DNA from: Candidatus Gastranaerophilales bacterium
GTDB taxonomy: Bacteria; Cyanobacteriota; Vampirovibrionia; Gastranaerophilales; Gastranaerophilaceae
Reading direction: 5' to 3'
Assembly: GCA_910587815.1 (NCBI GenBank)
Contig: CAJUNK010000013.1
Coordinates: 11,481 to 75,480 of the forward strand
DNA length: 64,000 bases
Part shown: positions 1 through 64,000 of the stretch, in pieces
Numbering within the stretch: the first letter of the stretch is position 1
How the letters are laid out: each line of letters starts with the position of its first letter
Made by a program: the position numbers and the translations under genes
The notes under the pieces: generated by a model
What the model was told of the DNA's origin: nothing
Seen by the model: only the letters and a program-made list of their open reading frames with translations
Databases searched by the model: none

Positions 1-919
1 GAATTGCCATCTGTGCATACATTCTGTTTTGCGCCTGGTTAAAAATGTGCTGTGCATTTTGTTCAAAGCTGGCCACTGTTATTTCTTCGCCTTTGTGTGC
101 TGGCAGGCAATGCAGTATTATATGGCCTTTTGCAGCTTCTTTTGTTAATTTATCGTTTATTTGATAACTTTGAAAAATTTGCTTTCTTTCGTTTGTTTCT
201 GCCTCTTGTCCCATACTTGTCCAAACATCGCCATAGATTATATCTGCATCCTCTACTGCATCTATTGGGTCTTGCAGGATATGTATTGTACTTTTTGTTT
301 TTTGGGCAATTTCTTTTGCAATTTTTATCTGATTTTCGTTTGGTCTATAGCCATTTGGTGTACCTGTTGAAATATCCATTCCCACAAGTGCGCAGCCTAT
401 TAAAAGGCTGTTTGTTACATTATTTCCATCGCCTACATAGGCAAGTTTTAATCCTTTTAATTTGCCAAATTTTTCTTTTACTGTCATTAAATCTGCCATA
501 ATCTGACATGGATGCGAAAGATCCGTAAGAGCATTTATTACTGGAATATCAGAAAATTTTGCAAATAATTCTACATCGCTATGGTTAAATGTTCTTATTG
601 TGATGCCATCCACATATTTTGATATTACCCTTGATGTATCTTCGATGCTTTCTCTTTTACCTAGAATAATTTCGTCTTGTTTTATAACAAAAGATGAAGC
701 ACCAAGCTTTTTTGCGCCTATTTCAAAGCTTAATCTTGTTCTAAGGCTTGGTTTTGCAAAATACATTACAAGATTTTTTCCTTTTAAAATGTTTAAATTT
801 TTGTTGTTTTTAGTCTTTTTTTTAAGTTCAATACCTAGATTTATCAATTCTTCAATTTCGTTTGAGGTAAAATCTTCCAGGTTAATAAAATGTTTTCCTT
901 TCAAGTGTTTTAATGACAT
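1..919 (-). CDS. argF: ornithine carbamoyltransferase (3' end runs off the window start)
   Basis: Absent from the ORF track because it is open at the window edge. Reverse-strand translation from ATG 919-917 gives MSLKHLKGKHFINLEDFT...FAKPSLRTRLSFEIGAKKLG...ALTDLSHPCQIMADL...ILHCLPAHKGEE, with the SxRTR, HPCQ and HCLPA OTCase motifs. AAGGAG RBS upstream. Confidence 0.9.
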   Translation of the reverse strand, partial: MSLKHLKGKHFINLEDFTSNEIEELINLGIELKKKTKNNKNLNILKGKNLVMYFAKPSLRTRLSFEIGAKKLGASSFVIKQDEIILGKRESIEDTSRVISKYVDGITIRTFNHSDVELFAKFSDIPVINALTDLSHPCQIMADLMTVKEKFGKLKGLKLAYVGDGNNVTNSLLIGCALVGMDISTGTPNGYRPNENQIKIAKEIAQKTKSTIHILQDPIDAVEDADIIYGDVWTSMGQEAETNERKQIFQSYQINDKLTKEAAKGHIILHCLPAHKGEEITVASFEQNAQHIFNQAQNRMYAQMAI

Positions 920-1102
920 TGTTTTCTCCTTTATCTAGTAAATTTTCTTGCTGGCTAGTTTTGTTTTTGTGCTCTTTAATATAAAATTTGTATGCGAAAT
1001 TTATGCAAATTAAGAGCTGTAGTATACTAAAAGCCTTGTATACCAAAATGCAGTATGGCAGGGCTTAAAATTTATACAAAGACAAATTAAATATGCAAAA
1101 AT

Positions 1103-1142
1103 GCACCCGTTTTTTGGCCAAATGGCTTTAGGGTGCTTTTTT
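1103..1142 (+). terminator. orphan terminator-like hairpin (GCACCC-22 nt-GGGTGC followed by T6)
   Basis: Stem arms at 1103-1108 and 1131-1136, T run at 1137-1142. No annotated + strand gene lies upstream. Confidence 0.3.
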
Positions 1143-1433
1143 AAAAATTTATGTTAAACTTTAAAATATTTTACACACCAAAACCGGCCAAAATACGGCC
1201 CAAGCGTCGGTTTTGACGGCGCAATTGGTGTTTATTTAAATTTAAAGTTATCGTTTCCATAAATTTGAGTATACACTATTTTAAAATTTTTGCAAGTGTT
1301 TTTAGTACAATTTTTCTTGGGCGCGAATTTTTTACTTGTGTGAATTAACTGAAAAACTTGCTTTTAGTGTGTTTTAATGATATAAAGATGTGGAGTTTTA
1401 ATATTGGTAGTGGGATTTTAAGAAGGATTTTAG

Positions 1434-2081
1434 ATGAAAATTTTAGATTTTATAAAAGAACATGTTAGTTTTAAATTTCATTTTGTAAGTGTTTTAGCGC
1501 TTGTTATTCTTCTTTTGATACCTGCTATGCTGGCCTTTTTGCCGCAGGACTGGGGCTTTGAAAACGGTTTATTGGAAGATTTTCAAATGCTTGTTTTATT
1601 TTGGATATTAGCTATGTGTGTTTATGCAAAAAATAATAAAAGAATTTTTAAGTATGCAGCATTTGCACTTTTAATTATAATTTTAAGAGAGATAAACCTT
1701 GGCAGGACAATACTTTTCCCTATTCCTGGTGAAGTTGGTAAATTTTACCCTTGGAGCTATGTAAATGAGCAAATGGGCTTTCCAATAGGTAAATGCGTAC
1801 ATTTTGTGTATGGTGCATATATTGCACTTATTGCAATTTTATTTATCATAAAAGGAATTTTCAAAGATGGGTTTAATTTAGTTTTTAAAACAAAACTACC
1901 ATTTTGGAATTTAATTTTTATGGGCATAGCGTCTTTTTGCGGAGCTATAGCTGAAAAGGCTACAAATAATAATTTCATATTTGAAGAGGGATTTGAATTA
2001 TTGTTTTATGTGGCGCTTGCTGGTGTAATTTATCTTTATACAATGGATGACAGGTATAAAATAGAAGAAAAAGCAGAATAG
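1434..2081 (+). CDS. multi-pass membrane protein, unknown function
   Basis: 215-aa ORF with several hydrophobic helices. No recognisable catalytic motif. Confidence 0.6.
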   Translation: MKILDFIKEHVSFKFHFVSVLALVILLLIPAMLAFLPQDWGFENGLLEDFQMLVLFWILAMCVYAKNNKRIFKYAAFALLIIILREINLGRTILFPIPGEVGKFYPWSYVNEQMGFPIGKCVHFVYGAYIALIAILFIIKGIFKDGFNLVFKTKLPFWNLIFMGIASFCGAIAEKATNNNFIFEEGFELLFYVALAGVIYLYTMDDRYKIEEKAE

Positions 2082-2086
2082 ATTAT

Positions 2087-2614
2087 CTAATTTGATTTTT
2101 GTCTTTTGTTTGCAACAATGTTTTTTAGGGTAATTTTTTCTTCTGTTTTACTTTGGTTTTGGATTTTTAGTGCGTAATCTTCTATTTTTTTAATGAAATG
2201 TGCAGGATTTCCAGCCCAAACTTCACCCGGCGGGACATTTTTTGTAACAACAGAACCCGCACCTATTACTGAATTATTGCCAATTGTGACATTTGGCATT
2301 ATGATTGATTTGCAGCCTATGAAACAATTGTTTCCAATTTTAATTTTTCCAAATGTTGAAATTTCTACATCTTTAATTAAATCTTTGCAGGCAAAATGAC
2401 CGCCATCATGGGTTAAAAATGTTACATCAAAGGATATTTTGGTATTGTCGCCAATTTCAATTAAATATGGTTCTGAACCAAAATTTGGCCAAAGATATGG
2501 AAAATTATGAATTGTAATTATACTAACATTTTTACCTAATTTTACCCCTAAAGATTTTGCATATTCTATGGGGTTTTTAGGTTGATTTTTAAATAACTTA
2601 GAGAATATTTTCAT
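2087..2614 (-). CDS. hexapeptide-repeat (left-handed beta-helix) O-acetyltransferase
   Basis: IGNNCFIGCKSIIMPNVTIGNNSVIGAGSVVTKNVPPGEVWAGNPA is a typical LbH acetyltransferase C-terminus. Same strand as the polysaccharide locus and directly downstream of it before the phage inserted. Confidence 0.8.
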   Translation of the reverse strand: MKIFSKLFKNQPKNPIEYAKSLGVKLGKNVSIITIHNFPYLWPNFGSEPYLIEIGDNTKISFDVTFLTHDGGHFACKDLIKDVEISTFGKIKIGNNCFIGCKSIIMPNVTIGNNSVIGAGSVVTKNVPPGEVWAGNPAHFIKKIEDYALKIQNQSKTEEKITLKNIVANKRQKSN

Positions 2615-2684
2615 TAGGCTGCTCTTTTCTTTTGCATTGATGATATTGAGTTAAAATTAAGCAGCCATTTGCGAGCTATATTTA

Positions 2685-2701
2685 CTCTCTCTCTCTCTCT
2701 C
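2685..2701. repeat. (CT)8.5 dinucleotide microsatellite
   Basis: ctctctctctctctctc read directly. Lies inside the severed gene tail, where it encodes ERERE. Confidence 0.95.
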
Positions 2702-2810
2702 GGTTGCGCTGTTTGTATATACTGTGTTTAAGCTTTCAAAAGTATATGATTCCATAAATTCCCAGGGAAATTTCAGTACTTCTTTTTTATGTCCTAATTT
2801 GGTATACAGT

Positions 2811-2815
2811 GTTTT
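2811..2815. repeat. target-site duplication GTTTT (left copy)
   Basis: Identical pentamer immediately outside both prophage termini (2811-2815 and 34199-34203). Confidence 0.8.
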
Positions 2816-2872
2816 TGTAACGCGTCAGGAGGTTTGAGAAAAAAGTTGCAGGGAGTTTGAGAATTTTTTCAA
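2816..2872. repeat. late-end terminal inverted repeat with two adjacent end repeats (putative transposase-binding sites)
   Basis: TGTAACGCGTCA-GGAGGTTTGAGAA (2828-2840) and GGGAGTTTGAGAATTTTTT (2851-2869). A weaker third copy, AGTTTGAAGTTTTTTT, is at 2935-2950. Confidence 0.7.
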
Positions 2873-2951
2873 TTTCAAATTATTTATTTGCCTGGTTAGT
2901 ATATATTTTGTATATCAAATTATTTTTTAATTAAAGTTTGAAGTTTTTTTG

Positions 2952-2988
2952 AAAATAAAAGGCAAAAACCTTTATTTGGCTTTTGCCT
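2952..2988 (-). terminator. rho-independent terminator after the methylase gene
   Basis: On the minus strand: AGGCAAAAGCC-loop-GGTTTTTGCCT (one mismatch) followed by TTTTATTTT. Confidence 0.6.
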
Positions 2989-3007
2989 AAACATCAACAC
3001 AAAAAAA

Positions 3008-3760
3008 CTAATAATTCTTAATTAAAAGTTCCTTGTATTCTCTGCCTTTCGGGCAACAACCATTTATTCCCTTAAGCCTTGAAACCTCAATAATATAAAA
3101 GCCCTTATAAAGCTTTCTGATTGATTCTGAATCATCATAAGATAACAAGAATTTTCCTTTAATATTCTTTAGTGTTTCAGCCAGTTTTTCATGTTCAAAG
3201 TCCTTTGTAGAGCAAACCTCGTAACCTTCGCCCTTTGAATATGGTGGGTCAAGATAAAAGAAATTTTGTCCGTTATCATAGGTTTGAATTAAATCAAGAG
3301 CATTCTTATTCTCTATATTAACCTTATCAAGCCTTTTTGAAATCTCCATAACTCTCTCTATTATGCCCCCTGCAGATTTAACTCTGACAGCATATGTTGT
3401 TCCTTTTGCACCAAAAGAATAATTAATAACATACAAAAACTGTGCAGCTTTTTGAATATCCGTAATGCCATCAAAGTTAAGCTGTTGTTCAAATTGTGTT
3501 CTGCTTGATAACATATAGCACATTTGACGTGCTAATTCACACGGATGATACTTAACGACGTTGAAAAGGTTTACAAGCCTGTTATCAAGGTCGTTATAGA
3601 TTTCTAATTCCGCCCATCGTTCTTTATAAAATAATACCCAGCCCCCGCCACCAAAGGGTTCAATATATCCTTCAATATCTTTAGGGATTAATTCAGCGAT
3701 TTTCTTTCTTAAAAGACGTTTCCCGCCAATCCAAGAAATTAAATATTTATATTTATTCAT
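3008..3760 (-). CDS. N6-adenine DNA methyltransferase, D12/Dam class
   Basis: N-terminal WIGGKRLL and EPFGGGG (AdoMet binding) plus DPPY catalytic motif (FFYLDPPYSKGEGY). Last gene before the phage end, the position mom occupies in Mu. Confidence 0.85.
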   Translation of the reverse strand: MNKYKYLISWIGGKRLLRKKIAELIPKDIEGYIEPFGGGGWVLFYKERWAELEIYNDLDNRLVNLFNVVKYHPCELARQMCYMLSSRTQFEQQLNFDGITDIQKAAQFLYVINYSFGAKGTTYAVRVKSAGGIIERVMEISKRLDKVNIENKNALDLIQTYDNGQNFFYLDPPYSKGEGYEVCSTKDFEHEKLAETLKNIKGKFLLSYDDSESIRKLYKGFYIIEVSRLKGINGCCPKGREYKELLIKNY

Positions 3761-3784
3761 AATTCAGCTACCTTTCTTAATTTT

Positions 3785-3793
3785 TGATATGAT
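3785..3793 (+). promoter_or_regulatory. candidate extended -10 promoter element TGaTATGAT
   Basis: TG-n-TATGAT read directly. It would start a + strand transcript near 3800, exactly where the GC-rich island begins. No good -35. Confidence 0.3.
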
Positions 3794-3800
3794 TTTTATG

Positions 3801-3970
3801 TGGGGAGCGGATTTTGGCGGGGCGTGGCAGGCGAAGCCGAACGCTATCTGTGAACAGCCTGTTGAAGGCTGTGAACCCGCAATAATCCAAGACGGCTATG
3901 GTACTATAGCTATTCCCATAGTAGTTGCCGCTGTTATGGGAACTTGGGGCGAAAGCCCCTTGCCTGCTTC
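3801..3970 (+). ncRNA. candidate structured RNA (GC-rich, hairpin-dense island); strand tentative
   Basis: 38/60 G+C in 3801-3860 inside AT-rich DNA. Hairpins: ACAGCC-7-GGCTGT (3854-3872), GCTAT-6-ATAGC (3895-3910), CCCATA-14-TATGGG (3915-3940), GGGGC-GAAA-GCCCC (3946-3959; GNRA loop only on the + strand). The 89-aa track ORF here has no RBS and an implausible composition. Confidence 0.35.
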
Positions 3971-4068
3971 ACTTTTAAGTATCAATGAATGCAAATACAG
4001 CACAGTATATATATTCAATTTTCAATGTTCAATAAAAAGTAATTTAAACCCGCATTAATTGATGTTTA

Positions 4069-4089
4069 AAACCCTGTTAATACGGGTTT
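4069..4089. terminator. bidirectional terminator-like hairpin AAACCC-9 nt-GGGTTT
   Basis: A second AAACCC at 4046-4051 can pair with the same GGGTTT. U-rich sequence follows on both strands. Confidence 0.3.
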
Positions 4090-4140
4090 GATTATTAAAT
4101 TGTTAAATATCAAATATGATAAATGTCAATATGCAATGAA

Positions 4141-4305
4141 TTATCGTTTAGCTGATATCAAACATTCAGTGAAGAATATGAGTATAATTCCATTTATACC
4201 TCCAATACAAAGTGCAATATTTGATTGGGTAAAACAAAATACAAATATTGCAATTATGCAGAATAGAAAATTAATGGAATAACATATCCAAAAACTTTTA
4301 TTCAT
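4141..4305 (-). CDS. 54-aa two-helix hydrophobic protein (holin/lysis accessory, or type I toxin-like)
   Basis: Below the track's apparent size limit (smallest listed ORF is 60 aa). ATG 4305-4303 sits 10 nt after the amidase stop, preceded by AAAGGA. Translation: MNKSFWICYSINFLFCIIAIFVFCFTQSNIALCIGGINGIILIFFTECLISAKR. Confidence 0.5.
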   Translation of the reverse strand: MNKSFWICYSINFLFCIIAIFVFCFTQSNIALCIGGINGIILIFFTECLISAKR

Positions 4306-4315
4306 TCCTTTTCAC

Positions 4316-4852
4316 CTATAACCTTTCTAAATACCACTGCACCTTCCCTCGGATATAATCCCCCACTCCATGGGCTGCAAGGTTTGGTTCATATGGAATA
4401 AAATTAATATCAGGCTTTCCTTTTGATTCTGTCTTTGGATTTTGTATACCAAATTCATAATGAGTTAATACAGTTATTGGAGATATTACTATTGCATATT
4501 TTTTACATAGTTCAGCACATAGTTTAAACATTTTTTCAAACTGAATCTTTTGTAATGGGTATTTACCTTGATTGGATGGAGATTTAAAACCTGCATTACC
4601 ACATAAGGCTATACCTATACTTCCTGTATTACCTCCTCCTGTATGTGCTGCATATTTACCATCATAACAGTTTAGATTATCTTCGGGTTTACAGATTCCA
4701 TTTTTGACATTAGCTGCTCTGTGCTGCTTATCATACTCTATCAGATAGTGATAATGTGCTTTTTCACCTTCATTTGGGGTGTATGTGCCAGCCGTCCAAT
4801 GCAGTATTATTCTTTTCATTTTTCTTAAAGTCCTTTCTGTGCTTTTATCCAA
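4316..4852 (-). CDS. endolysin, N-acetylmuramoyl-L-alanine amidase (Amidase_2/PGRP type)
   Basis: ILHWTAG...AHYHYLIEYD...AAHTGGGNTGSIGIALCGN resembles T7-lysozyme-type zinc amidases. Confidence 0.8.
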   Translation of the reverse strand: MDKSTERTLRKMKRIILHWTAGTYTPNEGEKAHYHYLIEYDKQHRAANVKNGICKPEDNLNCYDGKYAAHTGGGNTGSIGIALCGNAGFKSPSNQGKYPLQKIQFEKMFKLCAELCKKYAIVISPITVLTHYEFGIQNPKTESKGKPDINFIPYEPNLAAHGVGDYIRGKVQWYLERL

Positions 4853-5132
4853 TGTTTGGCATTACATAATTTTTATTTATTCTGTAATCAGCACATTTTT
4901 CTATGGCTTTTTCAATAAGCCCATCTGCAAGCTTTATAAGGCTTTCGCGAAAGAATGGAATCAATGGTTTTAGATAAATTGGAAGCTTTGATAGTAAAAA
5001 ATCTATAGCCATTTCCTTTTTTACGGCGCCTGTACCCTCACCTAATAAATCTTCAGCATACCTTATTGCTTTCTGTACTAAGTTTTTAAAACATTGATTT
5101 GCTTTTTTGATAATAATTTCTTTAAATTTCAT
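4845..5132 (-). CDS. small helical protein upstream of the endolysin (LL-H-holin-like region, no clear TM)
   Basis: EGTGAVKKEMAIDFLLSKLP resembles the conserved soluble part of LL-H-family holins. Overlaps the amidase start by 8 nt. Confidence 0.4.
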   Translation of the reverse strand: MKFKEIIIKKANQCFKNLVQKAIRYAEDLLGEGTGAVKKEMAIDFLLSKLPIYLKPLIPFFRESLIKLADGLIEKAIEKCADYRINKNYVMPNIG

Positions 5133-5172
5133 ACTTCTTAAATCCTTTCTATTTTTATATTAAAATTAAGTT

Positions 5173-5364
5173 ATGTTGGAAGTTTTTAAATACGGCAAAA
5201 AAGTTGATATACCTTGTTTTATATGTGATGCACCCGCTAATTTTGATATTCATATAACATCGCATAATGGCGCGTTTACAAACATTAATATTTGTGGAGA
5301 ATGCCTTAAAAAGCTAAAACAAGAATTTGAAAACTTTGAAATCCCGGCAAAGATTAAACTTTAA
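5173..5364 (+). CDS. possible zinc-ribbon protein (CxxC-22-CxxC), opposite strand to the late operon
   Basis: 63-aa ORF filling an otherwise 228-nt gap: CFICDAPANFDIHITSHNGAFTNINICGEC. No convincing RBS. Confidence 0.35.
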   Translation: MLEVFKYGKKVDIPCFICDAPANFDIHITSHNGAFTNINICGECLKKLKQEFENFEIPAKIKL

Positions 5365-5759
5365 AACAGTATTTCATCATCAATTAATACCTGTAATTCT
5401 TCTCTTAAAACCGCGGCTTTGTTTTCATAATCCATCAGTTTTTCGATATCTTCGGGGTTTGGCGGCTCTTCATTTAAAATGCAAAGAGAAATTGCTCTTG
5501 AACTTCTTTGGCTTTGTTTATCTATCTCATCAAGCTGTACTCTAATTTCAGCTATTCTTGCTTCTCTTCTTTTCTGCTCTTTTTCGTCTTCTGTTTTCAT
5601 AGGGCATTTATCTGTCAGATACCAATTGCCATCTATATCAGATTGTTTAACATCTACTTTCTTCATCCTCTTTGACATATAGAATCTTTTATTATTTCCC
5701 ATACTAACCCCATGGCATAATCCTGTATCTTTATCTATTGTTTGAACGTATTTAAGCAT
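5361..5759 (-). CDS. tail-fibre-assembly-like protein (second copy, divergent N-terminus)
   Basis: C-terminal RIAEIRVQLDEIDKQ...YENKAAVLREELQVL parallels RIAEIKLELETIDKQ...YNNKAKGLREELKTL in the 199-aa protein. Confidence 0.55.
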   Translation of the reverse strand: MLKYVQTIDKDTGLCHGVSMGNNKRFYMSKRMKKVDVKQSDIDGNWYLTDKCPMKTEDEKEQKRREARIAEIRVQLDEIDKQSQRSSRAISLCILNEEPPNPEDIEKLMDYENKAAVLREELQVLIDDEILF

Positions 5760-5875
5760 AATTATTAATTAATCCTTTCTAATTCCTGCTTAGTTTTTCT
5801 TTTACTATTCCTGCTTTTATTTTTATTACTGTTTCTATTTATCTCTAATGCTCTAGTGTTATTGCTCCCTTTTAT

Positions 5876-6346
5876 TTATTCTTTTCTTTCTTCACTCACC
5901 CTCCCCATCAACGGATAACACACTTCACTTACACTTGAACAATCATAGGTTATCTTTATTGCTTCATTAGGTTTAATATAAATTGGTGTATGTCCTTTTT
6001 CTCCATAGTTAGTTCCAATATTAAAAACCAATTCATTATTGATAAATACATTACATCCTTTTGAGCCACTCTGTACTAAATTCCAAACAGGTGACACATA
6101 CATTAGATAATAATCATCCGATATGAATTCTAATCCTTTATCTATCCCTGCACTGTAATCTGGCATCAACCAGTTTATTATCCTTTCCTTATCATCCTTA
6201 ATTAAAGAATTATCCTTAATATCAGATAGTTCCTTGTCAAGAACAGTGTAGTTATATGGATTAGTATATGGGTTTTTATTTGTTGATGTATTTGTTGTTG
6301 TATTTGATATTTCATTATTAACTTCATTATTTATTTCATTGCTCAT
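5876..6346 (-). CDS. N/T-rich protein in the second fibre cassette (possible receptor-binding or adhesin module)
   Basis: ORF with a likely start at MSNEINNE (ATG 6346) overlapping the upstream stop. Low-complexity N-terminus followed by a cysteine-containing globular part. Confidence 0.5.
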   Translation of the reverse strand: MSNEINNEVNNEISNTTTNTSTNKNPYTNPYNYTVLDKELSDIKDNSLIKDDKERIINWLMPDYSAGIDKGLEFISDDYYLMYVSPVWNLVQSGSKGCNVFINNELVFNIGTNYGEKGHTPIYIKPNEAIKITYDCSSVSEVCYPLMGRVSEERKE

Positions 6347-6935
6347 TATTACCCACCTCACTATCTAATGTTTTTAACTCCTCCCTTAATCCTTTGGCTT
6401 TATTATTGTAATATTCAAGCCAGCTTTCATTTGTTGTTTTATCCTTAATTTCAGGCTCAGTAATGGCTCTAATCTTTTGTTTGTCTATTGTTTCAAGTTC
6501 AAGCTTAATTTCAGCTATTCTTTGCTGGTTTTGGGTTTCAAGCTTCTCTTGTTCAATTTCAGCCTTGCTTTTTTTCAAAACTTTTCCATTCCCGATTTTA
6601 AAATTAGATGGATTTTGCTTTATTAATTCTGCAAGTTCATTTGGAACAACAAAACCATCCTGAATTTTACCGATTTTTTTAATATCTCGGATATTAAAAT
6701 CTGTGGTTAGAAGCTTAAAGTCTTTACGATAATCAGGTTCTATTTTCCATTTATTGTTTTTAATATCAAAAATGAGAACCTCGTTTTCCTTTATTTTAGG
6801 TGGTTCAACGATTGTTGCATTGGCTGGGATTAACGGAACAAATCTGCCCTTAAGTTTTGTTTCTTCGGGGTTGCATTCTGCCATTGTTGAATATGTAAAT
6901 TCTTTTGTATCTTTATCAAAATGATATATGCGCAT
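6336..6935 (-). CDS. tail fibre assembly protein (chaperone)
   Basis: MRIYHFDKDTKEFTYSTMAECNPEE...PLIPANATIVEPP...WKIEPDYR is the typical Caudovirales tail-fibre-assembly N-terminal pattern. Directly downstream of the fibre gene. Confidence 0.7.
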   Translation of the reverse strand: MRIYHFDKDTKEFTYSTMAECNPEETKLKGRFVPLIPANATIVEPPKIKENEVLIFDIKNNKWKIEPDYRKDFKLLTTDFNIRDIKKIGKIQDGFVVPNELAELIKQNPSNFKIGNGKVLKKSKAEIEQEKLETQNQQRIAEIKLELETIDKQKIRAITEPEIKDKTTNESWLEYYNNKAKGLREELKTLDSEVGNNEQ

Positions 6936-6974
6936 ATTCTTTAATTCTCCTTATTTGTTATTTATTTTTATTAT

Positions 6975-8648
6975 TTACTTATACCTAGTTTTAACCCTCA
7001 CCTTTATTGAAGGGGGTTGAACGGTTGAAGAATTGTCATAGATTGGGTTACAGTTACTTGCATCAAAATATGCCCTGTAACATGCACCCCCGCCTCCTGA
7101 AACATTTGCATGGCTGCCATCCAATGTTTTTAGAAAGGCACCGGTTAAATAATCAGCCCTTGAACCATAAGTTTGGTTAAGCGTACCTGTAATATTTGGC
7201 AACCCTGCCTCAATATATCCAAAATCAGATGCACCCCATATTGTTTTATTTCTAAAATCAGGCAATACAAAATCATCAGAATTTTCAGGGGTTCCATAGG
7301 TATCACCATAAACTTCATATAATGTTGAGTATGTAGTTTTAGATATTTGCGCCCCTTCAAGCCATATTTCATTATCATTTAGGGTGTTTGACAAAGTAAT
7401 AATTGGCATACCTATTTCAAACCCTACATCTGGTGAACTGCTTTGGGATAAATTATACGAATTTGTCACTAATTTACCCCCCCCGATTGGTGCGGTTTCA
7501 GAATTTTCATCTCCTTCGGCGAGTGTGGCAGACACAGTATAAACCCCTGCCTCTACCTCATCTGTTATTTGCCAAGCTAAACCTGGGTCATCTTCTAATG
7601 TTGCACCATATTCTTCTAAACAATAAGTACAATATGGTGCAACAGATAAATCTTGCCATAAATCATATAGGTTAGGGTCTTTAGGCGGGTTCTTCTGTCT
7701 GTAAGTTTTACCACCCTCAACATCAAAGAATACAATTTCACCATTTCTGTTTGCAACCCTTAAACTATATTCCCCAGGTTCATAATCAGTTACATCCAAT
7801 GTTAAATCTTCTGTGATTGTAACAGTTTTCCCGTTTCCATCTGTATATATGGCAGGTGCTTTCAGGGTGATTATTCTTTTTGAAATTGTTACAGGTTCTT
7901 CATCTTCAGCTCCTGGGGAACTATCGTTCCACGCCGCCTGCGTAGTGCTTGTGCCATCCTCATCGGATGTCACCGCACCGGCTCCGCTTTCTTCAGACGG
8001 CACAGTTTCCGTCACTGTACTTAATTGAAGCAGTGCTGCATTCCCGTTTTCATCCACTGCACCGGAATTAAAGCAAAAGGGAACAAAGGTTGATGGTAAA
8101 TGTTCTAACGGCACCTTAGCTTCATCATCCAAAGGCGCATATCCGCCTGCCTTGCCTTTTTCTTCAAGTAGCTGATACTCTTCCAATACCTGCCTTGTAA
8201 CCAAATTGCCTGAATCATCAATTATAATTGTGTTTATAATCATATCAGACAATTCAATTTGAATTTCAATATTCAAAGTTTTATTGCTTGAGCTATCCGC
8301 CTTGGTTTTGAAGGTTTCAGGATACTTTGCAACCGCCCAAAGTTTACCTTCAGGACTGAAAAGCCCTACTTCCCTTATAGTGTAATCCCCTTCGCTTGGC
8401 GGAATTTGAAAACAAAAATATAAGTAACCTGAAGCATTACCCTTTGGCGGTTTTTTACCTTGTGCAAAGATATTACCTTCGTATTTCTGGTTTTTTAAAG
8501 CGGTCTGGGTTTTTTCGGGCTCATAATAATTGCCGTTACTATCGCCCACCGCCATTTTAGCAGGTTCAAAACTCCGGTTATTTGCAACGCAATCTAAGAC
8601 TTCAATCATACCTTCTGTGGTTAATACTGCATAAAATTGTTCTGTCAT
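6975..8648 (-). CDS. tail fibre protein
   Basis: N-terminus FYAVLTTEGMIEVLD...MAVGDSNGNYYEPEKTQTALKNQKY matches the P2 gpH / Mu S conserved N-domain. C-terminal VLPDFRNKTIWG is a tail-collar-like motif. Confidence 0.85.
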   Translation of the reverse strand: MTEQFYAVLTTEGMIEVLDCVANNRSFEPAKMAVGDSNGNYYEPEKTQTALKNQKYEGNIFAQGKKPPKGNASGYLYFCFQIPPSEGDYTIREVGLFSPEGKLWAVAKYPETFKTKADSSSNKTLNIEIQIELSDMIINTIIIDDSGNLVTRQVLEEYQLLEEKGKAGGYAPLDDEAKVPLEHLPSTFVPFCFNSGAVDENGNAALLQLSTVTETVPSEESGAGAVTSDEDGTSTTQAAWNDSSPGAEDEEPVTISKRIITLKAPAIYTDGNGKTVTITEDLTLDVTDYEPGEYSLRVANRNGEIVFFDVEGGKTYRQKNPPKDPNLYDLWQDLSVAPYCTYCLEEYGATLEDDPGLAWQITDEVEAGVYTVSATLAEGDENSETAPIGGGKLVTNSYNLSQSSSPDVGFEIGMPIITLSNTLNDNEIWLEGAQISKTTYSTLYEVYGDTYGTPENSDDFVLPDFRNKTIWGASDFGYIEAGLPNITGTLNQTYGSRADYLTGAFLKTLDGSHANVSGGGGACYRAYFDASNCNPIYDNSSTVQPPSIKVRVKTRYK

Positions 8649-9202
8649 ATTTGCACTTCCTTTGTCTTTATAACAGTGGTTTCAAGGGTTGAAACCCTTG
8701 CACCGATATAAACTTTTGCCTTTGAACATAAAAAATAATTAATTACATCTAAAATCCTGGTTAAAGGCTTATAATTGTTAATCATTTCTTTAATTTCAGC
8801 CTCAAAGTTATCATCTAACCCCCGATCATAAATATTTAGAAATTCCACCCTAAAATGCCCGATACGTCCGTCATATTCGTCCCATTCTTTGATATCAGCT
8901 TCAATGTTTAAAGTCTGCAAAGCTTTTTTAAGTGCCGGGATACTGCCTTTTTCTGCGTGCAGCTGAGGTGAATTTTTGATTAAATTTTGTTTTTGTTCCT
9001 TTGTTTTTGCTAAATTCCATCCTTCATATCCCATAATATGGTTTTCCTTGCCCAAAATTGGAAGCAAGGTTTCGTTGACATTTTCAACCGGGCAAAGTAA
9101 AAGTTTTTTAAGGTCAATTTTAAAAGCCTCTTTCATACAACTTTCAAGAGCTAAATTATGCTTATCCTGCAACACTTGAGGCAGCAATGAATTATTACTC
9201 AT
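8645..9202 (-). CDS. baseplate/tail protein (P2 gpI-like)
   Basis: N-terminal SLLPQVLQDKHNLALE resembles the gpI LLP signature. Position between gpJ-like and fibre genes. Confidence 0.65.
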   Translation of the reverse strand: MSNNSLLPQVLQDKHNLALESCMKEAFKIDLKKLLLCPVENVNETLLPILGKENHIMGYEGWNLAKTKEQKQNLIKNSPQLHAEKGSIPALKKALQTLNIEADIKEWDEYDGRIGHFRVEFLNIYDRGLDDNFEAEIKEMINNYKPLTRILDVINYFLCSKAKVYIGARVSTLETTVIKTKEVQI

Positions 9203-10226
9203 CTGTCACCCTTTCATAAGTTATATTGCCGATTGTACCCTTATATGCCGTATCAATTTTAGCCAGCATGTTTGAAGTCGGCTTTGTAACTTTAAAATCA
9301 AAAACGCCGTCAATAGAATTTATGTAAGACACTATATGATTTTTAACAACGGATTTTTTTAAAAACAGATTAACACCGCTTAAATACTTATTTAAAAGCT
9401 CATTAACATTCTTTTTAACAGTTTCTTCATCCGCATTTTTTCTAAGATAAACTTTGCCGTTTATTGCAAATTCTTCAATCTTTGCAAACTGTGGCAATGG
9501 GTAATCACAAAGCGGCTTAACGGGTTTTAAGGCATCTGAAACTTTATCCAAAAGCCCTTCAACTTCTGTGCCATCTTGCGTTAAAATATGCAAAAATGTT
9601 CTATATGGGTGCGGCACGGTGACTTTAATCTTTGAACCCGCTTCAAGCGCCTGATTTAAAGTGATTTCAACCTCACCCTCTTTATAATTGCAAACGATAT
9701 TAAAGAGAGCCGTTGTTATTTCATTCGTTGTCATAACGGTTTCAGTTTCACCGATTTTAATTTTTATATCATCTTCAGGCACTTCGCACTGCACATCTTT
9801 AATTAAAGAATCAACAGATTTTGTGAAATAAATATATGCAAGCTCAGGACCCGCAACGGAAAACCCTTCAGGGGATAATAAAATCCTTTGAATATAGTCT
9901 TTATCTTCCTCGTCTTCAAGGCGCGGACAGTTTTTTTGATTGCCTAAAAAGTCTAGAATTGGTGCCCTTGAGTGTTCTACAAGGTTAAGTTTACAAGCAT
10001 CATTAACTTGGGCTTTAACAAGGTTTGCATAATAAACCATTAACTCAATTAAAATCCTTGTATCATGGGCAATCTGCACCTTTGTATCGGTGTCTTTTTC
10101 AAACTTTTCAATTAAATGTGCCTCATCTGCTTTTGGGTCAATTTTTATAAATTCAAGGGCTGCGTGAGCCGGTGTGAAAGGGGAAGGTGTTGAGCCTTGC
10201 CCTGAAACACTACGTTCTGACATCAT
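9195..10226 (-). CDS. baseplate J-like protein (Mu gp47 / P2 gpJ)
   Basis: Size and position between the gpW-like and gpI-like genes. Confidence 0.7.
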   Translation of the reverse strand: MMSERSVSGQGSTPSPFTPAHAALEFIKIDPKADEAHLIEKFEKDTDTKVQIAHDTRILIELMVYYANLVKAQVNDACKLNLVEHSRAPILDFLGNQKNCPRLEDEEDKDYIQRILLSPEGFSVAGPELAYIYFTKSVDSLIKDVQCEVPEDDIKIKIGETETVMTTNEITTALFNIVCNYKEGEVEITLNQALEAGSKIKVTVPHPYRTFLHILTQDGTEVEGLLDKVSDALKPVKPLCDYPLPQFAKIEEFAINGKVYLRKNADEETVKKNVNELLNKYLSGVNLFLKKSVVKNHIVSYINSIDGVFDFKVTKPTSNMLAKIDTAYKGTIGNITYERVTDE

Positions 10227-10564
10227 TATACGTAAACCTCCACAAAATCACTGTTTTCATCTTCTTTGCAGGTAAAATAAATTGTCATTTTTATTTGTCC
10301 ATCTTCTGTGAAATCACCAACAACCTCGGAAATTTCGCATCTTGGCTCTTGAAGCGAAATTTCCCGTGTGTAAACTCCTATTAGATAATCAATTGCAAGG
10401 GGAGATTTTTCACCAACAGCTGGAAATAAATCACATCCAAATTCGGGCATGAAAGGGACAGAACCCTTTTGAGTTGATGCAATGGTTTTAACACATTGTT
10501 TAACATCTTCTTTGCCCGAAACGGTTTCAGTGAGCGAATTTCTTTTGTGTTGATAACTTTCCAT
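10226..10564 (-). CDS. baseplate wedge protein (GPW / T4 gp25-like)
   Basis: 112 aa. QKGSVPFMPEFGCDL is the typical gp25/GPW motif. Confidence 0.75.
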   Translation of the reverse strand: MESYQHKRNSLTETVSGKEDVKQCVKTIASTQKGSVPFMPEFGCDLFPAVGEKSPLAIDYLIGVYTREISLQEPRCEISEVVGDFTEDGQIKMTIYFTCKEDENSDFVEVYV

Positions 10565-10622
10565 ATTCCTATTATTTAATTTTCAAAATTTTATTTCATA
10601 TAAGGAACTTATTAAGTTTCTA

Positions 10623-11090
10623 TTAAACTGTGGCTGTTGGAGCTCCTGTATTAGAGCCGTTGTTTCCATTTGTATGAGCGTGGCTATTTGAATGCTGCCG
10701 CACTGAATCAAGCGTGCCTCTTGAATCCTGCACTTCGCCGCCTGCTATAATGTTTTTACTTACATAAAGGTTTTCAACCTCTAAATTGAAGCTTTTAGAG
10801 CCTTCTGTGTGAGAAAAATAAGAACCGTCACCAAATTGAATAAAACTATCCCCCAAATCTTCAGGAGGCAGGTCAATTTCATTGTATATGCCGCCCAAAA
10901 CAACCCCGTCACACAAATCGTCTGTTAAAATAACAGCAACAAGCTGTCCTGCTTCAGGCATTATTTTCGATTTTTTTGTTACGGTAAATTTCTGCGGCAC
11001 TTTAACCCACAAGTCTTCTAATCCCCAGGCTTCAAAATGAACCTTTGCTTCCAAGCCTTTTATCTCTTTTATTGTACCGAATTCAAGCAT
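10623..11090 (-). CDS. baseplate assembly protein V / spike
   Basis: GTIKEI...AKVHF...PEAGQLVAVILTDD..GVVLGGIYN follows the gpV OB-fold pattern. Confidence 0.7.
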   Translation of the reverse strand: MLEFGTIKEIKGLEAKVHFEAWGLEDLWVKVPQKFTVTKKSKIMPEAGQLVAVILTDDLCDGVVLGGIYNEIDLPPEDLGDSFIQFGDGSYFSHTEGSKSFNLEVENLYVSKNIIAGGEVQDSRGTLDSVRQHSNSHAHTNGNNGSNTGAPTATV

Positions 11091-12085
11091 TTTGATATCT
11101 CTCCTTCCTGCCTTAATTTTGCCGTTTCATCAATTTTTAAAGTTTGTGATTTAATATGGTATTTGCCTTCGTGCTTGCCAATTCCGGTCAAATCAAAGTT
11201 TACACCTGCCATAAAAAGCTTATTTGGCTTAGATAGTTGAATCCTTCCTGTGACCTCCCTTGCGGAATTTTTTAGGGCAGATTGTGCCACGATTTTTGCT
11301 TCAGATAATGAAGAACACCTTTTGTAAACGGTTAAAGTGTCTGTTATTTCAGTATTTCCGACTGCTGTATAAGTTTTTACCGTCTTAGATTTTAAATCCA
11401 GGTATTGCACTTTTGCTTTACCATAAATCTTTGTTACAGTATCATTCAGACTAAGGCTTTCAACATCTGAAGATTTTGATAAAGTAAATAACGGTTCCCC
11501 GGATTCAAGCTCTGCAAGCGAAGTAAAAGTTAAATATCCGTCTTTTATATTAAAAATATACCCATAAAGCTTTGATATACGTTTCAAAAAAGCAATATCC
11601 GATTCATTTTTTTGAACAATTACACCTATTTTTACATTTCCAGTGTTGCCCAAAACCTTAAACCCGTACTGTTTTCCTATTATTTCAGCAATTTTGTTTA
11701 AGGTATATCCGCTCCAATTTTTTATTTTTTGCGTTCGAACAGAAAAGTTTGTTGAGGTTGCAAGTGCTTTGATTTCAATAGTGTCGCCCGATAAACCCCA
11801 GTTAAAACTATTTTCATCAATTGTAAAAGCTCCGGGTTCAAAAACATCTTCACCGTATTGAATTGTAACACTTAATTTGTCACCTTTATTTGGATACCAA
11901 AGGTCTGAAAAATATCCGTCATTGTTGTTTAAAGTGAGCGTAAGTTCATCTGATTGTTCATCTTCAAATTCATTAAAGGTTAATTCCCTTAAATACTTTG
12001 AAAAATCCTTACTTGCATCTTTTCCGTTACAAAGAAGCGTTACAACAGGCTTTCGTGTTTTATTTGTTGAATTTACTGTTTCCAT
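11069..12085 (-). CDS. baseplate hub / late-control gpD-like protein (Mu gp44)
   Basis: 338 aa. Position between the gpX-like and gpV-like genes. Confidence 0.65.
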   Translation of the reverse strand: METVNSTNKTRKPVVTLLCNGKDASKDFSKYLRELTFNEFEDEQSDELTLTLNNNDGYFSDLWYPNKGDKLSVTIQYGEDVFEPGAFTIDENSFNWGLSGDTIEIKALATSTNFSVRTQKIKNWSGYTLNKIAEIIGKQYGFKVLGNTGNVKIGVIVQKNESDIAFLKRISKLYGYIFNIKDGYLTFTSLAELESGEPLFTLSKSSDVESLSLNDTVTKIYGKAKVQYLDLKSKTVKTYTAVGNTEITDTLTVYKRCSSLSEAKIVAQSALKNSAREVTGRIQLSKPNKLFMAGVNFDLTGIGKHEGKYHIKSQTLKIDETAKLRQEGEISKCLNSVQ

Positions 12086-12285
12086 ACAGGAAGCCTCGTT
12101 TTATCATTATTTGCTTTCATTTCAGGAACAGGGATTTTTAAAGTTATACCTTCAGGTAAAACAGGGCTTACTTTAACGTGCGGGTTTGCCTCAATTATGG
12201 GTAAAATATTATAAGTAGAGCCGAATTTATAAGCTATTGTGTCCCATCTTTCATTTTGCCCGGTTGTGTATAAAATATAAGACAT
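12073..12285 (-). CDS. tail protein X (LysM-like)
   Basis: YTTGQNERWDTIAYKFGSTYNILPIIEANPHV...LPEGITLKIPV is LysM-like, as in P2 gpX. Start moved to ATG 12285, just after the upstream stop. Confidence 0.7.
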   Translation of the reverse strand: MSYILYTTGQNERWDTIAYKFGSTYNILPIIEANPHVKVSPVLPEGITLKIPVPEMKANNDKTRLPVWKQ

Positions 12286-12289
12286 GATT

Positions 12290-13030
12290 TTAGAACCCTC
12301 CTCGCAATGAGCCATCAAGCATTAATTCAGGGATTGCTCTGATGCTTTGAGCTACATTTAAAGCTTCAGCAGGGCTTAAGTTATCATTATTTTTAACAGC
12401 ATCTGCATAAGCGCCCACCGTATTATATAAATCCCCGACATTAACTCCGGTTAAATCTGTCGCAACAGAGTTTGAAACTGTCCTTACAAGCTCTTTTCCC
12501 ATATCTGTTAAAGATGTATTTAAAAGAGCAGTATTAACATTTTCTTTAAACGATTCCACAGCTGAAACCCTTGCTTTTGCGGCAAGTTCTTTAATTTTGG
12601 GGTGTTTTTCACTCACCGCCTTTGTTTCATCAATCATAGAGCCTTTGCCTTCGGCTTTAAAATCAGGGTCGGGCGGCACTTCAAGCAGATTAAAATTAAC
12701 CTCTGCATAAATAATCGTGCCTTTAAGAGCTTTGGTTAAAGTTTTCTCAACAGAATTTATTACAAACTGCCCCATATATTGTTTTTGGTATACCCAGTCG
12801 ATTTTATCCCCATTTAAGGCGCATTTTTTAATTGTTTCAATTACTTTTTTAGGGTTACAAAAAGAAAAATGCAAAGGCAGAAAAACAGCATATTCGAGCA
12901 AATTTTCATTACCCCTTTGAAGAGCTGGCTTTGAATTTATACAGGGCATTTGATTATAGGTATATTCTTTTTTAGTTGACGGAGCTTCAATCATATTAAG
13001 GATTTTAAGCATATTCCATTTTTCAAACAT
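12290..13030 (-). CDS. tail protein (P2 gpU / Mu DNA-circulation-like)
   Basis: Position directly after the tape measure gene. The family call is weak. Confidence 0.5.
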   Translation of the reverse strand: MFEKWNMLKILNMIEAPSTKKEYTYNQMPCINSKPALQRGNENLLEYAVFLPLHFSFCNPKKVIETIKKCALNGDKIDWVYQKQYMGQFVINSVEKTLTKALKGTIIYAEVNFNLLEVPPDPDFKAEGKGSMIDETKAVSEKHPKIKELAAKARVSAVESFKENVNTALLNTSLTDMGKELVRTVSNSVATDLTGVNVGDLYNTVGAYADAVKNNDNLSPAEALNVAQSIRAIPELMLDGSLRGGF

Positions 13031-15036
13031 TAGTAAACCCTTGCCTCTCTGCGTCTTAAAATATCAAGTATAATTTTTACAAGCTCATCCTTATATTTAT
13101 ATAGAAGTGCCAGGAACTCTTGTTTTGATGAGTTTGAAACATTGCTTCCCCAATGGATTGTGGGGTGAAAATCGATTTTGATGCTTTCGCTTGAATTATT
13201 GTTTATATTGCCTCTTCTCCAGCGGTTAGCTTCAGGCGCCGTTAAGACAGATTCACCTTTGTGAAGTTCCGCCTTGTATCCGTCAAACGGCACATAATCA
13301 AGGCCGTTAGCGTGGCTTCCGTCCACTTGTGATGCTCTGTCTTTTTTAATGTTTTTATTAATCTCTTCCGCTTTTTTGCTTTGTTCATCACCCCATTCTT
13401 TGAGTTTTCCGCCAATGCCTCTTAATCCGCCTGCTTTATTAATTAATTTACCAATCCATCCCCATAAAGTTTGAATGGCCTTAACTGCAAGGCCTATAGG
13501 GGTTGTCCAGGCTAAAATTTTAGCAGCAAACAAAACAGCAGGTTTTATAAAGTTCCAAACGGCACCGGCGCCGGTTAAAAAGCCCTGCCATAAGACAGCA
13601 AGCCAAGCTCCGCCGGCTTTAACAACTGCCCACGTTCCCTGGCAAATATTTCTAAAGCCTTCAAATTTTTTATAACAATAAATAGTGCCCGCAGCAAGCA
13701 AGGCTATTCCTGCAACAACACCCATAATGGGCAATAGCGCAGGGTTTGCCCAGGTTACAATAGAAAAGCCGCGCATAACCTTTCTAAGTAAAATTACATT
13801 TCTTATAATGCCACCAACAGCCATTAATGCTGTGCCGCCAAAAAGACTTACAACACCAATTCCAGCTGCCGCAATTGAAACAAAACTTGTAAGCCCTGGT
13901 GGCATTTTGTCAATAATGCTAGATACTGTTTGGAATGTACTGCCTGCGGCCTTTATGACAGGCAAAAGTGCTGTACCAAATTTAATACTTAAAGCCTGGG
14001 CATTATTTTTCATAATCGCCATTTGATTATTAAGCCCGTCAGTTTGTTTTCTGTAGGCTTCTGATAGTGAATCTCCGCCATTTCTCATATCATTTAGGGT
14101 CTGAAGATAGGTTGCATTATTTGCCCCTGTTAAAGAAAGAATAGCATTATATCCCTCAACGGAACCGACCAGCTGAATCAATTTTGATTGGTTGCCATTA
14201 ACACCTTTGTAGATTTTATCAAAGGCGTTTACAACCCCACCAGATTTTTGAATTAAATCAGGAAAATTTTTAGCACCAAGCTTTGTAAATATTTCCATCT
14301 GTTCTTTTGAGCCACGGGACAAACCTGCAATGGCAGCCTTCATTTGTGTGTGGGCAATATTTGCTTTTAGGCCGGAAGTTGTCATAGCGGCTATAGAAGC
14401 TGAATATTCATCCAGCTGAATTCCTGCGGCTGATACAACGCCTGCAACAGAACCAAAGCCTTGGGCAAATTCTGATATGTTTGTTTTGCCGTATTTTACA
14501 ACCTTAAAAAACATATCGTAAATACCGTCTGCTTCTTTGCCTTTAAGATTAAAGGCATTTATAGCAGATGTTGCAATGTCAACGGCTTCCGCTGTGGTTG
14601 AAAGCCCCGCAACAGAAAGTTTCTCTGAACCCGCTAAAACCCTAAACTGCTCATCTGCGGATATGCCGGCAGAACGTATGGAATAAAGCCCGTCTGTCAA
14701 ATCTGATATGGCCTTTGGGGAATTTTTACCAATTTTTAAAACCTCATCCCCCATGGCTTTTAGGCTTTCAGTTTCGGTATCAATAAGGGTTGAAACATTG
14801 TTCATCCCGGCTTCAAAATCGCCTGCAATTTTAGCATTTAATCCGGATGCCGCAACAAGCGCCCCGCCAAAAACTGCTGCCTTTTGCCCTGCCTTATCAA
14901 ACTTGTTTGCAGTATCTTCAAGGCTTTTATTCATTTTATTAAAAGCATCATCAGATTGTGTGCAGGCTGATTTTACGACACCACTCATTGTGTCAAATGC
15001 TTTTAGATAAAGATTTACTTTCATATCAGCGGGCAT
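13030..15036 (-). CDS. tail tape measure protein
   Basis: 668 aa, alanine/glycine-rich helical N-part, hydrophobic central segment. Follows the chaperone frameshift pair. Confidence 0.85.
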   Translation of the reverse strand: MPADMKVNLYLKAFDTMSGVVKSACTQSDDAFNKMNKSLEDTANKFDKAGQKAAVFGGALVAASGLNAKIAGDFEAGMNNVSTLIDTETESLKAMGDEVLKIGKNSPKAISDLTDGLYSIRSAGISADEQFRVLAGSEKLSVAGLSTTAEAVDIATSAINAFNLKGKEADGIYDMFFKVVKYGKTNISEFAQGFGSVAGVVSAAGIQLDEYSASIAAMTTSGLKANIAHTQMKAAIAGLSRGSKEQMEIFTKLGAKNFPDLIQKSGGVVNAFDKIYKGVNGNQSKLIQLVGSVEGYNAILSLTGANNATYLQTLNDMRNGGDSLSEAYRKQTDGLNNQMAIMKNNAQALSIKFGTALLPVIKAAGSTFQTVSSIIDKMPPGLTSFVSIAAAGIGVVSLFGGTALMAVGGIIRNVILLRKVMRGFSIVTWANPALLPIMGVVAGIALLAAGTIYCYKKFEGFRNICQGTWAVVKAGGAWLAVLWQGFLTGAGAVWNFIKPAVLFAAKILAWTTPIGLAVKAIQTLWGWIGKLINKAGGLRGIGGKLKEWGDEQSKKAEEINKNIKKDRASQVDGSHANGLDYVPFDGYKAELHKGESVLTAPEANRWRRGNINNNSSESIKIDFHPTIHWGSNVSNSSKQEFLALLYKYKDELVKIILDILRRREARVY

Positions 15037-15045
15037 ATTAATCCT

Positions 15046-15073
15046 TTGCTAAAAATAAAGGGGCAAAAGCCCC
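15046..15073 (-). terminator. terminator-like hairpin inside the late operon, 10 nt upstream of the tape measure start
   Basis: Minus strand GGGGC-UUUU-GCCCC (15073-15060) followed by UUUAUUUUU. Confidence 0.4.
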
Positions 15074-15104
15074 TAATATCAAGGAAAATTTATGAGATTA
15101 AATT

Positions 15105-15185
15105 GCGCGAACCGGTGTTCCGTGAGGCGGTGCGTGCGGGTTGCGATGAGCAAGCCGCAAAGCACTACGCCAGTGAACACTACGG
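15105..15185. repeat. GC-rich intergenic element, copy A
   Basis: 38/60 G+C in 15121-15180. Shares GGCGG(T/G)GCGTG, AAGCCG and GTGAACA with 3817-3857, and GGTGCGTG, TGCGAT, GAGC and AAGCACTACGC with 26491-26552. Confidence 0.5.
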
Positions 15186-15601
15186 CTTATGTTTTTCAGG
15201 TTCCAGGTTAAGTTTTTTCCATAAAGAATGAGCTTCATTGAACCAAAAAATGATTTCATCAAATGTCATTTCATAGATTTCTTTTTTTGAGAAATGGAGG
15301 AAATGGGCTATAAAAACCATCATCTCAGTATCAGGTATTACTTTCCCGGGTTTGCACTGTCCCAGGCTTCTTCAAGAGTTATAATATCTCGTGCACTGTA
15401 ATTCAAAACTTCTTCAGCAGGCATTTTTTCACCATCAAATGTGGCAATTTCGGCAATTAAATATATTACAGCCCCGAAGCCGCCTGAAGCTTTTCTTGCC
15501 TTCATTAATGCGTGCCCGTTGCTTTTTGCCGGGTCAAATTCTACCTTAACACCGTTTGAAAGTGTTAATTTTACCAAGTTTTCAGTTTGTGCTTTTGTCA
15601 T
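15180..15601 (-). CDS. tail assembly chaperone, -1 frameshift fusion product (gpE+E' / G-T type), 140 aa
   Basis: After slipping at GGGAAAG the -1 frame reads VIPDTEMMVFIAHFLHFSKKEIYEMTFDEIIFWFNEAHSLWKKLNLEPEKHKP to TAG at 15182-15180. FSKKEIYEMTFDEIIFW resembles the P2 GpE-family extension. Confidence 0.65.
15338..15601 (-). CDS. tail assembly chaperone, zero-frame product (87 aa)
   Basis: ORF between the tail tube and tape measure genes, ending ...ANPGK at the slippery site. Confidence 0.75.
   Translation of the reverse strand: MTKAQTENLVKLTLSNGVKVEFDPAKSNGHALMKARKASGGFGAVIYLIAEIATFDGEKMPAEEVLNYSARDIITLEEAWDSANPGK
15341..15347 (-). promoter_or_regulatory. programmed -1 ribosomal frameshift slippery heptamer G GGA AAG
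   Basis: Plus strand ctttccc = minus strand GGGAAAG, in the X XXY YYZ phase of the 87-aa ORF and immediately before its stop codon. Confidence 0.7.
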
Positions 15602-15616
15602 TTTTTATTCTCCGTA

Positions 15617-16123
15617 TTACTGTAATGCTAGGTCTTTTCTTACCTTTGCAAGCAAGTCAACCCCGTTTATCCTGTATATTTGATTAATGTTATCAATCAC
15701 GTATTTTTCTTTGTTATTAATATAGAGTTTTGCAGCGGAAACATTAAAATCTATAGGGTAATCAAGATTTTTTTGTTGTTCTAGTTCGCCTAAAAGACTG
15801 AATTTTTTGCTTGAAGCCCTTATGATAAGTTTTGCCTGTTCTGACCCTACAAGGCTTTCATTTGAATATTCTTCAAGCGCACCATAAATTGTAAAATTAA
15901 GCCATCCAAAGGGGTTTGAGATTGCATTAAAAACATCCTTATCAAAGCCCTGAATATTAATGTTGCTGGTCATTGACTTAAAAGCTGTGTTTACATCATA
16001 ACTACCAAAACCATGAGTTATTGTAGCGGTTTCCATTTCAATATCGGGCGCTGTTACTTTGTTTGCGATACCAAATAAAGATTTTCCAAGATATATATTT
16101 GATTTTGTAAGTACTGTTACCAT
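15617..16123 (-). CDS. tail tube protein
   Basis: 168 aa, directly downstream of the sheath gene. Confidence 0.75.
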   Translation of the reverse strand: MVTVLTKSNIYLGKSLFGIANKVTAPDIEMETATITHGFGSYDVNTAFKSMTSNINIQGFDKDVFNAISNPFGWLNFTIYGALEEYSNESLVGSEQAKLIIRASSKKFSLLGELEQQKNLDYPIDFNVSAAKLYINNKEKYVIDNINQIYRINGVDLLAKVRKDLALQ

Positions 16124-16153
16124 TGTTTAAATCCTTCCTTTTGCCCTGACTAT

Positions 16154-17581
16154 TTAGCCAACAAGGCTTTTTGTAATGATTTTTATATCCAAATGCGGTA
16201 GGTTTGTAATGCGCTCGGCACATCCAACAGGGCAATAATCCCAAGGCAAGTATAAATGCCCGTTTGAAATGTTTTCTGCCGTATTTAAAGTTTCATCAAA
16301 ATATGCTTCGCCCCCGTAAATCAAAGGGTCATCCCCGCTTGCCCAAGCTGCAAATTTATCGTTAATTTTAGCTACAATGTCATCGATAAAGCCGCGGGTG
16401 ATTTTTTCTGCAACACAGACAAACTGTGAATCCTGAATACTTTTTATGATAAAATCAGTCGTTCTTTGGCAGTGTTCAAAAGTTTTTATACCTGATTTTG
16501 AAGGAAAGCTTGAATTCCTTGCGCCCCAGAAATAGTAAACACCTTTATAGTTAATAACTGTTGCAATACCAAGAGCATTGATACGGTTAGAATCCGTTGT
16601 GGGGTCATCAAGCATAAAAGAAATAGGGAATTCCATACCCTTTGCAATTGAAATCGGGGTATTGCTGATTGATTTTGCACAGTTTCTTTCTCTGTCGAGC
16701 TTTACCCTTAAACCTGCTGCCACAGGGCTTAAAGGTTTTGAAGTTGTTTTATCTTCGTATTGGTTGTATCTTTCCGTCCAAGGGCCGCATAACATTGAGC
16801 GCCTTGATGATGTTGTAAGGTCAACGCTATTAACAGGTTTAAGCCGCGCTTTTTCCATTAAATTAACGTTTGTGCTCTTTGGAACATCAAGATAAGAAAA
16901 CGCCCGAAGCCTTTCAGATATTGTTTCAATGGCAGTTCTAACGTTTTTGGATGAAAATCCGGGGGCGATAATTATACCGGGAACCACACCGTATTCTGCT
17001 ACGATATCCCAAATGGCCTGCAAGCCGGTTCTGACGTTATCTTTATCAACAGCGCCTATAATATCGGCATCTGTTACTTTGGAAAAATCAACATATTTAT
17101 AACTTGCCGTTACATTTTCTTGGCTTTCTTTAAGCGCCCCGTCTTCTAAAACCGTGATTTTACCTGTTTTTTGGTCGAATTCAAAATCCTTATCAATTTC
17201 AAGTGCATTTTCACCCTGTTTTAATACAAGATTTTGAATTCCCTTTTCAGATAAAGCGCAAACACCATCTGAAAATGTTATTGACTTATCAACAGATGCC
17301 GTATGTTTATCGTTATCAAAAACGTTTATACAATAAATATTTGCACCACCCGATAAATCAAGAATGGTTTGAACCGCTTCAGGGATTGTAAAGCCTTCAA
17401 TATTATTTCCAATATCACCGGTGTAATTGTAATTTACGATTTTTGTAACCTTCTGAGGGTTTTCAACCGCGTAAACAGGCATTGTGCCTATAATTGCAAC
17501 GCTTGATATATCGGCATCTTGAATGGTAAAATTATTGCTTTCTACTTCTTTTGATTCAACACCGTGTAAAAAATCTGTCAT
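16154..17581 (-). CDS. contractile tail sheath protein
   Basis: 475 aa from ATG 17581 (TAAAATG junction with the upstream gene; the track ORF starts 10 codons earlier). Size and position typical of Mu L / P2 FI. Confidence 0.8.
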   Translation of the reverse strand: MTDFLHGVESKEVESNNFTIQDADISSVAIIGTMPVYAVENPQKVTKIVNYNYTGDIGNNIEGFTIPEAVQTILDLSGGANIYCINVFDNDKHTASVDKSITFSDGVCALSEKGIQNLVLKQGENALEIDKDFEFDQKTGKITVLEDGALKESQENVTASYKYVDFSKVTDADIIGAVDKDNVRTGLQAIWDIVAEYGVVPGIIIAPGFSSKNVRTAIETISERLRAFSYLDVPKSTNVNLMEKARLKPVNSVDLTTSSRRSMLCGPWTERYNQYEDKTTSKPLSPVAAGLRVKLDRERNCAKSISNTPISIAKGMEFPISFMLDDPTTDSNRINALGIATVINYKGVYYFWGARNSSFPSKSGIKTFEHCQRTTDFIIKSIQDSQFVCVAEKITRGFIDDIVAKINDKFAAWASGDDPLIYGGEAYFDETLNTAENISNGHLYLPWDYCPVGCAERITNLPHLDIKIITKSLVG

Positions 17582-17582
17582 T

Positions 17583-18044
17583 TTATACTGCCTTTCTAGG
17601 AAATAACACATCTAAATCATCTTCAGATATGCTTAAATTTTTATTTTCATCGACCACTGGCAGATTCACACATACACTGAGTGAATACCAAAGGTCGCCA
17701 TTGATTTCATCTTCAAAAACAAGCTTTTTTAGCGTCAATCTTTTGTTTAAGATATCAAGCCCGTTTAAAGTCTTTACTAATTTTTTAAGAAACTCATAGG
17801 CTTCTCTGTGGTTTTGAAGATACCTTGCCGAGAAAAATACCGTGAAATTATAATCAGTATTGCAATTTACAGCCGTTAGGGTGTTTTGAACCTGAAAAAC
17901 CATATTTTCAAAACGGGTTAAGAAACATCCGGTGGGTGATGTATTGTGAAATTCTTCAAAATTTACAGGAAAAGGCAAAACATCAAATTCCGGGAATTTC
18001 TCTTCCAAAGTTTGAGATATTCTGTTTTCAACTGTATCTATCAA
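17583..18044 (-). CDS. neck/tail-completion protein (Mu gp37-like)
   Basis: Position between the DUF1320-like connector and the sheath gene. Confidence 0.45.
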   Translation of the reverse strand: MIDTVENRISQTLEEKFPEFDVLPFPVNFEEFHNTSPTGCFLTRFENMVFQVQNTLTAVNCNTDYNFTVFFSARYLQNHREAYEFLKKLVKTLNGLDILNKRLTLKKLVFEDEINGDLWYSLSVCVNLPVVDENKNLSISEDDLDVLFPRKAV

Positions 18045-18502
18045 AGTCTAAAGCCTTTCATAACGTCGTCTGAAAATATTTTTGAATTGGCGCCCTTGTT
18101 GGTTAAAATCATTGGTGCGGGTTTTGATACTTCTTTGTCCGGGTGTTCGTGCGGCAAATCCAGTATCATTGTTTCTTTTTGGATGTTTTTTAAAAGATTT
18201 ATTGCAACATCATAGCTGTCTTTTATATGCTCAGGCAGCTTGCGGGGTCGTCTTGAATAGAGTCTGAATGCCGTAAGGTCAACTGCTATTTGTGTTAAAA
18301 TCGGCGGTACAAACTTTAAGGGCAGTTTGTATTTGTTTCTAAGATATGAATTTATGATTTCATCTGCGTAAGAAATAGCGTTTTCAGCCTGTTTTGTATT
18401 GATTTCCTTAACATCCCGGGCAAGAGTCTCATCGTTTGTTAAATTGATAAGCTCTTGCATTGGAATTAAGGATGTGAGATTTTCCAAGGTACAATAAGAC
18501 AC
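18041..18502 (-). CDS. head-tail connector protein (Mu gp36-like, DUF1320)
   Basis: YCTLENLTSLIPMQELINLTNDE...AISYADEIINSYLRNKYKLPL...AVDLTAFRLYSRR follows the DUF1320 pattern. Confidence 0.7.
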   Translation of the reverse strand: MSYCTLENLTSLIPMQELINLTNDETLARDVKEINTKQAENAISYADEIINSYLRNKYKLPLKFVPPILTQIAVDLTAFRLYSRRPRKLPEHIKDSYDVAINLLKNIQKETMILDLPHEHPDKEVSKPAPMILTNKGANSKIFSDDVMKGFRL

Positions 18503-19447
18503 TTAGACTACTCCTTTAAGCAAAGCACCACAGGCCGGACAACATATTAAGTCGATGTAAGATGCATAAGGCCTTATTATTTCGCAGCCTTCTAAGCCTT
18601 TATCTTCATCAAAATATGTTCCAACCGTGTAATCTTTATACACGGCACTATATCCGTATGTTATACCGTAATCGGTTGTTGCAAGAGGGTCGATATTTAA
18701 AAGTATTATGTCATCTTCCCAACAAGATTTTATAGACGCATTTTGGCCTTTTTTTGCGCCATTCATCTTGCTTTGGCCAATAAAAATGTTTTCAAACAAA
18801 AATAATTCTTTTATTGCTTCAAAAGTTATCATTGCGGAAATTTCTGATTCACTTACACCCTTGTTAAGGGTTAAGGATTTTATTACAGATTTATCGCGAC
18901 GTAATTTAGAAAACGCACGTTCAGAAAGAACCATTGTATTAGCGCCGCCTAAAACCTTTCCTTTGTATTCTTCAATCATATCTACAGCCATAGACTTATC
19001 ACTGCCTAATTTTTCATCTTTTCCAAGATTGTAAGTGTTGCCCGTCAAATAGTTGTTTACATCCGAAAGTTTTTTGCTGAGGTCAACTTCTCTGGCAGTT
19101 TTTAGAGAGTTTACAAGTTGCATTGTCATAATGGCTTTAATATCTGTGCCTTGTTTTGCCGCACTGACTATTTTTGTCTTTGGAATCATATCTTTTAGTG
19201 AATGATTTTCAACTGATGAAGTTACTTTCTCTGAACCAAACTCCATCATGTTTGCTTCGCCTTTGTCGCCAATTCTTGTTTCAGGTATAGATGATTTTAG
19301 AATATCCTTGTAAACCAAGTGTTTAAAAGACTCCTGAGCTACGGGTACATTAGGGAAAATTTTATCAGCTATAAGCTTTTTATTTGTGTATCCGAGTGCG
19401 ACACCTGTTAATTCAGGCTCTATTTGAAATTTTTCTTCTCCTGACAT
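18503..19447 (-). CDS. major capsid protein
   Basis: 314 aa, follows the decoration and scaffold genes. N-terminal IADKIFPNVPV is like the E-type major capsid family. Confidence 0.75.
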   Translation of the reverse strand: MSGEEKFQIEPELTGVALGYTNKKLIADKIFPNVPVAQESFKHLVYKDILKSSIPETRIGDKGEANMMEFGSEKVTSSVENHSLKDMIPKTKIVSAAKQGTDIKAIMTMQLVNSLKTAREVDLSKKLSDVNNYLTGNTYNLGKDEKLGSDKSMAVDMIEEYKGKVLGGANTMVLSERAFSKLRRDKSVIKSLTLNKGVSESEISAMITFEAIKELFLFENIFIGQSKMNGAKKGQNASIKSCWEDDIILLNIDPLATTDYGITYGYSAVYKDYTVGTYFDEDKGLEGCEIIRPYASYIDLICCPACGALLKGVV

Positions 19448-19463
19448 TATTTTATTCTCCTAT

Positions 19464-19913
19464 TTAATTATCTATTCCGCTTGGAATTGATGTTTCACTA
19501 TTGGGGCTTGTTCCGTTAGGGGTTGTTGTGGGTGTTGTATCACCGCCTTCATTTGTGTTTGATGTTTCAAATGTGCGGTTTATGGTAACAATTGCCTGAA
19601 TAATATCACCGCTAACAGCATCTTGTAGTGCAACTGCGCCGATATTATCTCCGGCATCTGCTTTAATGGCATAACCGTTTTCATCAGATGTTAAAGCGTC
19701 GCCTGCACTAAAGGTACCACCCGCCAGAATCAAAGCAATCTCACCCGGCATAAACACATCTGCTATGTCATTTTCAGTAGTGTTAGTGCTGTCTGTAACC
19801 CCTATGATGTTATCCGTTGCAACACTTGCGGCTTTAATAGATTTTTCATCGTTAAATTTAACAAAGCTATATGCTGGTATTGCACTGGAAGCTTGATAGC
19901 TTTTTATCGTCAT
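19464..19913 (-). CDS. head decoration/cement protein (DUF2190-like)
   Basis: 149 aa. FVKFNDE...IIGVTDS...GEIALILAGGTFSAGDALTSDENG follows the DUF2190 pattern. Confidence 0.6.
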   Translation of the reverse strand: MTIKSYQASSAIPAYSFVKFNDEKSIKAASVATDNIIGVTDSTNTTENDIADVFMPGEIALILAGGTFSAGDALTSDENGYAIKADAGDNIGAVALQDAVSGDIIQAIVTINRTFETSNTNEGGDTTPTTTPNGTSPNSETSIPSGIDN

Positions 19914-20894
19914 CTATTTATTCCCTTTCTTTAATTCCGCCAAAGCTTGAGCTGAATTGAGCTCTATACCTGTTTTTTCAAAGTATTCTTTTTGTATTTT
20001 TTTAATGTTAGTTGCAACATCTTCAGCATCGCTGAAATTGATGGCATCATCGTCGTTGTCTTTAAAATCACGCCTGTTTGTATCTTTAAAATCAAGCTGT
20101 TTAATTGAACCTACAAGCCTTTTAAAACTTCCTTTGGCATCTATTTTTTCGCCATTTCCGCCATCATCGAACTCAAAACCTGAGTCGTTGACTGCGGTCA
20201 AGATGTTTATTACATCGCTTCTTTGTGCAGGAAGAATGCGACCTTCTGCTATCATTGTGTCCGTCCAGTCTGCAAAATCCTTTCTGTCCGCTTCATCTTC
20301 TTTAGCTTTTAATTCTGCCGTTTTTGTTTCAAGCTCTGTATTTTTAGTCTGTAGCTCAGCTTCAAGCTCGGCAATTCTGTCATTTTTTGTCTGAAGCTCT
20401 TCTTTTAGTTTGTCTTCATTACCCATAGAAAAATCCTTTTCTTCGTTATTTTCGTTATCTTCAAAATCTTCAAAATTAAAAATTGAATCATTCTCTTCAT
20501 CAAAATCAGAGAAGCAAAATTGTTCTAACCCTTTAATTGCAGGAGTCCCCCCGCCCAAAAAAGCTAAATGCCTTATAATACCATCCTTGGTAAAGCTTAA
20601 TGAACGGGTTTTAAACAGCCCCTTTTTATCTGCCTCAATAAATTCCGGCTGCACATTTTTAAATGTGGAGTATAGACTGTATCCTGCCTTGTTGTTTGGT
20701 GCAATTTTTAGTTGGTCAAACCATCCGTAGGCTGGTGAATTTGTTTGCGGGTGTCCGCAGCAAATAGGAACCTGGTTGTGCACGTTTTCATACTTTGTTT
20801 TCATAACCTCAAGGTCTAAAAGTGTACAATTAAAAGGTCTGCCTTTTGAATCCTTATGTTGACCTGTTCTAAAAATTTCACACCACTTTGCCAT
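19914..20894 (-). CDS. prohead protease/scaffold protein (Mu gpI-like)
   Basis: N-terminus EIFRTGQHKDSKGRPFNCTLLDL...CCGHPQTNSPAYGWF is Mu I-like. C-terminal coiled coil (ELEAELQTKNTELETKTAELKAKE) is typical of scaffolds. Confidence 0.7.
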   Translation of the reverse strand: MAKWCEIFRTGQHKDSKGRPFNCTLLDLEVMKTKYENVHNQVPICCGHPQTNSPAYGWFDQLKIAPNNKAGYSLYSTFKNVQPEFIEADKKGLFKTRSLSFTKDGIIRHLAFLGGGTPAIKGLEQFCFSDFDEENDSIFNFEDFEDNENNEEKDFSMGNEDKLKEELQTKNDRIAELEAELQTKNTELETKTAELKAKEDEADRKDFADWTDTMIAEGRILPAQRSDVINILTAVNDSGFEFDDGGNGEKIDAKGSFKRLVGSIKQLDFKDTNRRDFKDNDDDAINFSDAEDVATNIKKIQKEYFEKTGIELNSAQALAELKKGNK

Positions 20895-21082
20895 TAGTTC
20901 ATACTTTGCCTTTCGTTACATAAATACTTGGTAAGACTGTGTCAAATTGTTTTATGGTTCTAACATACCCTTTTTGAAAATCTCTTTCATATAAGAAGCT
21001 TAGAAAGTTACTAAATAAATTACTTATATGTAATTAATTATGCGATTTGGTATGTTGCTTGTAACACTAGAAAGGAAAACTT

Positions 21083-21382
21083 ATGCCTGAATGGTTTATT
21101 GAAATCTTAAAATTTGCAGGAATAGGCGCTTTTATGTTTTTTACTTTTTACATTTACCATAAATCAAGCGCCGAAATGTTCAAAAGCATTAGCACTGCAA
21201 ATGCCGAAATGCTTAAAGGTAATAATGACAATATGTTCAAACTTTTGGATAAAGTTATCGAACAAAATATTTTACAACTTACATATTTACAAAAAATTGA
21301 TACCAAAGTTTCAAATAATTTGTGGTGTCCAATGGTTAAAAAAATGAGTCACGATGAAAAGCAGGGGAGTATTATTGAATGA
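21083..21382 (+). CDS. small membrane-anchored protein
   Basis: 99 aa with one N-terminal TM helix. First gene of the + strand packaging block. Confidence 0.5.
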   Translation: MPEWFIEILKFAGIGAFMFFTFYIYHKSSAEMFKSISTANAEMLKGNNDNMFKLLDKVIEQNILQLTYLQKIDTKVSNNLWCPMVKKMSHDEKQGSIIE

Positions 21383-21627
21383 ATCCGGCGATTATGCAAT
21401 TAAAAATCACGAAAACAGAACAGGAAAAGAAGCTAAAGGACTTGGAACTTAAGCTTATTATGCGCTTAAATGATATCTCAAGCCGGGTTATTCCGTATTT
21501 TGAACAAATTGAAGATATAAAAGCGGCAGAAATCAGACAGCTTGGATGTGAGATTTTAGAAATCTATAATGAAGCTCTTGAATGTAAAAAGAAGCTTAAA
21601 CAGGTTAAAGAAGCGCTTGGAGAATAG
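21379..21627 (+). CDS. small coiled-coil protein
   Basis: 82 aa, start overlaps the upstream stop by 4 nt. Confidence 0.5.
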   Translation: MNPAIMQLKITKTEQEKKLKDLELKLIMRLNDISSRVIPYFEQIEDIKAAEIRQLGCEILEIYNEALECKKKLKQVKEALGE

Positions 21628-21629
21628 CT

Positions 21630-22076
21630 ATGACAAAAAAGCCCGAATATGAACCTATAGCAGCGCAATATTTTGTTGAAATGCAAATGACGGTAAGTCA
21701 GATTGCAAAAAGGCTTGATGTGTCTGAAAAGACCATTCACAATTGGAAAAAAGCAGGCGGCTGGGAAGAAAAACGCAAGCGCTATTTAAAAAGTCAGTAT
21801 TCCACAAACCAAACGCTTTATGAACTTTTGGGGGCAATTTCTAAAAATGCGCTTGATGAATTTCGGATGAACGGTACAATCCCGGACCAGAAGACCTGCT
21901 ATTTTATTATGGCGATGACCGATAAAATAGCCAAATTAAAACAATATGAAAAACAGGAAGCAGCCGAAAGAATTGAAGAATTGACCTCACAAACCGGGGA
22001 ACAACAACCCGAAACGCAAAAAACTGATACCCAAGAAATGGTTAAGAAATTCTTTGATGCTGTAATTGGGGGATAG
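21630..22076 (+). CDS. terminase small subunit (Mu gp27-like, HTH)
   Basis: MTVSQIAKRLDVSEKTIHNWKKAGGWEEKR is an HTH. Located directly upstream of the large terminase. Confidence 0.65.
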   Translation: MTKKPEYEPIAAQYFVEMQMTVSQIAKRLDVSEKTIHNWKKAGGWEEKRKRYLKSQYSTNQTLYELLGAISKNALDEFRMNGTIPDQKTCYFIMAMTDKIAKLKQYEKQEAAERIEELTSQTGEQQPETQKTDTQEMVKKFFDAVIGG

Positions 22077-23492
22077 ATGGGAATTGAATTAGCATCAAGC
22101 TTTAATTTATTTTTACCCTATCAAAAAAGGTGGTTGCTTGATACCGCCCGTTTTAAACTATCTGAAAAATCCCGCCGTACGGGTTTTACTTGGGTACAAG
22201 CATTTGAAGATGTAAAAGATGCAAATACACTTTTGGTTCGCGGGAAACCTGTTGATACTTGGTTTTCATCGGCTAACGCTTCGGCTGCAGTGGAATATAT
22301 TTTGTATTGCGAAGGTTGGGCAAAAGCTGTTAATGCAAGTTTTGAACCGCTTGGTGAAATTATTATTGATGAAGATAAAGATATAAAAGCCTTATCAATG
22401 CAATTTAAAAATGGTGCGAGAATTAACGCTTTAACGTCCAACCCCAAAGGGTTCCGCTCTAAAGGCGGCAAAGTTGTTCTTGATGAATTTGCATTTCACG
22501 AAAACCCGGTTGAATTATGGAAAGCGGCAAAGCCTGTAATAACGTGGGGTTATCCCTTAAGAATAATTTCATCATTAAATGGCACAAACAATTTGTTTTA
22601 TAAATTTATAGAAAAAATTAGAAAAGGTCAGCTGAAATGGTCTTTGCATAAGGTTGACATCTTTCAAGCCGTAGCCGAAGGGCTTGCAGATAAGATTTTA
22701 GACAGAAAATTAACCGAAGAAGAAAGGCAAGCCTGGATTGAAGAAGAAAGGCAAGGCTGCGGTGATGAGGTAACTTGGCAGCAAGAATATTGCTGTGTTG
22801 CAGTGGATGAAGGGAGCGCATTTTTACCTTATGAACTTATAAATACCTGTATTGAAGATACATTATTTGAAGATTTATCAAGCATTACAAATGATTTTTA
22901 TGTCGGTTATGATGTGGCAAGAAAACGCGACCTCTCCATAATTTCAATTTTTGAAAAATTGGGAAGCGTTTTTTATCTAAGAAAGATTTATGAATTAAAA
23001 AATGTCAAATATTCTGACCAAAAAAGCCTCATAAGCTATATTTTATCAAATCCAAAATGCCGAAGGCTTGCAATAGATAATACAGGGATTGGTAACCAAA
23101 TGGCAGAAGAATTGAAGGATGAATTCGGCTCCCGTCTTGTTGAACCTGTGACCTTTACGCCGAAAGCAAAAGAAGAGATGGCTTATAAGCTTTTATACGC
23201 TTTTCAGGATAAAAACATTAGAATTCCAGATGATGAGGCGATTAAAAACGACCTACATTCCGTTAAAAGAGTTGCAACTGATGTGTCAAACGTTATAAGG
23301 TTTGACGTTTCAAGGTCTGAAACAGACGGGCACGCAGACAGGTTTTGGAGTTTTGCGCTTGCTGTTTATGCCGGCACAAATGCACCCTATCAAAAACCGG
23401 TTATATTATCCGCTAAACCTAATGTTTACAAGGGTTTAAACGGTGAATTAAATTTAAACGGGTTAGGCGGGCTTTCAAGAGGGTTTAATTAA
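22077..23492 (+). CDS. terminase large subunit (Mu gp28-like)
   Basis: 471 aa. Has VVLDEFAF (Walker B-like) and C-terminal nuclease-type acidic residues (IDNTGIG, ETDGHADRF). Confidence 0.8.
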   Translation: MGIELASSFNLFLPYQKRWLLDTARFKLSEKSRRTGFTWVQAFEDVKDANTLLVRGKPVDTWFSSANASAAVEYILYCEGWAKAVNASFEPLGEIIIDEDKDIKALSMQFKNGARINALTSNPKGFRSKGGKVVLDEFAFHENPVELWKAAKPVITWGYPLRIISSLNGTNNLFYKFIEKIRKGQLKWSLHKVDIFQAVAEGLADKILDRKLTEEERQAWIEEERQGCGDEVTWQQEYCCVAVDEGSAFLPYELINTCIEDTLFEDLSSITNDFYVGYDVARKRDLSIISIFEKLGSVFYLRKIYELKNVKYSDQKSLISYILSNPKCRRLAIDNTGIGNQMAEELKDEFGSRLVEPVTFTPKAKEEMAYKLLYAFQDKNIRIPDDEAIKNDLHSVKRVATDVSNVIRFDVSRSETDGHADRFWSFALAVYAGTNAPYQKPVILSAKPNVYKGLNGELNLNGLGGLSRGFN

Positions 23493-23572
23493 CTTATCAA
23501 TAATTTGTATATAAAAGATATTTAACAGGGCTTTTAAAAAGGATTAAAGGGAAATTAAAAAGGATTTAAGTA

Positions 23573-25081
23573 ATGTTTTTTAATAAGATAAAAAATAAAT
23601 TTATAAAAAATGACAAATCAATTTTAGATGACTGGGCAAATACAAAAACCGTAGAAGGGTTTATGAGCGTAATTGAAATATTGCCAAACCCTGATGTGGT
23701 TTTAAAAAATGCTGGGAAACGTCTGAGTGTTTTAAGAACTTTGACCAATCACTACCAGGTAGGCACCTGTATTGATTCAAGGAAATCTGGCACATTATCT
23801 AATAAATGGGAGCTAAGGGAAAATAACTGCAACAAAGCCCATTTTGGTTTTTATGATGAAATTTTTAAAACACTTGATATCTACAAACTAACTGAAGATA
23901 TTTTAGATACACCTTTATATGGCTACAATCCAATTGAGATTTCCTATGAAAAAGATGGCAGCTATCTTTATCCTGTTAAATTAACTTCAAAGCCGCAGGA
24001 GTGGTTTCATTTTAATTCAGACGGTGAATTCTTTTTTAAGGATAAAAATATGGGTGGGAAACGCCCTATTGATTTTGAAAACGGGCTTAAGTTTCTTTTG
24101 CCCCGTCATAAAGCTACATTTCAAAACCCATACGGGCAGGCAATTTTAAGCCGATGCTTTTGGAATGTGGCATTTATTAACGGCGGTATGGAATTTTTGG
24201 TTAAATTTGCGGAGCACTTTGGTATGCCGTGGATTTTCGGGCGTTATCAAAGACAACTTTCAGAACCAGAGCAAAAAGATTTTCTTTATAAGCTAATGCA
24301 GATGGCACAAAATGCAATAGGCATAATTCCTGATGATTCAAGGGTTGAAATTGTGCCCACAGGTTCCACCGGTTCATCCGATATTCACCTTGCCTTGGTT
24401 AATAAATGTGAGGCAAATATTGCAAAATCTATTTTAGGTCAAACTTTAAGCACAGAATCAGGTCAAAGTGGTTCTTATGCTTTAGGCACAGCGCACATGG
24501 GCGTAAGAGAAGATATCGTAAATGCAGATATGCGGCTTATTGAAAAAACGGTTAATCATTTTATTAAAATTATAAATGCCATTAATTTTAATGATGATGA
24601 AGTGCCTGAATTTGCCTTTGTTGAGGATGAAGACCTTGGCATTCAAAAAGCCGAAAGAGATATTAAGGTTTCATCTTTAGGTGTTGAGTTTTCTGAAGAA
24701 TATATTTTAAAAACTTACGGTTATCAAAAAGGTGATATTAAAATTGTACCGAAGCAAACAAACCTGTCGGGGATAAATTTCAGTGATGCCGAAGATGAAG
24801 ATAACTCAGCGCATAAAGCGCCTGAAAGCAAAGATTTTTTTAGTGCCGAAAATCTTGAGAAACAAATAACACCCGCCTTAAATCCTATTATTGAATTTTT
24901 TGAAAAAAACAAAAATGCTGAAGAAGCTTTAGAAAAATTGGCTGAAGTTTACCCGGATTTAAACACGGAAGAGCTTGAAGAAATGCTTACTAAAGTTATT
25001 TTTATTTCGGAGCTTAAGGGCAGGCTTGACATTCAGGAACACCGCAAAAGGATGGATGAAAGATTTAAAGATGGCAATTAA
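23573..25081 (+). CDS. portal protein (Mu gp29-like, DUF935)
   Basis: 502 aa, between the terminase and MuF genes. Confidence 0.8.
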   Translation: MFFNKIKNKFIKNDKSILDDWANTKTVEGFMSVIEILPNPDVVLKNAGKRLSVLRTLTNHYQVGTCIDSRKSGTLSNKWELRENNCNKAHFGFYDEIFKTLDIYKLTEDILDTPLYGYNPIEISYEKDGSYLYPVKLTSKPQEWFHFNSDGEFFFKDKNMGGKRPIDFENGLKFLLPRHKATFQNPYGQAILSRCFWNVAFINGGMEFLVKFAEHFGMPWIFGRYQRQLSEPEQKDFLYKLMQMAQNAIGIIPDDSRVEIVPTGSTGSSDIHLALVNKCEANIAKSILGQTLSTESGQSGSYALGTAHMGVREDIVNADMRLIEKTVNHFIKIINAINFNDDEVPEFAFVEDEDLGIQKAERDIKVSSLGVEFSEEYILKTYGYQKGDIKIVPKQTNLSGINFSDAEDEDNSAHKAPESKDFFSAENLEKQITPALNPIIEFFEKNKNAEEALEKLAEVYPDLNTEELEEMLTKVIFISELKGRLDIQEHRKRMDERFKDGN

Positions 25082-26381
25082 AGAAAAAGAACTTGAAGCC
25101 GCTTTTTATATGAAGCCAGAAGAAATTGTTGATTTCTTTAAACAAAAAGGGCTTAAAACTTCATTCAACTGGCATGAGGTTTATGAAGATGCACACGCCA
25201 AAGCTTTTACCGTGGCCAAAATGACTGAGCTTGACTTATTATCCGACACAAAAAAGCTTTTAGAACGCGCAATAGAAAACGGTGAAAGCTTTTCAACCTT
25301 TAAAAAAGATGCTAAAAAACTTTTTAGTCAAAAAGGCTGGAGCGGATTTAAAGAACTAAAAGACCCAAAAACCGGAGAAATAATAAAGGCGGAACTTGGC
25401 ACACCAAGGCGTATGAAGCTGATTTATGACTGCAATATGAATTCAGCCTATGCGGTTGGACGATATCGCGAAATGCTTGAAGAAATTGATGTTGCGCCAA
25501 TTTGGGTATTTAAAACAATGGCAGACGGCAGAGAACGTCCTGCACACGCAGCAATGCACGATAAGGCGTATAGGGCAGATGATACATTTTGGCTTGTTTT
25601 TATTCCGCCCTTGGACTGGGGTTGCAGGTGTTATGTTATAAACCTCACAAAATATCAGGCAGAACAGCTCGGAATAAAGGTAGAATCTACGGATGGCAAA
25701 ATTAAGCCTTCGATAGTAATAGTGGATGGTAAAGAAATGCCTACACAAACATATACCTTTGAAAGTGCGGGTAAAATAATAAATTTAACACCCGGTGCAG
25801 GATGGGGAACAAATTTAGGGGTTAAAGGCTGGGGTATTGATGTTCAAGCTTGGAATAAAGTTGAAGGACTTCCCGAACAAATTAAATATAATTTTATAGC
25901 CAAAATGGCCGAAAATCCGCACAAAAAGGAGGCATATACAACCTGGGTAGAAAATATTTTTAAGAATGGGTTCAAAAATACTCTACAAGAAAAAACTTTA
26001 ACCTGGATTCAGCCTGAGTTGTTTCAAAAAATAGATAAAACACCAAGCTCTCCAATTGTCGTAATTCAAAATGACCAAATAGGACATTCCGGAATGCATA
26101 AACAGGCTGCGCAAGCTTTGACAAAGGAAGAATACTTGCAAATTTACAATATTGTAAATAAACCTGATGAAGTTTACTGGGATTACACTAATTCAAAATG
26201 GAAACAAATTGCTTTTATACATAAAATTCCAAACAGCAATAAATGTATTAAAGTATGTGTGCGTTTTAATCAAAAAAGCAAAAGGAAAGAAATCAAGTAT
26301 CCAATTTCTAGGGTTACCACCATTGGAAAAGTTAATTACTATAATTTGTCTACTGGAAAAGATTACAAAAAAATAGAGTAA
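25071..26381 (+). CDS. MuF (gp30) head-morphogenesis protein with a C-terminal nuclease-like (PBECR-type) extension
   Basis: The Mu_F motif RPAHAAMHDKAYRADDTFWLVFIPPLDWGCRCYV is followed by about 230 further residues ending VVIQNDQIGHSGMHKQAAQALTKEEYLQIYNIVNKPDEVYWDY...IAFIHKI...IKVCVRF. Start set at ATG 25071, overlapping the portal stop. Confidence 0.75.
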   Translation: MAIKEKELEAAFYMKPEEIVDFFKQKGLKTSFNWHEVYEDAHAKAFTVAKMTELDLLSDTKKLLERAIENGESFSTFKKDAKKLFSQKGWSGFKELKDPKTGEIIKAELGTPRRMKLIYDCNMNSAYAVGRYREMLEEIDVAPIWVFKTMADGRERPAHAAMHDKAYRADDTFWLVFIPPLDWGCRCYVINLTKYQAEQLGIKVESTDGKIKPSIVIVDGKEMPTQTYTFESAGKIINLTPGAGWGTNLGVKGWGIDVQAWNKVEGLPEQIKYNFIAKMAENPHKKEAYTTWVENIFKNGFKNTLQEKTLTWIQPELFQKIDKTPSSPIVVIQNDQIGHSGMHKQAAQALTKEEYLQIYNIVNKPDEVYWDYTNSKWKQIAFIHKIPNSNKCIKVCVRFNQKSKRKEIKYPISRVTTIGKVNYYNLSTGKDYKKIE

Positions 26382-26490
26382 TTGTGGGTTCGTCATGCCC
26401 TATAACAGGAATTACCCCGCCATATACGATTTATTTGGACTATCAATTACTCTATTACTTTTATTATAACAAATTTAAAAAACTTTTAAA

Positions 26491-26552
26491 GAGGTGCGTG
26501 AGCCGGTGCGATTTTTTTAAGGCGATGAGCCTTGAAAAATAAGCACTACGCA
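26491..26552. repeat. GC-rich intergenic element, copy B
   Basis: GAGGTGCGTGAGCCGGTGCGAT...GGCGATGAGCC...AAGCACTACGCAAGGAG, immediately upstream of the 109-aa gene RBS. Confidence 0.5.
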
Positions 26553-26562
26553 AGGAGATAAA

Positions 26563-26892
26563 ATGAAATTTAATCAAACATTAAAAAATGAAATAAAAAA
26601 AGAAGATTTTAATTACTGTTACAACAACTGGCAGAAGTTTATTGCATTAAATGAACAAGAAAAAAATAATCTAGATAAAATCAACGAGTATATTTCAAGC
26701 CTTATAAAGCTAAAAAAGATAAAGGACGGAAGGCTTAAAGCTATACATAATATAACAAAAAATGTTTTTTATACTTCGCGAAGCGAATGTGCAAATAAAT
26801 TAGGCGTAACTGTCGGATGGATTACACGATGCATAAATGAGGGCTGGAAAGCTAAAGGGTGTAAATTAGCGGAGGTGTACTATGGCAGATAA
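26563..26892 (+). CDS. small DNA-binding-like protein (NUMOD1/homing-endonuclease-type HTH at the C-terminus)
   Basis: VFYTSRSECANKLGVTVGWITRCINEGWKAKGCKL resembles nuclease-associated modular DNA-binding domains. Inserted between F and G, which as I recall are adjacent in Mu. Confidence 0.55.
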   Translation: MKFNQTLKNEIKKEDFNYCYNNWQKFIALNEQEKNNLDKINEYISSLIKLKKIKDGRLKAIHNITKNVFYTSRSECANKLGVTVGWITRCINEGWKAKGCKLAEVYYGR

Positions 26893-27367
26893 GTTTTTTA
26901 AGGCGAGTTTTGATTGCAAGAATGTAGTTGATTTTTTAAAGAAAAAGGTGGAACAATTTAAAGATTTAAGCCCTTTAATGAAAGTTGCCCGGGTTTTTCT
27001 TAAAAATACTGTTAATAAAAACTTTGAAACAGAAGGCACTCATACAGGTGAAAAATGGCCTGAATGGAGTGAAGAATATAAAAAATGGCGTCTAAAACAC
27101 GGCAAATCAGGCGGGAAGATTATGACGCTTGACGGTCATTTGAGGCGGGATATCAGGGCAAAATCCGGCAAGGATTTTGCAATGGTTGGAACAAATAAAG
27201 TTTATGCAGCACTGCATAATTTTGGCGGTAACGGCAGCTTGAAACGTAATAAAACAATGAAAAAGCGTGAATTTATGCGAATGGATGATGTCAGAAAAGA
27301 CGAACTTTGGGCAGAACTTTACATAAAGGCGGAAGAAATGCTTATGGAAGGTGCACCTGGCAAATAG
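26882..27367 (+). CDS. virion morphogenesis protein (Mu gpG-like)
   Basis: LMKVARVFLKNTVNKNFETEG...GEKWPEWSEEYKKWR...NKVYAALHNFGG follows the gpG family pattern. Confidence 0.75.
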   Translation: MADKFFKASFDCKNVVDFLKKKVEQFKDLSPLMKVARVFLKNTVNKNFETEGTHTGEKWPEWSEEYKKWRLKHGKSGGKIMTLDGHLRRDIRAKSGKDFAMVGTNKVYAALHNFGGNGSLKRNKTMKKREFMRMDDVRKDELWAELYIKAEEMLMEGAPGK

Positions 27368-27458
27368 CTTGTTTTGCCAAAAATGTACCAGCTTTGTGAG
27401 CAAAATTGTACATTGACAATTTCATATTTATATATTTTGTGGTCATTTTCTCCTTAAT

Positions 27459-27485
27459 AAATGGGCAGAATTTCTCTGCCCATTT
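27459..27485. terminator. bidirectional terminator between convergent genes
   Basis: Perfect 11-bp stem AAATGGGCAGA-ATTTC-TCTGCCCATTT. Confidence 0.6.
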
Positions 27486-28030
27486 TACCTGATTTCTATA
27501 TCTGAAACCTTCCAAATATTACCTTCTTTTTCAAATGTCCTAATATAACAAGGTTTGTCATTATCGCTGCAAAAACTTTGCTTGATTTTATTCTTTGATA
27601 TCTTTTCAACTTTTAATGTTTTAGCGCTAATGGGTTTATCGGTAAATGTAAGATAGAAAATTTTAAGTTTAGAAGTTTTTGCCACCTTCTCATCTCTTGT
27701 TTCGTATTCTTTAATTAGTTCTTTTTTATATGTTAATGGCAAAGTTTCCTTCAAGTTTGCAAGTAAATTAGCTTTTGCAGCAATTAAAAACGGGTTGCCT
27801 TCATCATCCATTTCACTGTCAGCTCTCATCAAAGCATATTCAACCATTTTATTAATATTATGAAATTCAAGTGCAGTTTTAGAATCAAGATTTTTATTTG
27901 CCATTGTAAGCATATAAGCAGAATATCTCGGTGATGTTCTAAAATCTATATATAGAATGAAAATTGCAATAATAAAAAATAAACCAATTCCTACCGATAT
28001 AAATAAAGTAATTTTCACACCTTTATTCAT
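27485..28030 (-). CDS. membrane-anchored protein co-transcribed with the repressor (lysogeny-expressed accessory gene)
   Basis: 181 aa with an N-terminal TM helix (ITLFISVGIGLFFIIAIFILYI). Starts 14 nt after the repressor stop, with an AAAGG RBS. Confidence 0.6.
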   Translation of the reverse strand: MNKGVKITLFISVGIGLFFIIAIFILYIDFRTSPRYSAYMLTMANKNLDSKTALEFHNINKMVEYALMRADSEMDDEGNPFLIAAKANLLANLKETLPLTYKKELIKEYETRDEKVAKTSKLKIFYLTFTDKPISAKTLKVEKISKNKIKQSFCSDNDKPCYIRTFEKEGNIWKVSDIEIR

Positions 28031-28044
28031 TTTGTAACCTTTCT

Positions 28045-28704
28045 TTATAAACCTCTGCTTAAATTTTTAATTACTCTGCCTTTTATATTAACTACGGTGC
28101 CACTATCATATTTAATAATTTCTGTTTCATATTTATTATTGTCTGAAATTATTTCAAGGTTACCATCAAACCTCAATCGTAATCTTTTTATAAACCAATC
28201 GCCAAACTTTTCAATGACAAAGACGCCACCGTTATTAAAATTACAATCTCCAAAATTTACAAGTACATCATCACCGCTAAATATTGTAGGCTCCATGCTA
28301 TCACCCGTTGCCGTAAAAACTTTTAGATTACTATGATTCCCGACCCTAAATATATTTTGAATTAATTTTTTGCCAAGGGTAATTGGTGTAACCTCCGCTT
28401 CATCTAAAACAACAGTACCAATGCCGCAACTTGGAGTTATGTGCACACGCTCGAGAGTGATACAATCTTCATCCTTGTTGCTAAAGGGGGTGCCTTCGCC
28501 TGTTAAAAGCCATTTGAAATCAACATTGTAATATTTAGAAATTTCTAATGCTAAAGATGACGATATTGATTTCACTTTTCCAGAGCGAATTTCGGAAAAT
28601 TTAGAAGGACTAACCTTTAAGGACTTAGCAAATTCGTATTCTGAGATTCCAGGTTTAACCTGATTGTTTTCAAGTATATATGCTATTCTTTCGATTAGTT
28701 CCAT
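28045..28704 (-). CDS. prophage repressor, HTH-XRE plus S24 (LexA/CI-like) autopeptidase domain
   Basis: N-terminal HTH (EYEFAKSLKVSPSKFSEIRSGK), GDSMEPTI serine motif and downstream FIKRL lysine. Confidence 0.85.
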   Translation of the reverse strand: MELIERIAYILENNQVKPGISEYEFAKSLKVSPSKFSEIRSGKVKSISSSLALEISKYYNVDFKWLLTGEGTPFSNKDEDCITLERVHITPSCGIGTVVLDEAEVTPITLGKKLIQNIFRVGNHSNLKVFTATGDSMEPTIFSGDDVLVNFGDCNFNNGGVFVIEKFGDWFIKRLRLRFDGNLEIISDNNKYETEIIKYDSGTVVNIKGRVIKNLSRGL

Positions 28705-28723
28705 TTTTCTGGCTATTTATGTA

Positions 28724-28762
28724 TAAATTTCTATTGACATTATATAGAAATTTCTATATAAT
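28724..28762 (+). promoter_or_regulatory. early promoter (TTGACA-17 nt-TATAAT) with an embedded 20-bp palindromic operator
   Basis: TTGACA 28734-28739, TATAAT 28757-28762. Perfect palindrome TATATAGAAATTTCTATATA at 28741-28760. An extra half-site, AAATTTCTAT, is at 28725-28734. Confidence 0.65.
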
Positions 28763-28804
28763 TATTTCATAAGTTTAATTTTTAACTTGTTTAAAGGTAA
28801 AAAA

Positions 28805-29017
28805 ATGGTAACACAAACAAAAATTAAATCCGACAGAAACTTAAAAAATATTAAGCGGGCCTATGAAATTAAATATCGCTTAAAAATTGCCGGTCTTACA
28901 CAAAGAGACATTAAAAAAGCTTTGAATATTTCTGATACTGCCGTATATAGGGCAATTTTCGGATTATCAAAAATAAGCCGGGTCGATAGATGGCTTAAAG
29001 AAAATTTGGGGGTGTAG
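28805..29017 (+). CDS. Ner/Cro-like small DNA-binding protein
   Basis: 70 aa from ATG 28805 (AAGG RBS). HTH: GLTQRDIKKALNISDTAVYRAI. First gene of the early operon, divergent from the repressor. Confidence 0.6.
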   Translation: MVTQTKIKSDRNLKNIKRAYEIKYRLKIAGLTQRDIKKALNISDTAVYRAIFGLSKISRVDRWLKENLGV

Positions 29018-29018
29018 A

Positions 29019-29162
29019 ATGACGGAAATTTTTTGTTATTTTTTAAGCCTATATTTGCTTTGGGGTTTTTCACTTAAATTTAAATCTTTTGCATTAGTTA
29101 TAATTGCAGGATTCTTTTATTTTTATTTTACAGAAGCAATTTTGGAGATTTTCTTTAAATAA
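29019..29162 (+). CDS. 47-aa hydrophobic peptide translationally coupled to the transposase
   Basis: Below the track's apparent size limit. MTEIFCYFLSLYLLWGFSLKFKSFALVIIAGFFYFYFTEAILEIFFK. The ATG is 1 nt after the ner-like stop, and the stop overlaps the transposase start (TAATG). Confidence 0.4.
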   Translation: MTEIFCYFLSLYLLWGFSLKFKSFALVIIAGFFYFYFTEAILEIFFK

Positions 29163-31096
29163 TGATTCAGAATGTTTCAAAAACTTCATATTTAAGTATA
29201 AAAGAAATTGCTGAATTTACGGGAGTTTCTACAGAAACTTTAAAAAAGCGCTGCCAAAGGAGTCGTTACACGTATAAGCTTTCACAAAACAAACTTGGGG
29301 GCGGTAAGTCCGGGCAGAAATACGAAATTCTTGTTTCATCTTTAGAAAAAGAACTTCAAGAAAAAATTTACTCTACGGATACTAAATATGGTGATAGGCA
29401 GGAGGGCTTATCTTGTCTTCCTGCATTTTCTTTAAATCAAGAAGCTGTAATCCCTGATTCAGCTAAAAAAATTGCTCTTGCAAAAGTGGATGTTCTTTCG
29501 CTTTGGCAGGATTATAGAATTAATTATAGTAACAAAAAACAAGCTGATAATGATTTTGTTATGGGGTTTAATTCAGGAATTATTTCAAACCCTTTGTTTA
29601 ATATCTTGGACAAGGTTTCAAAAGGCAGCCTTTACAGGTGGCAAAAAACATTGTCTGAAAACAACGGTGATTATACTGCATTAATTAATAACTATAATTA
29701 TAAAGGTGAATCTATCTTAACAAATTCTCTAACGGATGAAGAAAAGCTTGCCTTTATTAATATATATTATAACGATGCCAAATTTAATTTAAAAAGCGCA
29801 TATAATATTTTAAAATTTCAGTTTGAAAAAGACGGTAAAGCAGTAAAATCAGAGGCTACATATAGGCGCTTTATAAACTTTATACAAAAAAATCATAATG
29901 ATGTCCATATTTTAGCGAGAGACGGAGAAAAGAAGCTTAAAGACACTGTAGCTCCTTATTTAAGGCGTGATTTATCTTCTATAGGTGTAGGTGATGCGCT
30001 TGTAGCTGATGGTAACAAACTTGATTTTCAGGTGTTAAATCCTTTTACCGGGAAACCCTGCCGTGCTATATGGATTGTATTTTATGATTGGATTTCAAAG
30101 GATGTTGCCGGTTCTGAAATTATGCTTACAGAGAATACACAAGCAATATCTTCAGCTTTAAGGAATGCTATTTTAAGACTTGGGAAAATTCCAAAGTATG
30201 TGTACTTGGATAACGGCGGGGCCTTCAAGAGCCAATATTTTACCGGTGTTAAAAACTTTAAAGAAACCGGACTTCAAGGTGTTTATCAAAATCTTGGCAT
30301 TACGGTTAAATTTGCCCAACCCTATAATGGCAGGGCCAAAGTTGTTGAAAGATTTTTCGGTGAATTTGTAAAATCCTGTCCACCGGCAGTTTCATCGTAT
30401 ATTGGGAATTCTATTGAAAATCGTCCGGCACATTTGAGGCGTAATGAGGAATTTCATAAAAATCTGCATCAAAATGATAAAATTCCAACCATTGAACAAG
30501 CAAAAATGATTATCGAATCCTGGCTTGAATATTATCGTACCCGTCCTTGTAAACACGTTAAAGGTAGAACTATAGGCGAAGCTTTTAATGATGCCCGGGG
30601 TACCGGTGTGGATATCGACATGCTTGATGAATTAATGATGTCGTCTGAAATTAGAACCGCCCGCCGCAATACTATACGGATGTTCAACCAGGAATATGAA
30701 ACAACTGCTTTGTATGGCAAAACCGGTAAATTTGTTGTTAAATACAGCCTTTTTGATATTTCAAAAATTAAAATTTATTCCCTTAAAGGCGAGTATATAG
30801 GGGAAGCTAAAACCGTTGTTCCTGTTAACGCACTTGCAAGAGAAACGGGCAGTACGTTTGATATTTATACATATAGGCGCAAATTAAAAGAACAAAAGGC
30901 GCTTATTGATTCAACTAAAAAGAAAACAAAAGCTTTAATAAATGCTTCAAATCCTATTAATGCGTTTAATTCTATTGAATGGGCGCAGGAAAAAACCGTG
31001 CCCATAAAAAATAGACAATCAAAACGCAAACTTGAAATAACTATATATGAAGATTTGCACAAAGTGCAAATTGAAAAGAGAAGGATAGAAATGTGA
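29162..31096 (+). CDS. Mu-type DDE transposase (MuA-like)
   Basis: 644 aa. N-terminal HTH (LSIKEIAEFTGVSTETLKKR) and an rve-type core (VADGNKLD...YLDNGGAFKS...KVVERFFGEF). Confidence 0.9.
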   Translation: MIQNVSKTSYLSIKEIAEFTGVSTETLKKRCQRSRYTYKLSQNKLGGGKSGQKYEILVSSLEKELQEKIYSTDTKYGDRQEGLSCLPAFSLNQEAVIPDSAKKIALAKVDVLSLWQDYRINYSNKKQADNDFVMGFNSGIISNPLFNILDKVSKGSLYRWQKTLSENNGDYTALINNYNYKGESILTNSLTDEEKLAFINIYYNDAKFNLKSAYNILKFQFEKDGKAVKSEATYRRFINFIQKNHNDVHILARDGEKKLKDTVAPYLRRDLSSIGVGDALVADGNKLDFQVLNPFTGKPCRAIWIVFYDWISKDVAGSEIMLTENTQAISSALRNAILRLGKIPKYVYLDNGGAFKSQYFTGVKNFKETGLQGVYQNLGITVKFAQPYNGRAKVVERFFGEFVKSCPPAVSSYIGNSIENRPAHLRRNEEFHKNLHQNDKIPTIEQAKMIIESWLEYYRTRPCKHVKGRTIGEAFNDARGTGVDIDMLDELMMSSEIRTARRNTIRMFNQEYETTALYGKTGKFVVKYSLFDISKIKIYSLKGEYIGEAKTVVPVNALARETGSTFDIYTYRRKLKEQKALIDSTKKKTKALINASNPINAFNSIEWAQEKTVPIKNRQSKRKLEITIYEDLHKVQIEKRRIEM

Positions 31097-31103
31097 GGTT
31101 AAA

Positions 31104-32033
31104 ATGACAGAATTAATGGAAGTAAAATTTAACAAAGAAATTCAAAACAGTATTAAACAGCTAATTGATGAAAAGAAACTCAATCTTTCAACTATTGCAA
31201 AAGGCGTAAACAAATCCCCATCAACCCTTAGTTTGTATATTTCAGGAAAATACACTGGGGATGTGGTGGCACTTGAGGATGATTTAAAAAATTATTTAAG
31301 CCTGTTTAGTAAAAAAGAAAATACCGAAAACAAAACCCTTGATTTTGTCGAAACAACGATTGCAAAAAGACTGTTCCATGCTGCAAATATGTGTCAACTA
31401 AAGGGTAAAATGGGTGTATGTTATGGAACTCCGGGAATTGGTAAAACAACAGCTATCAACGAATACAAAAAAACATCTTCAGGTGTTATTGTGGTCGACC
31501 CTTTTGAACAGTCAAGTGCCAGAGAAGTTTTAAAACAAATAGCAAATCACCTCAAATTAAGTTACTTAAATAATACAAGCCTCGATGAATTTACTTCAAA
31601 CGTAATTAAAAAGCTTGAAAAGAACAAGTACATAATCATTATTGATGAGGCTGAAAACCTGAAAATAGAGGTTTTTAAAACCATTAGAAAAATTCACGAC
31701 AGAACAAAAAATAATTGTGGTGTTTTATTTGTTGGTACAGATGAATTACGCGCACTTTTGCAAAAGGTACAAAGTGGATTTCCATATATTTCAAGCCGAA
31801 TAGGGTATCTTGAGAAACTTGATGCGCTTAAAATGAACGACATTGAAAAACTTGTGCATCAATATTTTCCATCTTGTAACGATAGGTTAGTTCAATATAT
31901 TGCCATATCAACAAATTATAATGCCCGTTCAATTCAGAACCTGTTAGACCTTTGTTTTGATTTTGTAAAATCCGAAAACATTGAACTTGATATCGATGTA
32001 ATTGATGCTGCAAGGGAGAAGCTTTTAATATGA
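31104..32033 (+). CDS. MuB-like AAA+ ATPase, transposition target-capture protein
   Basis: N-terminal HTH, Walker A GTPGIGKT, Walker B IIIIDEAE. Confidence 0.85.
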   Translation: MTELMEVKFNKEIQNSIKQLIDEKKLNLSTIAKGVNKSPSTLSLYISGKYTGDVVALEDDLKNYLSLFSKKENTENKTLDFVETTIAKRLFHAANMCQLKGKMGVCYGTPGIGKTTAINEYKKTSSGVIVVDPFEQSSAREVLKQIANHLKLSYLNNTSLDEFTSNVIKKLEKNKYIIIIDEAENLKIEVFKTIRKIHDRTKNNCGVLFVGTDELRALLQKVQSGFPYISSRIGYLEKLDALKMNDIEKLVHQYFPSCNDRLVQYIAISTNYNARSIQNLLDLCFDFVKSENIELDIDVIDAAREKLLI

Positions 32034-32494
32034 TGAAAAGCACGCCAAAACAACGTCAATTTATAGGTTTTCTAAGGAAACAGTTAAATATAGATACTGA
32101 AACATATTTAGATATTTTGCAAAGCTATGGTGTAGATTCTAGCAAAGATTTAACCAGGGGCCAAGCTGAAGAATTACTCCAAAGCCTCAAATGCAAAGCT
32201 GCAGAAATTGGAGCATATAAGTCAAAAACAGGCAGCCACTACACTAAATACAATAACATGTCTGGCAGATACGGAATGGGAACACCGGCACAACTTCGAA
32301 AAATCGATGCTATGTGGAAAAATATTTCAAATCAGCCTACAGATACAGCTAAGGAAAAGGCTTTAAATTCATTCATAGAAAGAATTACAGGCAAAAAAAG
32401 ATTAAGCTTTTTAACTCAAAATGAAATAAGCAAGGTTATAAAAGCTATTCAGGTTATGGAACAAAATCAGAAGGAGAAGATTAAAAATGGCTAA
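32030..32494 (+). CDS. GemA / Mu gp16-like protein (DUF1018)
   Basis: KQRQFIGFLRKQLNIDTETYLDILQ...LTRGQAEELLQSL...PAQLRKIDAMW follows the DUF1018 pattern. Confidence 0.7.
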   Translation: MMKSTPKQRQFIGFLRKQLNIDTETYLDILQSYGVDSSKDLTRGQAEELLQSLKCKAAEIGAYKSKTGSHYTKYNNMSGRYGMGTPAQLRKIDAMWKNISNQPTDTAKEKALNSFIERITGKKRLSFLTQNEISKVIKAIQVMEQNQKEKIKNG

Positions 32495-32981
32495 GAAAAA
32501 GGAAAGTGTATTAAAGTCATGGGATGAAGTGGATAAATCACTTAAAAAACTAGGTGAGCTGGAAATTCAAAAAACCAAGTTGGATGGTGAATTAACCATA
32601 AAAATTAATGAATTGAAGGAAGAATATTCAACCAAAGGTGTTGCTATAAAGAAAGAAGCCGAGGATATCAAAAAAGAAATTAGCCGTTTTTGTGAACAGA
32701 ATAAGGATTCCTTTGTCAACAAACGAAACAAAAAGCTTAATTTTGGAACCTTGTCATACAAAATAACAAAAAAAGTCCTTTGCCCCTGTGTTGCAACTGT
32801 TATTAAGGCAATAAAGGCGCTTAATTTAGACTTTTGTTTAAGAATTAAGGAAGAAATCGAAAAAGATAAGTTAAAGGAACTGGATGCAAACACTTTAACA
32901 AAAATCGGTGTATCAATAATCAAGGAAGACAAGCTTTCAATCGAGCCCAATATGGCAGAAATTGCGGCATTAATCAGCTAG
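32487..32981 (+). CDS. host-nuclease inhibitor Gam-like protein
   Basis: SWDEVDKSLKKLGELEIQKTKLDGELTIKINELKEEY is the Mu Gam family N-terminal pattern. Confidence 0.7.
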   Translation: MAKKKESVLKSWDEVDKSLKKLGELEIQKTKLDGELTIKINELKEEYSTKGVAIKKEAEDIKKEISRFCEQNKDSFVNKRNKKLNFGTLSYKITKKVLCPCVATVIKAIKALNLDFCLRIKEEIEKDKLKELDANTLTKIGVSIIKEDKLSIEPNMAEIAALIS

Positions 32982-32989
32982 GAGGGAAA

Positions 32990-33358
32990 ATGACAATAAT
33001 TAAATGTGGAGGTATTGAAGTCGACACCGAAAAGCTAACTGTAGATGATATGCCAACAGAAGTTTTTAGAGAAATTTTTGAATTATGTGGCGTAAATGTC
33101 GCTATGGAATTGCTTCTTAATATGCCTGGTAATATCATTCAGGTTCCTGCTCGCGGTTTGGCTAACATAGAAAAGAGACTTATACTACAGGCATTTGAAA
33201 AATTTCCACCAACCACAGCTTTAATACGGCGTCTTTGCAGGGATTTTAAAACAAGTGAATGGTATATAAGGGACCTTTTGGTGCAAAACAAAAAGCAAGT
33301 ACCCTGCGATGGGCAAGGACACTTGGATTTTATAAATAGTGAAGGAGAAGTACAGTGA
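32990..33358 (+). CDS. Mor-family transcriptional activator
   Basis: FREIFELCGVNVAMELLLNMPGNIIQVPA is Mor-like, with a C-terminal HTH. Confidence 0.65.
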   Translation: MTIIKCGGIEVDTEKLTVDDMPTEVFREIFELCGVNVAMELLLNMPGNIIQVPARGLANIEKRLILQAFEKFPPTTALIRRLCRDFKTSEWYIRDLLVQNKKQVPCDGQGHLDFINSEGEVQ

Positions 33359-33621
33359 TAATATTTGGAATTATTTTATTAATCCTATTAATTGCAACAT
33401 TAAAATATCTAAATTATACAAATAAACTTGTGAAAAACATGGGTTATTATGTATTTTGCCCGCAAGGCAGAGAGCCAAGGGTTGTCCATTGGTCTTTTGA
33501 AACTGCCTACAGGGAAGCTGTAAGATTACATTTTAAACATCCATATAACGATTTTTTAATTTTAAAAATTGAACACTTGATACGCAAACAAAATATCAAT
33601 GATGACGAAATTCCATTTTAA
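33355..33621 (+). CDS. small membrane-anchored protein, last early gene
   Basis: 88 aa, GTG start overlapping the Mor stop, N-terminal TM helix. Confidence 0.45.
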   Translation: MIIFGIILLILLIATLKYLNYTNKLVKNMGYYVFCPQGREPRVVHWSFETAYREAVRLHFKHPYNDFLILKIEHLIRKQNINDDEIPF

Positions 33622-33642
33622 AACCTAAATACCTTTTAACTT

Positions 33643-33680
33643 AAGACGGATGATAAAATCGGATTCCGTCTTTTCTTTTT
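33643..33680 (+). terminator. rho-independent terminator of the early operon
   Basis: AAGACGGA-14 nt-TCCGTCTT followed by TTCTTTTT. Confidence 0.6.
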
Positions 33681-34104
33681 AGTTTAATAAACAATTTGTT
33701 GTGTATTTTGATATATAAAGTATATATTTTTAAGAATGAATTTTGTCCCTCACCTGTCCCCCACCACCTTTTATTTTTGTTTTGAATTTAATAAAATTAT
33801 CTTTGAAAATTGTGTAGAAAATAACTTAGTTTTTACTTTTTTTAAAAAATTAAAACCTATTTTAAAATTCTTTTAAAAGTTTTTAAATTGCATATTTCGG
33901 ACATAAATTCTAAGGAAAATTTAAAACTTTTTTAAAATCTTTTTAAAAAGTTCTTAAAAATTTAAAACATTGATTTTTAAGAAAAATGCATATTTCCCAA
34001 CTTGTCCCCCAGTATTTTTAATTATTTTTGTAAAAATCTTGAAAATCCCTGTAAATATTGAGTAAAAACCCTGTAATTTTTCTGTAAAAAAATGGTAAAA
34101 ACTG

Positions 34105-34198
34105 AAAAAATTCTCAAACCTCAAAACACCCCTAAAACTCCTATTGTATAAGCAATTTACCCCATTTTAAAAATTCTCAAACTTCCAGTCTCTTCACA
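34105..34198. repeat. early-end terminal inverted repeat with spaced end repeats
   Basis: AAAAAATTCTCAAACCTC (34105-34122) and AAAAATTCTCAAACTTCC-AGTCTCTTCACA (34169-34198). These are the reverse complements of the late-end repeats. Confidence 0.7.
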
Positions 34199-35397
34199 GT
34201 TTTATAGATTCTATATCGTTTTCTGAAATATTTGCGGTATTTTGGTATGCAGCATAATGTTTTTAGTAAAAAATATATTAGCTGTTTATATTTTATATTT
34301 TTAATTTTTGGATATATAAACTTAACTATAAGTTGATTTAGCTTGTCTGTATCGACATCATCTTTTATATAACTGTATTTTTGCTTATCTGAATAAGCAG
34401 ATAGCCAATTTACTATAAAATCAAAATAATATTTTCTGTAATTTATTTTTTTATCTGGCAATTTGAATTCTAATTTATTAAATAATTTACGTAAATCATT
34501 AGTTGTTGTGATTAAAAACGGGCCGACTGTGTGTAATACAGGCAGCGGATTGACATTAGCATTGATTGTGTATAATATAGTATCTTTCTTTTTGAAATAT
34601 TCTTCTTGCTGTAAATTGCGTCCACTTCTTTCTAGTTGAATTATCGTTGCATTGTTTTTGCAGAATACTGCATTTAATGGCAAGGTTCCATTTAATGCTG
34701 CCATATATGTGCAATTTTTATAATAAGAAATTTGTTCTTCTAAAGACATTTTTTCCGGGTGCAGTATTTTAAAATCATTAAGTTTAAAGATTTTCTCTAA
34801 TTCTTCTTCGTTAATACTGGAATCATTAAAGTTTGTGCGCGATAAATATATTTTTTTTGTATTTTTAGCTTGAACTTTATTTGCTACATATTCAAATGGA
34901 TATAAATATTCGTTTTTTACAATATATTTTAAGTACATTGCAGACATTTCAGGAATTATAACTTCTTTAAATTGAGTATGTTTATTTATGTAAATTATAT
35001 TCTTCTTATCAATGTCTAAAAGATTAAAAAAATCTACCATATATTGTGCTGGTTTATTAAGAATTGAAAAAGCTATTTTATAGTCTTGTGGATTATTTTT
35101 TAAATAATAATATAGTCTGGTTGTTCCTTCTAGGATAAAATGTCCATAATGTGACATTAACCAGCCACCGTATATCACTGTTTCATTTATAAATGGCATA
35201 TTTGATGGTATATTTGGGTTTCTAATTGAAAAGTCGTTGTTATCAAAACTTGTTCTTGTGTATGAAATATCTATAATTTTTCCGTCATGTGTACAGACGC
35301 AAGAATTTGAGATATTGTTTTCGTGCATTTCTGGTAAAATAATTCCATTCTGAATGCTTATAGAAGTTAAAGTATCTTTTTGATATTCAAAGGTCAT
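34177..35397 (-). CDS. GT61/DUF563-type glycosyltransferase, C-terminus replaced by phage-end sequence
   Basis: YGGWLMSHYGHFILEGTTRLYY is a DUF563 motif. The last 6 codons plus stop (VKRLEV*) lie inside the prophage terminal repeat (34197-34177). Confidence 0.75.
   Translation of the reverse strand: MTFEYQKDTLTSISIQNGIILPEMHENNISNSCVCTHDGKIIDISYTRTSFDNNDFSIRNPNIPSNMPFINETVIYGGWLMSHYGHFILEGTTRLYYYLKNNPQDYKIAFSILNKPAQYMVDFFNLLDIDKKNIIYINKHTQFKEVIIPEMSAMYLKYIVKNEYLYPFEYVANKVQAKNTKKIYLSRTNFNDSSINEEELEKIFKLNDFKILHPEKMSLEEQISYYKNCTYMAALNGTLPLNAVFCKNNATIIQLERSGRNLQQEEYFKKKDTILYTINANVNPLPVLHTVGPFLITTTNDLRKLFNKLEFKLPDKKINYRKYYFDFIVNWLSAYSDKQKYSYIKDDVDTDKLNQLIVKFIYPKIKNIKYKQLIYFLLKTLCCIPKYRKYFRKRYRIYKTVKRLEV
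34199..34203. repeat. target-site duplication GTTTT (right copy)
   Basis: Identical to 2811-2815. Confidence 0.8.
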
Positions 35398-35933
35398 TTA
35401 TTGATTCCTTGTCTAAAATTTTCTTTTTCTATTGAAAGGTGAGCTATATCTTTATATTCGCCATTTTTGTAAATATGATTTTTAAATAATCCATCCTGAA
35501 CAAAACCGATTTTTTTATAAGAATTTAGCGCCCTTAAATTATCTGCAAAAACTTCACAATATACCTTATTTAAATTCAGGTGATTAAAAGCGTATTCTAA
35601 GATAAGCTTAATTGCCTGTGTACCAAGGCCTTTACCCCTTGAAGAATCATTTGCAATTAAAACCCTTCCCATTTCGCATTTTTTATTTCTTAAATCAATA
35701 TCAAGCAAAGATATCATACCAATATCTATATTGGAATCATTTTCTGTGATTATAAAATTGATTTCATTTGTTTTATTTAAGCAGTTTTGAACCCAGCTTT
35801 TATTAGAATAGCTGCTATTTGGTGTGTATTCATAAAAATAATCATAATTATCTTCAAAAAAGCGCCATTTGCGCAGTATATCAGAATCTTCAAGTTCTAA
35901 TGGTCTTAATTTTATATCATTATTTTTTAACAT
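35394..35933 (-). CDS. GNAT family N-acetyltransferase
   Basis: 179 aa from ATG 35933 (AAAGG RBS). RGKGLGTQAIKLILEYAF is an acetyl-CoA-binding motif. The track ORF extends 34 codons further upstream across the G9 tract. Confidence 0.8.
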   Translation of the reverse strand: MLKNNDIKLRPLELEDSDILRKWRFFEDNYDYFYEYTPNSSYSNKSWVQNCLNKTNEINFIITENDSNIDIGMISLLDIDLRNKKCEMGRVLIANDSSRGKGLGTQAIKLILEYAFNHLNLNKVYCEVFADNLRALNSYKKIGFVQDGLFKNHIYKNGEYKDIAHLSIEKENFRQGINK

Positions 35934-36000
35934 TATTTTTACCTTTGTGTTTTGATTATTTTTTATGCGGCGGCAAGTTTTTGCAATTTGAAAATTCTTA

Positions 36001-37164
36001 TTACCCCCCCCCATTGATGCAGGATGGTTTTGCATATTTTTTCACCATATCGCAGATATATTGAACGTCTTCAAAAGTAAGGTGCATGTGTATTGGCAGA
36101 GATAATATGCTTTCTGATGCTTTTAGAGAATTTGGACAAGTGCCTTTTGCATAAGAATACATACGATATTCTGTATTATCACGGTAATGCACGCCTGGGT
36201 ATATGCCGCATTCATTTAATGCAAGCAAAAGTTCATCTCTGTTATTTACAATAACTTGATAAAGGTGTCTTGATGAAATACAATCTTGTGCCATTTTAAT
36301 TGGTTTTATTGAATCAAAATTTTTAAAACCTTCATCATACCATTGTGCCAGCGTTCTTCTGTAGGAATTATCTCTGTCTAAATATTTTAATGAAACAAGA
36401 CCGATTGATGCCATTATGGAATTTCCGTGGTTTTTGTGTCCTAAATATTCTACATCATATTTCCATTTATAAGCACCAGTGCCTGCTGTTCTTGCAAATG
36501 TATCTTTATTTATGCCAAGCCAGGATTTTTTTCTTGCAATTTCATCACATTTTTCTTCTTTGAAACATATCATACCACTGTCTCCTGTGGGACAATTTTT
36601 TACAGCCTGGAAAGAATAAACTATAACATCTGCATTTTTTCCAGGTAGTGTACCATCTTGGTATCTTGTGCCTGCCATGTGCGCAGCGTCTAAAATTAGG
36701 GCAAGATTATTTTCTTTGCATATATTTTCAATTTCTTTCAAACGACCTGTATTTCCGCCAAGGCCTACAAAAATTACAGCTTTTGTTTTATCTGTTATTC
36801 TTTCTTTAACAGATTTTGGGTCCAGGCATAAATATTCATCAACATCTGCAAAAACAGCTTTCATATTATTATATAAAATGGCGTGATTTGTTGAAATAAA
36901 TGTCATAGGTGTTGTTATAATTTCATCGCCATCAGCCCAGCCTTTTGTTTCTTTTAAAATATCTATTGCCATATCAAGGCCTACTGTTGCAGAATTTAGA
37001 TAATGCGCAAAAGGTAATCCTGTATAATTTTTCCAAGCTTCTTCAAATTGAACTGTTTTAAAGCCTAAGCCCGTCCAGCCTTTTTCCAAGCATTCTCTAA
37101 TTTCATTTAAACATTCTTCAACCCGAAATGTGGGTACAAAAAGCTGTATATTTTTATCGGCCAT
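36001..37164 (-). CDS. DegT/DnrJ/EryC1/StrS-family sugar aminotransferase (PLP-dependent)
   Basis: 387 aa. SFQAVKNCPTGDSG contains the PLP lysine. Typical family length. Confidence 0.85.
   Translation of the reverse strand: MADKNIQLFVPTFRVEECLNEIRECLEKGWTGLGFKTVQFEEAWKNYTGLPFAHYLNSATVGLDMAIDILKETKGWADGDEIITTPMTFISTNHAILYNNMKAVFADVDEYLCLDPKSVKERITDKTKAVIFVGLGGNTGRLKEIENICKENNLALILDAAHMAGTRYQDGTLPGKNADVIVYSFQAVKNCPTGDSGMICFKEEKCDEIARKKSWLGINKDTFARTAGTGAYKWKYDVEYLGHKNHGNSIMASIGLVSLKYLDRDNSYRRTLAQWYDEGFKNFDSIKPIKMAQDCISSRHLYQVIVNNRDELLLALNECGIYPGVHYRDNTEYRMYSYAKGTCPNSLKASESILSLPIHMHLTFEDVQYICDMVKKYAKPSCINGGG
36004..36012 (-). repeat. G9 homopolymer (C9 on the + strand) at the aminotransferase stop
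   Basis: Read directly: AAT GGG GGG GGG TAA on the minus strand. Confidence 0.95.
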
Positions 37165-38423
37165 TATATTTCTCCTTTGCCTTTCAGTTTTAATTTTTGT
37201 TTTAATTTGCCTGTTGTTATCATAGATAGTATACTATAAATAGACTGTAAGAATGTACGTTTAAACTTAATTTTTTTGATTTTTCTTGCCGCTGCTTCAA
37301 ATTCATCTGATGGAATATTAAAATTTTTGTTTGTTCCTACCCAATCTTTTATGAATGGGCTGATAAAATTTGATGGGACGATATTTGTTTTTTTCTTTTT
37401 ATTATATTTAAAACCTTTATCATCGCAAAATTCTTTTAATTCTTCTGTAAAGCCTGCAAGCCAGGGGCCAAAAACATGGGTTGAGGGGTATGGGTTTAGT
37501 GAGCAATCTATTGTATATGTGGTCAATTTTTTGCATTGATCAAATATTTCATGGTGTTCGCATGGTTCAAAGCTTCTGTTTAAAACTATACGTTCTGTAC
37601 CGTTATCACAGAATAGCACCTGGCAGGCAAGAGTTCCTGCCCAGCAGGCAAAGCTTTTTGCCCCCTTTAAAACTGCAATTTGTTCTTTTAGAGACATTTT
37701 TTCAGGGAATAAAATTTTGTATCCGTTTTGTTTAAAGATATCCATAACTTCTTTTTCATTCATTATGGGGCCTCTTGAAATTTTCATACGAGAAAAACAG
37801 ATTTTATCATATTTTGCAGCAGGTACTTTTGATTTCATATAGTCAAAAACCGCAGTATATTCTTTATGCCAGTTTGTTGAGTAATTATAAGCAAGTTCTG
37901 GTACTATTACTTTTTTATATTGAGTTGGCTTTGTAATAAAAGTATCATCATTATATGGGATATCTAAAAGTTCAAAAAATTCTTTAAATTTTCCTCTTGC
38001 ATTTGGCATCACATCAAAAACAACCCTGTATTTATTAGGATTGTGGCTGATGTAATACCATAGCCTTGCCATCGTTTCAATCAAAACGTGTCCGTAAAAT
38101 TCATATAAAACACCACCGTATATTACCGTTTCATCTTTATATTCAGGTTTAATATCAGGTGTATAACCTTCTTGTAACATTCTAAAATCGGTACCAAGTC
38201 TTTTGGTTCCACTTAATTTGCAAAAATTTCCATCACTGTCTATTACACCGCCTTTATGATATTCATTAGTTTTGTATTCATTTATTACAATGAGCGGCAA
38301 AATTATTCCGTTTTCAATTTCATCTACTTGAAGCGCTCTTTTTATTTCTTTATCCTCAAAATAATCTGTGTAGTATTTTTCAGAGGCTTTTGTTATATAT
38401 AGAGGTTTCACTTTTTTCTCCAT
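37164..38423 (-). CDS. GT61/DUF563-type glycosyltransferase (paralogue of 34177-35397)
   Basis: YGGVLYEFYGHVLIETMARLWYY, and PEKMSLKEQI is shared with the paralogue. Confidence 0.75.
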   Translation of the reverse strand: MEKKVKPLYITKASEKYYTDYFEDKEIKRALQVDEIENGIILPLIVINEYKTNEYHKGGVIDSDGNFCKLSGTKRLGTDFRMLQEGYTPDIKPEYKDETVIYGGVLYEFYGHVLIETMARLWYYISHNPNKYRVVFDVMPNARGKFKEFFELLDIPYNDDTFITKPTQYKKVIVPELAYNYSTNWHKEYTAVFDYMKSKVPAAKYDKICFSRMKISRGPIMNEKEVMDIFKQNGYKILFPEKMSLKEQIAVLKGAKSFACWAGTLACQVLFCDNGTERIVLNRSFEPCEHHEIFDQCKKLTTYTIDCSLNPYPSTHVFGPWLAGFTEELKEFCDDKGFKYNKKKKTNIVPSNFISPFIKDWVGTNKNFNIPSDEFEAAARKIKKIKFKRTFLQSIYSILSMITTGKLKQKLKLKGKGEI

Positions 38424-39349
38424 TCTATAAATTTTTTAATTCCTTCTTTGAATGTTGTTTTAGGGCAATAGTTTAGAATATTTTTTGCTTTTGTAATATC
38501 GCTTACTGTTTTATCCACATCCCCAGGCTGCATTGGAAGCCTTTCTATTATTGCTTCTTTATTTAAAACATCTTCTATAGTTTTAATCATTTCATTTAAA
38601 GTTACAGGTGAACCACCACCTATATTTATGATTTCATAAGGGGTTTTGTCATAATTTATAGCTGATATTACGCCATCTATAATGTCATCAATATATGTAT
38701 AATCACGCATTGTAGTGCCATCGCCATATACTGGGATTGGTTTATTTTGTTCAATTAATTCTGTGAATTTTCTAATTGCAAGGTCTGGGCGCTGTTTTGG
38801 ACCATAGACTGTGAAAAATCTTAAACAAACTGCCTGAATGTTATAAAGTTTTGAATAAGTGTATATTATTTGTTCGCAGGCAGATTTTGTTGCAGCATAA
38901 GGTGAAATTGGTTCTGTTACTTTTAGGTCTTCTGTAAATTTTTCAGCTTTACAGTTTCCATAAACAGAACTGGACGATGCAAAAACAAGTTTTTTAACAT
39001 TTGTTTTTTGTATTTTATCTAGAATGTTTGTTGTGCCATAAATGTTTGTTTTAATGTATTCAAGGGGATTTTCTAAAGATGGGCGCACACCGGCACGTGC
39101 TGCAATATGTACCACACAATCAATGTTATTTTCATTGAATATTTTTTCAACAAGGTGTTCATCACAAATATCACCTTTGTATAATTTATAATTTTGATTA
39201 TCCATATTTGTTTTTACATTATTTTCTTTGATTTTTGGGTCGTAATAATCATTAAAATTATCAATTACAATGATTTTGTTTTGTTTTATTAGTTTATCTG
39301 CCAGGGTAGAGCCTATAAAGCCTGCACCGCCTGTGATTAAAATATTCAT
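38408..39349 (-). CDS. NAD-dependent nucleotide-sugar epimerase/dehydratase (SDR, 4-epimerase-like)
   Basis: ILITGGAGFIGS Rossmann motif and SPYAATK catalytic YxxxK. Confidence 0.85.
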   Translation of the reverse strand: MNILITGGAGFIGSTLADKLIKQNKIIVIDNFNDYYDPKIKENNVKTNMDNQNYKLYKGDICDEHLVEKIFNENNIDCVVHIAARAGVRPSLENPLEYIKTNIYGTTNILDKIQKTNVKKLVFASSSSVYGNCKAEKFTEDLKVTEPISPYAATKSACEQIIYTYSKLYNIQAVCLRFFTVYGPKQRPDLAIRKFTELIEQNKPIPVYGDGTTMRDYTYIDDIIDGVISAINYDKTPYEIINIGGGSPVTLNEMIKTIEDVLNKEAIIERLPMQPGDVDKTVSDITKAKNILNYCPKTTFKEGIKKFIEWRKK

Positions 39350-40180
39350 CTATTTGCCTTTCGCATGTTTAAATACATAAAAATTTTTATTATCAGTTCG
39401 TGTATTTTTGAATGTTATATCCTTAATTTTAATATCATTTTTCCAAAATAGATACACAAGTGAAAGCTGGTCTCTTTTTGCATAGTTTAGTACCATATTC
39501 CACCATTCTTCATTTATGTGGATAATTTCAGGCAAATTATGCTTTCTGTATAAAATATTGTTTTCGCAAAGACCATAATTTTTTGGCATGCCTGATTTTT
39601 TAATAAGTTCAAGTTCTTTTTTAATAAGCATATCCTCATCAAGTTTTAGCCTTGAAACTTCTTTGTATTCTTTATATATGCAGTTGCGCATATAATGTTT
39701 TGGCAAGATGAATGGCAGATTTTTTTCTTTTATAAGATTAAAAATGTGCGGGGTCAAAATGTTTATATTTGCATCAATATAAATACTTTCACTGTAATTA
39801 GGAAATAATTTGTGCGGGTTTAATTTGTGCCAGCGGTTGTTTCTGGTATTGTCTGATTTTGTATATTGAAGCGGGCGGATTTCCCAAATGCCGATTTGGC
39901 TTTGTTTGATTTCTTCTTCATTATCTGTAAAACAGATGTAATCCCATTCTTTATTTATGTATTTATAAGTTTTTATTGTGTTTATATCATCATAATTATT
40001 TGTAATGCAGGTATAAATTACAGATTTTGCCTTGCGAGTGTTTTTGTATTCAAGGTATTCTCTAATGTTTTTCAAATCTTCATCTGTTATTTGAAGATTG
40101 GCTTGGTGAAGTGTTGTATTTTTAGCATATTTTTTGTTACGAATAAAATCTATAATATTTTGAAACAGTGCTATTCTCAA
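39350..40180 (-). CDS. DUF616-like putative glycosyltransferase
   Basis: VIYTCITNNYDD resembles the DUF616 signature. Located within the locus. Confidence 0.5.
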   Translation of the reverse strand: MRIALFQNIIDFIRNKKYAKNTTLHQANLQITDEDLKNIREYLEYKNTRKAKSVIYTCITNNYDDINTIKTYKYINKEWDYICFTDNEEEIKQSQIGIWEIRPLQYTKSDNTRNNRWHKLNPHKLFPNYSESIYIDANINILTPHIFNLIKEKNLPFILPKHYMRNCIYKEYKEVSRLKLDEDMLIKKELELIKKSGMPKNYGLCENNILYRKHNLPEIIHINEEWWNMVLNYAKRDQLSLVYLFWKNDIKIKDITFKNTRTDNKNFYVFKHAKGK

Positions 40181-40189
40181 AACTCCTCC

Positions 40190-40810
40190 TTAGAAAAATT
40201 CATGTGTCCAGGTGCAGTTGGATTTTATTAATTTGCAGGGTGTGCCTGTGTAGATTGAATTTTCTTGCAGGCAATCTTTTGAAGCAATGCTGTTTGCCCC
40301 TATAATGCATCCTTTTGCAATTTTTACACCCTTCATTATTGTGGCATTTGTTGCTATCCAAACATTATCTGCTATTTCAATATCTGCACCCTTGTTTATT
40401 ATTTTTTTAGTGTCAATTTCAAAAATAGGATGGGCATCGGATGATTGTACTATAACATTTGGACCCATCATACAATTGTCCCCTATTTTTATATTCAAGT
40501 TTTCTTCTCTGTAGTTTAAAATTCTACAATTTGTATTTGGCAGCAAATTGTGACCTATTTCTATTGTGCCGTTTTTTGACATAGCAGAAATATATATTTT
40601 TCTAAACTTTGTTTTTGAAGATTTAAAAATAACTTTTGCATTATCTGTGCATTCAAGGGTTGAGTTTCTGAATCTGACACAGGGCTCATATAGTATTATT
40701 TCAGCATTCTTGCCGTGGAATTTTATATTCAGCCCACGCACCCAAAATACTCGTCTTTTTTTACCATTTTTATCTATTTTATAAATTTTATTTGAAAACA
40801 TTATTATCAC
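40190..40810 (-). CDS. hexapeptide-repeat acetyltransferase
   Basis: IKIGDNCMMGPNVIV...IEIADNVWIATNATIMKGVKIAKGCIIGANS are LbH repeats. Confidence 0.8.
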   Translation of the reverse strand: MIIMFSNKIYKIDKNGKKRRVFWVRGLNIKFHGKNAEIILYEPCVRFRNSTLECTDNAKVIFKSSKTKFRKIYISAMSKNGTIEIGHNLLPNTNCRILNYREENLNIKIGDNCMMGPNVIVQSSDAHPIFEIDTKKIINKGADIEIADNVWIATNATIMKGVKIAKGCIIGANSIASKDCLQENSIYTGTPCKLIKSNCTWTHEFF

Positions 40811-40816
40811 CTTAAA

Positions 40817-41551
40817 TTATTTTTTATTGCAAAGTCTTAAATTTACACCCAAAAAGCGCATTTTTACGCAATTGGTATATTCTTTTATTGAAAAAATATT
40901 TTCATACCATTTTGTGGTTAATTTTTTATATGTGCATTTATCTTTTTTAATAATGGGGCTTAAATTTTTTGAAGAACTTGTAAGGCTTCCAAAATGCAGT
41001 ATTTTTTGACCTTCTATTGTGTAGTTTTGATAGCCATTTTTCTTTAATTCATCAAAAATATAACAATCACCATACATTATTTTTAATTCTTCAGGAATGA
41101 CTGGGTATGAAGCTTTGTGAAGAAATATTGCAATTCCAAAACCAAAATCTATAAAATCAATAGGGTGTAATTTTATCTCAGCATTTTCAGGTTTTTTGAT
41201 TGTATTATTTATTGGAATAACAGCTTTGCTTGAATACCCTAAAACGCCTGCATTTTCTGGAAATGCGGCCAAAAGCGATGTGCAAAAATTGTCTGCAATT
41301 ATAATATCATCATTTAAAATGCCAACAGTATCGTATTTTGCTTCTTTAATTCCTAAATTCCACGCAGGGTTTACGTAAATATTATCATCGGGTGTTATTA
41401 TCCGCATTTTATCATAAGAAAATTCAAGAGGTTTAATTGCATTGTTTATTATGATAATTTCACCCACAGAATTATCATCATTGAGGGTTTTAACTAAATT
41501 TTTAAGAATATCAATACGCTTTTGCATGGTTGGGATAATAATTGAAATCAT
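40817..41551 (-). CDS. glycosyltransferase family 2
   Basis: The N-terminus MISIIIPT and GILNDD are typical of GT-A enzymes. Confidence 0.7.
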   Translation of the reverse strand: MISIIIPTMQKRIDILKNLVKTLNDDNSVGEIIIINNAIKPLEFSYDKMRIITPDDNIYVNPAWNLGIKEAKYDTVGILNDDIIIADNFCTSLLAAFPENAGVLGYSSKAVIPINNTIKKPENAEIKLHPIDFIDFGFGIAIFLHKASYPVIPEELKIMYGDCYIFDELKKNGYQNYTIEGQKILHFGSLTSSSKNLSPIIKKDKCTYKKLTTKWYENIFSIKEYTNCVKMRFLGVNLRLCNKK

Positions 41552-42513
41552 TTTTGCTCCAAATAATTTTTGTACAGATAATCAAAAGGTTTTGTGTAGT
41601 TTTGAACTCTTTTATAATTATCTAAAACAGCATTCAGGCGGTTTTCATATTCTTCTTTTGTACATTGTTTTAATATTTTTTCAATATCAGATTTTGTTGT
41701 GATTTTAATAATCCCATCAGGATTGAAGAATTCATCTACCTTTGTTGCACCCAAATATATTGGTATTGTTTGGTTTGCAAGTGCGCAGATTAATCTTTCT
41801 GTAAAAAGGTATGGTTCTATAAAATTTTCAATGCAGATAGAGAATCTGTAATTACGAAGGGTGTCATCAATTGTGACTAAAGAACCCTTATCAAATGTTC
41901 CAAAAGTATCGGCGAGATTTTCTTTTTTACATTTCCAGGCCAGGTCATATCTGAATTTATGAAGTTTGCACATCAATTTATCCGATGATAGTATTGAAAC
42001 ATTTTTGCTTTTTGTTTTATAAATATCAGAAGGAGCCATTGTGCCATTGTAAAGGGTTGCGCCAAATGGCACAAAACGCGCATTGTCAATTTTATTTAAA
42101 ATGTCTTCTGAGTATGTAAAAATAAGGTCAAAATCTTTTTCTAAACCTTTAAATTTATCAAAAAGTTTATATGATTTTGGCACAATGGCAGGGGTTTCTG
42201 TTAAAAAGCCATATTTTCTATCAGGCATCCCTTGTGTTTCAAGCATGGATTCATGAGAATAAAAATGGGTTTTATGTGAAAAATTGTATCTATCCCACAT
42301 AAAATATCTTGAATCGCGGTATGGATGAGTGCGGTAGTGTTTATCTCTTATAAAAAATATTTCAAGTTTTTCGCCAAATTCATTATAGAGGTTTGAATCT
42401 CCTTCTTCAAAAGGGGCTCTTGTGTTGTAATTTGGCAAATAGCAGTGGCCATAATATTTATGTTTTTTTTGTCTTTGTTTTGTTTTTAAATATCTGAGTA
42501 TATTATTAAACAT
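41548..42513 (-). CDS. GT10-like alpha-1,3/4-fucosyltransferase
   Basis: YRFSICIENFIEPYLFTERLICALANQTIPIYLG matches the GT10 motif (F-x-L-x-FEN...Y-x-TEK...IPIY-G) known from Helicobacter FutA/B. Confidence 0.65.
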   Translation of the reverse strand: MFNNILRYLKTKQRQKKHKYYGHCYLPNYNTRAPFEEGDSNLYNEFGEKLEIFFIRDKHYRTHPYRDSRYFMWDRYNFSHKTHFYSHESMLETQGMPDRKYGFLTETPAIVPKSYKLFDKFKGLEKDFDLIFTYSEDILNKIDNARFVPFGATLYNGTMAPSDIYKTKSKNVSILSSDKLMCKLHKFRYDLAWKCKKENLADTFGTFDKGSLVTIDDTLRNYRFSICIENFIEPYLFTERLICALANQTIPIYLGATKVDEFFNPDGIIKITTKSDIEKILKQCTKEEYENRLNAVLDNYKRVQNYTKPFDYLYKNYLEQK

Positions 42514-43399
42514 TGTTTTTTGTCTTTCTTTGCAGTCTGAATTTCACGCCAAGTATGGTTGCTATTTTAAATTTTTTATCACCCTGCCATTCATTTCTGA
42601 TTGAAAAAATATTTTCAAAAAAGTTTCCCTTCTTTTTAAAATGGTTGGAAACTGTATTTAAAATCTTTGTTTGAAGGATTTTATCATCTGTAAGCGTTGA
42701 AATTATCATTGTTTTAATTTCTTTATCGGCTTTTGCGGCATCATTTCCTTTTGTGTGGCAAAGAGATGTATTTTCCCTTCTATACATTAATAAAACCTCT
42801 TGCAGGCTATGAAATTTAAGCCCTGAAAGCATTGCGCACGTCCAAAGATTATAATCTTCAGATGTAGGAAGGGTTTCATTATATTTTAGATTATTTTTTT
42901 TAAAATCTTTAAGCCTTAACACAGCGCATCCTTGTGTAAATTTGCATCCGCCAAGAAAATCTAAAAATTTTGGATTGGATGGGTTTTTTATAATTTTTTT
43001 GTGCGGAAATCTTTCCACCCAAGCGCTTACGGCAGAAATTTCAGAATTGTTTTCTAAAAAATTTATCTGTTTTTGAAATCTTTCGGGCAGTGAAATATCA
43101 TCTGCATCCTGGAACGCTGAATATTTTCCTTTTGCCAAATCAAGTAATTTATTCCTTGTTTTTGAAACACCAAGATTTTTTTCATTTCTGTAAAATTTTA
43201 TCCTGTCATCATTAAAACTTTTAATAACAGGTTCAATATCATCTTTGGAACCGTCATCTAAAATAATAAGTTCAAAATCAGAAAATGTTTGGTTTAAAAT
43301 GCTTTGAATAGATTCTTTTAAAGATTCTTCTTTTGTATTATAAACAGGCATTAGAACGGAAAGTACAGGAATATCATCGTTTTGATTTATTTGTGCCAT
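42506..43399 (-). CDS. glycosyltransferase family 2
   Basis: LSVLMPVYN...ELIILDDGS...QDADD. Confidence 0.8.
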   Translation of the reverse strand: MAQINQNDDIPVLSVLMPVYNTKEESLKESIQSILNQTFSDFELIILDDGSKDDIEPVIKSFNDDRIKFYRNEKNLGVSKTRNKLLDLAKGKYSAFQDADDISLPERFQKQINFLENNSEISAVSAWVERFPHKKIIKNPSNPKFLDFLGGCKFTQGCAVLRLKDFKKNNLKYNETLPTSEDYNLWTCAMLSGLKFHSLQEVLLMYRRENTSLCHTKGNDAAKADKEIKTMIISTLTDDKILQTKILNTVSNHFKKKGNFFENIFSIRNEWQGDKKFKIATILGVKFRLQRKTKNNV

Positions 43400-43498
43400 T
43401 TTTATTAAAATCCCGCTCTAAAAACTCTTATTTTATGGTATCAAATAAAGGGCTAAAGTCAATTTTTGAACACTGTGCAGCCGGTTTTTAGCAAAAAC

Positions 43499-45277
43499 TT
43501 AATTTTCAAGCTTTTGAATTATTTGAGGGTATTGTTCAAAAATTATATTAAATGCTTCAATGTCATTCATATTTTGGCTTTTGCCGTTTGTTTTGCAAAG
43601 AGCTTCGTTTTGTGAATTTTCAACATTGTAAAAGTTTAAATCCTTATTTTGCACAAGGCCTATTTTTGTGCCGGCCATTACAGCCATTGCCCAAAAATAA
43701 ATGTCATCAAAGGTTGGGATTAAATTCAAGATTTTATCTTTATCAAAAATATCAGAATGTAGAGAATTTGGCGGATAGAGGGTTCCAGCGCCTCCCATCA
43801 ACTGGTTTGAAAAATCAATTTTTTTATTATTATCAAGGTAATGGGGCAAAATCATAAAGTAATCCCCCTTTTTTTCTATTCTACAAGCTCTTCTTGTATA
43901 GATATTATTTGGGTTTTCAAGATATTTTTCATAAAGGCTTTGAAGCCAATCTTTTTGATAATACATATCATCATCTGCTGTTATAATAATATCATTTGGA
44001 AACATTTTTAGTGCAGGCACAAGTTTTTTATAGGATTTTAAATCTTCGCACCATAAAATTTCAAGTCCAAATTCTTTTAATTTTAAAAGTTCATTTGGCA
44101 GATCATCTTCTTTGTTTGGAAACTGATTATCAGATAGCCATAGGATTAATCTGTCTGGCCTTAATGTTTGCTTTAAAAGTGTTTCAATGGTGTGGTGAAC
44201 TGTATTTATGCGCCCTGGGAAGGATGTTAAAGACACAATAAGGCTTGGTATTCTTTTATTTTCATTTAACCCTGGTGATATTGAATTATCCGGGCAAAAT
44301 TTGTCATTTGTTTTAAAGCTTAAATGGATGCCAAAGAAATTTATGTATATATGGCTATCTAGCCTTTTATATAAAAACATTTTTTTATATTTTTTGAATT
44401 TGTAATACAGGTTTTTTGATGTGATTTTTTTCTTTGAAATTGGCAAAAATCCAAAAAGCAATGTAGTTTCTGTATTTTTATATTCTTTTACCTTTAAAAC
44501 GGGTGCACCAAAAATATATTTTATATATTTTGTAATATGCTGGGCTTTTTTGTTTAAAACCAAATTATTTTCATTAAAAAACTTTACAATGGCGCTTTTT
44601 GCAATGTAGCTATCATGCTGTTTTTTTATGGATTGAATAGTTTTTACAATGGAATTATTGTTTACTCTGTAATAATAATAAGTATCAGGCACTGTAACAA
44701 GCTTTTTTGCGGCCTTTAAAATATTTGGAATCCATAAAACATCTTCAAAATACATACCCAATTTAAAAGGCGAATTTTCTATCAGGCTTTTTTTAAAAAG
44801 TTTTCCGCAGGCATAGCAGCAGGCAGGAATTCTACAAATATCCACAATATCTTGCAGATTTTCATACACCTTTTCTTCACTGAAATGCAGCCTGTATTTT
44901 TCGCTATTTGGGCGCTTTCTAATCATTCCGCTTACGGCAATTGCGCAATCATTCTTTATTATTGCACTATATAGTTTTTCTATGTAATTATTATCCACCC
45001 AATCATCAGAATCAATAAATGTGATAAAATTGCCGCTTGCATTTTGTATACCAGAATTTCTTGCAGAGGATAATCCGCCGTTTTCTTTATTTATAATTTT
45101 TATTCTTTTATCCTGTTGTGAAAAATTTTCTAAAAGCATTGGGGTGGAATCTTTTGAACCATCATTTACGCAGATGATTTCGATATCTTTAAATGTTTGG
45201 TTTAAAAGAGAGCTTATGCAATCTTCAAGATAATTTTCAACGTTATAACAAGGGACTATTATTGATACTTCAGGCAT
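43499..45277 (-). CDS. two-domain glycosyltransferase (N-terminal GT2 plus a second GT-A-like domain)
   Basis: VSIIVPCYN...VNDGSKD...IDSDD, then SLIVSLTSFPGR...IIITADDDMYY. Confidence 0.7.
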   Translation of the reverse strand: MPEVSIIVPCYNVENYLEDCISSLLNQTFKDIEIICVNDGSKDSTPMLLENFSQQDKRIKIINKENGGLSSARNSGIQNASGNFITFIDSDDWVDNNYIEKLYSAIIKNDCAIAVSGMIRKRPNSEKYRLHFSEEKVYENLQDIVDICRIPACCYACGKLFKKSLIENSPFKLGMYFEDVLWIPNILKAAKKLVTVPDTYYYYRVNNNSIVKTIQSIKKQHDSYIAKSAIVKFFNENNLVLNKKAQHITKYIKYIFGAPVLKVKEYKNTETTLLFGFLPISKKKITSKNLYYKFKKYKKMFLYKRLDSHIYINFFGIHLSFKTNDKFCPDNSISPGLNENKRIPSLIVSLTSFPGRINTVHHTIETLLKQTLRPDRLILWLSDNQFPNKEDDLPNELLKLKEFGLEILWCEDLKSYKKLVPALKMFPNDIIITADDDMYYQKDWLQSLYEKYLENPNNIYTRRACRIEKKGDYFMILPHYLDNNKKIDFSNQLMGGAGTLYPPNSLHSDIFDKDKILNLIPTFDDIYFWAMAVMAGTKIGLVQNKDLNFYNVENSQNEALCKTNGKSQNMNDIEAFNIIFEQYPQIIQKLEN

Positions 45278-45283
45278 TATTTT

Positions 45284-46882
45284 TTATCCTTCTATTTTTC
45301 TTTCAAAGGCATCTATGAAAGAATTTTTGCTTAAATTATAAATTTTTGCGCCCATATATTTTGAATACTCTTCTAATTTTTCATAGGCGCTGAATGTTAA
45401 ATACCAATCGTATAAAAATTCACTAATGGTTTTTGTTTTTTTTCTATCAGGGGTGCTATAGCATGGTGTTAGGTTTTCATACATTTTATCTTCATAAAAA
45501 TATTTTTTTATTTCATATAAAATATTTTCTTCCACTTTGATATCTGTGATATTTGAATGATTTGCACCGTATAGGTGTATTTTTTCAAATCCAAGATTGA
45601 TTCCTAAAAATAATGCTGAAATAGTGACATTTAAAACATTTGGCATTGCAAGATTTAGTGCATATTCTCTAAATTCTGTTTTTCCTTTATATTTATTTTC
45701 ACTGGCGTTTACATAAATTATATCTATGTTTTCATTTTTCATAGGTAAATCTATGAAAAAATTCCAATTTTGGGCTGCTTTTGGCATAAAAATTGTAATT
45801 TGCCAATCTGTTTGCATTAGGTTTTCATATATTTTTTGATAGGAATTTCTTTTTTCTTCATATAAATCTTTTGCCCAAAAGAAAGGGTCCATAAATACTA
45901 TAAATTCAGGCTTTAATTTATAAAAATATTCTGTTGCAGGAAAATTATTTGTGCAAAATTTCTTTTTGTTTTGTATGAAAGATAATGTTTTTTCATCATT
46001 TAATGTATCTTTTAAATCCGGTCCGTTTGCAAAAACGATACAGCCTTCTTTTTTATTTGATGCAGATATTTTTTTTGAAAATTCTGATATGGCGCTTTTA
46101 TCTATAAAATTATTTGTATCTATTTTAAATTTTTCTATAAAATGCTTTATGTATATTTTAAAGTCGCGAATTAAAGCTATTCTATAGATTGGTCTTCTTT
46201 GTTTGTTAAAATATTTATCAAGAATTAATTTTCTTTCATATTCTCTGCCTTTTGCATTTGATGAAAGTCCGTCTACATAATAGTTTGAAACAATTTCTTT
46301 TATATGTTTAAATTTACAGCCTGCATTTTGAAAACACAACCATTTTTCTAAATCTGCACTTATTTTATAGAATTCATCATAATTTCCATATTTTTCAAAA
46401 AGCTCTTTTTTAATAAATGTGGATTGATGTGAAAGGCAGCTTCTTTTCCAAAATTCTTCCTTAATTTTATTTGGAAATTTTGGAATGTATGAGCTGTTAT
46501 CTTTATTATGGTAAAGGCTGTCACAGTATAAGATATCATTTTTTTTGAATGCATTTTTATGATTTGTGCATATCTTTTCTAGTGAATTATTTTCATAAAA
46601 AGTATCGCCTGCATTCATAAAAATTAGCCACTCGCCCTTGGAGAGTTCTATTGCTTTGTTCATAGCATCATATATGCCGTTATCTTTTTTGCTTATAAAT
46701 ACATCAATTCTATCTTTATATTTTTCAAATGTGTCAATGGTGGGTTTGTCACTTCCGCCATCCATTACAATCCATTCAAAATTTTGAAAGGTTTGATTTA
46801 CAATGCTTTTTAATGTTCTATCTAAATTTTTTTCATTGTAACAAACCGTAATAATTGTAATTTTTGGTTTTTTGCTATCCAA
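45284..46882 (-). CDS. GT2 glycosyltransferase fused to a DUF115/Maf-like C-terminal domain
   Basis: ITIITVCYNE...VMDGGS...MNAGD, then CIVFANGPDLKD...IHLYGANHS, resembling the MptE/motility-accessory-factor fold. Confidence 0.55.
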   Translation of the reverse strand: MDSKKPKITIITVCYNEKNLDRTLKSIVNQTFQNFEWIVMDGGSDKPTIDTFEKYKDRIDVFISKKDNGIYDAMNKAIELSKGEWLIFMNAGDTFYENNSLEKICTNHKNAFKKNDILYCDSLYHNKDNSSYIPKFPNKIKEEFWKRSCLSHQSTFIKKELFEKYGNYDEFYKISADLEKWLCFQNAGCKFKHIKEIVSNYYVDGLSSNAKGREYERKLILDKYFNKQRRPIYRIALIRDFKIYIKHFIEKFKIDTNNFIDKSAISEFSKKISASNKKEGCIVFANGPDLKDTLNDEKTLSFIQNKKKFCTNNFPATEYFYKLKPEFIVFMDPFFWAKDLYEEKRNSYQKIYENLMQTDWQITIFMPKAAQNWNFFIDLPMKNENIDIIYVNASENKYKGKTEFREYALNLAMPNVLNVTISALFLGINLGFEKIHLYGANHSNITDIKVEENILYEIKKYFYEDKMYENLTPCYSTPDRKKTKTISEFLYDWYLTFSAYEKLEEYSKYMGAKIYNLSKNSFIDAFERKIEG

Positions 46883-46942
46883 TTTTATTATCCAAAACTA
46901 AACTTTTGCTTTTTTAATATATGTTTAAAACCTTTAAAAGTC

Positions 46943-46995
46943 AAGAATTGCCCTTGTCTTCTACTTTTTTAGCAAAGATATTAAGGGCAATTCTT
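46943..46995. terminator. 13-bp perfect inverted repeat (AAGAATTGCCCTT-27 nt-AAGGGCAATTCTT)
   Basis: Lies between the holin-IV-like gene stop and the start of the polysaccharide locus. T-rich on the + side. Confidence 0.4.
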
Positions 46996-47027
46996 TTTGT
47001 TTTAAGGTAAGAAAGCTTCTTTGTATT

Positions 47028-47369
47028 TTATTCTCCGTCTATTTTATTGACAGGAACACTTAGAGCCGAAAGTATTAATGAACCTAGAAGAGCACTCCAA
47101 AAACTTGATACTTCAAACCCTGGCGTTAAATACCCTGCAAGCATAAATAAAAGTGCGTTAATAACTAGACTGAAAAGACCTAGAGTTAGAAGGTTAATTG
47201 GTAGTGTAATTAAGTACACAAGCGGCTTTAAAATTGCATTAATCAACCCTATAATTACTATTGCAATTAGAGCAGATTGTATTCCTGATACGCTTATACC
47301 TGGAATGAGCCATGCAATAAAGAGGATAATAAGTGAATAAAGAAACCACCTTAAAATTGTGTAAAGCAT
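47028..47369 (-). CDS. phage-holin-family-IV / DUF360 membrane protein
   Basis: 113 aa with multiple TM helices. LIPGISVSG...LKPLVYLITLPINLLTLGLFSLVINALLFMLAGYLTPGFEVSSFWSALLGSLILS is typical of the family. Confidence 0.75.
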   Translation of the reverse strand: MLYTILRWFLYSLIILFIAWLIPGISVSGIQSALIAIVIIGLINAILKPLVYLITLPINLLTLGLFSLVINALLFMLAGYLTPGFEVSSFWSALLGSLILSALSVPVNKIDGE

Positions 47370-47524
47370 ACTTCCTTTTTCCTTTCTTTTTCATTTTTAT
47401 TTTTTCAGATTTTCCTCTAAATTTAATTGCCCGAAAGTATAATATTTTTTAAGAAATGTAAATAATTCTTAATCTTTTGAAATAGTGCTGCTGATAATTT
47501 TTTGATTTATATAGAACCTCTATC

Positions 47525-49474
47525 GTGTGTAAGAACAAGGATGTTTTAAAAGTGAGTATTAACAAAATAATCGGGTTTCAAAATGAATATTTAGGAAAGT
47601 TAAATGCTATTAATGGCACTCATGATGATTTTGTGACTGCTAATAATTTAAAAAGTGCTAAGGATTTTGAAGATTATCTTGTTGAAGAATTAGATATTGA
47701 TATAGATGTTTTTGATGAAAATTTAGAAGAATTTAAAGCTCTCGCATCTAAAAAGGCCAACAAGGCAGAAGAATCTAAAAACTCTACTGATAAAATAAAT
47801 AAAGAAGATGACGATCATATCGATGATACTGAAGAAGATTCTGAGCTTGAAAAAATTGTAGAATTTTTTGATAAATTATTTTCATCCAGTATAGTCAGAA
47901 ATGAAATAGATGCTAATGGTGATGGTGAAATTTCTGATGATGAAATTATGGATTTTATTGATTCTATTAAAAAATTAGACGGCAATGAAAGCAGTCTTTC
48001 AATAGCAGATTTTACCAAAAAACTGGAAGAACTGGCTGCGGCTGCTCAAGAAGAGTTGCAAAAAGCCGAGAATATGCAGCAAACAGAACTTTTCCCTGAT
48101 TATCAGCAAATAAGCTCTGCGCCAATATCAAACAGTGGTGCAGCTAATGGCGGATATGGAAATTACGGCGGCAATAGGGCTGTATCATCGAATAGTTTTA
48201 ATGATTCTAACTTGCAAAACCTTGCAAATACAATAAATGGAAATGATGCAGAAAGTCTAGAAGAACAAAAAACAGCCCTTCAGGAAGAAATTGATATCCA
48301 CAAAACAAATATTGAAAATATAAAAAATGGCTCATCAGAAAAAGTGCAGGCAGCACAAAAAGATATGGATGAAGCAAAAATAGCAATGGATGAAGCTATT
48401 GAAAATGATGAAAAAATCGATAAAGAAACAAAAGAAAAAATAAAAGAGGTTGAAGAAAATTTAACCGAAAACGCTTCAAATATTACATCAAAAGAGTCTG
48501 AAATATCAGAAACAAAATCTTCAATTTCAAACGCTGAAGCTTCTATTTCAAATTTAGAAGGACTTTTGAATTCTCTTGCAAAACCGACAGGCAAAGAAGA
48601 AGATAAAGAAAAGGATTTAAAATTAAAGGCAAGAAAAGCTGAATTAGAAAACCAAATTCAGACTAAAAAACAAGAGCTTGAAAAATTAAATAAAAACCTT
48701 GAAACCCTTGAAGGGGAATTAAAAGAGCTTGAAACTGAAAAAGAAAAACTAGAGGCTGAGCGCAATAAACTTTTAGAAGAAGAAATGAAAGATGCAAGCC
48801 CTGAAACAAAAGCTGCAATTGAAGCTTATGAAAAAGCACGCGAAAATATTGAAAAAGTAAAGAGTGAAGAATTAACTACCGAACAGGCTGCTCTTGATTC
48901 AAAGCTTAATGAAATGAATGAGTTGGAACAAAAAATTGAGGAGGCAAAAAATAAAAAGGCTGAATCTTCACTAGATTTTGATTTTGAAGAAAATATGACC
49001 GATGCTCAAAAGTCTGAACTTGCAAAGTTCAAAGGAAATTTTGAACAAAACAAGCAAAGATACCAGGCAGTGGCTGATAAAACAGGAATTCCTGCTGAAT
49101 TAATAGCAGCGCTGCATTGGAGGGAATCTAGCGGTAACTTTAATACTTATATGCACAACGGTGATCCTTTAGGTAGTCCTACAACACACTATCCACAAGG
49201 AAAACTTTTCTATGATTGGGAAAGTTCAGCAGTAGATGCACTTTCTACCGATAAATATGGTACTGTGGTAGAAGGTGATGTAAAAACTTATTATGATTTT
49301 GCAGAACATTATAATGGCCTTGGATACAGAAATAAGGGATTAGCATCTCCTTATGTTTGGTCTGGAACGACAAATTATAAGGGAGGAAAATATGTGGCAG
49401 ATGGTCAGTTCAGTGCAAGTGCTATAGATAAACAACTTGGGGTGGCAGTTATGCTTCAATCTGCCGTAAACTAA
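47525..49474 (+). CDS. large coiled-coil protein with an EF-hand/dockerin-like loop and a C-terminal lysozyme-like domain
   Basis: DANGDGEISDDEIMDF, then a long E/K-rich coiled coil, and a C-terminus (IPAELIAALHWRESSGNFNTYMHNGDPLG...YNGLGYRNKG) resembling the COG5526 lysozyme-family fold. The start is non-ATG and uncertain (GTG 47525 or 47552). Confidence 0.6.
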   Translation: MCKNKDVLKVSINKIIGFQNEYLGKLNAINGTHDDFVTANNLKSAKDFEDYLVEELDIDIDVFDENLEEFKALASKKANKAEESKNSTDKINKEDDDHIDDTEEDSELEKIVEFFDKLFSSSIVRNEIDANGDGEISDDEIMDFIDSIKKLDGNESSLSIADFTKKLEELAAAAQEELQKAENMQQTELFPDYQQISSAPISNSGAANGGYGNYGGNRAVSSNSFNDSNLQNLANTINGNDAESLEEQKTALQEEIDIHKTNIENIKNGSSEKVQAAQKDMDEAKIAMDEAIENDEKIDKETKEKIKEVEENLTENASNITSKESEISETKSSISNAEASISNLEGLLNSLAKPTGKEEDKEKDLKLKARKAELENQIQTKKQELEKLNKNLETLEGELKELETEKEKLEAERNKLLEEEMKDASPETKAAIEAYEKARENIEKVKSEELTTEQAALDSKLNEMNELEQKIEEAKNKKAESSLDFDFEENMTDAQKSELAKFKGNFEQNKQRYQAVADKTGIPAELIAALHWRESSGNFNTYMHNGDPLGSPTTHYPQGKLFYDWESSAVDALSTDKYGTVVEGDVKTYYDFAEHYNGLGYRNKGLASPYVWSGTTNYKGGKYVADGQFSASAIDKQLGVAVMLQSAVN

Positions 49475-49602
49475 TGATGTTAACATTAGTTTTTTCAGGA
49501 TGTTGCGCGTCAATATTAGCCCAATATAAAAATTTATGGTAAAATCCTTTTATAAAACTTTTATTTTGTATAAAAATTTTTGCAAGGATTTTATTTAAAA
49601 AT

Positions 49603-50208
49603 ATGGCTATATTGAAGATTTTAAGATATGGAGACCCTGTTTTAAGACAGAAAGCAAAAGAGGTTTCCAAGATTTCAAAAAAAATAAAAACCCTGATTGA
49701 AAATATGCTTGATACCATGTATGCTGCAAATGGTGTAGGGCTTGCTGCGCCACAAGTTGGGGAAAATTTAAGAATTTTTGTAATTGATGTATCAAAAGAT
49801 GATGAACCATATAAGCCTATGGTATTTGTAAATCCTAAAATTATCAAAAAAGAAGGTGCAATTTGCGTTAAAGAAGGCTGTTTAAGTTTTCCTGAAGCCT
49901 ATGTGAATGTGAGGCGTTATTCTGATGTTATGGTGAAAGCGCTTGATATGAACGGAAAACCCTTTGTAATGGAGGCACACAACGGTGAACTTTTAGCATA
50001 CGCCATACAGCATGAAAATGATCATTTGGATGGAGTTTTATTTGTTGATCATTCAAGAAATATCTTTGAGGCGACAGAGGCTTTGCAAAAATATAATCTA
50101 CCCCAGCTGGAAAAAGATAAGCTTTTAGATGAAACAGAATTAGAAGATGCTATTTTACAAAAAGAATCGCAAATGAAAAATAGCAAGGAAAATGGAGGCG
50201 CTAATTAA
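49603..50208 (+). CDS. def: peptide deformylase
   Basis: GVGLAAPQVG, EGCLSFP and HENDHLDG motifs. About 40-aa acidic C-terminal extension. Confidence 0.95.
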   Translation: MAILKILRYGDPVLRQKAKEVSKISKKIKTLIENMLDTMYAANGVGLAAPQVGENLRIFVIDVSKDDEPYKPMVFVNPKIIKKEGAICVKEGCLSFPEAYVNVRRYSDVMVKALDMNGKPFVMEAHNGELLAYAIQHENDHLDGVLFVDHSRNIFEATEALQKYNLPQLEKDKLLDETELEDAILQKESQMKNSKENGGAN

Positions 50209-51160
50209 GGTGGCTATTAAAGTTGTATTTTTTGCAAGCCCTGATATTGCACTTCCTTCATTTGAAAAGTTGCTGAAAAGTAGTGAATTTGAACTGAAAG
50301 CCCTTGTTACACAGCCGCCGAAACCTGCAAAACGCGGCAAAAAAATTATTGATTCTAATATAAAAAAGCTTGCACTTGAATACGGGATAGAAGTTTTAGA
50401 GCCCTGCAAATTATCAAAAGAGCCCGATATTATCTCAAAATTAAAATCTTATGAGGCGGATTTTTTTGTAACATTTGCATTTGGACAGATTTTATCCCAA
50501 GAAGTTCTTGATATTCCCAAATTTCATACAATCAATCTGCATGCTAGCCTTCTTCCAAAATATAGAGGTGCTAATCCAATATGCACGGCACTTCTTTCTG
50601 GGGATGAATATACAGGGATTACAACCATGATAACAGTTTTAGAGCTTGATGCTGGGGATATTTGTTTAACTGAACGTATTGAACTTGATAATAATACAGA
50701 TTTTCTTTGTCTTACAAATGAAATTGCCCAAAAATCTCCTGATTTAATAATACAAACATTAAAAGGTTTATATGAAAATACATTAAAACCCTCTCCGCAG
50801 GACCATTCTTGCGCTACATTTACAAAAAAACTTCAAAAAGCAGATAAAGAGTTAAATTTTGAAAATTCTGTTTGTGCGCTTCATAATAAAGTTCGCGCTC
50901 TAAAAGGTGTAAATACCTGTCATTTTTTGTACAATAATAAGATTGTTAAGGTTTTAAAGACAAATTTTTGTGATTCTACAAACTGTGAAAATTACGCACC
51001 TGGAGAAATTATATCAGTAGAAAAGTGCGGTATGACAGTAAAATGTGCTGATGGTGCAATACTAATTGAAACCGTAAAGCCTGAAGGCAAAGGTGAAATG
51101 CCTGCATATAGCTGGTCTTTGGGTTCAAAGATTAAATGCGGAGAGAAAATAGGATGCTAG
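50192..51160 (+). CDS. fmt: methionyl-tRNA formyltransferase
   Basis: VVFFASPDIALPSF..., HASLLPKYRGANPI, def-fmt synteny. The true start may be GTG 50210, 12 nt after GGAGG. Confidence 0.9.
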   Translation: MEALIKVAIKVVFFASPDIALPSFEKLLKSSEFELKALVTQPPKPAKRGKKIIDSNIKKLALEYGIEVLEPCKLSKEPDIISKLKSYEADFFVTFAFGQILSQEVLDIPKFHTINLHASLLPKYRGANPICTALLSGDEYTGITTMITVLELDAGDICLTERIELDNNTDFLCLTNEIAQKSPDLIIQTLKGLYENTLKPSPQDHSCATFTKKLQKADKELNFENSVCALHNKVRALKGVNTCHFLYNNKIVKVLKTNFCDSTNCENYAPGEIISVEKCGMTVKCADGAILIETVKPEGKGEMPAYSWSLGSKIKCGEKIGC

Positions 51161-51564
51161 ATAAAAATATGGCTCAAAATACAGTAATGACACGTGGTAT
51201 CAGGGGGGCTACCATTGTTTCTGCTAATACGTCAGAAGATATTAAAGATGCAACGGTTGAATTAACTAATGAAATTTTAACCAGAAATTCAATATCTACG
51301 CAAGATATTGCCTTTGCTATTTTTACCCTTACAAAGGATTTAAACGCAGCTTTTCCTGCTAAATTTGCACGTTTGCATTGCGGCTTTGAAATGGTTCCTA
51401 TGATGTGTTATCAAGAGTTGGATGTGCCTGATTCTATAAAAATGTGTCTTCGTGTTCTTGTTGTAACAAATACAAGTATGGCCCAAAATGATATTAAGCA
51501 TATATATTTAAAAGGTGCAAAGGTTTTAAGGGGTGACCTTGAAGACGGTGGTGTAAAACTATAA
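51154..51564 (+). CDS. aroH: chorismate mutase, AroH class
   Basis: TRGIRGATIV...FTLTKDLNAAFPA...CLRVLV is the AroH pattern. Start chosen among three in-frame ATGs. Confidence 0.8.
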   Translation: MLDKNMAQNTVMTRGIRGATIVSANTSEDIKDATVELTNEILTRNSISTQDIAFAIFTLTKDLNAAFPAKFARLHCGFEMVPMMCYQELDVPDSIKMCLRVLVVTNTSMAQNDIKHIYLKGAKVLRGDLEDGGVKL

Positions 51565-51566
51565 AA

Positions 51567-52919
51567 TTGGATGGAAATATTATGGCAAAAATAATTGAAA
51601 AAAAATTGGTCGAATATCCTTATTTGACGGAACCCTTAAGAGTTATCACATTTGATAACGGCCACAAGCTTGTGCTTGCAAAAAAAGAAAGCCCAATGGT
51701 AAATATAAGCAGCTGGGTAAAAACAGGTTCTATTAATGAAAATGCTGATAACAATGGTGTTTCACATTTTTTAGAACATTTAATGTTTAAAGGAACACAT
51801 AAATATAAAGCAGGTGAATTTGATTGTACTTTGGAACGCAAGGGTGGCATTACAAATGCGGCAACAGGTAAGGATTATACATTTTATTATGTCACAATTC
51901 CAAAGGAGCATTTAAAACTGGCGCTTCACATGCATGCCGACATGATGATTGACCCTGTGCTACCCAATGAAGAGATTGGCTCTACATTTGATATTAATGG
52001 GAAACCACCTGTTGATGGGCGCGAAAGGTGCGTTGTTATTGAAGAAATAAGAATGTGTGAAGATAGAAGCTGGCGCAAAGTTTTCGATAAACTAAATGAT
52101 GCAATGTATGAAAAGCATCCATACAAAAGAACAGTTATAGGCTCAAAGGAAATAATAGCCGGTATTTGTCGTGATGATATTATGGCATATTATCAAAATT
52201 ATTACATTCCTTCTAATATGACAACAATTATTGCAGGCCAGTTTGATGAGGATGAGATTATAAAATTTGTTCAGGAAGAATTCAAATTTAAAAATGAAAT
52301 TCCAAAGAAGCTTTTGTCTCCTGATGATAGGACGCCTGAAATTTGCATTAAAAATCCCAAAACCGTTGAAGATAAAGCAGAAGTGCAGACAGGGTATATT
52401 ATGTTTGGTTTTTTGGCTGATGTTGCAAAAAATTTAAAAGAAAGTATTGCGCTTGATTTAATATCTGTTATTTTTGGCGAAGGTAAAAGTTCAAGACTAT
52501 ACAGAAATTTAATTGAAACACCTGAAAAGCCGCATTACTATCAAATTGAAAGCTGCCATTATCAATATCGTGATGGGGATAATTTTTACATTGAAGGAAA
52601 TTTTGATGCAGCATCTTATAATGATATTGTTCCTGAAATAATGGCAGAGCTTGAAAAAATAAAAATTATTACTGATGAAGAATTGAATAAAGCAAAGAAA
52701 CGTTTGAAAGTAAATTTTGCTGAAAGTGCAGAAACTGTATCTGAAATTGCAGAAACTATAGGCCATTATATGACTGTAATGGAAGATGTTGCGCTGGCGG
52801 ATAAGTATTTAAAACTATTGAATGAAATTGATATTGAATATGTTCAAGATATTGCATGTAAATATCTATCAAAAGATAAATATTCTATTAGTATCTTGAT
52901 GCCAAAAGAACAAAATTAG
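51567..52919 (+). CDS. M16 family zinc peptidase (active subunit)
   Basis: HFLEHLMFKGT is the inverted zinc-binding HxxEH motif. Confidence 0.85.
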   Translation: MDGNIMAKIIEKKLVEYPYLTEPLRVITFDNGHKLVLAKKESPMVNISSWVKTGSINENADNNGVSHFLEHLMFKGTHKYKAGEFDCTLERKGGITNAATGKDYTFYYVTIPKEHLKLALHMHADMMIDPVLPNEEIGSTFDINGKPPVDGRERCVVIEEIRMCEDRSWRKVFDKLNDAMYEKHPYKRTVIGSKEIIAGICRDDIMAYYQNYYIPSNMTTIIAGQFDEDEIIKFVQEEFKFKNEIPKKLLSPDDRTPEICIKNPKTVEDKAEVQTGYIMFGFLADVAKNLKESIALDLISVIFGEGKSSRLYRNLIETPEKPHYYQIESCHYQYRDGDNFYIEGNFDAASYNDIVPEIMAELEKIKIITDEELNKAKKRLKVNFAESAETVSEIAETIGHYMTVMEDVALADKYLKLLNEIDIEYVQDIACKYLSKDKYSISILMPKEQN

Positions 52920-52967
52920 TCCTGGCTTTTATGCTCATGGAAAAATAATTTTTAAGGAGAAATTATA

Positions 52968-54203
52968 ATGAAATTAATCCAAAAAGATGGAATTGATATA
53001 CTGATTCAAAATGCCAAAAATACACCTAGAATGGCAGTTTGTACATATTTTTCAATCGACAAATCTGAAAAATATGCAGGGGTTTATACACTTTTTGCTA
53101 AACTATTGTTAAAGGGTACAAAAACGCGTTCTGCTCAGCAATTGGCTGATATTATTGAAAATAATGGAATTGAAACATCGGTAAAATGCAAACAGGATTA
53201 TGTAAAAGTTTCTACCTTGTTTTTAAATGAAGATTTTGATTTAGCGCTTAGTGTTTTGGCTGATATTTTGCAAAATTCTACATTTGATGAATTTGAAAAG
53301 GAAGTTTTTAAATTAAAGGGTGAAATTGTTGCAGATTTAGATTCACCGCAAATGAAAGCATCTGATGTTTTTATTGAAGGAATTTTTAAAAATCATTATT
53401 ATGGAAATTCTTATGCAAAAATATTATCTGATCTTGATAAAATACAAAAACAGGATGTTGCCGATGTTTTGACGCAAATTATGAGTGCGAAAAAAGTAAT
53501 ATCCATTGTGGGTGATTTTGCTGATGAAGATAGTATTGTTGAATATTTTGTTAAAAATTTCAATTTTATGAAGACTAATGAAACAGTTTCTGAAATTCCT
53601 GGTATTAAAAGTTTTTCTGGCGATAATGGCAAAGATAGAATTGTAAAAGTAGTAAAAAATGATGCAAAACAGGCGCAGGTTTTCCAGGGGTATATTGTGG
53701 ATACGCAATTTAGTGAAGATTATCCAAAAATTGCCATTATGAATAATCTTTTGGGTTCATCAGGTTTATCCAGCAGATTATTTGTGGAACTTCGCGATAA
53801 ACAAGGGCTTGCATACGTTGTAAGGAGTGCACTTGAGCCTTTAGCGCATTCTTCGCTTTTCTATTTTTACATAGGAACTGAACCTAAAAATATTGAAAAA
53901 TCGTTATTAGGTTTTAAAAATGAGGTTCAAAAGCTGGTATCTAATGCGCCAAGTGATGTTGAAATCCAGGGGGCAAAAGAAAATATTACAGGAAGGCTTG
54001 AATATTTTTCACAAACAAATATGCAGATAGCAAGCATTGCAGGATATGATTATATTATGGGCCTTGGGCTTAATTATGAAGAAAAATATAAGAAAAAATT
54101 AAACCTTGTTACGGGTGATGATGTTTCAAAAATGGCTGAAAAATATCTTTTAAACCCAAGTATGATATCAATTTTAGCACCTGAAGAATATCTGAAATTT
54201 TGA
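52968..54203 (+). CDS. M16 family peptidase-like protein (no HxxEH; probably the non-catalytic partner)
   Basis: Same fold pattern and size, adjacent to the active subunit. Confidence 0.7.
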   Translation: MKLIQKDGIDILIQNAKNTPRMAVCTYFSIDKSEKYAGVYTLFAKLLLKGTKTRSAQQLADIIENNGIETSVKCKQDYVKVSTLFLNEDFDLALSVLADILQNSTFDEFEKEVFKLKGEIVADLDSPQMKASDVFIEGIFKNHYYGNSYAKILSDLDKIQKQDVADVLTQIMSAKKVISIVGDFADEDSIVEYFVKNFNFMKTNETVSEIPGIKSFSGDNGKDRIVKVVKNDAKQAQVFQGYIVDTQFSEDYPKIAIMNNLLGSSGLSSRLFVELRDKQGLAYVVRSALEPLAHSSLFYFYIGTEPKNIEKSLLGFKNEVQKLVSNAPSDVEIQGAKENITGRLEYFSQTNMQIASIAGYDYIMGLGLNYEEKYKKKLNLVTGDDVSKMAEKYLLNPSMISILAPEEYLKF

Positions 54204-54289
54204 ATTATAGCAAATGAAAAGTTTTAAAAATAATTACAAATTTGCATGTTTTTATTATGTAAATTAAAATTAAATTATTCTATTTTATT

Positions 54290-55900
54290 TTGGATGAAAA
54301 TATTTTGAGCACTGATATTAGAAGTATAAATAAAGAAATTAATAAATTTAAGAAAAACGGCGAAATTCAAAAGGCTATTGAATTTTGTCAAACTATCCTT
54401 TTAAAGGAACCAAATAGATATGACCTTCATGTGCGTCTTGGCGACCTTTATATGGATTGGCATTTAGATGTTTATCAGGCAAAACAATATATTGATGAAG
54501 CCATAACCCAGTATCAAAGAGCATCAGAGGCTTTGATTGATAACGGGGATATTTATTACAAAATAGGGTTTGCCTTTTTTCATAAAGGCGAACTTGACCG
54601 TGCTATAAATTATTTTAATCTTGCAATTAAAAATGGTGCAGATAGGGCGCAATGTCACTATATGATGGCACAGTGCCTTAAAAAGAAAGATAGATATACA
54701 GATGCTCTTGAAGAAGCAAATATGGCGCTGAAATTTACATTTTTTAAATCTTCAAGAATACATTATTTAAAACATAGGCTTTTAAAGGTTTTATTTTTTT
54801 CATCTTTTAAAACAAAATTTCAAAGCGGGGTAGAGCTTTTATTGTCTTATCTTTTCTTGCTTTTTGATAGAGAAGCAAAGAAAGATTTTGTTCAAAAATT
54901 AAAAATTATTGTTATTTTTCCTGATTTAGTAAAGGCATTCTATCTTTGTAAAATAAAAGATTTTGATAATGCTATTGAATGCTATATAAAAATGATTGAT
55001 AAAGTGCCGGGGTTTACGCCATTATATTGCCTTTTGGGGGATATTTATCGTGCAATAGGTAAACATGAAGAAGCAATTATTGAATACAAAATGGCAAGAT
55101 GGATTGATTCATTATGTTTTTCTGCTTATTCAGGACTTGTTCAGGCTTATGAAGAAATGGGCGATTATGATAACGCCATAAATACATATACAAAATTTAT
55201 CTCAATTCACCCAAACAATGCTATTTTACATAGCAATATTGCAAATTTATATTTTATGAAAGGTGAATACGAACAGGCAGTGTCACATTATCAAAGCGCT
55301 ATTACCTTAAATCCAAAACAAGATTGGACAAGTATTGTGGCACAAACATTAGGGTATGTGCAGCAAAATGTTATTAAAAATACCGATGCCGCTATTCAAG
55401 CTTTTCAGTCTGCCTATCTTTTAACACCTAAAGAATTAGATGTTTACATCAGTCTTGGCAGCGCATTTTATGATAAAGAGGATTATAAAAATTCTTTAAT
55501 TATTTATAGGCGTGCACTTGAACTTGAACCAAATAATGCCAAAATTCACTGCAATTTGGGATATTTATACTGGGGTATGGGTGAATTATCTGAAGCTATT
55601 AAAGAATACGAACTTTCAATAAAATACGATTATACTTATGCTATTGCGCATAATAATTTAGGTGTAATTTATCTTGATGATTTAGCGCATATTCAAAAAG
55701 CAACTGAATGTTTCAAGGCTGCAATTGAAGCGAATCCTAATTATGCGCTTGCATATTATAATCTTGCAAGGTCGCTTTCAATAAAAGGTGAAAAGGTAGA
55801 AGCTGCAAAATTCTTCCAAATTGCTTATGATATAAATAGCATCACAAATGAAATTGACCCTGCTGAAATTCAAGATAGATTGAATAATCTTTTCGAATAG
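54290..55900 (+). CDS. TPR-repeat protein
   Basis: Repeated A-x-x-x-Y-x-x-A-hydrophobic-x-x-x-P-x-x 34-residue units throughout. Confidence 0.8.
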   Translation: MDENILSTDIRSINKEINKFKKNGEIQKAIEFCQTILLKEPNRYDLHVRLGDLYMDWHLDVYQAKQYIDEAITQYQRASEALIDNGDIYYKIGFAFFHKGELDRAINYFNLAIKNGADRAQCHYMMAQCLKKKDRYTDALEEANMALKFTFFKSSRIHYLKHRLLKVLFFSSFKTKFQSGVELLLSYLFLLFDREAKKDFVQKLKIIVIFPDLVKAFYLCKIKDFDNAIECYIKMIDKVPGFTPLYCLLGDIYRAIGKHEEAIIEYKMARWIDSLCFSAYSGLVQAYEEMGDYDNAINTYTKFISIHPNNAILHSNIANLYFMKGEYEQAVSHYQSAITLNPKQDWTSIVAQTLGYVQQNVIKNTDAAIQAFQSAYLLTPKELDVYISLGSAFYDKEDYKNSLIIYRRALELEPNNAKIHCNLGYLYWGMGELSEAIKEYELSIKYDYTYAIAHNNLGVIYLDDLAHIQKATECFKAAIEANPNYALAYYNLARSLSIKGEKVEAAKFFQIAYDINSITNEIDPAEIQDRLNNLFE

Positions 55901-55956
55901 CAAAATAGCCTAAAAGGGCGGTATCTAAAAATGATTATAATGTATAAAATTTAGCT

Positions 55957-56922
55957 ATGTTGTGGGCATTTATTTTAAAAAGAATATTTCAAAGTATACC
56001 AATTATTATAATGGTTTCTATCATTAGCTTTTTTCTAATAAGGCTGTCTCCTGTAGATCCATTGGCTGAATTAAAGTTAAATCCTGCAATTTCAAAAGAA
56101 ACTTTAGAATATGAAAAGCAGCGCCTTGGGCTTGATAAGCCTATTTATATGCAATATGTTTATTGGGCGAAAAATTTCATAAAAGGGGATATGGGAACAT
56201 CTGTCACAGGTGAAAAGGTTTCATCTAAAATAAAGGAAAGAATGCTAAATACCCTACTATTATCGTTTAGCGTACTTTTTTGGACATGGATAATCGGAAT
56301 TCCAATTGGCGTTATTGCGGCATTAAACTATAGAAGTGTCTATGATAGGTTTCTTACCATATTTTCATCAATCGGTATGGCAATTCCATCATTTTTCTTT
56401 GCCATTTTGCTCTTAATATTCGCGCAAAAAACCGGGCTTTTTCCAATAGGCGGGCTTACTTCAGCTGGTTTTTACAACATGAATATTTTTGAAAAAACAC
56501 TTGATGTAATCCACCATCTTTTCTTGCCAACCCTTGTTTTGACGACGATTTCCCTTGCGGGGTTATCCCGTCAAATGAGGGCAAATCTATTGGATGTTTT
56601 AGATAGTGATTATGTTAAATTCGCACGTGCAAGAGGATTATCGGAAACAAAGGTGATAATAAAACATGCACTTCGAAATGCAATTAACCCCCTTGTAACC
56701 CTTTTAGGGTTTGAATTTGCAGGTCTTTTGTCAGGTGCAGCACTTACTGAATATGTTTTTCAATATCCAGGCCTTGGTCGCCTTATTTTGGAGGCTGTTT
56801 TGAAATCTGATATAAACCTTGTTATGGCAAGCCTTATGATAGGTTCATTTATGCTTATCTTGGGAAATATTTTGGCTGATATTCTCCTTAAAATAACAGA
56901 TCCAAGGGTGAGGGTGGGCTAG
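55957..56922 (+). CDS. ABC transporter permease (peptide/nickel type, OppB/DppB-like)
   Basis: N-terminal FILKRIFQSIPII and the EAA loop region DYVKFARARGLSE. Confidence 0.85.
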   Translation: MLWAFILKRIFQSIPIIIMVSIISFFLIRLSPVDPLAELKLNPAISKETLEYEKQRLGLDKPIYMQYVYWAKNFIKGDMGTSVTGEKVSSKIKERMLNTLLLSFSVLFWTWIIGIPIGVIAALNYRSVYDRFLTIFSSIGMAIPSFFFAILLLIFAQKTGLFPIGGLTSAGFYNMNIFEKTLDVIHHLFLPTLVLTTISLAGLSRQMRANLLDVLDSDYVKFARARGLSETKVIIKHALRNAINPLVTLLGFEFAGLLSGAALTEYVFQYPGLGRLILEAVLKSDINLVMASLMIGSFMLILGNILADILLKITDPRVRVG

Positions 56923-58007
56923 TGCAAGGTAAAATTATGATTAAAAACCCCAAGATGAGGCAATTTTTAAAAGATAAAATTAGTGTCAGCGCGTTTTTTG
57001 TGCTAGTCATTCTTTATACTGCAATACTTTTTGCAGGCTTTTTTGCCACATATTCTAAAGAATATTCAAATAGAAAATTATCATACGCTCCACCTTCAAA
57101 TGTTTATTTCATAGATAAAGAAGGTAGATTTACAAAACCATATACTTACAACTATAATAGGGTACTTAATAAAGACACATTAAGTGTGGAATATAGGCAA
57201 GATAGGACAAAAAAATATTATTTAAAATTCTTTAAAAAAGGTTTTGAATATAAATTTTTGGGTTTAATACCTTGCACGCGCCATTTTATAAGCGTAGAAG
57301 ATGGAGGGGAATTATATCTGCTTGGCCTTGATATAAATGGCAGGGATAATTTTTCCAGGATATTATATGGCGGGCAAATCTCTCTTACTATTGGTTTTTT
57401 GGCTCTTTTTATATCTTTTCCTATAGGTCTTTTGTATGGTGGTGCTTCAGGATATTTAGGGGGCTTTATTGATACTCTTATGATGCGCTTTGCTGAAGCC
57501 ATTATGTCTATTCCAAGTTTTTATCTTTTAATTATTTTAGCTGCCATTTTACCATCCGGAATGACAAGCTCGCAGAGGTTTGCGCTAATTACTGTTATTT
57601 TGGCACTTATAGGCTGGGCGGGTTTTGCCCGTGTAGTACGCGGCATGGTATTATCCATCAAAACCCAAGATTATATAAGGGCGGCAGAGGTTTCAGGTGC
57701 TTCCAAAAAAAGGATAATTTTGAAACATATAATCCCTCAAACTTCAAGCTATGTAATTATTGCAATTGCATTATCCATTCCAAGCTATATTTTGGCAGAA
57801 TCCGGGCTTAGTTTTTTAGGGCTTGGAATTCAGCAGCCTGATGCTAGTTGGGGAAACATGCTGAAGGAAGCGCAAGAGTTTGCAAATATTGTATACAGGC
57901 CATGGCTTTTGGTTCCAGGATTTTTAATTTTTATTGCGGTTTTGTCATATAACTTAATAGGAGATACAATTCGCGATATTTTAGATCCCAAAAGCAAGGT
58001 GATGTAA
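56922..58007 (+). CDS. ABC transporter permease (OppC/DppC-like)
   Basis: LGLDINGRDNFSRILYGGQISL and DYIRAAEVSGASKKRII. Confidence 0.85.
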   Translation: MQGKIMIKNPKMRQFLKDKISVSAFFVLVILYTAILFAGFFATYSKEYSNRKLSYAPPSNVYFIDKEGRFTKPYTYNYNRVLNKDTLSVEYRQDRTKKYYLKFFKKGFEYKFLGLIPCTRHFISVEDGGELYLLGLDINGRDNFSRILYGGQISLTIGFLALFISFPIGLLYGGASGYLGGFIDTLMMRFAEAIMSIPSFYLLIILAAILPSGMTSSQRFALITVILALIGWAGFARVVRGMVLSIKTQDYIRAAEVSGASKKRIILKHIIPQTSSYVIIAIALSIPSYILAESGLSFLGLGIQQPDASWGNMLKEAQEFANIVYRPWLLVPGFLIFIAVLSYNLIGDTIRDILDPKSKVM

Positions 58008-58201
58008 TCTTATCAACTTTTGCTTTTAGTTAATCCTGGGCTTTGCCTGTGTTCTTGTTATAAATGTTTGGAATGAAAAAGAAAGTCAAAAACACTAATA
58101 AGATGTCATAGAAAACCGGACATTTTCTGTGAATATCCTACAAATCATGCCATGACATCCTTCCTTGTGCTATGCTAAAATTTGAGGAGTTTAAGTAAAT
58201 A

Positions 58202-58915
58202 ATGATAGATTATCTTTCTGCACTAGATTTTGAATATTTAATACTGCTTAGAATAGGCGCCTCCATTCTTTTTGCCTTTCTTTTGGGCTTGGAGCGTGAG
58301 GTGACAGGTAAATTTGCTGGGCTTCGCACGCATATTTTAGTTAGTGCCGGCGCCTGTGTTTTTACGCTTTTATCTATATATGGCTTTAAAATGCATATTG
58401 TGGAAGGTTTATCAGGAGTGAATGATCCTGCGCGTATTGCAGCTCAGATTATTACTGGTATTGGTTTTATTGGTGCAGGTTCTGTTATGCGCCATGGAAA
58501 TAACATTTATGGTATCACAACTGCGGCTACTTTATGGATGTGCGCTGCAATAGGGATGGCCTGTGGTACAGGAATGTATGCTATTGCTGCCACTGCAACA
58601 ATTTTTTCTTTAATTGTTTTAATTTTAATCAGACGTTTTGAAAGAAATTTTTTGTCCAGCAAAACCAATGAAGAAAAAATGCTTGAGATTAGGTTTTCTG
58701 CTCCAATAGTTTACATTGAGGAAATGGCAGAATTAGTGGATAAGAATTTTGATAAAATTCAAAAAATTGAAAGAAAAATTATAAATGATGACAGAGTAAG
58801 CAAGATTGTGATTAAAATGCGTATTTTGTCTAATTGTCAAATTTCTGCTGTAAATGATGTTTTTAAGGATAAAAATTTTATTGAAAAAATTGAAATTCAA
58901 GAAATTTATGAATAA
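58202..58915 (+). CDS. MgtC/SapB family membrane protein
   Basis: LRIGASILFAFLLGLEREVTGKFAGLRTHILV is the family signature. Confidence 0.85.
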   Translation: MIDYLSALDFEYLILLRIGASILFAFLLGLEREVTGKFAGLRTHILVSAGACVFTLLSIYGFKMHIVEGLSGVNDPARIAAQIITGIGFIGAGSVMRHGNNIYGITTAATLWMCAAIGMACGTGMYAIAATATIFSLIVLILIRRFERNFLSSKTNEEKMLEIRFSAPIVYIEEMAELVDKNFDKIQKIERKIINDDRVSKIVIKMRILSNCQISAVNDVFKDKNFIEKIEIQEIYE

Positions 58916-58975
58916 CTGTACTAAAAATTTTGCTTGTGGTATTGTTTAATTGTTAATAACTAAAATTGGAGCAAA

Positions 58976-61540
58976 ATGAGAGTCCACGAACTAGCAAAAG
59001 AATTAGGCGTTAGCGCCAAAGAATTAATGGAAAACGTAAAAGATAGGCTTGAAATTGTGTTCAAGTCGCATAGTGCTACTGTTTCGCAAGGAAACATAGA
59101 TAGAATTCGTGAACTTTATCAAAAACCTGCTGAAAAAAAAGCAAAACCTAAAGCTTTTATTGTAAAAAAAGCAAAGGTTGAAAAACCAGTTGAGGAAGAA
59201 AAAGAAGAAATTAAGGAAGAACCGCAGAAAATTACAATTTCTAAAGTTGTAAAGACAAGTACAGAAAAGCCTAAACCACCTGTTGTGGAAACTATTAAAG
59301 AAAGGCCAAGGCTTGAAATTGTTCGTCCTGCACCCAAACATATTGAAAAAAAATCTGAAAATGCCCCTGATGTTTCTGTGCAAAAGGCAGAACAAACACA
59401 GGTTCAAAAACCCATTCAAAGGCCTGTTGAAAACAGGATTCCTGATATTGCATCTTTAACCCGCAAAAATTTTGGCAAGCAGCCTCAAAAAGAAGAAGCT
59501 AAACCAAAAAAAGCAGATGAAAAATCAAAAGATAAGACTGCACAAAAGCAAAAACCTGCTGCTGATGCACCAAAAACACCTATTAAAAGACATATAATTT
59601 CACCTGATATGTATGCAAATCAGGATTTTAGAAACAAAAAGAAGAAAAAAGAAAAAAATTACAAAAATAAAGAAGAAGAGCAGGAAAGAATAAGCTTGGA
59701 AAAAACTGTACAATCCAAGCATAAAAAGCATGTTCAAGAAGAAGCACCTGTTGCTGAAGTTACCCAGGTGGTAATAAACAGACCAATGACTGTAGGTGAG
59801 CTTTCAGACAAAATCAATAAGACACCAGCGGAAATTATAAAGTTCTTGATGATGGAAAAAATTATGGTGACTGTGAATTCACCTATAGATATCGATACTG
59901 CTAAAAAAGTGGTTATAAATTTTGACATTGAGCCATTGGATGAAGATATTGATGCATTTATTCAAGAAGAAACTGAAAAAGAAGAAAAAAATAAAATTCT
60001 TCTTGAAGCTGATGAGAAATCTTTAATTAAAAGGGCGCCAGTTGTTACTATTATGGGTCATGTTGACCATGGTAAAACTACACTTTTGGATAGTATTCGT
60101 GCTTCAAAACATAAAATTGTATCAACAGAAGTTGGCGGAATTACCCAAAGCATTGGTGCCTACACCGTTTGGCAAGATGATAAGAAAATTGTATTTATTG
60201 ATACACCAGGCCATGAGGCTTTTACCCAAATGCGTGCAAGGGGTGCAAAATCAACAGATATAGCTATTTTGGTGGTTGCAGCAGATGATGGTGTGATGCC
60301 GCAGACAATTGAAGCTATAAATCACGCAAAATCAGCAAATGTACCTATTATTGTGGCTGTAAATAAGATGGATAAAGCCGATGCAGACCCTGACAGGGTT
60401 TTGCAGCAGATGACTGAATATGGCTTAGTTCCTGAAGCCTGGGGTGGAGATACTATCTGTGTGAAGGTTTCAGCTCTTCAAGGCAAGGGTATTGATGAAT
60501 TATTAGAATATATTTTGTTAGTTGCTGAAATGCAGGAATTAAAAGCTGTAAAAGATTGTCCTGGCCGCGGTGTTATTATTGAAGCCAATCTTGATAAGGG
60601 TAAGGGCCCTGTTGCTACAATGCTTGTGCAGAATGGTGTTTTAAAGGTTGGTGATTCAATTGTTGTGGGCACTGTGGGTGGAAAAGTCAGAGCATTATTG
60701 GATGATTCTGGTCAAAGAGTAAAAAGTGCTGGGCCATCCACTCCTGTTGAGATTTTAGGCTTAAATGAAGTTCCACAGGCAGGCGATTTCTTTGAAGTTG
60801 TTCAAAATGATAAAATGATGAAGCAAATTGTGGCTGAAAGAAAGCAGCAGGAACGTACAAATAGGCTTGAAGCTATGGCTGTGTCGCATGTTAAGAAAGA
60901 AGTTCTTGTAAATGATGAAATAAAGAATTTAAATTTAATAATTAAAGCGAATACAAATGGTTCTGCTGAAGCTGTTTCGCAAGCTATACAGAATGTGAAA
61001 TCTTCTCAGGTTATCCCAAAAATCATGCATGTTGGTGTTGGGGATATTTCAGAGGCTGATGTTATGCTTGCATCAGCAAGTAATGCAATAATACTGGGCT
61101 TTAGCGTGAAAGAAGACGCAAATGCTCTTGCTGCGGCTGAAAGAGAATATGTTCAAATTAAAAAATATGACATAATTTATCAGGTTTTAGAAGATGTAGA
61201 AAAGACCATGTTGTCCTTGTTAGAGCCTGAAATTCAAGAGGTGGAACTTGGTACAGCCGAAGTGCGCCAAATATTTACATTTGGTAAAACTGGCAAAATT
61301 GCAGGCTGTTATGTGCTTGAAGGCAAAATTGTCCGCTCAAAAACTGCAATTATCAAAAGAGGTGGCGTAGAAATATATAAAGGTGAAATAAATCAGTTGA
61401 AACGTTTCAAGGATGACGTTAAAGAAGTTGCCCAAGGTTTTGAATGCGGTATTTCTTTTGCCAAATTTAATGACCTGCAAGAAGGCGATATAATTGAGGT
61501 TTCAACTACAAAAGAGGTTGAAAGAAGCTCTCTTGTTTAG
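58976..61540 (+). CDS. infB: translation initiation factor IF-2
   Basis: [13 protein letters not shown]-terminus, K/E/P-rich linker, GTPase motifs [17 protein letters not shown] and NKMD. Confidence 0.97.
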
Positions 61541-61718
61541 TCAAATTTGAATGTATATAATTCTACGTATCCTAAGAAAAACAGTTAAGTTTAATAACAT
61601 TTTTCTGATACACTATATGTGAAAAAAGACAAAATTCTTACATAAAATTCTTGAAAATATCCCAAAAATACAATAAAAAATAGAAAAATAATAACATATA
61701 AAAAAGGCGGAAAGCGGC

Positions 61719-62069
61719 ATGACACTAAGGAATGAGCGGGTTAGAAAAGCCCTGATGCGAGAAATATCTGATATTTTATTAAAAGACATAAAAGACCCTA
61801 ATGTGGCTGGAATCGTCTCTATTACTGATGTTGAGGTTTCTCATGATAATTCTTTTGCAAAAGTTTTTTATAGTGTGATGGCAGATGAAGAAGGGCGGAA
61901 ACGCACTGAGAAAGCTATTTTGAACGTAACACCAAAAATTCGTCACGAGGTAGGAAAGCGAATCAGGCTAAGACACACACCAGAGCTGCGTTTTGTCCTT
62001 GATGAATCCTTAGAGAGAGGTTTGCGCATTACAAAACTAATTGACCAAATTTCTAAAGGTGAGCTCTAA
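61719..62069 (+). CDS. rbfA: ribosome-binding factor A
   Basis: RVRKALMREISDILLKDIKDP...ITDVEVSHDNSFAKVFY...TPELRF, and infB-rbfA-truB synteny. Confidence 0.92.
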   Translation: MTLRNERVRKALMREISDILLKDIKDPNVAGIVSITDVEVSHDNSFAKVFYSVMADEEGRKRTEKAILNVTPKIRHEVGKRIRLRHTPELRFVLDESLERGLRITKLIDQISKGEL

Positions 62070-62070
62070 A

Positions 62071-63900
62071 ATGCCTGAAAATACAGGGCTTAACATAAAT
62101 AATCAGCCTGAAAACCCTGCTGATACTGTATTTTCTAAAGAAGATACCCTTGAAACACCCGCCAATACTGCATTTGACGTGCAAGATGCATCTAATGCGC
62201 AGTTGCACAATCCTTTGTCAAAAAATTTACAAATACCTGAAAAGCACCATAACCAGGTGCTTTTTACAACACATATACCCCAAAAGATGCAAAACCAGAC
62301 GCTTTTTACAATGCAAACTTCCCAAAATGCATCAAATCAGATGCTTTCCACGACACATATACCCCAAAATTTACAAACACCCGAAAAGCGTGAAGGCCAG
62401 GCGTTCTCCCATTCGCACACCTTGAATTTGCCCCATAAAAGCGGCCAAAATAATCCGCCTTGCTGTTTTTTGAATATCCTGAAACCCAAGGGTATTACTT
62501 CTTTTGACGTTATTTACAAGCTTCGAAAACTTCTAAAAATAAAGAAAATTGGTCATTCGGGCACCTTGGATCCTCTTGCAGAAGGTGTTATGCAGGTTGC
62601 TGTGGGTCAGGCCACGCGTTTGATTGATTATTTGGGCTCTGATAAAAAATATGTCGCAAATATAAAATTTGGCTATATTTCTGAAACGGGCGATGCAGAG
62701 GGTAAAATCACCCCGGTTAATACTCCAAACTTCACCTATAATAAGCTTTTAGCTGCAATTAAATCTCTAACCGGACAAATAGAACAGATTCCACCTGTTT
62801 ATAGCGCTATAAAGGTAGATGGGAAGAAGCTTTGTGACCTTGCAAGAGCTAATGCTAAAAAAAATAAAACTATAGAAAATCAGCACAATTTAAAATCTAT
62901 AAATAGCCATCAAAAACAAGGCCCCATGCCGGAAATCCTGAATCAATCACAAGAAAATCTTTCTCATCCAAGCCAAAACGACAATGCAAAAATTCTAAAA
63001 ACCTCTAATAATCATAATCTAGCGCGTCTTGCAATGCCCATAAACGACCCTGCTAAAACCCTGCAAACACGTTTTGACAACCCCTCTAACGCTGAATTTA
63101 CGGGCCTTTGCGCTACTGATGCCGCACAAAATAATTCATGCCAAAATGAACAAAATTTTTCATCTATGCCAAATACTGATTCTAATGATTTGTTAAATAG
63201 TATTAAGATTCCTAAACGTAATGTAACAATTTATGAGGTAAAAATTTTAAGTTTTGTAACAATTGATGGTAATAAATATGAAATTAATGATCAAAAACTT
63301 GAAATTTCCAGTAGTAATGCCATCCTGAAAAATAAAAATATTCCTTTAGAAGCTGAAAATTTGCAAATAACTGATGTTGAACTTGAAATTTTCTGTTCAA
63401 AAGGCACATATATACGCTCTTTTGCTGTGGATTTGGCTGCAAAATTAAACACGGGCGCATATCTTACTGCCCTAAAACGTACCATGGCTGGCAATTTTGC
63501 TATTGAAAATTCAATACAAATTGAGGATACGTGCCTGCAAAAACATGCCATTAATCCTATGATGGCGCTTGATTTGCCTGTTTATGAAATTTCAGAAGAT
63601 GAATATAAAATGGTGTTAAACGGCGTATCTTTTATGCAAAAAAGCCCTCAAACACAAAAAAGCCCCCAAGCACAAAAAAGCCCTCAAGCACAAAAAAGCC
63701 CTCAAACACAAGAAGCTTCTCAAGTAAAAGAAGGTTCTCAAACACATGAACTCTCCCAAATGCACTCATCCTCCCAAATTATAAATGCTCATCAAAAGGC
63801 AACAAATTCAAATGAAATTATGCTTGTTTTTGAACATAATCTTGTGTCAATTGCACATTTGCGCGATAATAAAATAGTTCCAAAAAAAGTCTTTAAATAG
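62071..63900 (+). CDS. truB: tRNA pseudouridine(55) synthase with large low-complexity insertions
   Basis: Core motifs LNILKPKGITSFDV, KIGHSGTLDPLAEGV, QIPPVYSAIKVDGKKL and CSKGTYIRSFAVDL are present but interrupted. ATG 62071 follows the rbfA stop. Confidence 0.85.
   Translation: MPENTGLNINNQPENPADTVFSKEDTLETPANTAFDVQDASNAQLHNPLSKNLQIPEKHHNQVLFTTHIPQKMQNQTLFTMQTSQNASNQMLSTTHIPQNLQTPEKREGQAFSHSHTLNLPHKSGQNNPPCCFLNILKPKGITSFDVIYKLRKLLKIKKIGHSGTLDPLAEGVMQVAVGQATRLIDYLGSDKKYVANIKFGYISETGDAEGKITPVNTPNFTYNKLLAAIKSLTGQIEQIPPVYSAIKVDGKKLCDLARANAKKNKTIENQHNLKSINSHQKQGPMPEILNQSQENLSHPSQNDNAKILKTSNNHNLARLAMPINDPAKTLQTRFDNPSNAEFTGLCATDAAQNNSCQNEQNFSSMPNTDSNDLLNSIKIPKRNVTIYEVKILSFVTIDGNKYEINDQKLEISSSNAILKNKNIPLEAENLQITDVELEIFCSKGTYIRSFAVDLAAKLNTGAYLTALKRTMAGNFAIENSIQIEDTCLQKHAINPMMALDLPVYEISEDEYKMVLNGVSFMQKSPQTQKSPQAQKSPQAQKSPQTQEASQVKEGSQTHELSQMHSSSQIINAHQKATNSNEIMLVFEHNLVSIAHLRDNKIVPKKVFK
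63637..63708 (+). repeat. 18-bp tandem repeat x4 (CAAAAAAGCCC(T/C)CAA(A/G)CA) encoding (QKSPQT/A)4 inside truB
   Basis: Units at 63637, 63655, 63673 and 63691, read directly. Confidence 0.95.
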
Positions 63901-64000
63901 GGTGCAGTAAAACAAAAAACCCAAATAAAGCCGTATACCAAACATAGGAGTTTAAATTATGGGAATTTTTATACGTACGCTCATAATCACATTAATTTTT

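Follow-up and report, generated by a model that had tools for sequence, protein, structure and literature searches.

A complete and recently mobile Mu-like prophage in a Gastranaerophilales-type gut bacterium

The window that we analysed, a 64-kb stretch of DNA within which all coordinates are given, contains a Mu-like prophage of 31,383 bp (31.4 kb) at 2816-34198, with breakpoints at 2815|2816 and 34198|34199. The host genome is a metagenome-assembled draft of 33 contigs from a Gastranaerophilales-type bacterium. Gastranaerophilales are uncultured, non-photosynthetic relatives of cyanobacteria from animal guts. The prophage runs from 5' TG to CA 3' and has GTTTT on both sides. The left junction reads ...acagtGTTTT|TGTAACGCGTCAGGAGGTTTGAGAA, with 2816 as the first phage base, and the right junction reads TTCTCAAACTTCCAGTCTCTTCACA|GTTTTatag, with 34198 as the last. 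The two copies of the 5-bp target-site duplication occupy 2811-2815 and 34199-34203, and the inverted termini are identical at 19 of their first 25 positions. On re-reading the window, we found all of these junction features as an earlier note on this DNA had described them. The insertion interrupts the 3' end of a host GT61-family glycosyltransferase gene (34177-35397, minus strand; PF04577 in the gene calls). It removes the last ~45 codons, and a few phage-encoded residues now form the end of the protein, which measures 406 amino acids in the lysogen versus 441-465 in alleles without the phage.

The early operon (28787-33621, plus strand; Pfam/PHROGs) points outward to the right end, starting with a small HTH gene in the Ner position and finishing with orf88. 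It encodes a MuA transposase (29162-31096; PF09299, E = 3e-11; phrog_310, E = 5e-87) and, adjoining it, a MuB ATPase (31104-32033; AAA_22, E = 2.5e-21; TniB; phrog_296 'DNA transposition protein', E = 1.4e-56), followed by GemA and Gam (PF06252, PF07352) and a Mor-like protein (32990-33358). Built from six homologues, a transposase profile finds both the Mu transpososome structure 4FCY (E = 1.5e-15) and TnsB. Residues D283, D350 and E396 are invariant and align with the MuA DDE residues (GDG, DN.G and ER motifs); judged from this alignment, the triad is intact. On the minus strand, an S24 (LexA/CI-type) repressor gene (28045-28704; PF00717, E = 3.4e-13, plus HTH) retains the GDSMEP serine, the IKRL lysine and the Cys-Gly. 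The co-oriented 181-amino acid gene beside it (orf181, 27485-28030) has no PADLOC match and is replaced in other copies of the phage: it is missing from L008 and L010, which have a 127-amino acid gene in its place.

Late genes form two divergent units on either side of an intergenic region at 20895-21082, which the ORF map places between the protease gene (minus strand) and orf99 (plus strand). The junction of protease with orf99-TerS-TerL is kept in five relatives, and we regard 20895-21082 as a putative bidirectional late control region and promoter. The plus-strand packaging block (21083-27367; PF17289/PF03237; PF06074, E = 2e-82; PF04233; PF18812, E = 7e-5; PF05069) opens with two small ORFs. 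These are followed by the small terminase (21630-22076), the large terminase (22077-23492), a Mu-type portal (23573-25081), MuF with a PBECR3-like C-terminal region (24975-26381), a small ORF and a Mu G-like morphogenesis protein (26882-27367).

The other unit lies entirely on the minus strand. Its head genes (17583-20894; PF09646, PF07030, PF09956; phrog_1005, E = 8.6e-57; phrog_976, E = 1.4e-50) encode a head maturation protease/scaffold (19914-20894), the major head protein (18503-19447), Mu gp37-like and gp36-like proteins and a decoration/cement protein. By Pfam, the Mu-type head morphogenesis set (portal gp29, F, G, gp36 and gp37) is present. The adjacent tail block (13030-17611; PF10145, PF04985; phrog_23, E = 2.9e-78) comprises the tail sheath (16154-17611), tail tube (15617-16123), a small gene (15338-15601) and the tape measure (13030-15036). 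P2-type baseplate and tail-completion genes for gpI, gpJ, gpW, a V-like protein, gpD, gpX and gpU occupy 8645-13030 (PF09684, PF04865, PF04965, PF05954, PF05489, PF06995; phrog_6142). The tail fibre block (5361-8648; PF12571, E = 2.5e-29; Collar domain; phrog_105) holds the fibre (6975-8648), a fibre-assembly protein (6336-6935) and two small genes. Lysis genes at 4316-5132 encode a holin-like protein (4845-5132; phrog_6918 holin, E = 1.6e-4) and an N-acetylmuramoyl-L-alanine amidase endolysin (4316-4852; PF01510, E = 9e-14). The last late gene (3008-3760; PF02086, E = 2e-28) encodes a D12-class N6-adenine DNA methyltransferase, which is Dam-like and labelled MTase_II/orphan MTase by PADLOC. 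Every module that the earlier note had named between the ends was found by Pfam/PHROGs, the 'Ner-like' and 'Mor' assignments on weak matches (HTH_3, E = 1.3e-3; phrog_836, E = 4.4e-6; pairwise E = 2e-5 to a Pfam-Mor protein).

Predicted transposase sites mark both ends. The 64-kb window contains five copies of the 9-mer GTTTGAGAA versus 0.81 expected, and four of the five lie no more than 90 bp from the prophage ends, in inverted orientation (2832 and 2855 on the plus strand; 34111 and 34174 on the minus strand). The late-end terminus (2816-2863, plus strand), equivalent to Mu attR, starts with TGTAAC and carries two adjacent cores 23 nt apart, while the two cores of the early-end terminus (34111-34198, minus strand), equivalent to Mu attL, are spaced by 63 nt. 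In Mu, too, transposase sites are spaced in attL, next to the early genes, and adjacent in attR, at the late end. The paired and spaced cores were thus as previously described. A 'weaker third' late-end copy did not survive scrutiny, the best candidate having two mismatches in AT-rich sequence and not standing above chance. No third site was recognisable at either end, so that two were found at each versus three in Mu. In a sibling phage, Y, the four homologous positions are all occupied by GTTTGGCAA, and their spacing is unchanged. Furthermore, a related prophage with a 56% identical transposase has ends of the same geometry, including that of the early-end sites.

The uninterrupted site was found in six independent assemblies of the same species (Logan SRR23863902, SRR23863894, SRR27445795, SRR23863896 and SRR23863899; NCBI GCA_948918365.1). 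These empty alleles join 2815|34204 exactly and have a single GTTTT, with flanks 99-100% identical to those of the window. Their breakpoints coincide with 2815/34199, where the earlier note had placed them from the occupied site. We thus demonstrate to the base the prophage ends, the 5-bp duplication and the unoccupied allele, and the sister assemblies without the phage confirm the reading of a complete Mu-like element. A draft of 33 contigs assembled from a metagenome could in principle contain a free phage genome mistakenly fused to host DNA. We consider such a chimera exceedingly improbable, because it would not produce flanks that lie side by side in six other assemblies and have in common exactly the pentamer duplicated here; the left junction also recurs, without a difference over 3.9 kb, in a separate Logan assembly (SRR10593851). 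Strains with and without the insertion have flanks 100% identical over 5.8 kb. Such presence/absence polymorphism between otherwise identical flanks indicates that the insertion is very young.

Phage copies with 96.6 to 99.5% identity occupy two further sites, and their homology to the prophage breaks at the same terminal base. It is lost exactly after ...CTCTTCACA, the end of the early-end terminus, and exactly before TGTAACGCG. At the early end, homology with L008, L010 and L052-L055 stops at 34198; at the late end, L012 carries the same terminus next to a different flank. These related prophages therefore end where the window's prophage ends, rather than extending past the coordinates that the earlier note had read. 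In genome G013, separate contigs carry a left-end flank (...TTATC) and a right-end flank (TTATC...), which make up a second 5-bp duplication; joined, these flanks are colinear with an uninterrupted stretch of contig C3 of genome G000. A cas9-like gene is another insertion site of the phage. The ends of sibling phage Y, also on separate contigs, abut different pentamers (GCTAC versus GCTGG), so they may come from different insertions.

These target sites bear on whether the prophage could have integrated without transposition, through a site-specific recombinase acting on a short att core made up of the TG/CA ends and GTTTT. On their own, a repeat of 5 bp and an inverted one matching at 19/25 positions could be products of chance in DNA of 30% G+C. 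However, the pentamers next to the near-identical copies differ at the three sites (GTTTT, TTATC and TCTAA), leaving no common att core, and these three unrelated target sequences refute the site-specific explanation. Pfam/PHROGs searches detected no integrase or recombinase gene among the prophage ORFs, every ORF of recombinase size being already assigned, whereas the prophage has intact homologues of MuA and MuB. The probability that we attach to site-specific integration is close to nil.

We therefore conclude that 2816-34198 is very probably a complete temperate myovirus that uses Mu-type DDE transposition for integration and replication. Its recent insertion lies in a surface-polysaccharide glycosyltransferase gene, at the 3' end, and its host is a gut bacterium of Gastranaerophilales type (Melainabacteria). 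In the mechanism that we propose, the MuA-like transposase would bind the adjacent pair of GTTTGAGAA-containing sites at the late end and the pair separated by 63 nt at the early end, four in all, bring the ends together and cleave after the terminal CA. The MuB-like AAA+ protein would deliver target DNA, and the ends would be joined to it at positions staggered by 5 bp. The S24 repressor would maintain lysogeny and would probably be cleaved upon DNA damage. Transcription of the early operon (HTH, A, B, GemA, Gam, Mor-like) towards the right end would then follow, and the Mor-like activator may switch on the two divergent late units at 20895-21082. Headful packaging would take up the genome plus host flanks.

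The same ends could belong to a Mu-like prophage that is now dead, a fixed cryptic remnant that neither transposes nor forms particles. In line with this, the exact variant, with its Dam and 181-amino acid genes, is known from one site only (the single other sample that has it shares this site, and its assembly and the MAG are possibly not independent), and some relatives within the order have stop codons in transposase or portal genes. We nevertheless consider a remnant unlikely. All 41 prophage ORFs are open, the ORFs in common are intact in three copies, and overlapping proteins are 96-100% identical to the copies at the two other sites; the DDE triad and the S24 Ser/Lys pair are likewise intact. 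The insertion is polymorphic between strains, and contig L056 stops right at the phage tip, as heterogeneous flanks in the population would predict. That contig is the one hint of replicative transposition during lytic growth and of headful packaging with varied host DNA at the virion ends. The prophage is recently mobile, and the phage has evidently moved recently in mouse-gut populations. The earlier suggestion of a recent and possibly still active insertion is thus supported by the polymorphism between flanks identical over kilobases and by the three insertion sites.

Among known phages, the prophage shares with Mu (Muvirus) the TG...CA ends, the 5-bp target duplication and the genes A, B, GemA, Gam, Mor, portal gp29, F, G, gp36 and gp37. 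In both, the last late-end gene modifies DNA (mom in Mu, Dam here). The proposal that the element mirrors Mu holds for the end sites but not for gene order, which is instead like that of BcepMu and KS10. The Mu early operon (c-ner-A-B) runs inward from attL, whereas the early operon here runs outward to 34198; Mu late genes are all colinear, whereas here they are split into two divergent units; and the prophage has two detectable sites per end and an S24 repressor, compared with three sites and a repressor not of the S24 type in Mu. On these grounds, we reject membership of Muvirus proper.

The Burkholderia phages BcepMu (Bcepmuvirus; NC_005882) and KS10 are transposable myoviruses too; their tails (gpU, X, D, V, W, J, I, H) are P2-type and their head genes (TerS, TerL, portal gp29, F, G, protease, gp36, gp37) Mu-type. 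The BcepMu early operon (HTH ... transposase, B, GemA, Mor) likewise runs outward to the nearby genome end, with the repressor and a membrane-protein gene on the opposite strand, the same layout as at 27485-33621. For KS10, no more than four transposase sites are predicted, two at each end, and its module order breaks up the head-assembly genes (PMC2628397). Thus, the early half of the prophage matches the BcepMu record, whereas the late half departs from the colinear order of lysis, packaging, head and tail in the Bcepmuvirus-like architecture. Unlike in BcepMu and KS10, the packaging genes from TerS to G form a block inverted with respect to protease, head and tail, and beyond the tail fibres the far end is taken up by the lysis genes and Dam; the S24-type repressor and the host phylum also differ. 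We found no close relationship at the sequence level, Burkholderia phages appearing only among transposase matches below 60% identity.

By tblastn, the nearest cultured-phage transposases are those of Faecalibacterium FP_Mushu, Bacillus BalMu-1, Fusobacterium phiRTG5 and Microcystis Mwe-Yong1. These are also Mu-like temperate phages of non-proteobacterial hosts, one of which (Microcystis) is a true cyanobacterium. However, their hosts are not Vampirovibrionia/Melainabacteria, their transposases are 24-27% identical (no cultured phage exceeds 27%), and we found no DNA similarity to any of the four. The element is of a known kind, the Mu-like transposable phages or saltoviruses, and its host is new; our literature search found no paper on a Mu-like phage in Gastranaerophilales. 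Its biology would not surprise a specialist in Mu-like phages; the value of the case lies in complete proof and host range rather than in a new mechanism. With ends, duplication and empty site known to the base, together with predicted transposase sites, it is a well-characterised example of genome remodelling in Gastranaerophilales. The defined ends, with genes A and B, also make up the minimal set of parts from which a mini-Mu style transposition system for low-G+C hosts could be built.

Of 151 species genomes, 112 contain homologues of the transposase, at up to eight copies per ~2 Mb genome, and only 40 contain homologues of the portal. We tentatively suggest, as a possibility that we rate well below even, that the phage is one member of a very large recombining Mu-type population across Gastranaerophilales that tolerates repeated inversions around a conserved bidirectional late promoter, and in which cas9-like and surface-glycan insertions are functional. 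Given the excess of transposase over portal homologues, many copies would be phage-derived Mu-type transposons. If so, the cas9-like insertion would be a defence knock-out and the surface-glycan insertion a receptor change, rather than accidents. A candidate for such a transposon is the A/B/Mor-like cassette on contig C5, which adjoins AbiH and a type I R-M system.

The boundaries of the Mu-like prophage can be read to the base. On the left, ...acagt GTTTT (the pentamer at 2811–2815) is followed by TGTAACGCGTCAGGAGGTTTGAGAA, beginning with the first phage base, 2816; on the right, TTCTCAAACTTCCAGTCTCTTCACA closes on the last phage base, 34198, before GTTTT (34199–34203) and atag. We found the empty allele in six assemblies (Logan SRR23863902, SRR23863894, SRR27445795, SRR23863896 and SRR23863899, and NCBI GCA_948918365.1) by looking up contigs that encode exactly both flanking host proteins. 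In all six, a GT61 glycosyltransferase gene leads directly into a hexapeptide-transferase gene. Their alignments to the window run down to 34199 and restart at 2815, with a 5-base overlap, and every empty junction reads ...ggtatacagt GTTTT atagattc..., with a single GTTTT. Both breakpoints (2815|2816 and 34198|34199) are thereby proven, as is the 5-bp duplication; they coincide with the ends that an earlier note had proposed from the window sequence. On one side, the empty alleles match the window at 100% identity for as much as 7.8 kb of flank; on the other, the only difference is the length of a dinucleotide repeat. Judged from these alignments, the insertion is very young compared with strain divergence. 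The occupied allele was also present in the SRR10593851 assembly, where 3.9 kb are identical to the window. A DNA search of 12 other species of the genus returned only spurious 40-bp matches to the empty site, because the intergenic DNA is too diverged, and a DNA search of G013, another Melainabacteria MAG, found no empty site. Exact-pattern scans of JGI metagenome contigs gave zero matches each for the empty-site 24-mer and the left end, as did a scan of IMG/VR for the left end.

The phage tips, TGTAACGCG... at the left and ...CTCTTCACA at the right, share 19 of their first 25 positions when both are read inward. Shuffles predict 0.81 copies of the motif GTTTGAGAA for the 64-kb window, which has five. 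Four of these copies lie no more than 90 bp from the ends and are mutually inverted, at 2832 and 2855 on the plus strand and 34111 and 34174 on the minus strand. The pairs are spaced 23 nt apart at the left, or late, end and 63 nt apart at the right, or early, end. The inverted tips and the site pairs thus stand as the earlier note described them. Its weaker third late-end copy does not: the best candidate has two mismatches, lies in AT-rich DNA and is indistinguishable from background. A second, related phage in G013 (sibling phage Y) reads TGTAACCCGCCACAGAGTTTGGCAA...(22 nt)...GTTTGGCAA at its late end and TGTAATGGGACTGGAAGTTTGGCAA...(63 nt)...GTTTGGCAA at its early end. All four cores have been switched jointly, from GAGAA to GGCAA, with the 16-nt distance to the tip and the spacings preserved. 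A further relative in a rabbit Gastranaerophilales MAG, whose transposase is 56% identical, has TTCTCAAAC, TTCCTAAAC 60 nt later, and then 16 nt to ...ATTACA, with host genes beyond. Cores that co-vary while their geometry stays fixed are the pattern expected of transposase-binding sites, and from this we infer binding. A 5-bp duplication for sibling phage Y, sought from its two contigs, was rejected on mismatching flanks.

Near-identical copies of the phage sit at other sites. In G013 (contig CATJOM010000042.1, from a MAG titled uncultured Candidatus Melainabacteria), the phage is 96.6 to 99.5% identical over window positions 19187–34198, and an IMG/VR contig carries another copy, 98.6 to 99.5% identical over 25072–34198. 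In both, homology ends exactly at 34198 and gives way to differing DNA (TTATC... and TCTAA..., respectively), so neither extends past the end; an extension is what the earlier note had named as evidence against its boundaries. A separate G013 contig has an identical left end preceded by ...TTATC; the same pentamer at both phage ends indicates that this insertion has its own 5-bp duplication. When joined, the G013 flanks give a colinear alignment to a single unbroken stretch of contig C3 in the window's own genome. The three target pentamers are unrelated, which excludes a site-specific att core. Within the assembly collection, 85 blocks list an identical repressor protein, and the right-end flanks in the contigs inspected for it were the same three, plus one contig ending exactly at ...CACA. 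This contig, scaffold_3165 of ENA ERZ28571347, terminates exactly at the phage-terminal ...CTCTTCACA, as would be expected if the flanks in that sample were heterogeneous, through several insertion sites or packaged DNA. All ORFs common to the window phage and the two other copies are intact, with 96 to 100% protein identity. Recent mobility is well supported by these comparisons, in line with the earlier suggestion of a recent insertion based on the window alone, and it is plausible that the phage is still inducible.

The modules expected of such a phage are present between the ends, as the earlier note had listed, although the Mor-like and Ner-like proteins are assigned only weakly. From the left end, the minus strand encodes a Dam-type methyltransferase, an amidase endolysin and a holin-like gene, followed by a tail fiber and its assembly protein, and P2-type baseplate proteins I, J, W, V-like, D, X and U. 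Then come, in order, the tape measure, tube, sheath, Mu gp37, gp36, major head protein, decoration protein and protease/scaffold. Diverging from 20895–21082, the plus strand carries two small ORFs, the small and large terminase subunits, a Mu portal, MuF with a PBECR3-like tail, a small ORF and Mu G. The C-terminal match of MuF (24975–26381) to PBECR3 (nuclease-like) is weak (E = 6.8e-5, residues 360–433). After this packaging block, a 181-aa gene of unassigned function and an S24 repressor, which carries the GDSMEP serine, the IKRL lysine and Cys-Gly, lie on the minus strand. Next, on the plus strand and toward the right end, come a small HTH protein, MuA (644 aa), MuB (309 aa), GemA, Gam, the Mor-like protein and orf88, leaving 577 bp of noncoding DNA. 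A phmmer search of MuA against PDB gave no match, and only a profile search succeeded: when built from the transposase and five relatives, the profile matched the Mu transpososome (structure 4FCY, E = 1.5e-15) as well as TnsB from type V-K CRISPR-associated transposons. Within this set, D283, D350 and E396 are invariant and align to the catalytic DDE. No integrase was found among the phage ORFs, neither Rfam nor tRNA scanning of the window gave a match, and PADLOC matched none of the variable genes except the methyltransferase.

In Mu, attL has spaced transposase sites beside the early genes and attR has adjacent sites at the late end. The window phage has the same arrangement, so the likeness to Mu claimed in the earlier note holds for the end-site layout. 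The gene order differs from that of Mu in that the early operon points outward. The BcepMu record has exactly this organization, with the early operon running outward to the end and the repressor and another gene on the opposite strand. Particular to the window phage are a packaging block that is inverted with respect to the head/tail block, and lysis and Dam genes at the far end. KS10 is described as carrying four binding sites, with its modules ordered so that the head genes are interrupted (PMC2628397). In sequence, the phage is remote from all cultured phages, the best transposase identities being 24 to 27% (BalMu-1, phiRTG5, FP_Mushu, Villandry and Microcystis Mwe-Yong1). We found no literature linking Mu-like phages with Gastranaerophilales. 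The phage is a divergent new member of the well-known Mu-like kind, and both the original observation and its interpretation were correct, now backed about as strongly as sequence data allow.

The phage is also a mosaic. In a widespread lineage, the 181-aa gene beside the repressor (27485–28030) is swapped for an unrelated 127-aa gene. Across the Dam-lysis region (2816–5190), the G013 copy is only 71 to 85% identical, though its first ~190 bp are identical; sibling phage Y is 93% identical there, yet has different ends. We compared relatives from five genomes of the order (G029:C1:734000–772000, G144:C2, G132:C8, G034:C79 and G151:C12; L038–L049). Relatives in the order retain the divergent protease|orf99-TerS-TerL junction and shuffle genes beyond it on either side. 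In G029 and G144, the tail tube is followed by portal, MuF, Dam and G, and TerL by the tape measure, baseplate, fiber and lysis genes, an order that looks like an inversion with the divergent junction at its center. The early block points inward in G132, G034, G029 and G144, and outward in G151 and the window phage.

MuA homologs (E ≤ 1e-20) occur in 112 of the order's 151 species genomes, with up to eight per ~2-Mb genome; Mu-type portal homologs occur in only 40 of 151. The window's own genome has a second MuA, 41% identical, on contig C5 (76254–88051), with a Mor-like gene, a TniB/MuB-like ATPase and a 256-aa unassigned gene. This locus adjoins AbiH and type I restriction-modification genes, has no phage structural genes nearby, and may be a Mu-type transposon carrying defense cargo. 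We did not find its ends; a 17-bp inverted repeat beginning with TG (71717/94129) was dropped, as it lacks a duplication and resembles two similar gene ends. Four further homologs of the phage amidase, 56 to 76% identical, lie on contigs C12, C15, C18 and C20 of the same genome, one beside a holin-like gene, and may mark other prophages or host autolysins.

The insertion lies ~45 codons upstream of the stop of the GT61 gene, within a surface-polysaccharide cluster. The GT61 protein has 406 aa in the lysogen versus 441 to 465 aa in the empty alleles, and an exact look-up of the truncated form returned no record. Near the 3' end of this gene, in its tail, a (TC)n tract (2676–2691) differs in length among assemblies; the resulting products have 441, 443, 450 (reconstructed) and 465 aa, and the downstream gene in one case has 180 rather than 175 aa. 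This repeat, in a surface-glycan operon, may be phase-variable. At the TCTAA site (L053:1–2549, JGI 3300006213; L010/L017, IMG/VR 3300006217), the early end falls within the 3' end of a large Cas9-like gene with HNH_4 and RuvC_III domains. The ORF extends 42 nt into the phage tip, and thus the insertion truncates the cas9-like gene.

Follow-up and report, generated by a model that had tools for sequence, protein, structure and literature searches.

A covarying four-way-junction RNA encoded opposite to Dam-like methylase genes in Gastranaerophilales phages

Gastranaerophilales are non-photosynthetic relatives of the cyanobacteria that are found in animal guts. To our knowledge, phage regulation has hardly been described for these uncultured bacteria. 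The stretch of Candidatus Gastranaerophilales DNA analysed here (64 kb, referred to as the window) contains two phage genes on the minus strand that are separated by a gap of 555 bp. One encodes an N-acetylmuramoyl-L-alanine amidase endolysin (4316–4852; PF01510; PHROG endolysin, E = 4e-32) and is the final gene that can be recognised in the lysis cassette. The other encodes a Dam-like D12-class N6-adenine DNA methyltransferase, hereafter Dam (3008–3760; PF02086, E = 2e-28; PHROG 56, E = 4e-65). What does the gap between them encode, and does it have anything to do with the methylase?

A GC-rich island with homologs upstream of other Dam genes

The sequence-only reading of this locus had described a GC-rich, hairpin-dense island in the gap, and this was borne out by the G+C profile and by the fold compared with shuffled sequences. 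Positions 3800–3970 have ≈55% G+C against a background of ≈33% (33.5% for the window in total). Averaged over 100 nt, the G+C content peaks at 58% (3800–3899) with flanks of 23–38%, and positions 3801–3860 reach 63%. Folding of the + strand gives −74.0 kcal/mol (z = −3.69), a value equalled by 0 of 200 shuffles, and that of the minus strand gives −62.6 kcal/mol (z = −3.85).

Homologs of the element were identified upstream of D12-class Dam genes in Gastranaerophilales phages. There are 16 sequence variants, all with the same position and orientation relative to Dam, and they occur in two unrelated genomic contexts. In context (a) the RNA and Dam follow the lysis cassette at the prophage end, and in context (b) the RNA lies between a Dam-sense terminator and Dam, with terminase genes adjoining. 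The sample hosts could be identified for three assemblies only (mouse gut, human gut, and goat duodenum).

Two covariance models were used to check family membership. R1, whose seed excluded L099, L110, L113, and L115, recovered these four loci with E = 5e-11 to 5e-18. R2 was built without the window sequence, and its sole match in 277 kb was the window element (45.4 bits, E = 5e-8); the divergent member L114 was matched by R2 at 22.8 bits. Locus L116 (Dam 61%, Mu-like context) gave a weak partial match of 13.7 bits that lacks hairpin H3 (see below) and was not counted as a member.

The element was present in none of 48 viral contigs chosen by their amidase and is therefore not a feature of lysis cassettes. 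No match to the 555-bp gap was found with blastn among 50,697 GenBank phages. Two DNA patterns returned the known L049 contig and chance matches only when run on viral contigs, and a structure-informed pattern gave a single contig in a metagenome collection, a human-gut one that was known already, and none of the viral contigs. A metagenome scan using a Dam alignment found nothing.

The sequence-only reading had not recognised the element as a known RNA family, and searches with Rfam 15 (4227 models) agree with this. There was no match in the 64-kb window at the gathering threshold, nothing on the element at E ≤ 10 (3600–4450) and nothing on it in six homologous loci at E ≤ 1. We found no earlier description of such an RNA in the literature.

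The conserved fold and its strand

The conserved unit is a perfect four-way junction of ≈95 nt, formed by a closing helix, P1, and three hairpins, H1, H2, and H3, with arm lengths of 7–8, 13, and 5–6 bp and loops of 4–7 nt. In the window the 5′ strand of P1 (GUGGG, 3800–3804, + strand) pairs with CCUGC (3963–3967, + strand) in a constrained fold of −72.8 kcal/mol, and this 3′ strand is supported by covariation, the constrained fold, and RNAalifold. The P1 pairs covary among the homologs, as in GUGCAGG/CCUGUAC, AGGG/CCCU, and UGCUGU/ACAGCA. A different closure, between GCAGGC and GCCTGC, had been suggested. The GCAGGC motif exists, one base away from the 3828–3833 given for it (3827–3832), but the proposed pairing reaches only −67.1 kcal/mol compared with −72.8 kcal/mol for the family-type P1 and has an ensemble probability of zero.

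H1 (3894–3911, + strand) has 7 bp and the loop GUAC and is 100% paired in 14 sequences, with double-sided changes in two pairs and one-sided changes in three (G.U to A-U or G-C). It corresponds to a stem noticed earlier at 3895–3910, which has 7 bp when G.U is counted. In its upper part H1 carries a palindrome, CAUA...UAUG, that does not vary. H2 (3913–3942, + strand) has 13 bp and the conserved loop UUGCCG, with double-sided compensatory changes in 11 of the 13 pairs; the comparison with L049 alone gives two compensatory changes and one change of G.U to A-U. A stem had been placed at 3915–3940 and described as perfect; it is part of H2, in which three of the pairs are G.U. The H2 loop reads UUGCCG, CUGCAA, or UUGCAG; the loops of H1 and H3 are not conserved.

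H3 (3943–3962, + strand) consists of a closing C-G pair, two U.U mismatches and a GGGGC-GAAA-GCCCC hairpin, found at 3946–3959 where it had been reported, and ends in a conserved UUG adjoining P1. Covariation is seen as double-sided changes in four of the five modelled pairs, and RNAalifold added the closing pair (C-G/U-A) with three compensatory cases. The GNRA loop of the window hairpin is not kept in the relatives, which have AUUUU, UCUU, or UAUUC instead. Expansions of H3 occur in L058 and L069.

The window phage is the only one with an extra arm of 89 nt (3805–3893, + strand; 57% G+C) at the P1/H1 junction. By itself the arm folds into a three-way junction (−35.3 kcal/mol) with the closing stems GGAUU/AAUCC and GCGGG/CCCGC, and it contains the short stem predicted earlier at 3854–3872 (6 bp, ACAGCC/GGCUGU). 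The arm is absent from L049/L055 and from every other family member, and a search for its source among the other family members and in the remainder of the window gave no significant similarity. The GC-richest 5′ part of the island, on which the sequence-only reading had laid its emphasis, is this lineage-specific insertion and lies outside the conserved core.

The stems of the core were found to be conserved and covarying when the homologous intergenic regions were compared. For 14 distinct sequences, 92.9% of cells were paired (78% in shuffled and 33–50% in slid controls), double-sided changes were seen in 20 of 33 pairs (10.3 ± 1.7 in shuffled and 5–10 in slid controls) and the covariation score was 0.526 compared with 0.240, with 0 of 500 shuffles reaching the observed value; this is above the shuffled and slid controls, as expected of a conserved structured RNA, although the figures are not formal probabilities, because the sequences are kindred and the model-fitted alignment is biased toward structure. 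RNAalifold returned the same four helices with a covariation term of −7.06. The junction nucleotides are invariant, and the junction is, with the H2 loop, the most strongly conserved part of the RNA; the stems are free to covary. Such a pattern points to a particular three-dimensional fold or to a partner protein more than to antisense pairing of a simple kind.

The pairs include 52 G.U/U.G compared with 10 A.C/C.A, which places the RNA on the + strand, opposite to Dam. It should therefore be a divergent or antisense RNA and not a sense-strand leader. A structured leader controlling the methylase had been among the first suggestions, and the methylase part of this has held up, since Dam is the conserved partner and the element accompanies it into a different genomic context, but the strand has not, given the G.U:A.C ratio and the orientation of the promoter. 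Riboswitch-like or protein-binding control of a 5′ leader of the Dam mRNA, as in Mu com/mom, would fit with the position of the element directly upstream of Dam in every case. Hairpins do form on the minus strand, as seen from its folding energy and z-score, and the reverse-strand model scores are non-zero. They are weaker, however (22–40 bits reverse, 52–94 bits forward), and, read on the Dam strand, ∼11% of the pairs would turn into A.C mismatches. The conserved extended −10 is also directed away from Dam, with its spacing kept to P1 and not to the Dam ATG, and the Rfam riboswitch models, including the SAM and SAH classes, gave no match to the element. We consider a sense leader very improbable.

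The same asymmetry bears on whether the signal could come from DNA, either as a group of operator palindromes bound by protein or as a site of recombination or packaging. The half-sites of palindromic operators also "covary," and the invariant palindrome in upper H1 is what an operator might look like. Yet G.T and A.C have no strand-specific meaning in duplex DNA, P1 covaries across ∼90 nt (160 nt in the window), unlike operators, and a promoter is found at a fixed distance from P1. A DNA-level element is thus very improbable.

An 89-codon ORF (3789–4058, + strand) runs through the island; it is uninterrupted in the window and in part also in L049, and the length difference of 87 nt is divisible by three. 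A 1-nt indel in the H3 loop nevertheless shifts the frame in L049, and in six family members every one of the six frames contains stops. The ORF has neither a Shine-Dalgarno sequence nor a Pfam match, and the substitutions track base-pairing and not codon position. From these comparisons the ORF is spurious, and the chance that the island codes for a protein is close to nil.

Promoter, candidate 3′ end and flanking signals

An extended −10 element, TGATATGAT, is present at 3785–3793 (+ strand) as claimed, and the predicted start, G3800, is the first base of P1. The pattern TGnTAnnnT is found 5–7 nt before P1 in 14 of the 16 variants. Its distance to the Dam ATG is variable (given as 33–85 nt and as 15–45 nt), whereas the spacing to P1 is fixed. 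For L099 a promoter scan added a −35 (TTGCCT-18-TATCAT with TG). With a conserved, covarying structure, a conserved promoter motif on the + strand and no Rfam match, the early suggestion of a new phage ncRNA has stood up well, and by comparative sequence analysis the element is a new structured RNA family.

The RNA is likely to end at a candidate U-run just after P1 (3973–3976, + strand), or else it might extend to the terminator at 4073–4092. Most relatives in the lysis context have runs of 4–7 U within ∼15 nt after P1; in context (b) there is no U-run after P1 on the RNA strand.

Further along the gap, a conserved motif of three TTGAAnn units on the minus strand, TTGAACATTGAAAATTGAA (4014–4032), overlaps a promoter-like TTGAAC-17-TATACT (4032–4004) that the promoter scan found directed toward Dam. 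The triple TTGAAnn recurs in L049, L058, L064, L068, L069, L110, and L113. It can be read on either strand and was read on the other strand in L064.

A "bidirectional terminator or switch" had been proposed from two copies of AAACCC (4046 and 4069) and one GGGTTT (4084), which are all at these positions. The region 4046–4092 resembles an intrinsic terminator on both strands, with an A-tract, a CCC..GGG stem, a T-tract, and the second AAACCC upstream, and as a sequence pattern it passes for rho-independent on both. The + strand scan identified 4073–4086 followed by TTTGATTATT, and in the mirror image the upstream A-tract gives TTTT on the minus strand. The terminator-like pattern was thus recovered, and there is no evidence for a switch. 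The region is near-identical base for base in L049/L055 only.

Downstream of the amidase gene, the ORF list contains a 54-codon ORF (4141–4305, minus strand), which had been described as encoding a two-helix hydrophobic peptide. The ORF exists and its product is hydrophobic, but its status as a gene is otherwise unsupported. The AAAGGA named as its ribosome-binding site directly abuts the ATG, and AGGTGA, 6 nt upstream, is the more plausible Shine-Dalgarno sequence. With tblastn in the RNA-carrying loci the ORF was matched in the same phage only, and the 54-aa peptide has no homolog among 5.8 billion proteins and no Pfam or PHROG match.

The hydrophobic two-helix peptide and the convergent geometry are reminiscent of type I toxin-antitoxin systems, with the + strand RNA acting as antitoxin of the ORF. 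However, the ORF is absent from all other RNA-carrying loci, and the closest relative, L049, has an ORF for a LuxR-type HTH protein in its place. The putative bidirectional terminator and ∼160 nt also separate the RNA core (ending at 3967) from the ORF (ending at 4141), and the conserved neighbour of the RNA is Dam. Together with the lack of homologs of the peptide, this makes a type I toxin-antitoxin pair, which had been one of the initial proposals, extremely unlikely.

Linkage to Dam and possible functions

The RNA and Dam form a two-gene module, arranged head to head in both contexts. The Dam homologs that carry the RNA upstream are about 62–97% identical. Among 50,697 GenBank phages, tblastn with Dam gave a best identity of 46% and no close annotated relative. 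Dam does not need the element, since L072 encodes a Dam homolog (69% identity) and lacks the element entirely. In L061 the endolysin–Dam gap is 135 nt and is filled by the element (99 nt) and the promoter region (∼34 nt), leaving no room for a separate Dam promoter. As the RNA gene with its promoter takes up the entire gap between the upstream gene and Dam in some relatives, the expression signals or the 5′ leader of Dam would have to overlap the RNA gene on the other strand; we infer this overlap of the Dam transcript and the RNA gene from the geometry only. A search for a Dam-sense promoter upstream of the element in four relatives gave no consistent or convincing candidate.

We give roughly an even chance to the element being a stand-alone sRNA gene that lies within the region upstream of Dam and controls Dam through antisense pairing or through promoter interference. 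Like other cis-encoded antisense sRNAs it has a promoter of its own in silico, with the −10 on the strand opposite to Dam. The gene would span 3785 to ∼3977 on the + strand and be transcribed from about G3800 off the extended −10, and the sRNA would fold as the P1-closed four-way junction, with the additional 89-nt arm in the window phage. It may then exert negative control on Dam in cis. Transcripts reaching Dam, by read-through of the late operon or from an upstream promoter, would carry the exact complement of the sRNA and could be paired by it, and subsequently degraded or blocked. RNA polymerase starting at the sRNA promoter might also collide with, or occlude, transcription directed toward Dam. 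The transcription, the 3′ end and the effect on Dam are in this proposal predicted from sequence.

Reverse promoters and antisense RNAs are described to control methylase and restriction genes by means of polymerase collision and pairing (reviewed in PMC12707154). The RNAs from reverse promoters in EcoRI and Eco29kI resemble the proposed sRNA in that transcription runs antisense to a modification or restriction gene, with a dual action of polymerase collision and RNA pairing proposed; unlike the phage RNA they originate within coding regions, and no conserved, covarying structures are reported for them (PMC12707154). The phage RNA is intergenic, structurally conserved, and placed beside an orphan Dam, with no restriction gene seen nearby.

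Two further ideas about the control of Dam were rejected. Inspection by eye for trans pairing between the conserved loops and the region of Dam where ribosomes bind gave a 7-bp match in the window lineage that is not kept in L064-type loci. There are no GATC sites within 260 nt upstream of Dam in 14 of 14 loci, which counts against a methylation-sensitive GATC switch in the promoter.

ColE1 RNA I, R1 CopA, IS10 RNA-OUT, and lambda OOP are multi-hairpin, cis-encoded countertranscript RNAs. The phage RNA is likewise small (∼100 nt), highly structured and untranslated, has a constitutive-looking promoter of its own (here predicted) and is located on the opposite strand within the upstream or leader region of the linked gene; ColE1 RNA I also has three hairpins. 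In contrast to these RNAs, the phage RNA has its hairpins closed by P1, which makes a perfect four-way junction. Its loops contain no YUNR U-turn motif, a hallmark of antisense RNAs that pair fast, its overlap with the Dam transcript is a prediction, and its partner is an orphan DNA methylase.

In Mu com/mom a sense-strand mRNA hairpin is acted on by the zinc-finger protein Com. The resemblance is in the tight, dedicated post-transcriptional control, presumed for the phage RNA, of a DNA-modification gene that could do harm and that lies where the late region ends. The phage RNA is on the opposite strand, however, and no Com homolog accompanies it; a small CxxC...CxxC protein (5173–5364), considered as a Com-like partner, was discarded because only the L049 lineage has it alongside the element.

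The C4 RNA of P1/P7 and the CI RNA of P4 are also phage-encoded, structured, and regulatory, and have a closing stem and hairpins with conserved loops. These immunity RNAs are processed from longer transcripts and have immunity genes as targets. The phage RNA differs in its own predicted promoter with +1 at P1 and its linkage to Dam, and it does not match the C4 model of Rfam at E ≤ 10. A tRNA cloverleaf has a similar size and topology, with one closing helix and three hairpins in a four-way junction of ∼95 nt. The element lacks the 7-nt anticodon loop, the T-loop, and CCA, and its arm and loop sizes are different. ARAGORN found 0 tRNA genes in the window, and RF00005 left the element unmatched and picked up nothing but an unrelated tRNA in L069.

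The RNA could also be just as described here but act in trans, being inherited together with Dam as a "moron" cassette without regulating Dam expression. It would then bind a protein or some target of the host or the phage, and might for instance work as an anti-defence decoy, regulate host genes in the lysogen, or act together with the Dam protein itself. The perfect four-way junction with its invariant junction nucleotides and conserved H2 loop (UUGCCG/CUGCAA) is typical of a defined three-dimensional fold or a protein partner. The tolerated variable expansion arms (the 89-nt insert, and H3 in L058 and L069), the flanking of the module by terminators in both contexts, and the site at the prophage end, where cargo genes expressed in the lysogen are common, would fit as well. 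Action in trans would on the other hand not require the strict head-to-head spacing with Dam in two unrelated contexts. No candidate target or partner was found, and the conserved single-stranded stretches, of only 5–6 nt, are too short to make a search for targets meaningful. We hold this reading to be possible, though with clearly less than even confidence.

More speculatively, and in our judgement doubtful, the RNA and Dam may constitute a new two-component module, in which the structured RNA silences, or binds and gates, a GATC-type phage methylase, or in which a trans-acting anti-defence RNA works with Dam. If true, the RNA would serve as an "antitoxin" for a DNA methylase that is dangerous, or strategically timed, in a GATC-avoiding host. 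The ratio of observed to expected GATC in the host lineage is 0.10.

The analysis adds a well-supported, uncatalogued family of structured RNA from Gastranaerophilales phages, which makes up a mobile two-gene module together with an orphan DNA adenine methylase. The extreme avoidance of GATC by the host makes the role of this module a concrete biological question. If the RNA controls Dam, it would be a compact, testable case in which RNA governs epigenetic or anti-restriction functions of a phage; should it act in trans, it would be a candidate for a new functional RNA with a defined four-way-junction fold.

A structured G+C island between the methylase and endolysin genes

The window represents a P2/Mu-like prophage in a Candidatus Melainabacteria (Gastranaerophilales) genome. 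Its Dam-like adenine methyltransferase gene (Dam, 3008–3760, minus strand; Pfam PF02086) is separated from the amidase endolysin gene (4316–4852, minus strand; Pfam match) by a gap with a sharp G+C island, with 58% G+C at 3800–3899 vs. 23–38% on either side. A sequence-only reading had described this island and its stems, together with an extended -10 element, two AAACCC copies, a GGGTTT and a 54-codon ORF, and all of these could be located, the last four where they had been placed. Some details needed adjustment: GCAGGC lies at 3827–3832, the 3915–3940 stem is present but imperfect with G·U pairs inside, and the AAAGGA taken as the ribosome binding site of the ORF exists but directly abuts the ATG. 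The plus strand of 3795–3975 folds with -74.0 kcal/mol (z = -3.69; 0 of 200 shuffled sequences were as good), and the minus strand of the same segment with -62.6 kcal/mol.

The cmscan search suggested at that stage was run against Rfam 15, and no matches were obtained, neither for the whole 64-kb window at the gathering threshold nor for the island at E ≤ 10. A riboswitch identity was rejected on the latter result, and a tRNA identity because ARAGORN found no tRNA genes in the 64-kb window. Protein coding was also rejected, as stop codons occur in all six frames across the element in six family members. The 89-codon ORF of the window is a by-product of G+C content; its reading frame is disrupted in L049, the nearest second prophage variant, by a 1-nt indel in the loop of hairpin H3.

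Fold, strand and promoter of the RNA

Relatives were gathered by searching a collection of 5.8 billion proteins for Dam homologs and retrieving the encoding contigs. The mouse-gut MAG contig L054 has the same intergenic sequence as the window. L049 (identical to L055), with a Dam 89% identical to that of the window, is 87 nt shorter in the most GC-rich part; the promoter, the hairpins H1, H2 and H3, the GTGGG...CCTGC flanks and the terminator further downstream are all retained. The same architecture recurs upstream of Dam genes with 62–85% identity to that of the window, often with very different primary sequence. L054 and L055 are contigs of a single MAG, iMGMC-526, carrying the module with and without an 89-nt arm next to Dam genes 97 and 89% identical to the window's; they represent either two related prophages or two strains binned together.

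The conserved unit is predicted to be a perfect four-way junction of ∼95 nt on the plus strand, made up of a closing helix P1 (3800–3804/3963–3967) and the hairpins H1 (3894–3911), H2 (3913–3942) and H3 (3943–3962) with no unpaired linkers. All H2 substitutions between the window and L049 keep pairing: both bases change in two pairs (C-G to U-A, A-U to G-C), and a third pair goes from G·U to A-U. A covariance model built from 11 hand-collected sequences (R1) picked up four loci outside the seed (L099, L110, L113, and L115; E = 5e-11 to 5e-18), each positioned and oriented as expected. When the window sequence was left out, a second model (R2) found the window as its sole match in 277 kb (45.4 bits, E = 5e-8) and, with filters off, also the very divergent L114, where P1 is UGCUGU/ACAGCA in place of GCAGG/CCUGU.

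The covariation of the stems in homologous phages, proposed earlier as a check, was scored in the model-fitted alignment A5 (14 distinct sequences). Standard pairs fill 92.9% of the cells, vs. 78.3% after shuffling and 33–50% with the partners slid, and double-sided changes occur in 20 of 33 pairs (11 of 13 are compensatory in H2 alone). The covariation score was 0.526 vs. 0.240 for shuffled alignments and was reached by none of 500 shuffles; as the sequences are related and were aligned to the model, these figures are strong indications and not formal probabilities. RNAalifold independently returned the same four helices and added a closing C-G/U-A pair to H3. A closure of GCAGGC with GCCTGC, as first suggested, is ∼6 kcal/mol worse than the family-type P1 and competes with the fold of the 89-nt arm.

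This arm (3805–3893, 57% G+C) is specific to the window, where it takes the place of two nucleotides at the P1/H1 junction and thus gives a five-way junction. It folds alone as a three-way junction (-35.3 kcal/mol), and no relatives were detectable in other family members or the rest of the window. Smaller expansions were seen in H3 of L058 and L069.

G·U/U·G pairs outnumber A·C/C·A pairs by 52 to 10 over 462 pair cells, which argues that the structure is selected on the plus strand, opposite Dam. This speaks against a sense leader of the methylase of the com/mom type, which the position of the island had suggested. R1 scored 52–94 bits for forward matches and 22–40 bits for their reverse-strand mirrors. 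In 14 of 16 variants, an extended -10 element (TGnTAnnnT) precedes P1 by 5–7 nt; the other two carry TATGTT and TATAAT. The interval between the start of the model match and the Dam ATG, in contrast, varies from 33 to 85 nt. The promoter, being fixed relative to P1, therefore belongs to the RNA, and transcription would start at the first P1 base, G3800 in the window. With its conserved covarying fold, promoter motif and absence from Rfam 15, the island bears out the earlier suggestion of a new phage ncRNA.

Association with Dam and neighboring features

None of 48 loci selected by amidase homology carries the element, which therefore does not come with the lysis cassette. It accompanies Dam into a second, unrelated context (L073–L078, L114, and L115), in which Dam lies upstream of terminase genes and the element separates Dam from an intrinsic terminator in the Dam sense; L099, a viral contig without called genes, has the same order of terminator, element and Dam. 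The RNA gene and Dam thus form a two-gene module. The element is absent from L072, where the Dam homolog is embedded directly in a tail operon, and from more distant Dam genes (47–63% identity to the window's Dam or to the query relatives P0010/P0024). Upstream of a 61% identical Dam among Mu-like head genes, L116 has a weak partial match (13.7 bits; 2325–2417, minus strand of the locus) with P1, H1 and a 12-bp H2 with loop UGACCG, H3 being absent; it may be a three-way-junction relative. A tRNA gene ∼550 nt beyond Dam in L069 (4315–4386) fits a prophage that is integrated beside a tRNA and has Dam and the RNA at its extreme end.

The 54-codon hydrophobic ORF (4141–4305, minus strand) starts 10 nt after the amidase gene on the same strand. 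It had raised the idea of a type I system of RNA and small hydrophobic toxin, and this does not hold: the ORF is restricted to this phage among the element-bearing loci compared, is without homologs among the 5.8 billion proteins, matches nothing in Pfam or PHROG, and its slot in L049 (3586–3747, plus strand of the locus) holds a 53-aa LuxR/GerE-type HTH ORF. It is not a conserved partner of the RNA; it may encode an accessory protein for lysis, or it may be no gene at all. In L113, Dam is directly followed by a GerE-family gene, and the module may have a loose association with a small HTH regulator.

The AAACCC/GGGTTT hairpin (4046–4092), proposed as a bidirectional terminator or switch, is preceded by an A-tract and followed by a T-tract and thus looks like a terminator in both directions, but the switch found no support, near base-for-base conservation being confined to L049. 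In the stretch separating the lysis genes from the RNA gene, the motif TTGAAnn occurs three times with 7-nt spacing (TTGAACATTGAAAATTGAA, 4014–4032, minus strand) and is common to all lysis-context relatives (L049, L058, L064, L068, L069, L110, and L113). It overlaps a promoter-like TTGAAC-17-TATACT directed at Dam in a promoter scan, the -10 of which is not conserved among relatives; in L064 the scan places the motif on the opposite strand. The repeats could serve Dam, as a -35 region or a site for a regulator, or belong to a plus-strand promoter.

Upstream of the amidase gene, a 95-aa ORF (4845–5132, minus strand) weakly matches a holin PHROG (E = 1.6e-4) and is 73% identical in L049, whose endolysin is a different, non-orthologous enzyme, pointing to modular exchange within the lysis cassette. 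A 63-aa ORF (5173–5364, plus strand), opposite in strand to its neighbors, has a CxxC-X22-CxxC pattern and looks like a zinc ribbon, reminiscent of the late activators Ogr/Delta or of Mu Com. Its PHROG match is weak and of unknown function, no Pfam matches were obtained, and it is kept in the L049 lineage only; elsewhere it does not occur together with the RNA.

Possible function

At the sequence level, the comparisons establish that the fold is conserved and covaries, on which strand it lies, that its promoter motif is conserved and that the RNA invariably adjoins Dam. The -10 of the RNA lies 15–45 nt from the Dam start codon, and in L061 the element (99 nt) together with its promoter region occupies the whole 135-nt endolysin–Dam gap, so any Dam promoter must overlap the RNA gene or its promoter, and any transcript entering Dam from upstream must carry the exact complement of the RNA. 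The simplest reading is that the RNA would exert negative cis-control of Dam by antisense pairing, polymerase collision or promoter occlusion; reverse promoters in some restriction-modification systems act likewise (PMC12707154). A serious rival is a protein-binding RNA that acts in trans and is inherited together with Dam, since several points count against an exclusively antisense role: the junction and the H2 loop are the best conserved parts, YUNR motifs are missing from the loops, and a scan of four relatives found no convincing Dam-sense promoter.

Among annotated proteins, DpnIIA-like GATC methylases are closest to the window's Dam in sequence (39% identity). GATC occurs 15 times in the 64-kb window, where a trinucleotide Markov model predicts 153 sites (ratio 0.10); CATG follows as the 4-bp palindrome with the second strongest depletion (0.42). 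The GATC deficit holds for the prophage part as well as for the flanks. It points to strong restriction pressure directed at GATC in this lineage; the depletion is notable beside a Dam-like methylase and may bear on function. The element is alike in kind to the countertranscript RNAs ColE1 RNA I, CopA and OOP and to the phage immunity RNAs C4 and CI, but by the tests run it belongs to none of them. We rate it as a new RNA family, a phage-encoded structured small RNA that is here coupled to an orphan methylase.

Follow-up and report, generated by a model that had tools for sequence, protein, structure and literature searches.

What are the G+C-rich islands that interrupt the AT-rich DNA of a Mu-like prophage in a Gastranaerophilales genome: sites at which the phage acts on its own DNA, or sequences that have arrived from elsewhere? 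The prophage lies in a 64,000-nt stretch of contig C13 of the source genome (G000; 2.13 Mb, 33% G+C), the whole of which was analysed and is called the window below. A sequence-only reading of it had described three related elements (copy A, copy B and the 3801-3970 island), all between genes and all in one absolute orientation, and had favoured either a DNA-level site (bound by a phage protein, or serving recombination or packaging) or a small mobile G+C-rich element. The sequences that it quoted are indeed found where it placed them, and when 60-nt windows were scanned for G+C, copy A ranked first and the 3801 island third. The same scan also exposed two blocks that had been missed, at 10158-10217 (plus strand) and 7928-7987 (minus strand). 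We refer to the module of copies A and B as M1, to the module of the 3801 island as M6, and to the minus-strand insertion at 7908-7988 as copy 7928; in the two missed blocks M1 spans 10160-10218 and 7937-7989.

Local alignment against shuffled controls bears out the kinship of A and B (z=4.8, equalled by 1 of 2000 shuffles) and connects the newly found blocks to them (B against 10158, z=7.8; A against the reverse complement of 7928, z=7.3), but not the kinship of the third element. Against the M1 copies the 3801 island scores z between -0.6 and 1.2 (1.2 against A and -0.1 against B), and the sequence blocks that it had been said to share with A and B are at the level of chance. Copies A and B were also recovered by two covariance models, R1 and R2, the latter built from 24 copies of other genomes only as a guard against circularity. 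On the window R2 finds exactly the four phage M1 copies (E from 1e-11 to 9e-7, the next hit having E=7); neither model matches the 3801-3970 island, which is hence not a member of M1. The statements that all elements share one orientation and that all are intergenic fail because two further M1 copies had been overlooked: four of the five elements are on the plus strand, which is a trend, two copies lie within open reading frames, and copy A overlaps the end of the frameshifted E' frame. The argument that had been built on a common strand rested on that incomplete census. Coordinates and model scores are given in Table 1.

Table 1. Elements of the window and neighbouring phage features (positions in nt; R1 and R2 scores in bits).
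Feature	Position	Strand	R1	R2	Description
M1 copy A	15104-15185	+	53.9	48.1 (E 2e-9)	82-nt insertion
M1 copy B	26496-26559	+	60.2	55.6 (E 4e-11)	
M1 copy 10158	10158-10222	+	62.9	58	antisense to Baseplate_J-like gene 9195..10226(-)
M1 copy 7928	7908-7988	-	40.8	36.8	sense within tail-fibre gene 6975..8648(-)
Module M6	3806-3893	+			88 nt, three-way junction
Island remainder	3894-3965	+			hairpins GCTATGGTACTATAGC, TTCCCATAG...TATGGGAA, GGGGCGAAAGCCCC; conserved in phage L144, which lacks M6
Hairpin GGGGCAAAAGCCCC	15061-15074				upstream of tape-measure ATG; kept in G012 phage without copy A

Genome G012 carries a collinear Mu-like prophage, about 78% identical in nucleotide sequence, in which the genes run in the same order and include the 109-aa gene; all four M1 copies are absent from its corresponding sites. 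Copy A proves to be compound: the apical loop of one M1, with arms GAACCGGTGTTC ... GTGAACACTACGG, contains a second M1 (15118-15173). The empty site in the G012 phage reads GGAATTAAAT|CTGTTCA. E' (15098-15340, minus strand), which extends the tail assembly chaperone in the -1 frame, is conserved with G012 and uses the same frame there; in the window it ends as ...EKHKP* inside copy A, which supplies its TAG stop codon (CCGTAG on the minus strand). Copy B splits an old ribosome-binding site, AAAGAGGT, from the ATG of the 109-aa gene with a net gain of 63 nt, where the G012 phage has AAAGAGGT-CTTA-ATG, and a new AAGGAG is present at its 3' edge. Copy 10158 lies in frame immediately past the ATG of a gene whose product matches Pfam Baseplate_J; it contributes the extra residues MSERSVSGQGSTPSPFTPAHAA and is missing from the G012 and G001 orthologues (net +48 and +54 nt). 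Copy 7928 is made up of M1 and the next module, a hairpin GGAAC GATA GTTCC. This insertion of 81 nt adds 27 codons (SGAGAVTSDEDGTSTTQAAWNDSSPGA), in frame, to a linker of the tail fibre, and it is cleanly absent from the near-identical phage of genome G011 (contig C42) as well as from the G012 phage.

The polymorphism runs in both directions. The G011 phage, 96-99% identical to that of the window, has a private 60-nt M1 in frame in its sheath gene (adding SRSAYGSSTSEAPKTPAHAAR), another in frame in the N-terminal part of its Mu-type portal gene (adding KAQAGADLGKRGVFLKGPTT) and a private G+C-rich element of about 110 nt upstream of the portal ATG; the G012 phage has one M1 of its own between tail genes, directly ahead of the sheath gene start (at about 17600 in window coordinates). 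In all, presence or absence between collinear flanks was seen at all five window sites and at four sites private to sister phages, and also in the host gene rmlD (below). From this pattern among relatives we infer that each phage copy is an insertion. Eight junctions were examined and showed neither a consistent target-site duplication nor a target motif, and a classical MITE was rejected on the first of these grounds and on the form of the element, which is one folded hairpin or junction and is not bounded by terminal inverted repeats. The GGGGC-NAAA-GCCCC hairpins noted earlier beside two of the elements do exist, yet they belong to the phage and not to the repeat, because sister phages that lack the elements keep them. 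The hairpin at 15061-15074 is likewise independent of copy A, since the G012 phage has the hairpin without the copy. Two other differences between the phages were noticed. Homology at the megablast level between G011 (C42:34240-36034) and the window ends within the tail-fibre gene at the M1 site (7989-7992), and the downstream part of the tail fibre is more diverged in the G011 phage, so that this break in homology may be a recombination junction. At 27485-28037 a 181-aa minus-strand gene is exchanged like a cassette for unrelated DNA in G011 (552 against 408 nt).

Insertions of M1 within genes follow a regular pattern. In-frame, stop-free copies are found in unrelated genes, namely those for baseplate J, the tail fibre, the sheath and the portal (the last two in G011) and rmlD, and in each the open reading frame is intact. 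The four sense copies (tail fibre, G011 portal and two in rmlD) are all read in the frame GCC-GGT-G, and in all four the TGA of the element has been replaced, by GGA, CAA, TCA and TCA; the GGA is that of the tail fibre, where the frame was read directly. The two antisense copies also use one common frame (..RS....TPAHAA). The rmlD gene of the host (C1:242301-243344) contains two tandem in-frame M1 copies amounting to about 62 residues, which split its RmlD_sub_bind Pfam match in two; in none of the 12 other genomes of the genus does rmlD have them.

The twenty M1 copies that we aligned, from this genome and other assemblies, have conserved arms (5' GCGTGAGCCGGTGYG and 3' ARCACTACGG) on either side of a variable hairpin, and the module ranges in length from 33 to about 65 nt. 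The 5' arm pairs with 3' RCAC-TA-CGGC to make a foot of two helices, GCCG/CGGC and GTGY/RCAC, with a bulged TA. In the alignment 91% of cells are paired as against 82% in shuffles, none of 500 shuffles being as high or matching the observed covariation, and controls in which the structure was slid fall to 23-59% paired. The foot pair 16-55 (Y-R) is CG in 11 sequences and UA in 8, pair 10-63 is flipped from C-G to G-C in two copies, and double changes occur at all four apical pairs; the apical stem varies in nearly every copy and is still paired. Of 53 distinct copies, 21 have GATGA as the apical loop and 4 have GTTGA, and the minimal 33-nt M1 is the foot with a short loop (for example GCGTGAGCCGGTGC TTAAAA GCACTACGC). 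In 42 of the 53 copies the fold of the plus strand is more stable than that of its reverse complement (mean -21.5 against -17.9 kcal/mol; Wilcoxon p=1.6e-7), and the structure of M1 therefore matters on one strand, in a single-stranded form. Conservation of the foot and of the G(A/T)TGA loop could also be due to some role in the host or the phage apart from selfish spread.

The third element belongs with the other two by another route. M6 folds into a long-range stem, GGATTTTG(G)CG...CGCAATAATCC, and two further arms, one in which GCGT...ACGC encloses GGC GAA GCC and one a hairpin ACAGCCT GTTGA AGGCTGT, the loop of which is GTTGA or GATGA among copies. By direct reading, its stems show compensatory changes (GGATT/AATCC to GAATT/AATTC; ACAGCC/GGCTGT to ACAGGT/ACCTGT). 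In the sister phage IMGVR_UViG_3300006217_000456 (L144 in Table 1) precisely 3806-3893 are missing from an otherwise preserved island; that conserved remainder does not belong to the mobile family and may be a phage-intrinsic feature. The M6 of the island is 91-94% identical to C10:73774-73830 and C15:2734-2786 of the same genome, and copies 91-95% identical to it lie at unrelated loci in G000 and related genomes. In the related genomes M6 is the commonest module, and there its neighbours, which it adjoins in one orientation or the other, include gltX, nusG, pyr genes and Gly-rich genes. The island is tied to copies A and B only in that M6 shares composite elements of about 330 nt with M1 elsewhere in the genome.

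These composites point to a family that extends well beyond the phage. The pattern GAGCCGGTGYG-N10-40-AARCACTACG occurs at 6 sites in the genome (its reversed control at none), and R1 finds 18 copies in G000 at E<=1e-3. Copies by R1 are present in 10 of the 12 other genomes of the genus, with 2-11 in each, and there are almost none in 28 genomes from other genera of the family and order; the matches found outside are Gastranaerophilales or Melainabacteria metagenome-assembled genomes (MAGs). Chromosomal M1 is often the first module of a ~330-nt composite (M1...M6; for example C10:73537-73877), and about ten further chromosomal loci have shorter mosaics of the composite modules. Many composites lie between the stop codon of a Gly_rich_2 (PF21722) paralogue and a conserved terminator hairpin, a junction that can be seen empty at C11:48000 and filled at C15:2650-3010. 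Among viruses, CATJOM010000042.1 (iMGMC-526, 36,034 nt) holds a near-identical phage, a scan of IMG/VR with the pattern returned only the same phage and chance matches in G+C-rich viruses, and the tail region had no nucleotide-level match in the phage collection searched. In the literature on repeats of Melainabacteria and Gastranaerophilales we found no description of such elements.

M1 is enriched in prophage DNA. Four of the 18 G000 copies lie in the ~31.5-kb Mu-like prophage as against 0.27 expected, an excess of about 15-fold (Poisson about 2e-4) that takes a right end at 34198, supported by comparison with G011, and a provisional left end; in the window, the 30 kb that belong to the host are free of copies. 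Two to three more are found in a second prophage-like region (C12:29-39 kb). In G003, four copies fall within 12 kb of a myovirus prophage (portal, protease, sheath, baseplate hub), and in G002 a copy abuts a sheath gene. The C12:29000-39000 region encodes a DUF3799 nuclease, YopX, an S24 repressor and a RecT-like protein.

Taken with the empty sites in sister phages and the dispersal outside the phage, which strongly support the second of the two original suggestions, these observations make it probable that the elements are dispersed, modular, G+C-rich, hairpin-forming mobile repeats of Gastranaerophilales and their phages and not sites of phage control. The first suggestion, that the elements bind a phage protein (Mor, Ner or the 109-aa NUMOD-like protein) or are signals for phage packaging or recombination, can appeal to the islands of high G+C within AT-rich phage DNA, to the four of five elements on one strand and to the position of copy B directly upstream of the NUMOD-like gene. 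Yet all four M1 sites are empty in the G012 phage, which shares the gene order and has the 109-aa gene too; element positions differ even between phages that are 96-99% identical; and the family is abundant outside this phage, in chromosomal DNA of the host, including a housekeeping gene, and in prophages of unrelated type, so that we consider such a role extremely unlikely. A false lead is thereby removed: these are not regulatory, packaging or binding sites of the phage.

A functional structured RNA, whether a cis-acting hairpin (a boxB/nut-like pentaloop or an mRNA stabiliser) or a small RNA gene that regulates the phage, would account for the strong covariation in M1 and for the strand asymmetry, with its G-U pairs on one strand. 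The boxB hairpins of lambda and P22 provide a model in which a pentaloop takes a GNRA-like fold with one base flipped out, and by analogy the G(A/U)UGA loop could fold in this way. In the phages examined, however, M1 is oriented about 5 times sense and about 6 times antisense to transcription, and this mixture argues against a cis-RNA role. Copies inside reading frames are translated, the elements are dispensable in sister phages, M6 adjoins unrelated genes with no Dam gene near, and Rfam at its gathering threshold gave no match in the window or at three chromosomal composite loci (a permissive search of the island returned only noise at E<=10). We therefore regard an RNA function as quite unlikely. 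Hammerhead, twister and pistol ribozymes, CRISPR-repeat mimics and the 5' end of a group II intron (GTGCG) were set aside by eye, since none of their core motifs is present and GATGA is here the loop of a hairpin. The repeats might instead be sites of a host single-strand-specific nuclease or recombinase (compare SsnA) that modulates recombination, transformation or the processing of phage DNA, and be spread by recombination. Oriented hairpins with non-palindromic conserved flanks, the single-strand asymmetry, the mosaic arrays by surface-protein-like Gly-rich gene families (which resemble Neisseria NIMEs), the lack of any target duplication among the junctions seen and a stand-alone 95-aa GIY-YIG gene in all 12 other genomes of the genus are consistent with such a role; but most genomes of the order without M1 have that gene as well, and in G000 (C4:92399-92683) it has no repeats flanking it. 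This explanation, too, we judge unlikely.

The elements are thus best read as a REP- or RPE-like selfish mobile repeat whose active form is single-stranded. Its modules can nest, join into the ~330-nt composites or stand alone, and they insert without obvious target duplication into both intergenic and coding DNA; within genes, the copies that survive are those in frame and free of stops, translated as short loops rich in Ser, Thr, Gly, Ala and Pro. A putative enzyme that acts on one strand, either of DNA exposed in replication or of RNA, would recognise the foot (with its bulged TA) and the loop G(A/T)TGA, as single-stranded nucleic acid is recognised in the REP/RAYT, IS200/IS605 and Ssn/NTS systems. 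Replicating or recombining phage DNA may then be favoured both as target and as vehicle. More specifically, M1 and M6 are possibly the substrates of a single-strand-specific enzyme (HUH/RAYT-like, GIY-YIG or phage-borne) that prefers replicating phage DNA, with temperate phages carrying the repeats between strains of Melainabacteria, a proposal that we put forward tentatively and with rather low confidence. If it is true, in-frame landings in sheath, portal, baseplate and tail-fibre genes would be a recurrent natural source of new loops on the virion surface.

The RAYT and GIY-YIG candidates that we examined did not link the family to a transposase or other mobilising enzyme. G000 has one RAYT gene (C5:17118-17558, L086; NF047646, 128.6 bits), and within the genus RAYT is found only in G000, G002, G004, G006 and G010. 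Of the genomes without RAYT, G003, G007 and G011 are rich in M1, G010 has RAYT and no M1, and no M1 was found beside the G000 gene; RAYT was rejected as the mobiliser on both counts. A hairpin by the RAYT gene (GTTGGGCA..TGCCCAAC) was considered as a repeat and discarded, as it is not dispersed. The RAYT gene adjoins a tRNA gene with two partial duplications of the tRNA 3' end, which suggests that it came on a small integrative element. As for the GIY-YIG protein, its sequence probably resembles the YhbQ/UPF0213 group rather than the Ssn clade cd10448.

Among known repeats, the closest in behaviour are the RPEs of Rickettsia, described in the summary of Ogata et al. (2000) given in PMC10969869 as small, non-autonomous palindromic repeats that lie in frame in unrelated coding genes and are translated. 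So far as that summary goes, RPEs and M1 have in common the lack of a known transposase, in-frame insertion into coding sequence that adds peptide segments, and occurrence between genes as well; at 33-90 nt, M1 and M6 are shorter than RPEs (~100-150), G+C-rich in an AT-rich genome, modular and self-nesting, and they belong to another phylum. M1 differs further in its strong enrichment in prophages, including their sheath, portal, baseplate and tail-fibre genes. The likeness is one of behaviour, which in M1 is joined to a modular build like that of REP/BIME, BOX and NIME repeats, and homology in sequence to RPE-1 to RPE-10 is not to be expected from their size and composition. With REPs, REPINs and BIMEs M1 shares short imperfect hairpins, a conserved foot, mosaic clusters, the lack of target duplication and single-strand asymmetry, and the reverse complement of M1 begins CCGTAGTG, with GTAG as in REPs. 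REPs, however, are essentially extragenic whereas M1 is often intragenic and in phages, and the RAYT distribution described above sets M1 apart from the REP/RAYT system.

The NTS/dRS3 hairpins of Neisseria are cut by the GIY-YIG nuclease SsnA, the paradigm of the Ssn family (PMC11893778). Like M1, they are oriented hairpin repeats of about 30 nt with conserved non-palindromic flanks, in hundreds to tens of copies, and NIMEs, like the M1 composites, form mosaic arrays near surface-protein gene families. Both systems involve action on single-stranded DNA, which for M1 is our interpretation. M1 has no sequence similarity to NTS, the G000 GIY-YIG gene is not bordered by repeats, and in-frame coding insertion and enrichment in phages are features of M1 not described for NTS. 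BOX elements of Streptococcus pneumoniae consist of a 5' module, a variable number of internal modules and a 3' module, and like M1 are modular, insert into one another and form stable secondary structures (PMC10969869). BOX elements are intergenic, and they differ from M1 in modules, host and size. Yeast mitochondrial GC clusters are also G+C-rich palindromic mini-elements of an AT-rich genome, polymorphic between strains and occasionally in frame (var1); unlike M1 they are organellar, and there is no relation in sequence.

The family thus joins a known class of small selfish palindromic repeats, in which its prophage enrichment and its in-frame insertions into virion genes are notable: selfish DNA inside genes, in the manner of Rickettsia, is now seen in another phylum and in genes for structural proteins of a virus. 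Filled and empty sites in phages that are 96-99% identical offer a tractable system for asking how hairpin repeats without a protein of their own move, and the same natural system can show how structural proteins tolerate 16-27 extra residues. For annotation, such elements account for G+C-rich islands, unusual N-terminal extensions and inserts of low complexity in MAGs of Melainabacteria and in the phages of these bacteria.

Several observations were made at other loci in the course of this work. Several tandem M1 copies occur in a MAG labelled 'uncultured Gammaproteobacteria' (CAYUWO01 contigs L055, L065, L070 and L085; 34-37% G+C), which is either a mislabelled or mis-binned relative of Melainabacteria or a sign that M1 has spread more widely. 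A diversity-generating retroelement (DGR) template or variable repeat was rejected as an identity for the element, which has no match at the reverse transcriptase (RT) loci and shows no adenine-specific variation; the G000 loci C12:~1656-5315 (L008) and C15:49254-52769 (L007) hold a DGR core (an Avd-like protein of 129 aa and a 405-aa RT) and a stand-alone 379-aa RT. Gly_rich_2 (PF21722) is a large paralogous family with at least 10 loci in G000 (for example C11:48000, C2:163650, C3:115150, C8:7850 and C6:105660), the genes of which end at a conserved motif, GATGAACAACTTTTC, followed by a covarying terminator hairpin GGGCACC...GGTGCCC, and this junction is a hotspot for the composite elements. 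At C10:72048-73300 (L001:1-1250), adjoining a Gly_rich_2 gene, is a tandem series of small Cys-rich open reading frames that end in ...TLAFSV(R) and whose products are possibly lectin-fold or DGR-target-like. Inside these frames, at C10:72044, 72356 and 72968, are weak foot hairpins of 33 nt that are like those of M1.
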